Part shown: positions 1 to 33,893 of the stretch, in pieces
How the letters are laid out: each line of letters opens with the position of its first letter
Numbering within the stretch: position 1 is the stretch's first letter
NCBI GenBank assembly: GCA_963712115.1
Contig: CAVQGX010000036.1
Location: 1 to 33,893 of the forward strand
Source: an uncultured delta proteobacterium
Lineage (GTDB): Bacteria; Desulfobacterota; Syntrophobacteria; BM002
Length of the DNA stretch: 33,893 nt
Direction: 5' to 3'
Notes under the pieces: generated by a model
The model's database searches: none
Told to the model about the DNA's origin: nothing
Seen by the model: the letters and a program-made list of their open reading frames with translations, nothing else
Translations under genes and position numbers: made by a program

Positions 1-281
1 TCTACACTCTGATTTCCGACCTCTGGCCTGGACGACTTCAACGCTTTTTATGATTTCAACGAATTAACTAATTCTCTAATCAACTAATTCTCTAATTCCC
101 AAATCCGCAATCCGCTCGAAATCATCTACCCCATGCTCTATGCTCCATGGAAAAATATCGATTTTTTGTTTGAGGTTCTGCCGGCTCATATAATATAGTT
201 ATCTGAATGGAGTAAGCTGGTATGTTGCCCTCACTCGAAGGGGGAGTTATGCTTCTCTTTTATAGATCACGGCGATAGGGG

Positions 282-605
282 GTGAAGTGCATGGAATCAT
301 CTCAAATCCCAAAAAAAGATATGTTACCCAATCCGGTTTATGTTGTACTTGACCAATCAGGGCTTGACTTCGAGCGTGCCCAGGATGCTGCTAGAAACCT
401 TGCCAAGAAACTTTACTGGGAGCCAATGCTCTTGAGTTGGTACGACAAGAATGCAGGAAAGTACTCTCCTCAAGATGTAACCTGCAGCTCGGAGGGCAAG
501 CCAGGTTGGGTCGAATACGCAAGATCACGGGGTGGTGATTTCACTGTTGACATAAATTACCAGGAATATGTTTTCATTTTTCGGGGTGGAGAGGAAAAGC
601 CGTAA
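282..605 (+). CDS. Small conserved hypothetical protein, AF1514-like
   Basis: 107-aa ORF; the motifs PMLLSWYD...SP...C...PGWVEYARSRGG..VDIN..YVFIF resemble the AF1514 family from memory. Start may be a later ATG. Confidence 0.6.
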   Translation: MKCMESSQIPKKDMLPNPVYVVLDQSGLDFERAQDAARNLAKKLYWEPMLLSWYDKNAGKYSPQDVTCSSEGKPGWVEYARSRGGDFTVDINYQEYVFIFRGGEEKP

Positions 606-706
606 GCGTTAAGCGGTAAGCGGTAAGCGGTAAGCGGTAAGCGTGTAAGCGTGTGAGCGTTCAGCGGTAAGCGTAATTGGTAAACGGTAACGGTAAACGG
701 TAAGCC
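603..706 (+). repeat. Degenerate tandem heptamer TAAGCGG/TAAACGG tract
   Basis: taagcgg repeated four times exactly, flanked by degenerate copies, between convergent genes. Confidence 0.9.
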
Positions 707-776
707 ATGAGCGAGTCAACTGATTAACGGTGCGAAGGACTTCTACGAATAAACTAATTCTCTAATCAACTAACAT

Positions 777-2777
777 TCAGTCGTCACACTCCAGGCAATA
801 TCCGGCAACTGAGACCAGATTAACGGGTGATCCCAAAAGGATGAGGATGTCGTCCCCAAGAATCTGAGTCTGTCCATCGGGATTGGCTAGTATCTGCGGT
901 CCTCGCCTTATGGCTAAAAGGTTGACTCCGTATTTGGTTCTCAGCTGAAGTTCTGCCAGTGATCTTCCAACTATGGGAGCCTTTTTACTCACCCGTATGC
1001 TGCTAATTTCCATATCCGGAAAGTTGAGTTTGAGGTCAGCCAAGGAAGCTGCCTCTTGCGCTGGTTTGCGAAGCATCTGATACCCGCCCTTTCGTGTTTC
1101 TGCCGTGAACCGATCTATTTCTTCTTTTGGTACCAGATACTTAACCAAAACCCGGGCGAAGATCTCCACGGAGGTTTCGTATTCCTCCGAGATAACCTCG
1201 TTGGCGCCGAGTTCATGCAGGGGAGCCGTCTCCTCGAAAAAGCGGGTCCGAGCAATAATATGGATCTTGGGGTTTAATCTTCTTGCAACTGCGGTAATCT
1301 TTCGGGTTGCAGTGGGATCTGAAATAGCGACCACCATTACCCGGGCTTCTTCAATCCCGGCGTGCCCCACGACTGCTTCATGGGTGGCGTCGCCATACAT
1401 TATAAGCTCACCCGCCTTCTTTTCGCTGCGAACGGTCTCCGGGTTCATCTCGATGATGACATGGGGGATCTTGGCCGTCCTGGCCGCCGTGGCGACGTTT
1501 TTGCCATTCAAACCATAGCCCACGATAATCAGGTGGTCTGCAAGCTCTTGTACTTGATCTACACTAATTGATTCCGACTTTTTGGAAAAACCGCTTTTGA
1601 GTTTAACGGGAAGGGGCAATCGCAGCAAGGCATCGGCGGCTCTGGGTGCTAGAGCCATAATAAACGGCGTTGCCCCCATAGTGATAACGGCGACCGCCAA
1701 AAAAAGTTGGAACGTGTCACCTGCTAGCAATCCATAGTCAACACCGAACCTGGCCAAAATGAATGAAAATTCTCCCACCTGGCATAGTGTAAGACCGGCT
1801 ATGATCGCCGTACGCAGAGGAAAGCCAAGGAAAAGTACGGCAATAGTAGCAATTAGAGTCTTGGCAATGATTATCGCCACGGTGATCAGGGCCACCTGAT
1901 CTGGATGTTTAATCAAAAAGCCAAGGTCCAAGAGCATCCCGATGCTGACGAAAAATAGGCTGGTAAAGACGTCTCGAAACGGTACGATATTGCCGAGCGC
2001 ATGGTGACCGTATTCGGACTCCGAGATGATCAGGCCGGCCAGAAATGCCCCCAATGCCAGAGAAAGGCCTGCAAGATAAGTCAGCCAAGCGATGCCAAAG
2101 CACATGACCAGGACGCTCAACAAAAACAGCTCCCGGCTTCGGGACCTGGCGACCTGATAGAGCAGTCCCGGCACGATCCATCTGGCACTTACTGCCACGA
2201 GGGCAAAAACACCTATGCCTTTGAGTGCTAAAAAGCCAAGGGATTTGCCTAAATGGGCTACCTCTCCAGCCAATAAGGGGGTGACCAGGATCATGGGGAC
2301 AACAGCGATGTCCTGAAAAATCAAAACAGCGAGCGCCTTGCGGCCATGGGGGCTGTCAAATTCGCCTTTTTCCTGAAGGATTTTCAAGACGATGGCGGTG
2401 CTGCTCAGGGAGATAAAGAAACCTATGAACACTGCCTCATTGAAAGGACGGCCCAGTTGTGTCGAGATGGCGAAGCTCACCAGGAAGGTCAAAACCACTT
2501 GTAGAGAACCGCCTAAAACCACCGACTTCTTCATGCGCACGAACTCTTTCAGAGAAAATTCAACGCCAATGGTAAAGAGCAGTAACACCACACCAATTTC
2601 AGCAAGGATTTCCACTTCATGTATCGCGCTGATCAGCCCAAATCCATAAGGTCCGGCGAGGATTCCCGTTAAGAGAAAGCCCACAACGGTCGGCAAGTTG
2701 ACACGCTGACAAACCAGAAGCACGGCGACGGCCAAAGAGAATATGACAAGAACGTCCTTAAATAAAGCCACTTCCAT
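777..2777 (-). CDS. CPA2/Kef-type K+/H+ antiporter with TrkA-N (RCK) and TrkA-C domains
   Basis: Multi-TM N-terminus with LSSTAIV and LIFQDI motifs, IIVGYGLNG Rossmann motif, YGDAT, and C-terminal RCK_C (GRSLAELQLR..YGVNLLAIRR). ATG at 2777 follows GGAG; the ORF track starts at TTG 2789. Confidence 0.93.
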   Translation of the reverse strand: MEVALFKDVLVIFSLAVAVLLVCQRVNLPTVVGFLLTGILAGPYGFGLISAIHEVEILAEIGVVLLLFTIGVEFSLKEFVRMKKSVVLGGSLQVVLTFLVSFAISTQLGRPFNEAVFIGFFISLSSTAIVLKILQEKGEFDSPHGRKALAVLIFQDIAVVPMILVTPLLAGEVAHLGKSLGFLALKGIGVFALVAVSARWIVPGLLYQVARSRSRELFLLSVLVMCFGIAWLTYLAGLSLALGAFLAGLIISESEYGHHALGNIVPFRDVFTSLFFVSIGMLLDLGFLIKHPDQVALITVAIIIAKTLIATIAVLFLGFPLRTAIIAGLTLCQVGEFSFILARFGVDYGLLAGDTFQLFLAVAVITMGATPFIMALAPRAADALLRLPLPVKLKSGFSKKSESISVDQVQELADHLIIVGYGLNGKNVATAARTAKIPHVIIEMNPETVRSEKKAGELIMYGDATHEAVVGHAGIEEARVMVVAISDPTATRKITAVARRLNPKIHIIARTRFFEETAPLHELGANEVISEEYETSVEIFARVLVKYLVPKEEIDRFTAETRKGGYQMLRKPAQEAASLADLKLNFPDMEISSIRVSKKAPIVGRSLAELQLRTKYGVNLLAIRRGPQILANPDGQTQILGDDILILLGSPVNLVSVAGYCLECDD

Positions 2778-2959
2778 CTCATACTCCAAAAAGAAATATT
2801 GCGATTAAAATGTCTCAGGAGGCGACAGAGCCTCTAAAAATATTGCAACTTATAATCATCATTTCAGAATATTGCCACCCGGCCGTTTGTAATCTATCCA
2901 CCTGTAAACAAAGTTTCGCATTACGATTCACCGAACATCTAACCCTCTGCCTGCTTAGC

Positions 2960-3325
2960 CCGTTTCAACGTTTTCAACGAATTCTCTAATTCTCTAATTT
3001 CGAAATTCGCAATTACTTCGCCATGCTCTTTGCTCTTACCCAATGACAGCGAAGCGTAGTGACCCAATGACGGCGAAGCCAATTGACTCAAATAGCCTTG
3101 CGCCTTGCGCCCTGTGCCTCTCCTCAATCCGCAATCTACAATCTAACATCTACAATCTATCCTATGCCCCATGCTCTATGCCCCATGCCTCTTTTCGTCT
3201 CGCTCGACCTCTCGTCTCGCTCGTCTCGCAGGCTCACGCAGTGAGCTCCCTTGCGCCCTTGATCAATCCGAAATCCGCAATCCCACATCCCACATCTCAC
3301 ATCCGCAATCTAAAATCTTCAATTT
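2960..3325 (+). repeat. Mosaic low-complexity intergenic tract (aatccgc, aatctac, ccatgct, gcgcctt, cgtctcg units plus an ATGAC-hairpin array at 3042-3087)
   Basis: Short degenerate tandem units read directly; the same blocks recur at 1-150, 4500-4700, 6660-6870, 30100-30485, 31620-31815 and 33540-33893. Confidence 0.85.
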
Positions 3326-3643
3326 TTTGTGACCCTTTCACTGCCCACTACGTATATGAAAATATGCCTGTTTGGTTATTTCAATCAGGTCAATTTTCAA
3401 ATTCTAGGCAACGGATGCTCTGGCTAGGCTATCTGGTGCTTGGGATACATCGTTCTGTTCAACCTTTTTTATCTCACAAGAACTGAAAGGGGGTGAGTTG
3501 CCAGCCGTCGTAGCGGAGAATATCAGCTTTTCTTCGAATTACTTGCTTCCCGAAGCAAATAGGCGAATGGAATCGATCACAGCGTAAGGTAGGTACTGGG
3601 AACTTGACACATACAGACACCTGTTGACGGGGGGAGGTTTTCC

Positions 3644-4246
3644 ATGAAGATTTCTATCAGAAAAATGTTTGTGCTTTTGGCGGTGGTTATGAGGTTGGTT
3701 GCAGCACAGGCTGTTTGGGCGCATGTGCAATCTATTGAAGGCCCGTACACTGTGGACGGAACGGTGGCATACGTATGGGGTGACAGTCTGGCGATTGCTT
3801 GTGGGTACACGATGGAACCAAATGCTGTTACCGGTTGTCCGTTAATGGTCTCGGGAATGGGCCCGGCGGGCTGGTGGTCAGTGAATGAAGTAACCTTTCC
3901 GGCCAGAGGTGCAGATGTCATCATCAGCATATACAAGGTTACCAGCTCAGTGGGGGACATCAGGTATGTAGCTGGTGAAGTGCTAGATAATGGTGAAGGA
4001 GAGGGTATTCTTTTACATATCCCAGTTTACGATGGTGCTGTTATCTATGTCCTTGATCCCGCTTGGAGTAAGATGGAGCCACTGGCGGCGGCAACTGTTT
4101 TGTCCACTACTGCAACGGACGACACTGACTGTATCTGTAAATGCACCTGTAAAGTCGAGGGCGACTGCACTTGCGACTGTGACTGCGTGGCGACTGCATT
4201 CCCATCGGTGATGAGCATAAGTGGAAAGGTAGCAAATAAGGAATAG
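3644..4246 (+). CDS. Secreted hypothetical protein with Cys-rich C-terminal segment
   Basis: GGAGG RBS upstream, signal-peptide-like N-terminus (AVWA), C-terminal DCICKCTCKVEGDCTCDCDC; a terminator follows. Confidence 0.75.
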   Translation: MKISIRKMFVLLAVVMRLVAAQAVWAHVQSIEGPYTVDGTVAYVWGDSLAIACGYTMEPNAVTGCPLMVSGMGPAGWWSVNEVTFPARGADVIISIYKVTSSVGDIRYVAGEVLDNGEGEGILLHIPVYDGAVIYVLDPAWSKMEPLAAATVLSTTATDDTDCICKCTCKVEGDCTCDCDCVATAFPSVMSISGKVANKE

Positions 4247-4334
4247 AAGAAATATGAACAGCAGACCGACGATTAAATGACTTTAAATTAGGAAGTTAAA
4301 GAAATAGAAAAAGAGCTGGTTAATGGATACGAAG

Positions 4335-4366
4335 AGGCGGAGTTGGAAATGACTCCGCCTTTTTTT
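4335..4366 (+). terminator. Intrinsic terminator
   Basis: AGGCGGAGT...ACTCCGCCT stem followed by a T-run. Confidence 0.8.
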
Positions 4367-4460
4367 AAAATCCACAGTTTGCCTCATGAGATCCAGCTAC
4401 CATATCAAGCCCGGATATTTCATGAATTACCTGCTACGGAACTCCGGCCCCGCCTTTCTT
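4367..4460 (+). repeat. Degenerate copy of the A-site linker of the central array
   Basis: atccagctaccatatcaagcccggatatttcatgaattacctgctacgga closely matches atccagctaccatatgtagccccgatatttcatgaatcacctgctgcgg at ~30018-30067; the core site has been lost. Confidence 0.7.
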
Positions 4461-4543
4461 CATGGGGGAGCGGCTTTCGTAGCCGCGATCTTATACTAAT
4501 TCTCTAATCGACAAAACGCTATGCACTATGCACTGTTCCTCTT

Positions 4544-4626
4544 ACAACAAATGACAGCGAAGCGTAGTGACCCAATGACGCCGAAGGCAAATGACGCGAA
4601 GCCCAATGACAGCGCAGCGTAGTGAC
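4544..4626 (+). repeat. ATGAC + GCGNAGC mini-hairpin array
   Basis: acaacaaATGACagcgaagcg...ATGACgccgaaggc...ATGACgcgaagc...ATGACagcgcagcg. Confidence 0.9.
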
Positions 4627-4734
4627 TCTGAGCTCTGGTGCCTAGTGCTTAGTCCCTAGTGCCTAGTGACTCTCCGACCTCCAACCCTCTGCCCCATACC
4701 CAGTGGCGCTGAAGCCATCACGCCGGCGATCCAC

Positions 4735-5235
4735 TTAGAAGCCCTTGAAAACGCCAATACCGAAATGTACACTCGGACCCCCGCCATTGTCTTTAGGCCA
4801 AAGCTTGATTTCGATAGGCTCCAAAACTGGATAAACGTATTTAAATTCACCAACTTTTCGAGCCTCACTGCCAACAAGCTTGCCCACCACGGTAACAGCT
4901 GTTCCTTCGGTGTACACGGCGGGATCAAGAAGCTGTTTGGCCCGGATCAAAAAACGCCCTTTGGATTGGTCCCCGATCCGGGGACGGTCCCCTCCACCCA
5001 GAGGCAGCTGCAGGACTGTGATTTCTGAATACTCAGGCTTCACCTGGGTTTCTATTATTTTTCCGCCGAGTATCACCACCTCACCTGCGTGGTCCTTCGG
5101 TTTTTCTTGCAGTTCCAAAAAGCCCCCCGAGTAAGTGACCTGCGATCGTGCCTGCTTGGAAATTCCTTTTGTGCAAGCAGCCGCGAGCAGAATGCATACG
5201 ATGCCAAACAGGTAAAAAGTTTTTCTCCGAGCCAT
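4735..5235 (-). CDS. Slp-family outer membrane lipoprotein
   Basis: Lipobox LLAAAC; GGKII, LQLPL...P...S.GRFL, LDPAVY..G..VTVVG and YVYPV motifs typical of Slp. Confidence 0.9.
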   Translation of the reverse strand: MARRKTFYLFGIVCILLAAACTKGISKQARSQVTYSGGFLELQEKPKDHAGEVVILGGKIIETQVKPEYSEITVLQLPLGGGDRPRIGDQSKGRFLIRAKQLLDPAVYTEGTAVTVVGKLVGSEARKVGEFKYVYPVLEPIEIKLWPKDNGGGPSVHFGIGVFKGF

Positions 5236-5576
5236 GTTAACCCTCGTGCTCCATACCTATGTCGAGAAAAAACGCGCAAGAGTGCGTCAGATGTGGCTGC
5301 GCACAGGCTCGGACAGGTTGACGCGTACTTGACCGTACTTGAAGTCCTGTCCGGGGCGAGCACAGCCTCAGATGGCGTGCTATCGCGCGAGCACAGCGAT
5401 TTTTACCGGTGTAGGTATGTAGCATGAGGATTCCCTCCTTTTAGCGGTAGATGAACAGCTGAAAGTGTAATTATACCACTACGGGCTCTTGCAATAAATA
5501 AGCGTGCAGCGACCGCGAATAAATGACCCTAAGCTTTCGTGCCTGGTTGCCTTCCAACCTCCGACTCCTACCTATT

Positions 5577-5659
5577 ACAACAAATGACAGCGCAGCGTAA
5601 TGACGGCGTAGCCTTATGACAGCGTAGCGTAGTGACGGCGTAGCCTTATGACGCAAAGC
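5577..5659 (+). repeat. ATGAC + GCGNAGC mini-hairpin array
   Basis: Five units after acaacaa; nearly identical to 6708-6785. Confidence 0.9.
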
Positions 5660-5819
5660 TCACCTCGAGCGCAGCCCTCCTCCAACCGCTTAGCGCTCTG
5701 CGAATGCTTGACACACAACGCTCTTCTGTGCCACATTCCTTTAGGCGGAAGCGGGTTTTTTCATCACTTTTGAATTCCGCCGAAGAGACTCTATCACTGT
5801 TTTTACGAAAAGGACCATC

Positions 5820-6611
5820 ATGAAGAGACTTGTTTCGGTTCTTGCCATATCATGCATTATTCCCTTATTTGTAGGATGTTCCTGGTACACCAGCAAGAAG
5901 TCACTCCGTTATAAAGATTATGTTGGCCCAGACAGGGTACTTGTACTGCTTTTGCCCCCAATAGGTGGGATGGGTTCACATTATGAGACAAATGGTTTTA
6001 TAGAGGCAGTGCGGGAAAAAGGATTTGAGGCGGATTTAAAAATACTTGATGTGAACCCGGTTCTCTATTTACGGGGCAGAATTATCGAGTTGGTGAAAAC
6101 TGAGTTGGTTGATCCGGCAAAGGCCTCCGGTTATGAGAAAATCATCCTTGTTGGCGCTTCCTTGGGCGGACACGGTGCACTACTTTACATTATGCAACAT
6201 CCCGAAGACTTAGATGGTGTGGTTGTTCTTGCTCCTTTTCTTGGGGGCGGCCGCGTTGCCGAGGCGATCGAGAAGGCAGGTGGCCTAGAGAAATGGGAAG
6301 ATTGCCCCGCCCTTGAGTGGGACTACCCCTGTCATATGTGGAAGCTATTGAAAGCTTGTGTGTCAGATCCACACAATCAAAGCACCATTATTCTCGGTTA
6401 CGGAACAGAGGATGGATTCGCCAAGCAGAACAGCCTTCTGGCCAAAGAGTTGCCGCCAAAAAACGTCTTCACCGTGGCCGGTGGACATGATTGGGTGACC
6501 TGGAAGTATTTGTGGATAGAGGTGTTAGATTACTTCCATGTCAACTGCTCACAGACTGGCCAGGAGACCTGCCTGATCGAAATAAAGAGAGTAACTGACT
6601 TGAAGCCTTGA
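5820..6611 (+). CDS. Alpha/beta-hydrolase (esterase-like) lipoprotein
   Basis: Lipobox LFVGC, nucleophile elbow GASLG, GTEDGF acid and GGHDW His; AGGA RBS. Confidence 0.88.
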   Translation: MKRLVSVLAISCIIPLFVGCSWYTSKKSLRYKDYVGPDRVLVLLLPPIGGMGSHYETNGFIEAVREKGFEADLKILDVNPVLYLRGRIIELVKTELVDPAKASGYEKIILVGASLGGHGALLYIMQHPEDLDGVVVLAPFLGGGRVAEAIEKAGGLEKWEDCPALEWDYPCHMWKLLKACVSDPHNQSTIILGYGTEDGFAKQNSLLAKELPPKNVFTVAGGHDWVTWKYLWIEVLDYFHVNCSQTGQETCLIEIKRVTDLKP

Positions 6612-6707
6612 TATCTGTTCTACTCACTTAAGAACTTTTAAAAATCCTTCCAAATGACCTTATCTGTCCTCTGATCTCTGACTTCCGACCTCCGACCCCT
6701 ACCTCTT

Positions 6708-6823
6708 ACAACAAATGACAGCGCAGCGTAATGACGGCGTAGCCTTATGACAGCGTAGCGTAGTGACGGCGTAGCCTTATGACAGCGCAGCGTAGTGACC
6801 CAATGACGGCGAAGCCAAATGAC
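6708..6823 (+). repeat. ATGAC + GCGNAGC mini-hairpin array
   Basis: Longest array in the window, with about six hairpin units. Confidence 0.9.
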
Positions 6824-7089
6824 CCAAATCGCCTTCCGCCCTCTGTCCTCTAGCTACTGGCTACTGACTACTTCTTTGTAGTGCTCCGAGTAATTCCTAT
6901 CGAGATTGTAGTTTTTTTGTATTGACTTGGATTGGCTCGCTAGCATACTATGCTCACGAATGGTTTTTCGGTCATGTTATGGTTGTGTGCATGTTGGATT
7001 TATCTATGGTGAAGTCAGTCACTATGTAGAGATACCACACCATGAAGCTGCGAACTTTAACTATGATAGAAAACTGAGGAGGGTTAGAA

Positions 7090-7377
7090 ATGTCCAGTCA
7101 GAAGAAAAATAAGAATGCTCAGAAAAGAAGGATTACCTTCAAGTTGGAAGCATCAGAATCCCAAGAGGCCATCTTGGCAGGAGACTTTAACAGTTGGGAT
7201 ACCAAGAAGCACATAATGAAAAGAGACAACAAAGGGAGGTGGACCAAGATTGTTACTCTTGCCCCTGGGAGCTACGAGTATAAGTTTATTGTGGATGGGG
7301 AATGGCAGAATGATCCCAGCAATGATCAGGTGGTCCCCAACTCCTTTGGTACCCTCAACAATTTCTTGAATGTGTAA
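7090..7377 (+). CDS. Stand-alone glycogen-binding (CBM48 / isoamylase early-set) domain protein
   Basis: LAGDFNSW, G.W...V.L.PG.YEYKFIVDGEW..DP.N, NSFGTLN; GAGGAGG RBS. Confidence 0.92.
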   Translation: MSSQKKNKNAQKRRITFKLEASESQEAILAGDFNSWDTKKHIMKRDNKGRWTKIVTLAPGSYEYKFIVDGEWQNDPSNDQVVPNSFGTLNNFLNV

Positions 7378-7420
7378 ATAGCCACCTAGATTGAAGACTA
7401 GCATGAGTTAAATGAAATGG

Positions 7421-7461
7421 CCCCCACTGGCCGTAGTATCTCCGGTCAGAGGGGGTTTTTT
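7421..7461 (+). terminator. Intrinsic terminator
   Basis: CCCCCACTGGCCG...CGGTCAGAGGGGG stem plus T-run. Confidence 0.7.
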
Positions 7462-7653
7462 ATTGCCAGTTCTCCCCCCATTCGTGCAATCTGATAGTAG
7501 CTCAAGACTTTCTGAAGAAGTTAAACGAATCAAACTCTATGCTGTCCAATGCCCTAAATGCAGAACAAATCTGATGATCAGGCCAACTGAGAAAGTATGT
7601 CCTGTTTGTGTGAGTAAGCTGCCAAAACCTGCAAAGCATTTAAGCACAAATTT

Positions 7654-7709
7654 ATCTTGTGCCAGATTAAATTGCAGCCGAGTGTGAATTAAGGGATGTA
7701 ATGCACACT
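7654..7709 (+). repeat. B-type palindromic site B1 with partial linker
   Basis: AGTGTGAATTA-AGGGATG-TAATGCACACT (7681-7709); arms 10/11 inverted. Confidence 0.9.
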
Positions 7710-8017
7710 TTTGCCTGTTGTCTGGTCCGAGTCCTAATGAATCATCACGCTTTCCTCTCGAAGCCGTCACATATGCTTATCATATCAATAAATTCTTGAA
7801 TGTTTACATCTTGGCAAGAGACATGAACGTTCCTCTACTGTTGATCAACAACCGTACTCGGTGATACTATCTTCTCAAGCGATACCATGTTGCCTGAGGC
7901 TATCTACAACAATCCACAGGCTGCGTAGGTCTTTAGCCATCTAGAGTTACAGTCTATCTCGCACTAAGTTAAGATTTAAACTCAAGTAGTGTGTTCGGGA
8001 AAAGGAGAAAAGAATCA

Positions 8018-8335
8018 ATGGCGTGGATTTATCTCTTTGTTGCGGGTTTATTCGAAGTAGTTTGGGCAATAGCTATGAAATATTCTGAAGGTTTCACTAA
8101 ACCCTTGTCGAGTGGGATCACGCTGGTGGCCATGTTTATAAGCGTATTTTTCTTGTCTCAAGCATTGAAAATCCTGCCAGTAGGTACAGGATATGCCGTT
8201 TGGACTGGAATTGGAGCGGTTGGCACAGCACTGATGGGTATTTTACTCTTTGGCGAGTCGCGCGAAATAGCTAGAGTTTTATTTATTTTCCTGATTATTA
8301 CAGGAATTGCGGGCCTCAAGCTAACTTCATCTTAG
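8018..8335 (+). CDS. sugE: SMR-family exporter, SugE/Gdx subtype
   Basis: MAWIYLFVAGLFEVVWAIAMKYSEGFT, LPVGTGYAVWTGIGAVG; four TMs; AGGAG before ATG 8018. Confidence 0.88.
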   Translation: MAWIYLFVAGLFEVVWAIAMKYSEGFTKPLSSGITLVAMFISVFFLSQALKILPVGTGYAVWTGIGAVGTALMGILLFGESREIARVLFIFLIITGIAGLKLTSS

Positions 8336-8504
8336 TGAAGAAATTGCGGCCTTAGATATGTCCTTACACGGTCAGATAGGGCAAACAACCTCCCTGTTGT
8401 GATGCCGCTGACGAGATTTAGTAATGGGGCTATTGATCACAATCGTGGAGGGAGGAGTTTGAGATAGTATGGAAGTTTTAAACAACATAATAAAGGAAAG
8501 GTAG

Positions 8505-9644
8505 ATGGATTCCATTGTCGATCCCAAAGATTTTCCTGCTAGCGACAAATGTACATATTTGAATGCCGCTAATGTGGCCTTAATGTACCAAGGCGCTGAA
8601 AAAGCTATCATCGAATGGCAAAAAGACCTTGCTGAAAATGGCAGCATAAACTTTGATGAAAGTGCCGAAGCAACCGTATTCGGTGACTTACATAGTGCCG
8701 CCGCACGTCTTTTTAACGCCCGGCCCGAGGACATTGCAGTAGGCTCCAGCGCAACAGAACTTATCAGTTCATTGGCCTGGGCGGTCGCCCCTGAGTGTAA
8801 GACCAATGTGGTCAGTACGGATATAGTATTTCCTAGTACAGTTTATCCCTGGCTTCGTGTAGCAAGGCATACGAACTGTGAGCTTAGGTTGGCTAAGGGT
8901 CAAAACAGTTATGCCAACCCAGATGACGTGATCCAACTAATCGATAACCTTACCTCTGCAGTGTGCGTTTCGCACGTTGAATACAGTGGTGGACAGCGGT
9001 ATGACCTGCAAAAGATGGCGGATGTGGCGCATGACCATGACGCTCTCCTGGTGGTAGATGCAACTCAATCTGCCGGTGCCGTCCCAATAGATGTACAAGC
9101 ATGTGGTGTGGATGCCTTAGTCACCGGCGGCTACAAGTGGCTTTGCGGACCATTCGGTGCAGCGGTGATGTATCTTGCACCTCATTTACAGAATCAGCTA
9201 GACCCGGGATTAGTAGGATTTCGCAGTCATAAAGACATGTGGGATCTTCAGGCGGACCGAGTTGAGTTCCCGGCAACGGCACAGCGTTTTGAGTACAGTA
9301 CCATGGCTTATGGCTGTGCTATAGGATTGGCGCGTTCAATAGAATACTTGGTGGATGTCGGTGTGGCGCGCATTTTTTCGTACAATATACATTTGGCTAA
9401 TTTGTTGATTGAAGGCTTGGAAAAGCGCAACGTGGAAATTATCTCGCCCCGCAATGAGGCAGAGCAGACCTCCATTGTGGCTGCACGGTTTCCGGGGAAG
9501 GATCCGGCGGAAGTGGCTCGAAGACTTAAGGCGGCTCAAGTTATGGTTTCATCGAGAAAGGATTTTGTCAGGTTTTCTCCCCACCTTTACAATCAGCCGG
9601 CTGATATTCAACAAGCTTTGGACAGAATTGAAGAAATTCCATAA
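8505..9644 (+). CDS. Class V PLP-dependent aminotransferase-fold enzyme (cysteine desulfurase/lyase-like)
   Basis: YLNAA, VDATQSAG, GYKWLCGPFG (PLP lysine), RFSPHLYN. Confidence 0.9.
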   Translation: MDSIVDPKDFPASDKCTYLNAANVALMYQGAEKAIIEWQKDLAENGSINFDESAEATVFGDLHSAAARLFNARPEDIAVGSSATELISSLAWAVAPECKTNVVSTDIVFPSTVYPWLRVARHTNCELRLAKGQNSYANPDDVIQLIDNLTSAVCVSHVEYSGGQRYDLQKMADVAHDHDALLVVDATQSAGAVPIDVQACGVDALVTGGYKWLCGPFGAAVMYLAPHLQNQLDPGLVGFRSHKDMWDLQADRVEFPATAQRFEYSTMAYGCAIGLARSIEYLVDVGVARIFSYNIHLANLLIEGLEKRNVEIISPRNEAEQTSIVAARFPGKDPAEVARRLKAAQVMVSSRKDFVRFSPHLYNQPADIQQALDRIEEIP

Positions 9645-9706
9645 CAGCAAAATATTCTATTCTAAGGTACTACCCCAGCATTTTATGCCGAGTCCTGAGA
9701 AGCAGA

Positions 9707-9735
9707 AGTTTAAATTAAGGGATGTCATCCACACC
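9707..9735 (+). repeat. B-type site B2
   Basis: AGTTTAAATTA-AGGGATG-TCATCCACACC. Confidence 0.8.
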
Positions 9736-9994
9736 TCTCAAGTGACCGAGGTGGCGCTGCATTTCTCATCAAAGTTTTATCTCACCATTGTTGGCCTAAT
9801 GTGCCAGCATCCAGTTTCCCTTTGCCTTGATTACGAGTTATGCTTACTTATTGGGAAGCGGGCTTTTGAGTCAATTTATGCACCCGAACTGACTCTACCT
9901 TACGACTGAGTTCGGCCAACTAATGCCGGCCAGACAACCAGACGAATTGGTTAATACTCTCAATAATTTCATAAGGAAGATCTAGGAGCGCATT

Positions 9995-10981
9995 ATGACA
10001 AATCGCTATGCCAGGATAATCAGCACCGGCCGCTACGTGCCGGAACGTATAATGACCAACGCAGAATTTGAACCGCTCGTCGGGGACGTAGATGGTTGGC
10101 TCAGAGAAAGGGTGGGCATTGTGGAGCGCCATGTAACTGCTCCCGACGAGACCACCAGCGACATGTGTACTGCTGCCGCTCGCCAGGCTTTAGCGCGAGT
10201 TAATCTCCCTCCTACCGATGTCGACCTGATTGTGGTGGGTACTGACACGCCAGACCTCATCAGCCCAGCTACGTCCACTATTGTTCAGTACAAGCTTGGG
10301 GCGGAAAACGCCGCGACTTTTGATGTTAATTGTGCCTGTGCAGCTTGGGTTGCGGGCCTGGACATTGCCGCCAAGCAAATCTCTGCAGATACTGACATCA
10401 ACAAAGTTCTGGTTATTGGCGGCTACAACATGACAAGATTTATTAATTACCATGACAAATATACGTGCACCCTCTTTGGGGATGGAGCTGCTGCGGTAGT
10501 ACTGAGCAGCAGCGACCAACCGGGTTACCTGGCGGCAAAACTGATTGCCCAGGGACAGTATTACAAATCATTCGGGATATACACGGGCGGGGCCGCTTCA
10601 CCTATGAGTGACAACGAGCTCAATCGCCCTGTTATTCAGATTGTGGAAAAATTCCCCGCCACTTTCAACAGCGAAAACTGGCCCCCCCTGACTCGTCAAA
10701 CGGTCGCCAAGGCTGGCTTGGACTCAGTAGATGAGGTGGATTTCTTCCTATTCACTCAGATGAATGTCAACACCATAAGAGATGTGATGCAACGGTTAAA
10801 CCAACCGATTGAAAAGACCCACTGGATAATGGACAAATGGGGCTATACTGGCGCCGCCTGTATTCCAATGGCGCTGGACGATGCCGTGGTTGAGGGTAAA
10901 GGTCCTCAGCCTGGGGATGTGGTTCTCTTTTGTGCGACCGGTATTGGGCTTGCGATGGCGTGTGCTGTATTTAAATGGTAG
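9995..10981 (+). CDS. 3-oxoacyl-ACP synthase III (FabH)-like enzyme with atypical active site
   Basis: TGRYVP, TPD, DVNCAC (catalytic Cys), LFGDGAAAVV; HQAN replaced by TQMN and GNT by GYT. Confidence 0.88.
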   Translation: MTNRYARIISTGRYVPERIMTNAEFEPLVGDVDGWLRERVGIVERHVTAPDETTSDMCTAAARQALARVNLPPTDVDLIVVGTDTPDLISPATSTIVQYKLGAENAATFDVNCACAAWVAGLDIAAKQISADTDINKVLVIGGYNMTRFINYHDKYTCTLFGDGAAAVVLSSSDQPGYLAAKLIAQGQYYKSFGIYTGGAASPMSDNELNRPVIQIVEKFPATFNSENWPPLTRQTVAKAGLDSVDEVDFFLFTQMNVNTIRDVMQRLNQPIEKTHWIMDKWGYTGAACIPMALDDAVVEGKGPQPGDVVLFCATGIGLAMACAVFKW

Positions 10982-11229
10982 GCTGTTCTGGGTTTTTGAA
11001 GACTTAACCTTCCGAACTTAATTAACACACGCGGTAGTAATATCGAAAAGCCCCGGAATTTAGGAAAGTGCCAAATATTTTGAGCCTGGTCTTTAAGCGA
11101 AAACTGTAACTATTTTATATTTATGCTAACTGTTCAATAGACCTGAATATTATACGTATGATCATACCGTATAATCGCCTGACCATTCTCAAGATCAGAA
11201 ATATCTGGAGTCCTTTCTGGTCTCCTCAG

Positions 11230-11290
11230 ACTAAAGATGACATACTTTAATTCACACTTTACCTCTTGAGACCTAGGTACTATATCTTGG
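11230..11290 (+). repeat. A-type site A1 with partial linker
   Basis: ATGA-CATACTT-TAATTCACACT (core 11237-11251), then cctcttgagacctaggtactatatcttgg. Confidence 0.88.
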
Positions 11291-11301
11291 GTAACTGTGT
11301 C

Positions 11302-11390
11302 TCACCGGCTCCGCTTCTTCCTCCTACACTCCCAAGGCGGTATGGGGTTTGGGTCTGACCACAATCCCCGCTTGTCCATCCTGGCTCCTG
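11302..11390 (-). pseudogene. 3' remnant of a thermonuclease (SNase-family) gene
   Basis: Minus strand reads ARMDKRGLWSDPNPIPPWECRRKKRSR-stop, the typical SNase C-terminus; no N-terminal part present. Confidence 0.75.
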
Positions 11391-11404
11391 ACTTCTGGTT
11401 TTTT

Positions 11405-11920
11405 TCAGCTCAACAACCAAAAGATAAATACAATGAAACCGACGGTGCCCGTTAAATAGAGGAAGATTTTGCTGGAGTTGATCTCGTCAGCGTCGTCACT
11501 CATTTCAATAAACATAGCAGTTCGCTCTACGGTTTCAGACTTCTTGAAAGTATGCTCCACTCCCTCCTTGGCTGTATACATATCAAAGTCCACCTGGCGG
11601 GCCAATTCAGCAAATTCGGGTCCATGATATTTTTCTGCTACCTCTGTGAAGGTTTTTGCATCCAGCTTCTCTCCAGTTGGCTTTACCTCTTTTTTCTCTC
11701 TCTCGCCCGGGGTGAGATCCCTGCGGCGGTAGCTTACTTCCACCCTCCGCTTGGTGCCGTCTCTGGATTTGCTCTCCGCAGCCCGCTTGACCTCGAATTC
11801 ATCGGGAATATCTACCTTGAAGTTGCAGTAAAGGCAGACCATAAACTTGTCTTGGAACTTCCCCAGCGTTTTCGCTTCAAGGGGAGCTGAGCATTGCGGA
11901 CATGTTTTTGGAACAGTCAT
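11405..11920 (-). CDS. Hypothetical protein with N-terminal Zn-ribbon and C-terminal TM
   Basis: CPQC...CLYC; hydrophobic C-terminus; GGAG upstream; sigma-54 promoter at 12001-12016. Confidence 0.8.
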   Translation of the reverse strand: MTVPKTCPQCSAPLEAKTLGKFQDKFMVCLYCNFKVDIPDEFEVKRAAESKSRDGTKRRVEVSYRRRDLTPGEREKKEVKPTGEKLDAKTFTEVAEKYHGPEFAELARQVDFDMYTAKEGVEHTFKKSETVERTAMFIEMSDDADEINSSKIFLYLTGTVGFIVFIFWLLS

Positions 11921-12000
11921 GATTACTCTCCACCCAGCCGGGGTGAATGTGGAGCAAGCCCGAGCGTCCTGGGGTGCAGTGAAGGTGTCAGGGCTAAAAG

Positions 12001-12016
12001 AGCAAGAAAAGTGCCA
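12001..12016 (-). promoter_or_regulatory. Sigma-54 promoter
   Basis: Minus strand TGGCAC-TTTTC-TTGCT, matching the -24/-12 consensus. Confidence 0.8.
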
Positions 12017-12088
12017 AATGCCATTGCAGATTTAATATTTTGGATTTGCCCTTCGGGCTCCCACCCTGTTCTAAGCTGGCCCACCCGA

Positions 12089-12190
12089 GATGTGAATTAC
12101 ATACTTTAATCCCCACTTTCCCTCTTGAGACCTAGGTACAATATCTTGTTTTAAGCTGAGAAAATGCGGAGTTTTGGCTCCGCTTTTTTG
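12089..12190 (+). repeat. A-type site A2 with linker and hairpin
   Basis: TGTGAATTA-CATACTT-TAATCCCCACT (core 12096-12110); linker ends in gcggagttttggctccgcttttt. Confidence 0.9.
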
Positions 12191-12191
12191 T

Positions 12192-12207
12192 TGGCATCGG
12201 GTTTGCA
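12192..12207 (+). promoter_or_regulatory. Sigma-54 promoter
   Basis: TGGCAT-CGGGT-TTGCA upstream of the LysM gene. Confidence 0.75.
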
Positions 12208-12254
12208 GTTGTGAAAGTTTTGTTTCGGATTATACTGAGGGGGGAGGGGAAGTT

Positions 12255-12860
12255 GTGAAACCAAGGGACAGAATTGAGACTCTCGAAGCAGATTTTGAGA
12301 TAAATTTTTCCGATAAAGAGGGATATGCAATTCGGAGGAGTAACAAGGGAAATAGGTCCGCAGGGAAACCATCGGGAAAGAGTAGTCTTTCTTTTTTAAT
12401 AGGGGTGGTCATCTTTGGTCTGGTTGTCCTGGTTGCAGTAGTTTTTCACCGCTCTAGTAATATTGACACTGGATATAAGCTGAAATCATTGGAAAGAAGA
12501 ATCAAACGGCTCGAAGAGAGGTTTTATAGACTTGGTTGGACTGAAGCAAATCTGGAGCAGGTCAAGGAGAAGAGTAAGCAGTTTAATTTGTTCAGAGATA
12601 CCATTAAGAAGCCAAAAACGCCGCCCAAGAGCACTACCACTGAGAAGCCGATAACGCCCCCGGAAAGTACTACCGCTCAAACTGCCAAAGAACAAATAGA
12701 GGCTGTTTACCACGAAGTGCTCCCTGGTGAGACACTTTATGGGATAGGTCTTCGCTACGGTATAGCAGTAGCTGAGTTGCTGCGTCTCAATGATCTTGAA
12801 CCTGGAGCAACGATTTATCCCAAGCAGAAAGTTCTAATAATTCCAGCCGGCAATCAGTGA
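12255..12860 (+). CDS. Membrane-anchored LysM domain protein
   Basis: TM, coiled coil, duplicated KPxTPPxSTT linker, C-terminal LysM (YHEVLPGETLYGIGLRYGIAVAELLRLN). GTG 12255 follows GGAGG. Confidence 0.9.
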   Translation: MKPRDRIETLEADFEINFSDKEGYAIRRSNKGNRSAGKPSGKSSLSFLIGVVIFGLVVLVAVVFHRSSNIDTGYKLKSLERRIKRLEERFYRLGWTEANLEQVKEKSKQFNLFRDTIKKPKTPPKSTTTEKPITPPESTTAQTAKEQIEAVYHEVLPGETLYGIGLRYGIAVAELLRLNDLEPGATIYPKQKVLIIPAGNQ

Positions 12861-12960
12861 TGCTCAGAAATTTTTTAGTGTTTCTAGCATATTTTATAAA
12901 ATGAACAAAAACAGTTGAAGTTTCAAGATTTTCCCCACAGCATTCCACTACTTTGGCGGG

Positions 12961-13036
12961 ACTGTGAATTACATACTTTAATTCACACTTTTCCTATCGA
13001 GACTTAGCTACCATATTTTGGGGAAAACTAAGAAAA
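12961..13036 (+). repeat. A-type site A3
   Basis: TGTGAATTA-CATACTT-TAATTCACA with perfect 9-bp arms (core 12968-12982). Confidence 0.9.
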
Positions 13037-13141
13037 GGTATTATCCACGCCCCGATGGTAAGGTTGGCACTCAATATGATGTGTAGATGATGAGAACGCC
13101 TTTTGTGAGGTTGGCACTCCGACCAAGTACAAAGGAGTTTA

Positions 13142-13687
13142 ATGATGAGAAGCAATGTATTTCCGATTTTTCTTATTTTTCCTTTGTTAATGACCTTTCA
13201 ATTTGGATGCTCCAGGAAAACATACCCACCAGAATCAGCTACTCCTACAGCTTGTGCAATTAGAGCTGAAGTAGATGAAAATGGTAACTTTACCGCCATA
13301 AAAACTGAAAATAATGAGTTAGGAACTAGTCTGGATTTAAACATATGGCTTCACAGGAAGGAAGAAAAGTACAAGCTCCAACTAGTGATTATCTACAAAG
13401 GACTAGACTGGCTTTTTGTAAAGCCTGCCGAAACCTTGGTCATGACAGCTGATGACAAAGATATGCGATTGACAAGCTCAGGCAGGATAGAACTTCAAAG
13501 CGTACTTTCTCGTTTGTGGGGCATGGATATGGCAGCTTACGATATTACTCCTGAGCAACTCAAGGAGATAACTTATGCTGAAGAAGTAAAGTGCAAAGTA
13601 AAAAAACGTGAGTATTCTCTTTCAGCGAGTAATTTTGGATGTTTTCGTCGTTTTTATGAAGAACATGTAAAAGACAAAGAATTTTAG
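13142..13687 (+). CDS. Hypothetical lipoprotein
   Basis: AAGGAG RBS; signal peptide ending FQFGC; 181 aa. Confidence 0.8.
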   Translation: MMRSNVFPIFLIFPLLMTFQFGCSRKTYPPESATPTACAIRAEVDENGNFTAIKTENNELGTSLDLNIWLHRKEEKYKLQLVIIYKGLDWLFVKPAETLVMTADDKDMRLTSSGRIELQSVLSRLWGMDMAAYDITPEQLKEITYAEEVKCKVKKREYSLSASNFGCFRRFYEEHVKDKEF

Positions 13688-13803
13688 ACGTATCGGATTG
13701 AGCGGAAATCTCAATAACGAAATAATTTGGTTTGATAAGAGGCTGGATGCCATGTGCGTTTAGCCTCTTTTCTTTGTTGTGGACATTGCCTTGACAGCCT
13801 TCG

Positions 13804-13836
13804 ACATTTTGTGCCAGATTAAATTCCAGCAGAGTG
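13804..13836 (+). repeat. Truncated B-site linker (breaks after AGAGTG)
   Basis: acattttgtgccagattaaattccagcagagtg matches 14718-14751, then diverges exactly where the IS110 inserts in the 18379 copy. Confidence 0.75.
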
Positions 13837-13918
13837 ATCACAGAAAAATCTGAGTTATACTCCATGTTGCAACCTAGTTAGCCTGACCTCTCCCTTAACA
13901 GACATAGGAGGTTTAGAT

Positions 13919-14050
13919 ATGGAACGAGAAACTCGCTTGTCATGCCCTTCAGGGTATGAACTAGCATGCACAAAAGACAGTGACCAAGATAAGTGTTGTT
14001 GTTGCTGCGTAAAGGTTACCTCGCCCATCAGAGAGGCAGCATCTCCGTAA
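13919..14050 (+). CDS. 43-aa Cys-rich peptide (not in ORF track)
   Basis: AGGAGG RBS, MERETRLSCPSGYELACTKDSDQDKCCCCCVKVTSPIREAASP, then a strong terminator. Confidence 0.65.
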   Translation: MERETRLSCPSGYELACTKDSDQDKCCCCCVKVTSPIREAASP

Positions 14051-14071
14051 CACACTTTCTCCGCAATAGAC

Positions 14072-14122
14072 CCCCGCTATTCCATCTGGAGGTACAATTT
14101 CGGAATAGCGGGGTTTTCTTTT
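14072..14122 (+). terminator. Intrinsic terminator
   Basis: CCCCGCTATTCC...GGAATAGCGGGG 12-bp stem plus T-rich tail. Confidence 0.8.
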
Positions 14123-14137
14123 GCCTTTCGCTAGGCC

Positions 14138-14221
14138 TCACTTCCCCCTTCTCTTCCTCCTAAACTCCCAAGGCGGTATGGGATTAGGATCGGCCTACAA
14201 TCCCTGTCTTGCTAGTTTGGC
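14138..14221 (-). pseudogene. Second 3' remnant of a thermonuclease gene
   Basis: Minus strand AKLARQGL*ADPNPIPPWEFRRKRRGK-stop; DNA similar to 11315-11375. Confidence 0.75.
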
Positions 14222-14448
14222 CTAGCAGTTGTCTTCTTGACGGCTGTGGGGTTTCTCGTCCACCAGGAGTAACACTTCTGCCCCTCCGCCATTTTCAACT
14301 GGCCCTCTCCTTCGGTACCCCATAGGTGACATAAGGTGGAAATTCTTTTCTCAACCTTGTAATAACGTTTCCATATAATTTTGGTTTAGTTTTCCTTAAG
14401 GTTTAGTTAACTATCTGAAATATCAAATTATTGCCAAATTGATAATCA

Positions 14449-14464
14449 TGGCATAGCCTTTGCT
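14449..14464 (+). promoter_or_regulatory. Sigma-54 promoter
   Basis: TGGCAT-AGCCT-TTGCT. Confidence 0.8.
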
Positions 14465-14475
14465 ATTATTGTGAT

Positions 14476-14698
14476 AATAGAGTTTGGCGGCTTCTCATGA
14501 GCGAACCTCAATAAATAACAGATACCCTTTTTTGGACCGGTGTGTCGCCTCGCTTAGTCCGAAGCGCCTAAAAGTTCAATAGGGAATAAAAATTTAGGAA
14601 CACGCTCAAAGAAACATGCCAAACTCCACCCTCACCCCCTAACCATTTTAGCACCCCATCGACATGACGCACGCTCGGAAAGGTCGGTGGGGTTTTTT
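14476..14698 (+). ncRNA. Candidate structured sRNA
   Basis: Lies between a sigma-54 promoter and a terminator (14653-14698); long-range pairing GAGTTTGGC/GCCAAACTC and TGAGCG/CGCTCA; no credible ORF seen. Confidence 0.55.
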
Positions 14699-14715
14699 GT
14701 TTCCGTTGACAGAAA

Positions 14716-14776
14716 ACCATATCTTGTGCCAGATTAAATTCCAGGCGAGTGTGAATTAAGGGATGTAATCTTTATT
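14716..14776 (+). repeat. B-type site B4 with partial linker
   Basis: catatcttgtgccagattaaattccaggcg-AGTGTGAATTA-AGGGATG-TAAT (core 14755-14769). Confidence 0.9.
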
Positions 14777-14948
14777 TTCGCAGTGGTCGAGGGTGGGTTT
14801 ACATTTCTCATTATTATTTGCCCTCAGGACGTATCTTGAGCAGTTAAATTCCCCTGCACCCTTCTACCATTACCTACCAGGCATAAACATTGCAGCTTAT
14901 ATTTCTATTCTCTCCGGATATTCGAGGGACTCAGGGGGCGTTTTGAGA

Positions 14949-15530
14949 ATGAGAGAAAACGCAAATATCAATACCACCGAGAGAGTTCGGTCACTTACCC
15001 ATTATTCGCAAGAGATGATCGAACCCACATCTTCCAAGTTTATAGAAATACATACCCGTCCTGTATTACTGTATTCCGAAAGTCCTGGTTGGTTGGAAGA
15101 CCTATGGTCCCCGTTAAAAGATACGTTGATCCTATTTAATAAAGGCCAACCGTTGCTGCACCCTGCTGAGGCTAGACCTCAAATTGACAACGTTCAAATA
15201 ATTGAGATCCGCAAGTACACCAGTTCTCCCCCGGCAAATCAGATCAGCATAGGGCGCGAAGGCAACAACGACATTGTTTTCTCCCACGGCTCTATTTCCA
15301 AAGTCCATGCTCATGTTGTCGAGAGAGAACCTGGCGAATTATATGAAATCATAGATGCCAACTCCACCAACGGTACTAGAGTGAATAATCAAGAACTTCT
15401 CCCTTTTCAGAGTCAGACCCTGATCAACCTTGACCAAATTGTATTTGGTAAAGTAGTTCGAGCGATATATTTGACGCCTCGTGGATTACATGAGCTTGTA
15501 CAGGATCTGATTCGTGTTGGCATTATCTAA
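14949..15530 (+). CDS. FHA domain protein
   Basis: IGREGNNDI...ISKVHA...DANSTNGTRVN. Start placed at ATG 14949; the ORF track extends to 14793. Confidence 0.85.
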   Translation: MRENANINTTERVRSLTHYSQEMIEPTSSKFIEIHTRPVLLYSESPGWLEDLWSPLKDTLILFNKGQPLLHPAEARPQIDNVQIIEIRKYTSSPPANQISIGREGNNDIVFSHGSISKVHAHVVEREPGELYEIIDANSTNGTRVNNQELLPFQSQTLINLDQIVFGKVVRAIYLTPRGLHELVQDLIRVGII

Positions 15531-15613
15531 TACTTACACTCACCGGCTACAAGGTGCAGCCAGTCGTTTCTCGATGTCTCACAACACTTTGTTCTAGTGT
15601 CTTTGCAGACTAA

Positions 15614-15642
15614 AGTTTAGATTAAGGGATGTAATCTAAACT
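15614..15642 (+). repeat. B-type site B5 (perfect arms)
   Basis: AGTTTAGATTA-AGGGATG-TAATCTAAACT, 11/11 inverted arms. Confidence 0.92.
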
Positions 15643-15710
15643 CCTATTGACATGACCTCTGGATTGACCTTATTCTGATTTTATATTAGATCTATGTCGA
15701 GTCAATATCC

Positions 15711-17348
15711 ATGAAATACAAGAACCAGAGCATTATCATCGGTCTTTTTCTCATTGTATTTCCAATCTTAGTACCTCACCTTTCCGCAACTACAAGGGGT
15801 ATAAGTATCGTCTCGAAAGAGGGGCAGAGTCTGCAGCTCTACAATGACTACTATGCACTTGTAATCGGTGTAGGAGACTACACCCAAGGTTGGCCCGACC
15901 TTCCCGGTGCGGCAAAGGATGCCAAAGAGGTGGCTTCCACTCTTGAGAAGCTGGGCTTTAAGGTAAAGCTCACACTGAACCCAACCTCCAGCCAACTAAT
16001 GTCAACCCTGAACGACATGGCTTTTGGGATGGGAAGGGCTAGAAACAGGGCTTTACTCCTTTACTACGCTGGTCATGGAGAGACCCTCGAGTTAGCCGAT
16101 GGCACTAAGCTCGGATATATCATACCGACCGACTGCCCTTTGAAAAACCTTGACCCCAGAGGCTTCGATCATAAAGCGGTGTCTATGAGGGACATTGAGG
16201 GCGTGGCTCTAAAAGTCAAGTCCAAACATCTTCTCGTGATGTTTGACTCTTGTTTCTCGGGTTCGCTGTTCAACTTGGTCAGAGCTGCTCCTGTAGATAT
16301 CACTGAGAAGTCTGCCCGGCCGGTGAGGCAGTTTATCACTGCGGGAGAAGCTGGAGAGCAGGTTCCTGACAAATCGATTTTCAAGATTGTATTTCTGGAT
16401 GGCATCATGGGTGATGCAGACCTTAACAGAGATGGTTATGTCACAGGTTCCGAGTTAGGTATGCATCTTCAGAATGAAGTGGTGAACTACACTAGAGGGG
16501 GACAGCATCCTCAATACGGCAAGATAAACAATCCGAGACTGGATAAGGGTGATTTCATATTTGTACCGGGGACTGCCATGGCAGCGGCTCCAACTGCTTC
16601 TCAAGGGATAATGGGACGACAATCTGTAAATGGAAGTGATGATTTAGTACAGGAGGCGAAGCTTCATCCCGAAGCGAAGTTGTCAGAGGAAATAGAGCCT
16701 CATAAACTATATTCTCAAGGTACGTCTACCGTATTATTTGACGAAAGAAAAATCGACGAGATGATAGTTTCACTAGAACGTTATTGTGGAAGAAATCCAC
16801 TTGATATTGAAGCTAATATATTGTTAGGCAAAGTCTATCTAGAAAAGTGTGATTTTCTGAAAAAAAGAGACAATGAGCAGTATAAGACTCTATTGTATCG
16901 TCCCTGGAATACGGCCAAAAGATTATATAAACAATCAGCAGGATCCTATTTTTATCACTCAAGTCTTCACTACATTTTTGCTAGGACTTATTTTTTAAAG
17001 GACAAACCCAAAAAAGCAATTAAATACGCCAATATTGCCCTAGAAACATCAACTGCGGATTCTCCTAATATAGATTGTATGCTCTTGCTGGGAGATTCCT
17101 ATGCAGCGCTTGCGAAAAGCGAAACTTCAAAATATTATTCCACTGCTCAAAAGGCTTACCAAGAGATAAATTATTTAAATGTTTCAGATGATCATAAGGC
17201 GCTGGCCTATTGTAAATTAGGAGCCTTATACGCACGACTTAAACAAAAGGACAAAGCAAAAAAAGCTTTGGTCTCTGCCCAGGGGCTAGCCCAGAATGAT
17301 TCTGTGGCTAAAGAGATTAGCTCTGTATTGGATTCGATTAAACAATAG
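15711..17348 (+). CDS. Secreted caspase-family (peptidase C14) protein with C-terminal TPR region
   Basis: Signal peptide; ALVIG, YAGHG and DSCFSG (His/Cys dyad); helical TPR-like C-terminus. Confidence 0.9.
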   Translation: MKYKNQSIIIGLFLIVFPILVPHLSATTRGISIVSKEGQSLQLYNDYYALVIGVGDYTQGWPDLPGAAKDAKEVASTLEKLGFKVKLTLNPTSSQLMSTLNDMAFGMGRARNRALLLYYAGHGETLELADGTKLGYIIPTDCPLKNLDPRGFDHKAVSMRDIEGVALKVKSKHLLVMFDSCFSGSLFNLVRAAPVDITEKSARPVRQFITAGEAGEQVPDKSIFKIVFLDGIMGDADLNRDGYVTGSELGMHLQNEVVNYTRGGQHPQYGKINNPRLDKGDFIFVPGTAMAAAPTASQGIMGRQSVNGSDDLVQEAKLHPEAKLSEEIEPHKLYSQGTSTVLFDERKIDEMIVSLERYCGRNPLDIEANILLGKVYLEKCDFLKKRDNEQYKTLLYRPWNTAKRLYKQSAGSYFYHSSLHYIFARTYFLKDKPKKAIKYANIALETSTADSPNIDCMLLLGDSYAALAKSETSKYYSTAQKAYQEINYLNVSDDHKALAYCKLGALYARLKQKDKAKKALVSAQGLAQNDSVAKEISSVLDSIKQ

Positions 17349-17467
17349 TATCGACTCTTGGATCATTCCTTCTCTTAACCCTCATCCCTCGTAGCAAAAC
17401 CCAAAGAACAAGCTGCAGTTAAGGTGGTTTTTTTGGCTAAATTGCAAACTCTTCAACCGTTCTCTTA

Positions 17468-17567
17468 GAAGTATATATCATACTTTAATCCCCACTTTTC
17501 CTCTTCAGACCAAGGTACAATATCTTGGTTTAAACTAGGAAAATGCGGAACTTCGGCTCCGATTTTT
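17468..17567 (+). repeat. A-type site A4 with linker and hairpin
   Basis: CATACTT-TAATCCCCACT (core 17475-17489), linker ...tacaatatcttggtttaaactaggaaaatgcggaacttcggctccg. Confidence 0.88.
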
Positions 17568-17651
17568 AGTTGCATTCCCGCTTGCTATCATCTCGCCTTC
17601 TTTCAGCTCAAGGACTCCTAAATCCGAGATCACAGCACTCAGCGCACAATC

Positions 17652-17667
17652 TGGCACGCCGCTTGCT
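17652..17667 (+). promoter_or_regulatory. Sigma-54 promoter
   Basis: TGGCAC-GCCGC-TTGCT upstream of the PilZ gene. Confidence 0.8.
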
Positions 17668-17828
17668 CTTATGTTGACACAGTGCAATATTTCCCGCTGA
17701 ACTGCACATAAGTCTATGCATTTTACTCCCTGGTTGCACACGACAGTATGCTAAACGATTGGTGGGGATTTTCTTTACCCCTTATACAAGAACCTCTTTT
17801 CAAATAGGGTTTTCCCGGGAGGTTAAAA

Positions 17829-18236
17829 ATGGAAGCTAGCTTGTATAAACATAGGGAACAAGACTATTGTGCCGCTCCGTATGTCATCCAAGAGAGGACC
17901 CAAACTCTAGGGGAACTTGGTGACCGCAGAAGAACCGCGAGATTGAGCCTTCGCTTTTCCGTAAAGTTTTGCAAGGAGGGATTGTATTTTCCAGTCGAGG
18001 GAGTGACGGAGAACATTGCGCCTTGCGGAGCTTTAATCAAACTCAATGACTCGCATGCTTTCCAAATCCGCGATCGGATAATCCTCACCTTGTTTCTTCC
18101 ACCCAGTTTTTCTGGCCAAGATACGACCATTAGGCTTCGCGGTTCTGCACAGATCGTCCGGCTAGTCGGGGATAATGAAGGAGTTGCAGTGGAATTTACA
18201 AGGTCCCTCAAGCAATTTAAGAAAACTAATGACTAA
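17829..18236 (+). CDS. PilZ domain protein
   Basis: RRRTAR (RxxxR) and NIAPCG (degenerate D/NxSxxG), GVAVEF; GGAGG RBS. Confidence 0.85.
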   Translation: MEASLYKHREQDYCAAPYVIQERTQTLGELGDRRRTARLSLRFSVKFCKEGLYFPVEGVTENIAPCGALIKLNDSHAFQIRDRIILTLFLPPSFSGQDTTIRLRGSAQIVRLVGDNEGVAVEFTRSLKQFKKTND

Positions 18237-18275
18237 GAGTAAGCAATTGGGCTAGTTAAGCGTCAATATCTGAAC

Positions 18276-18379
18276 TCCACACTTTACCTCTTTAGAGCCA
18301 AGCACAAAAATTTTGGCGGAGCTTCGACTCCGCTTTTTTGTTCTCAACATCCTGTACCAGAGCAAATCCCAGAAGAGTG
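18276..18379 (+). repeat. A-linker-B unit, left part (A core degenerate; B site interrupted by IS110)
   Basis: tccacactttacctct...gcggagcttcgactccgcttttttgttctcaacatcctgt...agaagagtg; continues at 19668 as taaATTA-AGGGATG-TTAT. Confidence 0.85.
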
Positions 18380-18464
18380 ATCATATGAAAAAGCTACCTC
18401 CTTCGAGGCCTTGTATTATACAAGGGGTCTTTGAGGGAAACCCAAAACAAAGGAGGTAGCCACC

Positions 18465-19480
18465 ATGTATTATACTGGGATTGATTTACACAAGAAAACA
18501 TCTTTTATTACTACTATCGATGCAGATGGAAAGATCGTCACCCGAGCCAACCTGCAGAATGTAGAAGAGGACATTTTGGCTTACTTTGCGACCCTAGCAA
18601 AGAGAGCAAAATCGTCATTGAATCTATGTCCTCGTGGTACTGGCTTTATGATCTTCTGACTGGAGAAGGTTTTGAGGTTGCGATCTCCAATCCAGTGAAG
18701 ACCAAGGCCATTGCTTCGGCCAAGATCAAAAACGACAAGATAGACTCTCATATGCTGGCTCAGCTTCTAAGGGCTGATTTGATCTCTACCGTTCATGTAA
18801 GCAGCCTTGAGACACGCAAACTCAAGGAACTACTTCGTCATAGAAGCAGATTGGTTCGAGATGCCACCCGCATGAAGAACCGTATTCATATGCTTTTGAT
18901 GAAGAATAATTTCAGAAGTCCTTTTAGCGATCTTTTTGGTATTCAGGGATTGAGCTATATCAAAGAGATTGACTTGCCAGATTACCACCGCCGACAAGTC
19001 GAGACTTATCTTTCACTTTATCAAGGGCTCCAAGAGCAGATTGAGCCTTTAAGCAAAAGAGTCCGTGTCCTGGCAAAGGAAAACCATACAGCCCAGCTTC
19101 TTATGACTATCCCTGGCATTGGACCTATCACAGCCATGTTCATTGTAGCGGAGGTAGACGATATCTCCCGCTTTCGCTCATATCGGAACCTGGCTTCTTA
19201 CGCTGGTCTGGTGCCTTGTTTAGATGCCAGTGCTGGCAAAGAGAAAAGGGGCAGGATAACCAAACAAGGATCCCGCTACCTGCGCACCGCCCTGGTCGAA
19301 GCTGCCCAGGCTGCAGCCAGAATGCAAAATTGCCGCTTGCGTGTTTTCTTCCGCAGAAGAATCGTCAAGGCTGGCTATCAAAAGGCCATTGTGGCCACAG
19401 CCCATAAGATCTTGCAGTACGCCTTCTACGTTTGGAAAAACCAAACACCTTATCAGGAGACTTATCCTGTTTGTGCGTAA
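18465..19480 (+). pseudogene. IS110 DEDD transposase/recombinase, frameshifted
   Basis: GIDLHK in one frame; KIVIES, KNDKID, IPGIG, YAGLVP..DASAGK and GSRYLRTAL in the next frame; shift at ~18598-18610. Confidence 0.88.
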
Positions 19481-19640
19481 CCCGTTAATTTACATGGCCC
19501 ATGAAAGGTGAGGCCGGCAGAGTGATTGGGACGCCGTTTATCAGATACATGATAGTGTGACACCTTTGGGTGAACACGGATAGGTGTTTGGCGATGAGCC
19601 CAATATCGTGGTTACAAGCGGGCAGCTACAGAGATCTTTG
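19481..19640 (+). ncRNA. Predicted bridge/seek RNA of the IS
   Basis: Two stem-bounded loops; TTAATTTACA and AGAGTG match the target flanks, ATAGGTG matches the IS right end. Confidence 0.75.
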
Positions 19641-19856
19641 ACTTGACAAACAGCTTTTTCATAGGTGTAAATTAAGGGATGTTATGTTTAGTCCTATCGA
19701 ACCAATAGGAAACTTTCTATAACTCGATCTTAAAGTCACTTCTTCCTTGGATCGATGTTCGATTTCTTGGATCAATACTTCGGTACACTTCTTGCTCTCC
19801 AAAAACCTATAAGCAGCATTTGTTACAAACATAGAAGCCAGAATTGATTCACAGCA

Positions 19857-20489
19857 ATGAAATGTAAGCCTTTGCCTGGTAAGGAGATCTGGATAGGCGT
19901 GACCAATAAAACAGCGATAGCGTACATTGTTTTGAATCCAGAGAAAAGGCAGCAGGACGTGCATATTCGGTTACCCTTTCTTAATAGGTTGTGTCTAAAC
20001 TTTGCACTTACATTTATCATTAGCTTGATACTTTGTTGTGGCTCAAAGTCTGTCAGCCACCGTGACCACGCTGAGATACAACAAACGCCAAAGAATAATG
20101 CCCTGTCTGTCACTGGACGCAATCCGGGCGTTATGGCGGCTTCATTGGCTAGTAGGCAAGTAGGGGTCCCGTACCGCTATGGTGGCAGTTCACCATCTGG
20201 TTTCGACTGCAGCGGACTCGTACAATATGTATATGGTAAATTGGGTGTGAATTTGCCGCGAAAGTCAAGAGAAATGGCTGGCGTGGGACAACTGGTGCCC
20301 GTACATGCACTTCTTCCGGGCGACCTTGTGTTTTTCAGAGTCAACAAACGTCGCGTTTCACATGTCGGCATCTATGTGGGCAATGACAAGTTTGTCCACG
20401 CCACGAAGTCAGGTGATCCGGTAAGGAAAGACAGCATAACAAATCCGTGGTGGCAGGAACGGTTTGTGGTCGGCAGGAGACTCTTTTAG
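19857..20489 (+). CDS. NlpC/P60 (C40) peptidoglycan endopeptidase
   Basis: GVPYRYGG..PSGFDCSGLV, PGDLVFF, SHVGIYVG..FVHA. True start is probably downstream of 19857. Confidence 0.9.
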   Translation: MKCKPLPGKEIWIGVTNKTAIAYIVLNPEKRQQDVHIRLPFLNRLCLNFALTFIISLILCCGSKSVSHRDHAEIQQTPKNNALSVTGRNPGVMAASLASRQVGVPYRYGGSSPSGFDCSGLVQYVYGKLGVNLPRKSREMAGVGQLVPVHALLPGDLVFFRVNKRRVSHVGIYVGNDKFVHATKSGDPVRKDSITNPWWQERFVVGRRLF

Positions 20490-20590
20490 GATCTAACCCG
20501 GAGCGGCATCTTACTAATCCAGTCAATATTATTAAAGTCCGCCCACCAGGAACTCCTACCACATTCTGTACTCGGGTCTTAAAAGCAGAA

Positions 20591-20619
20591 AGTGGCGATT
20601 AAGGGATGGAATCTCTAGT
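20591..20619 (+). repeat. B-type site B7 (degenerate arms)
   Basis: AGTGGCGATTA-AGGGATG-GAATCTCTAGT. Confidence 0.75.
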
Positions 20620-20825
20620 TCGCACCTCGCAATTTAAGCCCACCTAAACCGCCTTAAGACTACACTTTCGCTTGACAGCAAAAGCCTACGTCGCCTAATC
20701 TGAAACTAGTTCAATTCTCCCATTCTAGCGCATTCTCAAGCGACCATATCTGACCTGCCGCTGCCCTGCTTAAGCTCCCAGCGTTGTTTAGTCTGTCCTC
20801 TCCAACGTTTCTAGGAGGTATTGGC

Positions 20826-22718
20826 ATGGCTACAGAAGACTTTAAACGTAAACTCACGGCCATACTAAGTGCCGATGTTAAAGGTTACAGTCGCCTCATG
20901 GGCGAAGACGAGGAAGCCACGGTCCGCACCATAACCGCCCACCGCAAGGTGATAACCTCGGTGATCGAAAAATACCGGGGCCGGGTGGTGGACTCGCCGG
21001 GAGACAACATCCTGGCAGAGTTTGTCAGTGTGGTGGATGCAGTGCAGAGTGCGGTGGAGATTCAGGAGGTGATCAGAGCCAAGAATGCTGAACTGCCTGA
21101 CGAGCGCAAGATGGAGTTTCGCATTGGAGTCAACCTTGGTGATGTGATCCAGGAGGGAGAGCGCATCTACGGTGATGGGGTCAACATCGCTGCCCGGGTG
21201 GAGGGCCTGGCAGAGGCGGGAGGCATCTGCATCTCGGGTAGTGCCTACGAGCAGATCGAGAACAAGCTGGCCTTAGGCTATGATTACATAGGTGAACACA
21301 CCGTAAAAAACATCGTCAAACCCATACGGGTATACAGGGTGCCAACCGGGCCCGAAACACTCCAACAGGTCACTGAAGAGAAAAGGCCCGCCCCGAGTTG
21401 GCAGCGAGCAGCTATCGCAGTGGTGATAGCACTCCTAGTTGTAGCAGGGGGCGTAGCGATTTGGAAATCTTCCCGATCTCCTACCTCTCCTCCAATTGAG
21501 GCTGCCTCCGTTGAGAAGATGGCATATCCTCTGCCTGACAAGCCCTCCATTGCAATCCTGCCCTTTAACAACCTGAGCGACGACCCTGAGCAGGAATATT
21601 TCAGCGACGGTCTCACTGAGGACATCATTTCTGCACTTAGCGGGGTTCCAAAGCTTTTTGTTATTGCTCGAAACTCCACCTTCACCTACAAGGGCAAACC
21701 CGTAAAGGCTCAGCAAGTGGCGGAAGAACTGGGGGTTCGCTATGTTTTAGAGGGGAGCGTTAGAAAGTCTGGAGACAAGGTACGCATAACAGCCCAGTTG
21801 GTCGATGCACTTAATGGGCACCATTTATGGGCGAAGCGCTATGACCGGAATATTAGCGACATATTCGCCGTTCAAGACGAGATCACCCAAAAAATCATCA
21901 CGGCCATGCAGGTAAAGCTGACGGAGGGAGAGGAAGTAAAAGCTGCCGCAAAAGGCACAAATAACCTTGAAGCCTATCTAAAGTACTTGCAAGCCAATGA
22001 GCTTATTAATCGGATTAATCCTGAGAGTAATGCTCTGGCAAAGCAATTGGCAGAAGAAGCCATTGCCTTAGACCAGGATTATGCTTGGGCATACTATGTT
22101 CTAGCTAGATCCTACACGTTGGATGCGTGGCTTGGCACGAGTAAATCCCCTAAACAGTCTATAGCCAAGGCTATGGAGTTGTTCCAAAAGGCTCTTGTTT
22201 TGGATGACACTTTTGCTGAAGCACATGGCAGGTTGGGTTTCCTATATTCAATGACAGGGCAGTATGATAAGTCCATTGACGAAGCTGAGAAGGCTGTGGC
22301 CCTTAATCCCAATTCAGCTACAGCCCATTTTTATCTGGGTAAGGTACTTACTTTTGTTGGAAGGTACGAGGAATCCATTCCGGAGTATCAGATAGCGATA
22401 CGTCTTAATCCTATCCCGCCGAGTGCATTCCCATGGAGTTTAGGATTGTCCTACGCCTATATGGGGCAATACGAGGAGGCAATAACATGGTGTGAAAAAG
22501 CGGTTCGCCAAGAGCCTAATGATCTATTAGCCCGTATTATGATGACAGCGGTTTATAGCCTGTCAGGACGGGATGAGGAAGCTCGGGCTGAAGCAGCTGA
22601 AGTGCTTAGGATACAACCCAAGTTTTCTCTGGAGAAATATGCAAAGAGAGTCACATATAAGAACGAAGAGACTAAAGAGCGGTATATTACCGCGTTACGT
22701 AATGCAGGGCTGAAGTGA
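20826..22718 (+). CDS. Class III adenylate/guanylate cyclase - TM - TolB-like - TPR protein
   Basis: ADVKGYS, GDN, FRIGVNLGDV, IYGDGVNIAAR; PSIAILPF..LS.D..QEYFSDG; TPRs. ATG 20826 follows AGGAGG. Confidence 0.93.
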   Translation: MATEDFKRKLTAILSADVKGYSRLMGEDEEATVRTITAHRKVITSVIEKYRGRVVDSPGDNILAEFVSVVDAVQSAVEIQEVIRAKNAELPDERKMEFRIGVNLGDVIQEGERIYGDGVNIAARVEGLAEAGGICISGSAYEQIENKLALGYDYIGEHTVKNIVKPIRVYRVPTGPETLQQVTEEKRPAPSWQRAAIAVVIALLVVAGGVAIWKSSRSPTSPPIEAASVEKMAYPLPDKPSIAILPFNNLSDDPEQEYFSDGLTEDIISALSGVPKLFVIARNSTFTYKGKPVKAQQVAEELGVRYVLEGSVRKSGDKVRITAQLVDALNGHHLWAKRYDRNISDIFAVQDEITQKIITAMQVKLTEGEEVKAAAKGTNNLEAYLKYLQANELINRINPESNALAKQLAEEAIALDQDYAWAYYVLARSYTLDAWLGTSKSPKQSIAKAMELFQKALVLDDTFAEAHGRLGFLYSMTGQYDKSIDEAEKAVALNPNSATAHFYLGKVLTFVGRYEESIPEYQIAIRLNPIPPSAFPWSLGLSYAYMGQYEEAITWCEKAVRQEPNDLLARIMMTAVYSLSGRDEEARAEAAEVLRIQPKFSLEKYAKRVTYKNEETKERYITALRNAGLK

Positions 22719-22822
22719 GGGGACGAATCAGAGAGGGCAAGACTGACACCCCGTTTTTTTCCGATCTGATCATGTCTGGCAAATGCCAGGGTTTTGATCA
22801 CAATCCGCAGAAGTCTTCCGAG

Positions 22823-22932
22823 AATGTAGATAACATACTTTAATCCACACTTTTCCTTTTAAGAAACAGCTACCACATTTTGTGCGAGAGTGAAATCCAG
22901 CATAGTGTGAATTAAGGGATGTAATGTACACT
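22823..22932 (+). repeat. Complete short A-linker-B unit
   Basis: A core 22830-22844, B core 22911-22925; 96 bp between outer core ends; lacks the internal hairpin. Confidence 0.92.
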
Positions 22933-23541
22933 TTGGCTGTGCTCGAGGTCAGTTCAGATTACTCACCAATGTCTGCACTCGACACCTTCCCTCTGCAGAA
23001 CGACATAATACCAAAAATCTTGGTCTTTCGAGAAGTTCCTTCAATAATAAATGTAAATTTCAAAAAATCTCAGTGTGGTATAATAACTACCACATCTTAG
23101 TACGCTAACTCTCTAGTGTACCTCAGCAATTGACATTAATTGTTAAGTTAATATCGTTAGCTTTTCGTCTTAACAACATTGTAATATCCCGTAATTAATG
23201 ATGTTGTAACTCCGAATTGTTTTAAAAATACCTCTTCGAGTCTCCAGATTTAATCAACAATGGTGGTTTTATGTATTGACACGTCTTACGATTAGCCTTA
23301 TATTGTAACTAGATCAAATTTTAACTTAAATTACCACTAATTCTGTAGTCATTTTTCTTAGCACTCTGGAGTGAGTCATGTGGTGGGGTATCTAAAAAGT
23401 GATGATATGACGCCTCTGGGGAGGTTATTGTAGCTCATTGGAGGCTCGACACCAAATTTACCACAAAGGGGGGTGATAAAGGGTAATTCATTGCTGTATG
23501 GTGATCTTTAGAAGTTGTGATTGTAAACAAAAAAAACATAA

Positions 23542-23937
23542 ATGGAGAAGAATATGAAAAGAGCGACTATCATTTCTTTTGCTTTGATTCTGGGTTTTTG
23601 TCTGGTAGCAGGTGCTTTTGCTGCAGATAAAGATGCTATTCAGAAACAAGTAGATGAAATTGTTGTATCCATCGATAGCGGAAAAAAAGCTGATGACTTT
23701 AAGAGCGCAGCACAAAATAAGCCCAACTATGTATTTATAATGGAAGAAGGTGGACAGATGTTGGTGCATCCGTCATTAGTTGGGCAAAGCCTTAAGGATA
23801 AAGCAGAGCCTGTTTATAATGAGTGTAGTAAAGCGACTACCGATGGTAGATGGGTTGAATATGAGTGGCAAGGGAAGCAAAAAAACACTTATGTAAGAAA
23901 AACCAAGGACGGTTTGATAGTAGGAAGTGGATACTAA
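23542..23937 (+). CDS. Secreted single Cache-like domain protein
   Basis: Signal peptide (AGAFA); YVFIM...MLVHP.LVG.., G.WVEYEW..K.TYV...VGSGY. Start may be ATG 23554. Confidence 0.8.
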   Translation: MEKNMKRATIISFALILGFCLVAGAFAADKDAIQKQVDEIVVSIDSGKKADDFKSAAQNKPNYVFIMEEGGQMLVHPSLVGQSLKDKAEPVYNECSKATTDGRWVEYEWQGKQKNTYVRKTKDGLIVGSGY

Positions 23938-23992
23938 GAGTAATTGATTTTTGTCTAAGTATCTTGTTTTAAAGGTTTTAAAGAAATCGTGG

Positions 23993-24034
23993 TGTCGCCC
24001 ATAGAAATTATTGTTTTATGGGCGACATTTTTTT
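23993..24034 (+). terminator. Intrinsic terminator
   Basis: TGTCGCCCATA...TATGGGCGACA plus T7. Confidence 0.85.
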
Positions 24035-24108
24035 CATATGGAGCCTCTTTCAAGAACTCAAAACTCCTGAAGATCATCGTCCTCAGATGACTCGAAGGTA
24101 AAGACTGC

Positions 24109-24172
24109 TTCTAACCACTTAATGCAGCGGACGCGGTAAATTGTACCGCAAGATTTCAACCTTCCGTTAGCA
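24109..24172 (+). other. Degenerate attC-like site
   Basis: TTCTAAC...ATGCAGCGGACGCGG-hairpin-CCGC...GTTAGCA; L' box not intact. Confidence 0.4.
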
Positions 24173-24225
24173 TATTAAGTCCGCATCGGTCTCCCGAAAG
24201 TTCACATACCCTAGAAGCCTATTCA

Positions 24226-25701
24226 CTAATGCCTCAAGTCTCTTGATCTATCAGAGTTTATTCCATATTTCTGAAGGATACTCTGACCATTTTGATCTAC
24301 TTTATTCTTTTCCAATACTATTCGATAACCCATTTCGTCCAATATAACGTGGTATTTCCCTCTATAACTTTCAAACGCATTTACTAAATCATTCATGTTG
24401 GCAATTCGTTTACCATTAACATAAGATACAATTTTGTCATGTACGTTATGGTAGCCCACGTTAATCTCGTCAGCAAGAACTTTTGACAAGATAACCATTT
24501 CTCTCTTGTCTTCGGTGGGTTGTCCATAATAGTATTGATTTAACAAATTTTTTGAAGCCTCATGATGCCACTTATCTCCCCACAATTTTAGGAAGTTTAC
24601 CGTCAATGGCTGAAATACCAAGCCCCCCAGAATAAAATATGTGGGGGCCACGTCATATTGTTCATACGGAACTAATTGGAGCGGATTCGAAGGCTTGGAT
24701 AGTTTCGCCCTAAGGGTTATTATTTTATTCTTTCTTAATACATCAAACTCTACTGTATCATTGATATATTTATTTTGAATTAGATAATTAAAAGATGTCC
24801 TTTCCCCCTCCCTAAACTCTATTGTCCCATCGTTTTCGACAGTTTTTCCATCAATTGAAAGAATAATATCTTCTGTTTCAAGTATCCCCTTGGCTGGGGA
24901 ATCGGGATAAATATTGTATACCAACACCCCAGTCTGTTGGGCGGTCATATCATATTTGCGCTTTATGTCAGGATTCTCCATATCTTGCCAGGCTATCCCA
25001 AGATTTGGTATTCCGTCATACTTGCCGTCTCTTATGTCAGTCAAAAAATGGTCAACGATAGGAGTTGGAACCATATAGCCAATATTCTCAGCATCGTTCC
25101 CTGATCTAGACTGAAAGGCTACTCCAACTAGTTTGTCACCCCTGATTACAGGGCCACCACTATTACCAGAGTTAATTGCAGCATCAATTTGGCAAGCTAA
25201 TAAATCGGCCATGCTGTGGGTATATTTACGATTCTCAACTCTAGAAACAACCCCTTCGGTAATGGACAATTTATCGCCACCTTCTGGAAAGCCGTAAACT
25301 GCAACCTTATCCCGAATTTCTGCCAGAGATCCGATGTCGATGGGTTTGACACCAGAGAAGAATGAATCATCATTTACTTTGAGGATAGCAAGGTCACACT
25401 CGTGAGCTACAACTTCTACTTCTGCTGTATACTTCTTCGCCTCTCCTGCTCTCCTCACCTGAATAAATGTCTGATTTGCTACCACGTGGGCATTCGTTAG
25501 GATTCTTTTCCCTCTAATAATACATCCAGAGCCGTTTCGCGAATTTTGCCCCATCTTTTGCCAGGGCTCATAGTAGTCATATTTATTAGTCACAGTGTAT
25601 ATTTTTACCACTGCATCTTTTATATATCTATTTGCCCATGCAGTTGGGGTACTAGCGAAACTTAAGATCATCACCAAAAAAATCATTTTGCTGCATTTCA
25701 T
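24226..25701 (-). CDS. HtrA/Deg-family serine protease with PDZ domains (Deg2/Deg9-like architecture)
   Basis: TNAHVV, CDLA, AINSGNSGGP triad; PDZ; signal peptide; GGAGG RBS. Confidence 0.93.
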   Translation of the reverse strand: MKCSKMIFLVMILSFASTPTAWANRYIKDAVVKIYTVTNKYDYYEPWQKMGQNSRNGSGCIIRGKRILTNAHVVANQTFIQVRRAGEAKKYTAEVEVVAHECDLAILKVNDDSFFSGVKPIDIGSLAEIRDKVAVYGFPEGGDKLSITEGVVSRVENRKYTHSMADLLACQIDAAINSGNSGGPVIRGDKLVGVAFQSRSGNDAENIGYMVPTPIVDHFLTDIRDGKYDGIPNLGIAWQDMENPDIKRKYDMTAQQTGVLVYNIYPDSPAKGILETEDIILSIDGKTVENDGTIEFREGERTSFNYLIQNKYINDTVEFDVLRKNKIITLRAKLSKPSNPLQLVPYEQYDVAPTYFILGGLVFQPLTVNFLKLWGDKWHHEASKNLLNQYYYGQPTEDKREMVILSKVLADEINVGYHNVHDKIVSYVNGKRIANMNDLVNAFESYRGKYHVILDEMGYRIVLEKNKVDQNGQSILQKYGINSDRSRDLRH

Positions 25702-25797
25702 TATCGCCTCCAGTGGGAGGAGTATTTCCTATTGAACAAAGATAGCGTCACTCTTGGCAAAACAGGACTATTGTGATGAAACAACCAAATGAATTTA

Positions 25798-25813
25798 AGC
25801 AAAAGCAATGCCA
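25798..25813 (-). promoter_or_regulatory. Sigma-54 promoter
   Basis: Minus strand TGGCAT-TGCTT-TTGCT upstream of the protease. Confidence 0.8.
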
Positions 25814-25974
25814 AGTTCAACGTTGAGATTCTGCTTTGATATAAGCCTACTTTAAAAAGACCATATATGGTGGGGCAATCTTACCAATTGAGGGATAATC
25901 AATGAGGTTTTCTATGAGGTATGATCTTATCCGAATTTGATCTTTGACCCCTAACTCCGCATCAGTCTTCTGAA

Positions 25975-26141
25975 AGTTCACATTACATACTTTAATGCAC
26001 ACTTCTCCTCTTGAAACCAAGCTACAATATGTAGGTTTAAACTAAGAAAAAGCGGAGTTTTTTGCTCCGCTTTTTTCTTCTCAACACCTTGTGTCTGAAC
26101 AAACCTTAGTGAAGTGTGAATTAAGGGATGTAATACAAAGT
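25975..26141 (+). repeat. Complete A-linker-B unit
   Basis: A core 25982-25996, hairpin gcggagttttttgctccgc, B core 26120-26134; 153 bp. Confidence 0.93.
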
Positions 26142-26336
26142 CTGCTCCTGCCCTTCCATGCTATCATCTACCTATTGCTGCTATCCCTTTTCTTATGGTA
26201 AATTGCCAACTTGGTAGGGTTTTCCACCATGACCCTGCCCTAATCGGCTATGCCCTCGCTGGCCTTCGTTGCCTCGGTCAGTGGGGGCTTTTTTACTTCT
26301 CTGCTGCCTCTGCTCTCAAATGAGACCCTAAACCCA

Positions 26337-26352
26337 TGGCATATTTCCTGCA
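26337..26352 (+). promoter_or_regulatory. Probable sigma-54 promoter
   Basis: TGGCAT-ATTTC-CTGCA. Confidence 0.55.
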
Positions 26353-26398
26353 AACTTAAGCAAGCTAAGAGGAGCACTTTTATACGCGGAGTAACACT

Positions 26399-26815
26399 AT
26401 GGTTGAAAAAGAAAAACGCACACATCATAGAGCCAAGTTTAAATGGCCTGTCTTGGCAAAAGTCGATGGCAAAGTAATAGAAGGAGTAACGAAAGACATT
26501 AGTGCAAGTGGGGCTTATGTGTGTTGTGCCAATCCTCCAAAATTAAACACAGTATTTGATCTGGCCATCAAAGCACCAGAAAAGAAACTGAAGGTTAAAG
26601 CTGAAGTAATCTGGTCTAATATCTACGGACCTGATGACGAGATTAACCCTCGTGGTATGGGGGTTCGTTTCCTGAATATCTCCAGCGATGACAGAAAAGT
26701 CATAGCCAAGGAAATATTGCAACATCTAAAGCCGGACGAGGAGATAGATGGCAATCAGTTGAAGGCACTAAAGACCCTAACCATACACCCAAAAGACATT
26801 GGTCCAAAACACTAG
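26399..26815 (+). CDS. PilZ domain protein
   Basis: KRTHHR, DISASG, GMGVRF. Confidence 0.9.
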   Translation: MVEKEKRTHHRAKFKWPVLAKVDGKVIEGVTKDISASGAYVCCANPPKLNTVFDLAIKAPEKKLKVKAEVIWSNIYGPDDEINPRGMGVRFLNISSDDRKVIAKEILQHLKPDEEIDGNQLKALKTLTIHPKDIGPKH

Positions 26816-26867
26816 ATGGTGCTACAAGAGATTTAAAGCCCCCTTGTGCAACTTGTATGACAGGGGA

Positions 26868-28070
26868 CTAGACAAGCGCCTCCCCGTAAAGGAAGTTGTT
26901 GAGTTTCTTGCTGTCAGAGTCTGTCATACCGAGGAACTTGATACCTAAGAGTGTCGTGTTTTTTTCTATTTCATTGAGCATAGCCCGCCGTACAATACCT
27001 GCACTCCGAATCTTTCCCAGGTCTGATTCAAAATCAATTTCTAAGAGGACTTGGTCATTTAGCTGAAATTCTTCTGGCTCGGCCTTTGGTACTTTTACTA
27101 AAATTCCATTTTTTGAGATGTCAACCGATTCAGCCTTGCAAGATCTGCTCTTTCTTTGATCAGTCGGTGTGGTTTTGGGCATCATAATAATCAATACCGG
27201 AAGCTGCTCATTAAAGCGAGGATCACGCCTTCGTTCCTCCATTCCAATCTCGGACCGTTTTACTTTAATCTTTTTCAGCCGATCAACGTAATGTTTCAAC
27301 AACACATCCTTAACGGCAGGATTCTCCCGTACAAGCTCCTTCATGGAGTCATAACTGAGTTCCATGATCATAGTGGAGTCTATTGCCGCAACGGAGGCTA
27401 TACGAGGTTTACCAGTCAAAAGAGATATCTCTCCGAAAAACTCACTCTTGCTAAGTATATCAAGCTCTAGCTCACTGCCATGATGGTCTCTCTGAAAAAA
27501 CTTAACCCTACCATTTAAAACAACATATATTGATCTGCCTGGGTCTCCTTCCCTTATGATCATCTCTCCGGCTTTAAAACCATGAAGCGTGGCAGCATCC
27601 GTCAGCTTATTACGTTCCACCGTATCTAAAGAAGGGAAAAAAGGTATAGCTGATAGTACATCCTGAAGTCGTTCGGTCCAGAACACTTCTTTTTCTTTCT
27701 CAGCAAGAATATCCAAGTCCGCTGCTGATGCTGATAAGATTTCCACAGTGTTGGTTAATTTATGACTATCCTCGGGAGTTTCTTTCTCGATGAAGCTAAA
27801 CTCAACTTCTCCCAGTTTGAAAGTGTCGTTAGACCTAAGAATAAATTTATCAACTCGCTTGCCACCGATCACAATGCCATTTGCACTTTTTAGGTCCTCA
27901 ACTACCCAGATGTCTCCCTTGAAAGAAACTTTTGCATGATTACGTGACACACTCGGAACCGGAATAGTAATAGTATTGTCATAACCCCGCCCGATCGTTG
28001 TCGGTCCTTGTAATCGATAGACGGTCTTTTTCTGAAATCCAATTTGAAAAGAGAGATAGCAATTTGTCAT
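26868..28070 (-). CDS. FHA - cNMP-binding - PilZ multidomain protein
   Basis: IGRG..N...VSRNHA..DLKSANG; FFGEISLL..KPRIASV; ERRRDPR and DISKNG. Confidence 0.92.
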   Translation of the reverse strand: MTNCYLSFQIGFQKKTVYRLQGPTTIGRGYDNTITIPVPSVSRNHAKVSFKGDIWVVEDLKSANGIVIGGKRVDKFILRSNDTFKLGEVEFSFIEKETPEDSHKLTNTVEILSASAADLDILAEKEKEVFWTERLQDVLSAIPFFPSLDTVERNKLTDAATLHGFKAGEMIIREGDPGRSIYVVLNGRVKFFQRDHHGSELELDILSKSEFFGEISLLTGKPRIASVAAIDSTMIMELSYDSMKELVRENPAVKDVLLKHYVDRLKKIKVKRSEIGMEERRRDPRFNEQLPVLIIMMPKTTPTDQRKSRSCKAESVDISKNGILVKVPKAEPEEFQLNDQVLLEIDFESDLGKIRSAGIVRRAMLNEIEKNTTLLGIKFLGMTDSDSKKLNNFLYGEALV

Positions 28071-28247
28071 GCAGACGTCCCCTAGGACACTTTCAGCAAG
28101 ATATGTAGCTAAGCGACAAATTCGATTGTAGTTTCTATTTAGATGGCGGCAGCATAGCTTCCTAAGAAGTTTCTACCCCAGCAAAGTATAACGTATTCCA
28201 TGCTTTTTTGATTTGTCGCATGATCCTCTCCAGAACTATCCCCAAAA

Positions 28248-28263
28248 AGCAATAAAAGTGCCA
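28248..28263 (-). promoter_or_regulatory. Sigma-54 promoter
   Basis: Minus strand TGGCAC-TTTTA-TTGCT. Confidence 0.8.
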
Positions 28264-28307
28264 ATCTGTAAGTATTAAATGTTCAGCGCAAGGAATCAGG
28301 TAGAAAA

Positions 28308-28473
28308 ACTTTAACTAACATACTTTAATCTCCACTTTTCCTCTTAAGACCAAGGCACAATATCTTGGTTTAAACTAAGAGAATGCGGAGTTTTTGGCTC
28401 CGCTTTTTTCTTCTCCACATCTTGTGCCAGCTTAAAACCAGGCGAGTGTGGATTAAGGGATGTAATGTGAAGT
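28308..28473 (+). repeat. Complete A-linker-B unit
   Basis: A core 28315-28329, B core 28452-28466; 152 bp. Confidence 0.93.
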
Positions 28474-28577
28474 TTCCTAAGGAGTTGGGTAGGGCTTCAA
28501 CTCGATCTTATATGTAATCTGGCAACCCATTCTAATATACCCTTTTCATACCTATAAAACCGCGCGAAGTCAGGTAT

Positions 28578-28593
28578 TGGCATGATATATGCT
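28578..28593 (+). promoter_or_regulatory. Probable sigma-54 promoter
   Basis: TGGCAT-GATAT-ATGCT; argues for a start at ATG 28645. Confidence 0.55.
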
Positions 28594-28644
28594 AAAATAC
28601 GTGACGTGAGAAGAATTGCGCATCATCGTTACCCGGAAAACCAG

Positions 28645-29736
28645 ATGAAAGGTGAAGAAAAAACAAGAAAGCAACTCCTAGAGGAATTGGTTGTATTGCG
28701 TGAACGGGTAACCGAATTCGAGAAATCAAAATTAGAGAGCAAGCGGGCAGTGCAGAAGTTACGGGAGACTCGGGATTACGCTGAGAGCATTGTGGATACT
28801 GTTCGTGAGCCGCTTGTGGTGCTTGATGCGGACCTGAATGTAATCTCGGCCAACCGTTCCTTCTACGAGACCTTCAAAGTGAAACCTGGGGAGACCGAGG
28901 GACAGCTATTATATGACCTGGGCAACCGAGAGTGGAACATCCCCAAGCTGCGAGAACTTCTGGAAGAGATCCTCCCCGCGCAGACAACCTTCGACAACTT
29001 CGAGGTGGAGCACGAATTCAAGACTATCGGGCGACGAGTAATGCACCTGAACGCTCGACGGATATACAGGGAGACCAACGAGACCCATTCGATTCTTCTC
29101 GCCATCGAGGATATGACCGAGCGCAAGCGAGCGGAGAAAGAAATTCATGACTTAGCTTATTACGACGGTGTGACACGTCTACCAAACCGCCAACTGTTTA
29201 GAGAGCATTTGAGCCGCGCGCTGGCTTATGCTGAGCGTCATAAACGTTTGCTGGCGGTACTATTTCTTGATCTCGACCATTTCAAGCAAATCAACGATAC
29301 GCTCGGCCACCATGTGGGTGACTTGCTGCTTCGGTGTGTAGCCGATCGATTGAAAAAAATCCTCCGCAAAAGTGACATCATTGCCCGTCATGAGGCTGAG
29401 GACTCAATTAGCTATGTATCACGTTTTGGTGGCGATGAGTTTGTCTTACTACTCACGGATCTTAAACAGCCTCATGATGCAGGTAACGTGGCACAGCGCG
29501 CCCTCTACGAACTCTCCAAAGCATATGTGCTGGAAAAGCGCGAGATTTTTGTCAGCAGCAGTATTGGAATTAGCTTGTATCCCTCAGACGGGAAGGACGT
29601 TAACACGTTGATTAAAAATGCCGACGCGGCAATGTATCACGCGAAGAACCAGGGGAGAAATAATTTCCAGTTTTATGCTGGCTACATGAACACCACTATT
29701 TCTCGAAGACTTACTCTGGACAGTGTTTTGGGTTAG
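28645..29736 (+). CDS. PAS-GGDEF diguanylate cyclase
   Basis: Coiled coil, PAS, LPNR, DLDHFKQIND.LGH..GD, RFGGDEF, ADAAMY.AK..GRN. Confidence 0.92.
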   Translation: MKGEEKTRKQLLEELVVLRERVTEFEKSKLESKRAVQKLRETRDYAESIVDTVREPLVVLDADLNVISANRSFYETFKVKPGETEGQLLYDLGNREWNIPKLRELLEEILPAQTTFDNFEVEHEFKTIGRRVMHLNARRIYRETNETHSILLAIEDMTERKRAEKEIHDLAYYDGVTRLPNRQLFREHLSRALAYAERHKRLLAVLFLDLDHFKQINDTLGHHVGDLLLRCVADRLKKILRKSDIIARHEAEDSISYVSRFGGDEFVLLLTDLKQPHDAGNVAQRALYELSKAYVLEKREIFVSSSIGISLYPSDGKDVNTLIKNADAAMYHAKNQGRNNFQFYAGYMNTTISRRLTLDSVLG

Positions 29737-29850
29737 GCGCTCGAGCATGCTGAGTTAACGCGTTATTACCAACCACAACTACACATCAACTCTGACAAAA
29801 TAGTCGGCACTGAGGCACTGATACGCTGGCGGCATCCGGAACTGGGATGA
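29737..29850 (+). pseudogene. Truncated EAL-domain remnant
   Basis: In frame after the TAG: ALEHAELTRYYQPQ...IVGTEALIRWRHPELG-stop. Confidence 0.85.
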
Positions 29851-29977
29851 AGCGATCGGTGGTCGGACCACACTAAGTGTTGAACATTAAATAAAATAGC
29901 GAAAGAATTAACCCGAATATTGGCCTTAAAATGGTACTTTGGGGGGCAAAAAAGCCGTTTAAGCAGTGAAAATCCCG

Positions 29978-30087
29978 ATTGTGGATTACATACTTTAATC
30001 TAAACTTAACCTCCTGATATCCAGCTACCATATGTAGCCCCGATATTTCATGAATCACCTGCTGCGGGGCTTCGGCTCCGCTTTTTT
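29978..30087 (+). repeat. A-type site A8 with variant linker (right end of array)
   Basis: TGTGGATTA-CATACTT-TAATCTAAACT (core 29985-29999); hairpin gcggggcttcggctccgctttttt. Confidence 0.88.
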
Positions 30088-30099
30088 ATTTCAAAAAGC

Positions 30100-30485
30100 A
30101 AAGAATCCAGTAGCCAGTAGTTGAAATGAACTCAATTTTGATTTCTTCTATTCTGTATTCTGTCTCCTGACTTCTTGATTTTAAATCCGCAATCCGCAAT
30201 CCCCAATCTAAAATCTACAATCTGCCTTCCGACCTCCGACCTCTTTCTTCTTTCCCCGTCTCGCCCGACCTCCCGTCTCGCTCGTCTCGCCTCTAACAAC
30301 AAATGACAGCAAAGCGTAATGACCTAATGACGCCGAAGGCAAATGACGCGAAGCCCAATGACAGCGAAGCCGAAGTGACCCAAATCGCCCTGAGCCTTGC
30401 GCCTTGAGCCCTGCGCCTCTCCTCAATCCCAAATCCGAAATCCGAGATCCGAGATCCGCAATCCCAAACTGCCCCATGCTCTATG
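30100..30485 (+). repeat. Mosaic heptamer tract with ATGAC-hairpin array (30296-30379)
   Basis: aatccgc, ccgacct, cgtctcg, gcgcctt and gatccga units. Confidence 0.85.
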
Positions 30486-30558
30486 CCTTCACTTGGGACG
30501 AATCTTGCATAAATTCAATGACAAAGTGGCGTCCCATCTCACAGGATGGAAAGAGATT

Positions 30559-31563
30559 ATGGCAGGGCAGCTTTATAGGGTAGTTTTTGAAGGAGAGATC
30601 CTCGAGGGGAGTCAAGTTCAAGAGGTGAAAAGAGCTTTGGCTAAGCTGTACAATACCAGAGAGGATCAAGTTGAGCGGTTTTTTTCCGGCAAGCGGCTCG
30701 CGGTTAAAAAGGATGTGGATTATGAGACAGCCATGAAGTACGTGAAGGCCTTTGAGCGAGCAGGCGCCGTGTGCAGAATAGAGGAACTTGAGACTCATAC
30801 CGGACTAGAGCAGCCCCTGGTGCTCGAAAAGGACACAGAAAAACCCAGCCAGCAGGACGACGTTATGGTCTGTCCTAAATGCCAGTTTGAACAGGCGCTC
30901 TCAGAAGAATGCCTGCGCTGCGGTATCATCATAAGTAAGTATTCTGAAGGAGTTAATGCACCAGAGAGTAAGAGAAAAGAGGAAGGTTTTGGGGTACAGC
31001 CAGAACAAAAAAGCTTGAAATTACTAGCAATCTCCATCGCCTCCCTTGTGGTTTTCCTTGCTATTGGTTTCTATTATTTCTCTGGTACGCCACGATATTC
31101 ACTTTATAAAATATCTCGGGCCGTCAAAAACCATGATAGCGGTGAGTTCCATAAATATGTGGATGTCGATAGAATAGTAGATCATCTTGCAAAATTTGCT
31201 GTCCAAAAAGTTGTCGCAGAAATGGAAAAAGAGGAGCCAACAGGTGATTGGGGAAGACCTGGTCAGAAATTTGACAAGGGGCTAGCCATGATGATGTTGC
31301 CTACAATGATAGAAGCTATGAAGCCGCAAATTAAACAAGCAATCACAGAGTTCATTGAAGACACGGACGATGAGAGGGAGGGTTCCCCTTTGCTTGGGGC
31401 CACTTTAGCTGACATACAAACAGAAGGCAGCACTTCGCTGGTGACAGTCGAAGACGAAGAAACGGGGAAAGAAATCCGGTTCAAAATGGCAAAGTCGCCA
31501 GATAGGTACTGGAAGATCGTTGAAATAGATTTTGAGAGTTTCGAGGCGCTTTCTCACAATTGA
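30559..31563 (+). CDS. Membrane protein with Zn-ribbon and DUF2939-like C-terminal domain
   Basis: CPKC...CLRC, TM, TPRYSL....AV...D...F..YVD...WKIVEI. Start placed at ATG 30559 because the upstream extension is repeat-derived. Confidence 0.75.
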   Translation: MAGQLYRVVFEGEILEGSQVQEVKRALAKLYNTREDQVERFFSGKRLAVKKDVDYETAMKYVKAFERAGAVCRIEELETHTGLEQPLVLEKDTEKPSQQDDVMVCPKCQFEQALSEECLRCGIIISKYSEGVNAPESKRKEEGFGVQPEQKSLKLLAISIASLVVFLAIGFYYFSGTPRYSLYKISRAVKNHDSGEFHKYVDVDRIVDHLAKFAVQKVVAEMEKEEPTGDWGRPGQKFDKGLAMMMLPTMIEAMKPQIKQAITEFIEDTDDEREGSPLLGATLADIQTEGSTSLVTVEDEETGKEIRFKMAKSPDRYWKIVEIDFESFEALSHN

Positions 31564-31619
31564 AACAAGTAACCTCAGCTTAACCAACCTAATCAGATTA
31601 TCAGCCCATCCTTTAATTC

Positions 31620-31815
31620 CTCAATCCGCAATCCCAAGCACCAAATCTCAAGGTGTCAGGTTTCGGGTGTCAGGTGTCAGGAAAAAGAAAAATAGAGGGT
31701 AGAACCTGAAACCTGAATTCTGTCTCCTGTCTCCTGACTACTTCTTTATGGTGCCTAGTGCCTAGTCCTTAGTGCCTAGTGACTCTCCGACCTCTGACCC
31801 TATGCCCCATGCCTC
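31620..31815 (+). repeat. Mosaic heptamer tract
   Basis: ggtgtca, acctgaa and tagtgcc units; 31750-31810 closely matches 4636-4697. Confidence 0.8.
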
Positions 31816-32050
31816 TGTCCAACCAACAAATCAACAACGTGCCCTTTACACATTTCCATAATTGTCTGTACTTTTTCTTAACTGTCCTACTACTAACCCC
31901 TCGACTTGTCCTAGTCAAACAAGTACAAATAGATCAGGCTAGTGTAGATTCGAGAGTCCGAAAGAGGTAAAACGGAAAGTATATAGCAGTCTGAGGTTGC
32001 AGATCATCAGATGTCCTCTGATCAGAATAAGGTCATGACAGGAGGAAGTT

Positions 32051-32950
32051 ATGGATAAAGAGACGTACTGCAATAGTGAGAGCTTCCGGTTGAAGGTTGG
32101 ACTGGCAGAGATGTTGAAGGGTGGAGTTATCATGGATGTAGTCGATGCCGAACAGGCCAAGATCGCGGAAGATGCCGGTGCCTGCGCTGTAATGGCTCTG
32201 GAGCGTGTTCCGGCTGACATCCGCCGTGATGGCGGTGTGGCCCGCATGTCCGATCCGGAGATGATCGATCGCATCATGAAGGCTGTTTCCATACCGGTAA
32301 TGGCGAAGGTGCGCATCGGCCACTTCGCTGAGGCCCAGATCCTCCAGGAGTTAGGGGTGGATTTTATTGACGAGAGTGAGGTTCTCACCCCCGCCGATCC
32401 TCACAATCACGTGTACAAGTTCGCCTTTAAGACTCCCTTCGTCTGTGGTGCTACCAACCTGGGTGAGGCCTTGCGGAGGATAGGTGAAGGCGCTGCTTTG
32501 ATCCGCACCAAGGGAGAGGCTGGTACCGGCGACGTCATTGAGGCGGTGCGCCACCTGCGTGCCATTAACCAGGAGATGGCGATGATTACTCAGCTTGGCG
32601 ACATGGAATTGATGGCCGAGGCCAAGCGTCTTCAGGCACCCTATGAGCTGGTGCGCTACGTCCATGAGTACGGTAAGCTGCCAGTTCCCAAGTTCACAGC
32701 AGGCGGCATCGCCACCCCGGCGGATGCCTCCATGCTCATGCAGATGGGGGCTGAGTCGGTGTTTGTCGGTTCAGGTATCTTTAAGTCCGAAGACCCCGCC
32801 AGAAGGGCCAAGGCGATCGTCAAGGCGGTAACCTACTACGACCAGCCGGCCGAGCTGCTTAAGATCTCCACTGGACTGGGCTCGGCTATGTCGGGCGTGT
32901 CCGTCGGCGAGTTGACAGAAGAGCAGCGTCTCGCGGTAAGGGGGTGGTAA
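32051..32950 (+). CDS. pdxS: Pyridoxal 5'-phosphate synthase, synthase subunit
   Basis: [56 protein letters not shown]. Confidence 0.98.
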
Positions 32951-33531
32951 TCGTGCCCATCGGCATTCTGGCACTGCAGGGAGCAGTGGAGCCCCACCAC
33001 CAAAAGCTGAGGGGCATGGGTGTGGAAACGGTGAGCGTACGTACTGCCGAGGAACTTCGAAGATGTCAAGGCCTGATCATCCCCGGCGGAGAAAGCACAA
33101 CCTTTCTGAAGCTCATTGATGAAAATCGTCTGCGGGAACCTATCGTGACATTCGCCAAAAGACAATCTGTCTGGGGTGTGTGCGCCGGTTCTATCCTAAT
33201 GGCCAAGCACGTGGAAAATCCGCCACAGGAAAGCTTCGGCCTTGTGCCTATCCGGGTGCGTCGCAATGCCTACGGCCGCCAGAACGAGAGTTTTATAGCC
33301 GTATTTAAGCTCAACCTGCCTGGTGGGTCGTCGATTCACCAAGAGGGCGTTTTTATCCGGGCACCACAAGTGGTGGAATGGGAAGACGATGTCACGGTAA
33401 TAGCTAAGTATGAAGACAAACCAGTGGCTCTGCAGTACCGCCAGCACCTTATCACTACCTTCCATCCCGAACTCTCCGAGTCGTTGGCACTGCACCAGTA
33501 CTTCCTTTCCCTTTGCACGTCGGACAAGTGA
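32944..33531 (+). CDS. pdxT: Pyridoxal 5'-phosphate synthase, glutaminase subunit
   Basis: GILALQG, PGGESTT, GVCAG, RNAYGRQ.ESF, FIRAP, FHPE. Start may be GTG 32953. Confidence 0.97.
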
Positions 33532-33539
33532 CAAAAAGC

Positions 33540-33893
33540 CCTCCGTCCCTCGTCTCGCCTCTGACAACAAATGACAGCGCAGCGTAATGACCTAATGACG
33601 CCGAAGGCAAATGACGCGAAGCCCAATGACAGCGCAGCGTACTGACGGCGCAGCACTAGCTGCCTGTCATCGGTTTAGCCGGTCTCATTCAGCCCTCAGC
33701 TATCAGCGCTCAGCGATCAGCTAAAATCCTGAAATCTACAACCTGTCATCTGATCTCTGACCTCTGACATCTGATCTCCGACCTCCGACCTCTGACCTCT
33801 TTTTCTTTCCCCGTCTCGCCCGACCTCCCGTCTCGCTCGTCTCGCCTCTGACAACAAATGACAGCGCAGCGTAATGACCTAATGACGCCGAAG
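33540..33893 (+). repeat. Two ATGAC-hairpin arrays (33564-33654, 33851-end) and heptamer tract
   Basis: 33778-33893 nearly duplicates 30228-30338. Confidence 0.88.

Follow-up and report, generated by a model that had tools for sequence, protein, structure and literature searches.

The window analysed here is a stretch of 33,893 nucleotides from the genome (G000) of an uncultured delta proteobacterium of marine sediment. It contains a 22-kb array of genes and short palindromic sites, flanked by housekeeping genes. Each of the 17 sites is built from two inverted 11-bp arms around an invariant 7-bp core, and all 17 share one orientation; they carry either the core CATACTT (class A) or the core AGGGATG (class B). 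An initial annotation had recognized every one of them, although with each core placed 4 bp too far to the left. It had also described one or two genes in almost every interval, which holds for 13 of the 16 intervals (one or two ORFs each), whereas the other three are empty A-B doublets of 81, 138 and 137 bp. The features of the array are as follows.

7681-7709, +, B site (core AGGGATG 7692-7698); core, arms, score; conserved left flank
7991-8335, +, cargo ORF, small multidrug resistance family (PF00893)
8505-9644, +, cargo ORF, class V aminotransferase (PF00266)
9707-9735, +, B site (core 9718-9724); core, arms, score
9995-10981, +, cargo ORF, FabH-like ketoacyl-ACP synthase III (PF08545/PF08541)
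11230-11258, +, A site (core CATACTT 11241-11247), weak left arm; core, arms, score
11405-11920, -, cargo ORF, antisense to the array, no Pfam match
12089-12117, +, A site (core 12100-12106); core, arms, score
12174-12860, +, cargo ORF, LysM domain (PF01476)
12961-12989, +, A site (core 12972-12978), chimeric junction with G000:C34 and G000:C3:111652
13142-13687, +, cargo ORF, no Pfam match
13790-13836, +, truncated B left flank, core lost; ends at the arm position of IS110 insertion
14748-14776, +, B site (core 14759-14765); core, arms, score
14793-15530, +, cargo ORF, FHA domain (PF00498)
15614-15642, +, B site (core 15625-15631), perfectly palindromic; its arms are the variants AGTTTAGATTA/TAATCTAAACT
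15711-17348, +, cargo ORF, caspase domain and TPR (PF00656)
17468-17496, +, A site (core 17479-17485), weak left arm; core, arms, score
17829-18236, +, cargo ORF, no Pfam match
18260-18379, +, degenerate 18th site (A-type, ~18272), long-form doublet interior with terminator hairpin, and B left flank as far as the point of IS insertion
18380-19664, +, IS110-family element in the left arm of B19675 (PF01548/PF02371)
19665-19692, +, remainder of B site (core 19675-19681)
19857-20489, +, cargo ORF, NlpC/P60 (PF00877)
20591-20619, +, B site (core 20602-20608); core, arms, score
20784-22718, +, cargo ORF, nucleotide cyclase and TPR (PF00211 and TPR families)
22823-22932, +, short A-B doublet, cores at 22834 (A) and 22915 (B), core-to-core distance 81 bp
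23542-23937, +, cargo ORF, Cache domain
24226-25701, -, cargo ORF, trypsin-like protease with PDZ domains, antisense
25975-26141, +, long A-B doublet, cores at 25986 (A) and 26124 (B), 138 bp; internal terminator-like hairpin
26399-26815, +, cargo ORF, PilZ (PF07238)
26868-28070, -, cargo ORF, FHA, cNMP-binding and PilZ, antisense
28308-28473, +, long A-B doublet, cores at 28319 (A) and 28456 (B), 137 bp
28582-29736, +, cargo ORF, PAS and GGDEF (PF00990)
29978-30006, +, A site (core 29989-29995), final array site; core, arms, score

The transposase of the IS110-family element is split between two ORFs (18465-18659 and 18626-19480), and copies in G000 contigs C41, C42 and C48 likewise lie within a site arm. 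Several stretches of the array are found again in G000: module 7654-9663 in C13 (93%), the nucleotide cyclase-TPR module as paralogous modules in C42 and C31, and 23455-26018 in C54 (97%), where the match stops at the A site. The region of the FabH-like ORF is also present in genomes G002 and G011, beginning at the B site. No array was found in relatives at the locus of the window.

Anatomy of the sites

The arms follow the consensus AGTGTGAATTA-N7-TAATTCACACT, and the spacer is invariably 7 bp long. Scanning the 33.9-kb window with a combined score for arms and core (threshold at least 19) returned precisely the 17 sites and no extra one. CATACTT occurs 12 times in the window against 3.97 expected, a number reached in none of 100 shuffles. 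Eight of its nine plus-strand copies are sites; the copy at 25017 and three on the minus strand lack arms and match by chance. For AGGGATG, 10 copies compare with 4.62 expected and, because 3 of 100 shuffles reach 10, this 7-mer is not significant by itself; arms are present at all nine of its plus-strand copies.

A and B had been taken for two classes of site. Their cores are indeed distinct, but the reverse complement of AGGGATG agrees with CATACTT at five of seven positions, a conserved flank of about 45 bp lies on a single side of A and of B sites, and over a length of about 60 bp A approximates B in reverse complement. By these similarities they are not unrelated but inverted variants of one site family. 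The constancy of the spacer within each class and the shared orientation, both proposed from the outset, were borne out, as was the drift of the arms: one arm is weak in many sites, and the arm away from the conserved flank is weak at, for example, 11241, 17479 and 28319. The arm variants GTGTGA and GTTTAG interchange freely between left and right arms, a mixing that would follow if the arms were half-sites bound by protein and reshuffled at the core. Within a site, the arms are often poorly complementary (5-8 of 11 positions) and show no covariation. Among 115 strictly arm-matching sites of the genome, the spacer is the B core in 71, the A core in 32 and another sequence in 12, several of which differ from a core by one mismatch.

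At the centre of a doublet, the flank known from solitary A sites overlaps with that of solitary B sites, and the long doublet is a short doublet with a terminator inserted at this centre. The outer arms of doublets do not pair. Folding of the long 138-bp doublet gives z = -7.2, mostly from the internal terminator, and that of the short form z = -1.2. No Rfam match was found for the window.

Genomic distribution and a candidate recombinase

The sites do not form a single array confined to the window, as had been thought, but a genome-wide family with many arrays: G000 contains 131 A/B sites (85 B and 46 A) spread over 29 of its 70 contigs. Spacing is mostly 0.5-3 kb, the commonest interval class is B-B (36), and most sites are single and not part of doublets. 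Of 94 pairs of neighbouring sites within 8 kb, 92 have the same orientation. Between the sites, ORFs of at least 90 aa run along the site direction in 108 cases versus 18 in the opposite one, and antisense genes leave the orientation of the adjoining sites unchanged. The spread across genomes was scored with a 15-nt B pattern, using the reversed pattern as a control. The former matched in 16 of the 17 other genomes available for the genus, in the one sister-genus genome and in none of 22 other relatives; the latter gave no match in any genome. On this pattern, A/B sites are confined to two sister genera.

A search for a tyrosine recombinase gene beside such sites, suggested by the initial annotation, was successful. 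The candidate (G000:C3:1094-1927) encodes a 278-aa XerA-like protein with an intact catalytic set R..HxxR..H..Y; its top family match is archaeal XerA (119 bits) and its best structures are XerA 4a8e and 5hxy. At E<=1e-25 it occurs in the same two genera as the sites and nowhere else. In G006:C123 a B core lies 199 bp upstream of the gene and an A core 77 bp downstream, and full or partial B/A bracketing is also seen in G005:C209, G005:C536 and the metagenome loci L102 and L103. The gene is antisense to the sites in every case, and its flanking sites are degenerate in G000. The candidate was found in 8 of 19 site-bearing genomes and not in G007, G008, G009, G014 and G015, whose assemblies are 92-96% complete. 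The wider family (537 metagenome relatives, ~50% identity) is mostly without such sites; the candidate could therefore be cassette cargo, and may be cargo only. We infer that this XerA-like protein is most likely the enzyme acting on the sites.

Breakpoints at the cores and their interpretation

The decisive comparisons are those of near-identical copies (97-100%) with one-sided identity on assembled contigs. In these, homology extends to the 7-bp core and then ends, on either side. An A site of C4 matches C2 on its left through CATACTT, and C3:106035 from 2-4 bp before the core onward; C39, C3:123618 and C13 form a similar three-way chimera, as do C3:111652, C34 and the window site at 12972. 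The B-site pairs C3:107327/C4, C29/C3 and C32/C53 are identical through the core and TAAT and unrelated beyond, and C18/C46, C3:121412/127239 and C42/C53 are identical solely from the left arm onward. Two cross-species cases behave in the same way as the within-genome pairs. The 3' end of the LysM ORF with an A site is 97% identical in G005:C548, identity stopping after the core, and a 2.2-kb module with a B core on its left and an A core on its right occurs in three contexts at 98-99% identity. G000 looks like a metagenome bin (5.99% contamination), so that some duplicates may be strain variants and not copies in one cell; exchange at the sites would then still be evident, but not within one genome.

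In these copies cargo differs, with breakpoints in the 7-bp cores, as the initial annotation had proposed to examine, but some indel boundaries lie elsewhere. In older duplicates (86-93%) the 3' boundary is not placed at the next core but falls just past the stop codon or at the border of the conserved flank. A 3.2-kb block of G000:C27 (three genes, two sites) is missing from G012 and G007 and has its outer ends off A/B sites, and C34 and the window differ by an extra break ~60 bp into the element, near the doublet centre. These boundaries count against site-specific exchange, as do the weak arms of many sites and the limited occurrence of the candidate enzyme. The core breakpoints fit conservative site-specific exchange and are at odds with both MITE insertion and homologous recombination. 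With a probability of roughly 0.6, we consider A and B to be tyrosine-recombinase core sites at which conservative exchange shuffles modules between arrays.

It is unlikely that A and B are two orientation-specific REP types, akin to the Y and Z types of Escherichia coli BIMEs, with the rearrangements as a by-product. On that view, an HUH (RAYT-type) enzyme would disperse the palindromes by acting on single strands folded into hairpins with a conserved loop of 7 nt; alternatively, they would persist because of some structural or RNA-level function. The presence of over 100 short intergenic elements that are imperfectly palindromic and occur as singles and as A-B doublets of alternating orientation would suit this explanation, as would the long hairpins into which doublets fold and the constant loop on a drifting stem, reminiscent of rolling-circle origins. 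A nick in the loop would likewise put breakpoints at the core, and the IS110-family element inserts in a site arm; REPs are known targets of IS110 elements (PMC1525189, PMC11208160). However, no site lies within 1.5 kb of any of the genome's four Y1-transposase genes, the site-bracketed gene encodes a tyrosine recombinase and not an HUH enzyme, and the lack of an Rfam match, the poorly complementary arms without covariation and the unpaired outer arms of doublets also argue against it, as does strict co-orientation with a polarity independent of adjacent gene direction. A transposon or MITE with terminal inverted repeats is quite unlikely too. Its mobile unit would be A...B with inverted ends of ~55 bp, and its autonomous form A-recombinase-B, ~1.07 kb; the doublets of 82 and 138 bp would be miniature derivatives and A-gene-B units cargo-carrying ones, and arrays would stem from both nested and adjacent insertions, with single sites as one-ended remnants. 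This is consistent with the inverted similarity of A and B, the construction of short and long doublets, the recombinase gene between A and B in G006:C123 and G005:C209, and a site order in the window largely readable as nested brackets. Furthermore, perfect inverted repeats of ~45 bp (exact block 32 bp) enclose L130, a distant homologue, and strong flanking inverted repeats occur at 3 of 65 homologue loci versus 0 of 65 in each of two controls. The initial annotation had named scattered copies with target-site duplications as the mark of a plain MITE; the copies are scattered, but duplications were absent at all 14 doublets inspected, and no empty palindrome or target was found in the genome. 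Given the excess of single B over A sites and the prevalence of B-B intervals, the 'remnants' would be the majority. In addition, B...A-bounded modules recur as do A...B units, and the arms outside the A...B unit are conserved half-sites too.

There is a slim chance that the sites hijack the XerC/XerD system of chromosome-dimer resolution, with no dedicated recombinase, as a counterpart of Acinetobacter pdif. XerC/XerD genes are general among bacteria, and XerC- and XerD-like genes are present in C30 and C62; their use would account for sites in genomes where the candidate was not found. A/B modules also resemble pdif modules, for which quasi-inverted bounding sites and differing contexts are described (PMC6449649), and the variant arm TAATCTAAACT equals the XerD arm of the genus's dif at 9 of 11 bases. 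Yet this dif (TCTGATAA-TGTATA-TTATGTAAACT), which occurs exactly and once per genome in 15 of 18 genomes, combines a 6-bp centre with two unlike arms, whereas A/B sites have a 7-bp centre and near-identical palindromic arms, which suit a single recombinase better than a heterodimer; the inner bases are ATAA/TTAT in dif and ATTA/TAAT in A/B. Poorly supported and extremely improbable is a role of A-B doublets as non-canonical attC sites, folded single-stranded and used by the integron integrase of the genome. The genome does encode a genuine IntI (487 bits; cut-off 265), the folded doublet presents an arm-mismatched core-arm pseudo-duplex and then a variable tip, and A/B arrays look like cassette arrays. 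However, after the IntI gene come canonical attC sites of its own (...TAAC...GTTA..., ~115 bp), unlike A/B sites, which lack AAC/GTT triplets; outer doublet arms are not complementary, and singles make up most sites. IntI was found in only 4 of the genus's 18 genomes and not in the single sister-genus genome, but in 11 of 22 relatives without A/B sites. The early statement that the sites match neither attC nor dif holds against the genome's own attC sites and its dif.

If A and B are tyrosine-recombinase core sites, each 11-bp arm would bind one recombinase monomer, and strands would be exchanged within the 7-bp asymmetric overlap. Since the A and B overlaps differ at two of seven positions, sites of each class would recombine among themselves but not with those of the other class; and since sites within an array are co-oriented, exchange between like sites would excise, integrate or swap DNA without inversion. 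Paired exchanges, one at B and one at A, would carry a B...A or A...B module between arrays, much as in recombinase-mediated cassette exchange, the recombinase being encoded away from the window array. The capture platform originally envisaged is partly supported, by the core breakpoints and the bracketed recombinase, but not as a single array with unrelated site classes. In the long term, co-oriented arrays of one- or two-gene modules would arise at many chromosomal loci. The swapping of modules at the sites, as seen in the sequence comparisons, suggests a system of cassette shuffling that is distinct from integrons.

Two site classes in the window and across the genome

The initial annotation listed 17 lox-like sites in the window; all 17 are present by a check of 7-mer and arms, although every core lies 4 bp further right than it had been placed. 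Each site consists of an 11-bp arm, a 7-bp core (CATACTT in A sites, AGGGATG in B sites) and an inverted arm. CATACTT occurs 12 times in the window against 3.97 expected, a count reached in 0/100 shuffles, and AGGGATG 10 times against 4.62 expected, a count reached in 3/100 shuffles, so that the latter 7-mer by itself proves little. The arms AGTGTGAATTA and TAATTCACACT enclose eight of the nine forward-strand copies of CATACTT and all nine of AGGGATG, and it is on this arm context, not on 7-mer counts, that the reality of the sites rests. A combined score of arms and core singles out precisely the 17 listed positions in the 33,893-bp window; a CATACTT at 25017 and four reverse-strand copies of the 7-mers are chance matches. 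All 17 sites share one orientation. Almost every interval between them had been said to hold one or two genes, which is so for 13 of 16 (one or two ORFs each); the other three are A-B pairs of 81, 138 and 137 bp with no gene. Such gene-free pairs are here called doublets, and the stretches between sites modules. The cargo genes are a mixture of signalling, envelope and other functions, and the array is bordered by housekeeping genes, namely a Kef-type exchanger, Slp and an esterase on the left and pdxS/pdxT on the right. Three further features were found within it:

Window ~18272: decayed A site, additional to the 17 listed
Window, ending at 13836: truncated B flank, additional to the 17 listed
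Window 18380-19664: IS110-family element, inside the left arm of the B site at 19675

The transposase of the IS110-family element is split into two overlapping ORFs (18465-18659 and 18626-19480). Four copies exist, in the window and on contigs C41, C42 and C48 of the source genome (G000), all at the same position in a site arm (AGTG / IS / GTGT.AATTA).

Other sequences lie around the array. Just left of the first B site is a small CBM48/AMPK-type carbohydrate-binding ORF (7090-7377), of a family that is multi-copy in the genus; one member, in the related genome G005 (C183), is placed between two B sites, so the window array may once have started further left. A low-complexity repeat (...CCGACCTCCGACC... 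followed by an (A)ATGAC-N run) occurs at both array edges (~6650-6860 and ~30150-30420), in direct orientation, and in four sediment metagenomes contig depth is far higher at its right-hand copy than elsewhere, with many loose ends there. A ~196-bp unit downstream of the Slp gene (5236-5432) has 78-90% identical copies at more than 100 places in 18 genomes of the genus, many of them in the source genome; it is an abundant repeat or small-RNA-like element with no relation to the A/B sites. An Rfam search of the window gave no match.

The source assembly (4.9 Mb, 70 contigs, completeness 94.4%, contamination 5.99%), in which the window makes up the entire contig C36, looks like a metagenome bin. 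A strict scan found 115 arm-matching sites in it, 71 with a B core, 32 with an A core and 12 with another spacer, several of these 12 being a single mismatch from A or B. A looser list holds 131 sites (85 B, 46 A) on 29 of the 70 contigs; 62 of the 131 are on the 35 contigs that do not exceed 35 kb, and many are found close to the end of a contig; assembly evidently breaks at them. Orientation is the same in 92 of 94 neighbouring pairs no more than 8 kb apart, the intervals being B-B (36), B-A (25), A-B (23) and A-A (8), and among inter-site ORFs of 90 aa or more, 108 have the direction of the sites and 18 the opposite one. Antisense genes in the window leave the orientation of adjacent sites unchanged, and on each of two large contigs the array at one end is opposite in polarity to that at the other; polarity is therefore a property of arrays rather than of genes or replichores. 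Doublets number 14, each either 81-82 or 137-139 bp long.

A 15-nt B pattern is present in 16 of the 17 other genomes of the genus and in the one sister-genus genome, and in 0/22 other relatives; its reversed control gave 0 in every genome scanned. At the locus of the window, the same flanking genes enclose different, site-free content in relatives G012, G016 and G009, and G007 has three B sites on the opposite side of pdxST. Spacing along the chromosome is unreadable in relatives G002, G011 and G013, whose 'single contigs' are scaffolds joined by Ns. In IMG/VR, exact 16-17-nt patterns occur in 8 contigs for A and 32 for B, once each and with the arms in none, as expected of chance matches. 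DNA of the organism is matched by assembled contigs of 24 marine sediment or estuary metagenomes; when contigs of four of these were compared with window 10500-30499, many joints fell at sites, but with shorter sides of 20-32 nt at a likeness threshold of 90; such joints arise from repeats or other organisms and are taken as evidence neither for nor against circles.

The two classes are related. The reverse complement of the B core, CATCCCT, agrees with the A core at five of seven positions and the likeness between A and inverted B spans ~60 bp, so that a B site reads as an inverted variant of an A site. One side of each site is strongly conserved together with ~45 bp more of flank, right of A and left of B, and conservation of the remaining arm is moderate. 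A 24-bp stretch is common to the flanks of solitary A and solitary B sites and forms the centre of the 82-bp doublet, itself a long imperfect palindrome; the 138-bp form differs from this short doublet by a terminator-like hairpin placed at that centre. The arm variants GTGTGA and GTTTAG mix freely across left and right arms, and complementarity is often poor, both between the arms of a site and between the outer arms of doublets, which disfavours selection for a hairpin; the behaviour of the arms is consistent with a role as protein-binding half-sites. The spacer is asymmetric and 7 bp long without exception, and the 11-7-11 layout is that of a simple tyrosine recombinase core site (lox/FRT/dif). 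In a few sites of the source genome the core is a hybrid, intermediate by one step between A and the inverse of B (CATCCTT/AAGGATG, CATCACT, AGGAATG), which rare A-by-B exchange or mutation would give.

Homology breakpoints at the cores

Like the anatomy of the sites and their arrays, the breakpoints are visible in the assembled sequences themselves. The 500 bp on each side of the 131 sites were compared, and 17 in-register pairs alike on one side only, mostly 96-100% identical on that side, were then inspected. The initial annotation had proposed a test for breakpoints inside the 7-bp spacers, and the outcome is in favour of its reading: in near-identical one-sided pairs, three-way chimeras included, the change of parent appears to fall between -4 and +11 relative to the start of the core. 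In the clean cases identity extends to the core and ends there. The A site on contig C4 has the same left side as one on C2 through CATACTT and differs from the next base on; compared with C3:106035 it is the same from 2-4 bp before the core onward, with an unrelated left side. It is therefore chimeric, with the join inside the core. The same three-way pattern is found for C39 / C3:123618 / C13 and for C3:111652 / C34 / window 12972. In the B pairs C3:107327/C4, C29/C3 and C32/C53 identity runs through the core plus TAAT and the sequence beyond is unrelated, and in C18/C46, C3:121412/127239 and C42/C53 identity exists only from the left arm onward. A 2.2-kb module with a B core on its left and an A core on its right occurs in three contexts at 98-99% identity, C3 among them; its copy on C39 contains an IS630-family element (C39:7466-8582, 1.1 kb, inverted ends, TA at both junctions). 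Among 33 sites in 12 stretches from relatives G005 and G009, two match sites of the source genome one-sidedly; the left side of a site on G005:C548 is 97% identical to that of the A site at window 12972 up to the core, and G005:C35 is 91% identical to C3:111734 from 4 bp before the core onward.

Homologous recombination between repeats of 60-100 bp would scatter breakpoints across the whole element, and MITE insertion would leave both flanks homologous; neither pattern is seen. The target-site duplications of a plain MITE, which the initial annotation had named as evidence against its own reading, are absent, direct repeats flanking 0/14 doublets in the source genome, where no empty palindrome (unoccupied target) was found with up to three mismatches allowed. 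Older duplicates, of 86-93% identity, have their 3' boundary immediately after the stop codon or at the margin of the conserved flank rather than at the following core; the C34/window pair has an additional break ~60 bp inside the element, and the only presence/absence block found, 3.2 kb on C27 (three genes, two sites) that is absent from G012 and G007, has outer ends that do not lie at sites. Some 'copies' in the source genome may come from different cells, the assembly being perhaps a strain mixture, and the junctions would indicate exchange at the cores even so. Taken on these sequences, exchange at the cores is probably site-specific.

A candidate recombinase beside the sites

Twelve tyrosine recombinase matches were found in the source genome, and a 278-aa protein (C3:1094-1927) stands out among them. 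Its catalytic R, HxxR, H (H/W) and Y are complete and invariant across 8/8 aligned homologues, and its predicted fold (mean pLDDT 70) matches XerA, IntI, Cre and XerH; with these residues and a predicted two-domain fold, the candidate qualifies as a member of the tyrosine recombinase superfamily. The best NCBIfam model is archaeal XerA (NF040815), at 119 bits without reaching the curated cut-off of 220 (115 bits for the copy in relative G006), and the closest solved structures by sequence and predicted fold are of XerA (4a8e, 5hxy). Scores are ~57 bits against XerC and XerD, 39 bits against IntI and 72 bits against PF00589. At E<=1e-25 the protein occurs in its own genome, in 6/17 others of the genus and in the one sister-genus genome, and in 0/22 other relatives.

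The initial annotation had proposed looking for such a gene next to the sites, and in G006:C123 it is bracketed by them, with a B core 199 bp upstream of the start and an A core 77 bp past the stop. A B core lies 193 bp upstream of the gene in G005:C209, where the contig ends inside the downstream site; an A site lies downstream in G005:C536 and in metagenome locus L102 (91% identity), and a B site upstream in metagenome locus L103 (80% identity). In members of a 51% subfamily (G011 and locus L120) an A site is found 207-210 bp downstream. The recombinase gene is antisense to the sites in all these cases, and cargo ORFs are mostly sense. The gene was found in only 8/19 site-bearing genomes, its flanking sites are decayed in G000, G018 and G012, and the wider family of 537 metagenome relatives (~50% identity) mostly lacks such sites. 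It may be a mere cassette; that it is the enzyme acting on A/B sites we consider just short of an even chance.

Some homologues are enclosed by inverted repeats. Strong ones surround the gene at 3/65 homologue loci, against 0/65 in each of two controls; at one of the three, 1-1163 of metagenome contig L130, a 54%-identical homologue lies between perfect inverted repeats (an exact block of 32 bp, ~45 bp read by eye) in a compact unit of ~1.16 kb. Metagenome contig L174 (5057 bp), which carries a homologue, has the same 123 bp at its start and end and may therefore be a circular molecule of ~4.9 kb. Palindromes beside 80 metagenome homologues were mostly GC-rich terminator-like hairpins, not A/B sites. 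A phage-type integrase near arrays (C39, 490 bp from the last B; a pseudogene on C11) occurs in only 4/18 genomes of the genus, is represented elsewhere only by distantly related proteins, and was set aside as the dedicated enzyme. Genes between inverted site pairs on C28 and C60 encode no enzyme of interest.

Proposed module exchange, its rivals and its relatives

We propose that a homo-oligomeric tyrosine recombinase would bind both arms of a site and exchange strands across the 7-bp overlap. Overlaps would have to be identical, so that A would pair with A and B with B, and co-oriented sites would permit excision, integration and swapping and no inversion; one exchange at B and one at A would transfer a module between arrays. 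The chemistry, the heterospecificity of A and B and the identity of the enzyme we infer. On the full reading, to which we give a probability of about 0.4, a gene-cassette platform would have evolved independently for a third time, integrons and Xer/pdif modules being the other two: a single XerA-like recombinase with more than 100 lox-like sites of 29 bp, in two non-cross-reacting overlap classes of opposite orientation, would maintain a genome-wide network of arrays that swap one- to two-gene modules by natural recombinase-mediated cassette exchange without inversion.

The known recombinases of this host offer other explanations. The source genome encodes a true IntI (487 bits, cut-off 265) in a canonical integron (C27:1-3300), in which intI is divergent from at least four cassettes with classical attC of ~115 bp between them and the array runs off the contig end. 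These attC are quite unlike the A/B sites, which lack AAC/GTT boxes and form 14 doublets with non-complementary outer arms, in agreement with the claim that the sites are not attC. IntI occurs in 4/18 genomes of the genus, 0/1 of the sister genus and 11/22 relatives without A/B sites; as the enzyme it was rejected on site sequence and distribution, and IntI acting on folded doublets is barely credible. XerC- and XerD-like genes are also present, and the host pair might itself act on the sites. The genus dif, TCTGATAA-TGTATA-TTATGTAAACT (exact and single-copy in 15/18 genomes), nevertheless has a 6-bp centre and two different arms against the 7-bp centre and palindromic arms of A/B, as expected if the sites are not canonical dif, and near-identical arms suit one recombinase better than a XerC/XerD pair; we hold this explanation to be improbable. 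The dif of the source genome lies on C43, and a second dif-like site (C49:23175-23199, also in G002 and G016) with the same arms and another 6-bp centre (TTAATC) may be a Xer-exploiting element.

Two mobile-element explanations can be weighed beside these. A REP/BIME-like family driven by an HUH enzyme would account for abundant short extragenic palindromes with composites in alternating orientation, such as the 131 sites and 14 doublets; no A/B-like site lies within 1.5 kb of any of the four Y1-transposase (PF01797) genes of the source genome, and with no sites near its genes this transposase was rejected as partner. We consider such a family unlikely. It is quite unlikely, too, that the modules are an A...B transposon or MITE family with A - recombinase - B as its autonomous form; the bracketed gene of G006 has that appearance, and one-sided homology and the missing target-site duplications speak against insertion of a MITE.

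Exchange of modules between tyrosine recombinase sites, as proposed here, has parallels in several known systems. Integrons likewise string unrelated one-gene cassettes, most of them co-directional, into long co-oriented arrays, and have a recombinase gene (here a candidate) antisense to the cassettes and repeats that fragment short-read assemblies. However, A/B sites are simple 29-bp core sites of the double-strand type, whereas integron attC are 60-140-bp folded sites with AAC/GTT boxes; there are many A/B arrays, not one platform beside an integrase, with no IntI of matching distribution beside them and no attI or Pc identified, and the real integron of the source genome is separate from them. 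In Cre/lox and FLP/FRT, inverted arms enclose an asymmetric 7-8-bp spacer that must match between partners, and two non-cross-reacting spacers let a flanked cassette swap loci. A/B sites have the same layout of inverted arms and asymmetric spacer, and Cre-lox structures are among the matches of the predicted candidate fold; the arms are of 11 bp against 13 bp, and heterospecific Cre/lox or FLP/FRT was engineered from a phage or plasmid system whose site has one natural form, whereas here two natural classes with more than 100 copies would do the same in a chromosome. Archaeal XerA acts alone on a near-palindromic site and provides the best family and structure matches of the candidate, which at 119 bits against a cut-off of 220 is not an orthologue and has a bacterial host; A/B sites are multi-copy with a 7-bp centre, and archaeal dif is found once per chromosome with a 6-bp centre.

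The phage-encoded transposase/recombinase of neisserial dRS3 repeats is of the IS110/Piv type. This enzyme is described as integrating into the repeat, and in dRS3/NIME, as in A/B, short palindromic repeats with inverted ends and a central spacer are arrayed with variable segments separating them; dRS3 is nevertheless of 20 bp, has a variable centre and flanks non-coding segments of 50-150 bp, whereas A/B have an invariant centre and segments that are genes (PMC1797815). REP/BIME/REPIN are described as sharing with A/B more than 100 intergenic imperfect palindromes, two alternating types that form doublets, and targeting by IS110-family elements (PMC2817692, PMC1525189), the targeting of REP sequences by IS110 elements being also described elsewhere (PMC11208160). 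Unlike these, A/B show no RAYT association, have AT-rich arms and an invariant centre, form co-oriented arrays that separate genes, and have breakpoints at the palindrome centre.

The nearest described counterpart is the pdif modules of Acinetobacter, which are described as bounded by oppositely oriented Xer sites and found in varied contexts, by a mechanism still open (PMC6449649). Both systems have modules of one or two genes of varied function between short tyrosine recombinase core sites, successive sites alternating in orientation, the same module in different contexts (B...A and A...B modules with different flanks in our case) and mostly no recombinase gene inside (PMC6449649). The centre, however, is an invariant 7 bp in two classes in A/B and a variable 6 bp in pdif, and the arms are one sequence inverted against distinct XerC and XerD arms. 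Unlike pdif, A/B sites are dissimilar to the host dif; a flank of ~45 bp is conserved on one side of each, their arrays occupy many chromosomal loci of a sediment bacterium, and an XerA-like protein is a candidate for their dedicated enzyme. By sequence the system lacks what defines attC, dif/pdif or RAYT-linked REPs, and A/B are therefore best described as gene modules bounded by tyrosine recombinase core sites and belonging to none of these groups. A keyword search of one open-access library found no description of the A/B site family.

The A/B sites account for the poor assembly of these genomes, and integron-finding software overlooks such arrays. If the reading is true, cassette capture by short recombination sites extends beyond integrons and Acinetobacter pdif modules, and would have evolved a further time, in uncultured sediment bacteria and with sites of the simplest type. 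It would provide a natural case of two heterospecific spacers that move modules without inverting them, and a clean test bed for the unsolved movement of modules flanked by inverted Xer-type sites. A compact new pair of recombinase and site with built-in orthogonal spacers might also serve genome engineering. For the organisms themselves, the system would organise ~140 kb of accessory genes per genome, mostly with signalling, cell-envelope and protease functions.

Follow-up and report, generated by a model that had tools for sequence, protein, structure and literature searches.

An IS1111-group insertion sequence with putative RNA guide segments in the arm of a multicopy palindromic intergenic repeat

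Insertion sequences of the IS1111 group have subterminal inverted repeats, usually of 11–13 bp and perfect or nearly perfect, beyond which the left end extends for 7 (or 6) bp and the right end for 3 bp (PMC11187229). Their seekRNA carries a top-strand complement 5′ of a bottom-strand match, and the two overlap in the target (PMC11187229). The diverged transposases of ISKpn4, ISPst6, and ISPa25 share one target through shared guide segments (PMC11187229). ISEc11 and ISXne4, which are ~72% identical, have kept their RNA stems while their guides and target differ (PMC11187229).

The locus described here lies in a window of 33,893 nucleotides, the whole stretch of DNA that was analysed, from an uncultured delta proteobacterium (GCA_963712115.1, CAVQGX010000036.1). 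The host genome is a draft of 70 contigs and 4.9 Mb with an estimated contamination of 5.99%, and the window is its contig C36. The preferred reading, given a probability of roughly 90%, is that an RNA-guided IS1111-group insertion sequence landed in the left arm of one multicopy palindromic intergenic repeat. Throughout, a slash within a sequence marks the insertion point.

The element and its insertion site

Four copies of the element are present in the genome, on contigs C36 (the window), C41, C42, and C48, with identities of 90–100%. The features of the window copy and its flanks are as follows.

18380–19667, + strand: IS1111-type IS110-family insertion sequence of 1288 bp, delimited by the identical ends of the four genome copies and by an empty-site contig from run X1 that lacks exactly 1288 bases
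18384–18395, + strand: left subterminal inverted repeat TATGAAAAAGCT (pair I3, 12 nt, 100% complementary)
18465–19480, + strand: DEDD transposase gene, broken here into ORFs 18465–18659 and 18626–19480 (ORFs; Pfam PF01548 and PF02371; alignment with the intact 338-aa C48 copy)
19652–19663, + strand: right subterminal inverted repeat AGCTTTTTCATA (pair I3)
18329–18379, + strand: left flank, comprising the conserved left extension of the B repeat and the first 4 nt (AGTG) of the left arm (direct-repeat family D14; consensus of 85 B sites with ~40 conserved nt left of the arm)
19668–19692, + strand: right flank, the remaining B core (TAAATTA, spacer AGGGATG, right arm TTATGTTTAGT)

As GTG ends the left flank and also the right tip of the element, the boundary can be placed anywhere from 18377–19664 to 18380–19667. 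With the boundary at 18380–19667, the perfect 12-nt inverted repeat begins 4 nt in from both tips. Non-coding DNA amounts to 85 nt on the 5′ side of the transposase gene (18380–18464) versus 187 nt on the 3′ side (19481–19667). Two further features were seen near the ends. Through a perfect 11-nt inverted repeat (18393–18403 with 18450–18460), the AAGGAGG ribosome-binding site of the transposase gene can pair with the left end of the IS, and such a hairpin could keep read-through transcripts untranslated. At 19643–19648, 19 nt from the right tip, lies a consensus TTGACA whose spacing from the tip is shared by the distant relatives L012, L013, and L015. This motif may be the −35 box of a circle-junction promoter, or of one that reads outward to the NlpC/P60 gene at 19857.

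The transposase places the element in the IS110 family, having an N-terminal DEDD/RuvC-like domain and the PF02371 C-terminal domain. PF01548 matches both window fragments, with E values of 0.00059 for the short first ORF, which is under the cut-off, and 2.8e-18, and PF02371 matches the window element with an E value of 3.6e-29. The intact copy scores 266.2 bits against the NCBIfam model NF033542 ('IS110 family RNA-guided transposase'; cut-off 140). The only solved structures with a sequence match are the transposases of IS621 (PDB 8wt6, E 2.8e-13) and ISCro4 (E 8.6e-13), and the best plasmid-borne relatives are <40% identical and annotated merely as 'IS110 family transposase'. The C-terminal motif, GL-P----S(t)G in the IS1111 group, reads GLVPCLDASAG in the intact protein, with SA at the position where SG, TG, and occasionally TA have been described. 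Together with the 12-nt inverted repeats and the long 3′ non-coding region, these domains bear out the initial annotation of the element as an IS1111-type member of the IS110 family.

Alignment of the four genome copies revealed a 1-nt deletion between 18597 and 18598 that breaks the frame of the window copy. The C42 copy carries a one-base insertion at another position, and the C48 and C41 copies encode an uninterrupted protein of 338 aa. Because its transposase frame is broken, the window copy could be mobile only with help of the intact C48 and C41 copies. Contigs with an extra A behind 18597 are present in the public runs X1 and X15, possibly from the C48 copy, and since that copy is 98% identical they decide nothing on the window frameshift. 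X15 is an RNA run; DNA carry-over is possible in it, hence its contigs over the element are no sign of transcription.

The site occupied by the element belongs to a repeat in which a 7-nt spacer separates two 11-nt arms in inverted orientation, the left arm AGTGTGAATTA being far better conserved than the right. Searching the 4.9-Mb genome with a broader pattern identified 147 such sites, comprising 87 with the spacer AGGGATG (B type), 45 with AAGTATG (A type), and 15 others. In silico removal of 18380–19667 joins ...CCCAGAAGAGTG to TAAATTAAGGGATGTTAT and restores AGAAGAGTG-TAAATTA-AGGGATG-TTATGTTTAGT, which has two departures from the 23-mer B consensus. The element splits the left arm of the B repeat at AGTG/TAAATTA.

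The locus was also observed in its empty form. One 350-nt contig of run X1 follows 18080–18376 with one other letter and then continues at 19665, skipping 1288 bases, with three letters that fit either side. In run X4, two contigs pass from 18379 directly into TAAATTAAGGGATGTAAT. As the contigs of both runs bridge the two flanks, the locus exists without the element, be it as the ancestral allele or as a post-excision state. The restored B site and the exact 1288 bases missing from the X1 contig confirm the earlier proposal of a precise insertion into a B site.

It had further been proposed that the insertion probably disables the site by splitting its left arm. The split is real, while the disabling is doubtful as the tip of the element rebuilds most of the arm. 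The right junction after insertion reads GGTG-TAAATTA-AGGGATG, so that the arm becomes GGTGTAAATTA versus AGTGTAAATTA, with 10 of 11 bases retained. The palindromic core survives insertion, and what is severed is its link to the ~40-nt left extension and to a terminator-like hairpin at 18319–18345 (identified by eye).

Guide segments, predicted RNA, and relatives

By analogy with the published systems, the 3′ non-coding region would encode a seek/bridge RNA. In one internal loop of this RNA, 10 nt would be complementary to the top strand across the core TG and 8 nt of right flank, and another 7–8 nt would repeat the top-strand sequence of the left flank and core TG and pair with the bottom strand. 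The RNA would be made, bind the transposase, and direct recombination via a circular intermediate, with the RNA-loaded transposase recombining the circularised element with any DNA to which both segments correspond. Per genome, about 200 near-matches are offered by the repeat arm (N5)TG/TGRATTAA. The segments assigned to these roles are as follows.

19478–19603, + strand: core of the 3′ non-coding sequence conserved among relatives; predicted seek/bridge RNA in which stems enclose two internal loops (alignment A1, consensus fold)
19485–19494, + strand: putative right-target guide (block 1) TTAATTTACA, complementary to the top-strand core TG and right flank TAAATTAA (repeat pair I4, 19482–19494 with 19666–19678, 92%; covariation over 50 loci)
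19517–19524, + strand: putative left-target guide (block 2) GCAGAGTG, the last 6 nt of which equal the left flank AGAGTG, pairing with the bottom strand (covariation over 42 loci)
19580–19586, + strand: ATAGGTG, the same as the right tip of the element, candidate donor guide (invariant in 29/29 relatives; 3′ side of the second internal loop)

Alignment A1 comprises 29 relatives over the 126 nt after the stop codon, with a mean column identity of 83% and variation in the two guide blocks. RNAalifold places blocks 1 and 2 on opposite sides of one internal loop, which CCCG:UGGG closes on the outside and a GGCC hairpin on the inside. Another internal loop, around a CACC:GGUG hairpin, is enclosed by a second stem, CGCCG:UGGCG. 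The first bases of the left end have their complement in the segment AUGAU, which, like ATAGGTG, never varies; the variable pair after AUGAU (AG, AA, AT, CC etc.) displayed no consistent covariation when inspected by eye. Stem cells are paired in 98.8% of cases versus 31–45% with the partner slid, and the window RNA has a minimum-free-energy z-score of −2.58. Compensatory change occurs in only 1 of 23 stem pairs, and with the stems nearly invariant, support for the fold comes from conservation and energy, not from covariation. An Rfam search of 18200–19800 returned two chance-level matches (E 0.81 and 1) and no curated bridge or seek RNA family. The predicted layout, with two loops, resembles that of bridge RNAs, in which one loop binds the target and the other the donor (PMC11208160).

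Block 1 consists of the 10 nt between CCCG and UGGCC and is the reverse complement of the core TG and the 8 nt of right flank that follow it. In block 2, the 7–8 nt before AUUGGGACGCC are identical to the left flank including the core. The two guides overlap in the target at the TG core, which is defined as TG because some subgroups carry TTG or CTG at the left flank. Across relatives, the guides change together with the flanks. Right guides match their flanks at a mean of 5.81 of 8 positions over 26 distinct pairs, compared with 3.21 for shuffled pairings (sd 0.32, maximum 4.38 in 2000). For left guides the mean is 4.68 of 6 over 34 distinct pairs, compared with 2.17 (sd 0.20, maximum 2.94). 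A tally of the listed rows gave at least 7/8 matches for the right guide in 35/50 loci and at least 5/6 for the left guide in 30/42. Examples are TTTTTCGACA with TG/TCGAAAAA, GAATATCGCA with TG/CGATATTC, and AAACCTTG with a left flank ending in AAACCTTG. At least 19 guide classes occur among ~50 loci, at identities from 66% to 92%.

Eight of the 50 loci have a right guide that matches at 5/8 or fewer positions (L015, L058–L060, L031, L034, L038, L039). L015 and L058–L060 form a subgroup with a guide ending in CC, where a one-base register shift fits L015, L059, and L060 by eye, and not L058. The poor right-guide matches of L034, L038, and L039 have no explanation, and the left guide of L042 matches at 1/6.

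The fine detail of the guides follows that of the repeat. Block 1 of the window, TTAATTTACA, is found at 1/50 loci and is perfectly complementary to its own flank TGTAAATTAA; the arm variant AGTGTAA of the window site is the left arm in only 6/147 sites. The guide TTAATCCACA lies in A-type arms at 9/11 loci and the guide TTAATTCACA in B-type arms at 7/8. In agreement with these guide variants, the base before ATTA is G in 32/44 A sites and A in 71/85 B sites. A 15-nt target was then predicted from the guides of each copy and scored on the genome with the four elements removed in silico. The own site of each genome copy has 0–1 mismatch to its predicted target; that of C41 is perfect and unique, and that of C36 is among seven with one mismatch, none being perfect. 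Each copy also has 1–3 perfect and 7–27 one-mismatch targets that are unoccupied, so guide match alone does not predict occupancy. The fit of each copy to its own flanks is expected because donor-copy flanks must also match the guide for movement (PMC11187229). The comparison of guides and flanks suggests that insertion specificity is written in the guide RNA region of the element itself.

A metagenome scan for relatives identified 74 loci, which may count one insertion in several samples (e.g. L019 and L021). Close relatives were defined by ≥80% amino-acid identity, and 23 of them have a readable right flank, including the four genome copies and a partial copy in the sister-species genome G015. 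All four genome copies are flanked by (A/G)AGTG on the left and T(G/A)(A/G)ATTA on the right. Three are in B-type sites and the C48 copy is in the opposite (right) arm of a B-like site, which indicates that the recognised sequence is the arm and not the spacer. The G015 copy abuts TGAATTAAGGGATGTAAT at the same position, and five further loci of which the left flank alone is readable end in AGTG. Half-sites cut off after the spacer are also occupied (L021, L024, L032, L071), and as several occupied sites end there, the arm alone is the likely target.

The initial annotation had expected homologues at the same GTG in B-type arms. This is true for position in 19/23 close relatives (four genome copies, G015, and 14 metagenome loci), and the range of sites is wider than expected, with A-type arms, the right arm, and half-sites also in use. 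Close homologues in other targets, which had been named as the finding that would count against the idea, do exist: 3/23 (L027, L028, L030; 80–87% identity) sit in GAGACTG/TCGAAAAA, but their guide has changed with the target, which fits the mechanism. The last of the 23, L031, has a window-type guide region combined with the right end and target of another subtype (L061-like, tip GGCA); either the element is a natural hybrid or the low-coverage contig is chimeric. At sequence level, the target is ~15 nt of arm sequence, N5-TG-TGRATTAA, rather than the B site as such.

More distant relatives, at about 72–75% identity in other MAGs (L013:1435–1500, L014, L035–L037, L067), are found at TTG/TGATATC. 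That position lies at the outer margin of a different palindromic repeat, TGTGATAT-CATAAA-ATATCACA, after which comes a motif similar to the sequence that adjoins the window A sites. Other lineages appear to have analogous repeat families of their own.

It could be argued that the transposase or a host factor reads the repeat hairpin or palindrome directly and that the non-coding complementarity is incidental. Several subgroup targets are indeed palindromic (TGTGAATTA-N7-TAATTCACA here and the CATAAA-spaced repeat in L013, L014, and L035–L037), and insertion is always at the outer edge of the arm. This is very unlikely to be the explanation, as guides change base for base with flanks even where the target is not palindromic, as for GAGACTG/TCGAAAAA (L027, L028, L030) and AAACCTTG/CGATATTC (L044–L048). 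The occupied half-sites have no second arm to form a palindrome, and the RNA was essential in published experiments on relatives (PMC11187229).

Still less probable is that copies spread by duplication of an element-bearing repeat unit instead of by repeated targeted insertion. The repeat itself is multicopy and parts of its flanks recur, as such a process would have it. Against this, the four genome copies differ beyond ~15 nt on each side, the C48 copy occupies the opposite arm of its site, runs X1 and X4 contain empty alleles of the window locus, and the left guide of each copy fits its own flank. That the junctions are assembly artefacts at a repeat, with the element not truly at this locus, is the least credible explanation: the assembly is a fragmented draft with some estimated contamination and another window B site (13836) coincides with the end of contig C34, but both junctions are continuous in the window, independent assemblies contain the same junction type, and the length skipped in an independent contig is exactly that of the element.

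Targeted, RNA-guided insertion remains the preferred reading, and on it these loci form a natural data set for RNA-guided transposition, with ~50 loci of one IS clade and at least 19 guide classes. Single-base guide variants follow single-base target variants inside one repeat family, and the predicted RNA has a compact 126-nt core with two obvious programmable segments. The data support the published seekRNA/bridge-RNA model in uncultured sediment bacteria.

The target repeat

The window contains six matches to the 23-mer B consensus with at most three mismatches, versus none in 100 shuffles. In both A and B types, ~40 nt left of the left arm are conserved. Of the 147 genomic sites, 33 are in neighbour pairs <300 nt apart, and 13/17 pairs are convergent A/B pairs with a spacing of 67–68 or 123–139 nt. 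The repeat is present in 19/22 genomes of the order and in 17/17 other genomes of the genus, with 4–79 copies each, compared with 0 for a reversed-pattern control. By genus, it occurs in g1 and g2, and the search gave no match in g3–g5. The suggestion that the site is a widespread conserved entity was therefore correct, and the A/B repeat is a real, old, and genus-wide entity. A close copy of the IS is found in only 1/17 other genus genomes, a possible undercount as draft genomes often lose repeats. Given this difference in distribution, the repeat is the more interesting question than the IS.

Within the window, 17 A/B sites lie in ~22 kb (7680–30053), a density far above the genome average. 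All nine B sites are on the + strand and all eight A sites on the − strand, giving an array-like polar layout between mostly single + strand genes. These genes are ordinary chromosomal ones, encoding FabH-like, aminotransferase, PdxS/PdxT, DegP-like protease, GGDEF, PilZ, FHA, caspase-TPR, and NlpC/P60 proteins, and a scan of 20 window proteins detected neither an integrase nor a recombinase. Tandem blocks of 7–8-nt repeats (AATCCGC, CTAATTCT, GACCTCT and similar) flank several genes, at 44–134, 2962–3325, 6663–6872, 30184–30467, and 33742–33807.

The extent of the repeat unit varies between sites. At 19668–19750, the 60–80 nt right of the B core are found again, at 74–95% identity, at 20 or more further positions across the genus, three of which are in the window genome. 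As these nucleotides recur beyond the core, some B sites are part of a longer rightward repeat unit. A second B left extension, at 13780–13836, ends in GAGTG, the IS insertion position, and 886 nt of unique sequence separate it from a complete B site at 14723–14751. Contig C34 terminates with 57 nt that are 100% identical to the stretch up to 13836, and this junction could be an assembly branch or a rearrangement. An IS remnant at 13836 was considered and rejected; the likeness to the left end of the IS is loose and by eye, and the 886 nt have no similarity to the IS or to a transposase.

Several traits of the repeat are REP-like, namely a short imperfect palindrome, 147 copies, and partly inverted doublets. 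No RAYT (Y1 transposase) partner was found around the PF01797 genes in the genome, as none of the four matches has a site within ~2 kb and three have none within 4 kb. Because no Y1-transposase gene is flanked by it, the repeat appears to behave like a REP/BIME-type element without an identified partner enzyme. The 11-7-11 geometry and the better conserved left arm also resemble dif/Xer-type sites. Such sites have inverted arms, a short spacer, and a dedicated recombinase, and normally occur in one or few copies per replicon. That ~150 copies are dispersed, in either orientation, speaks against active recombination. A literature text search for the site motifs found nothing relevant, and a DNA search of the genus genomes for an orthologous empty site found the flanking gene not conserved at the DNA level.

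It is possible, at somewhat less than even odds, that the target is an undescribed genus-wide element of ~75 nt. Such an element would consist of the 40-nt extension and the 11-7-11 core with A or B spacers, strand-polar in the window and without a RAYT partner. The IS guides would be split over A arms, B arms, and rare variants, and sister IS clades of sulfate-reducer-type MAGs would occupy the same edge of analogous TGTGA...TCACA palindromes. If this is true, the guides of the IS clade would be a ready-made probe for finding such repeat families and dating their spread.

Comparison with known systems

In its mode of insertion the element behaves as an IS110-family member. Insertion is site- and orientation-specific, every copy in a repeat arm having the same orientation relative to the arm, and there is no true target duplication, with only the 2–3-nt core (TG/GTG) shared. 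The 12-nt inverted repeats, the longer non-coding region downstream, and a protein of 338 aa, within the 330–350 aa range, are those of the IS1111 group. A small departure is seen in the terminal extensions beyond the inverted repeats, which total 8 nt (4+4, 5+3, 6+2, or 7+1) versus the 9–10 described. The order of the putative guides is that of IS1111 seekRNAs, with the right guide (19485–19494) 5′ of the left guide (19517–19524).

ISPa11, which inserts into the REP of Pseudomonas aeruginosa, is likewise of IS1111 type with a multicopy palindromic intergenic target, a downstream seekRNA, and the same guide order (PMC11187229). Judged from its description, it differs in host group, target, and guide. 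ISPpu9 of Pseudomonas putida KT2440, an IS110-family element, is described as likewise having several copies in REP and a small RNA gene downstream of its transposase (PMC12288879). ISKpn4, ISPst6, and ISPa25 similarly have a fixed insertion point, at one end of the integron attC, which is a structured, recombination-type site present in many copies (PMC11187229), whereas the target in the window has no integron link.

As in ISEc11 and ISXne4, guides are replaced while stems are kept, here at identities from 66% to 92%. Unlike in that pair, redirection here is also by single bases within one repeat family, between A arms, B arms, and a rare variant. IS621 belongs to the same transposase family and, like the RNA predicted here, has two internal loops, each with an identical and a complementary segment, and a dinucleotide core; in contrast to the present element, its RNA is in the left end, its guide order is reversed, and its subterminal repeats are just 2–3 bp (PMC11208160). 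The element is hence an added member of the IS1111 group, and its mechanism is very probably the published seekRNA/bridge-RNA one.
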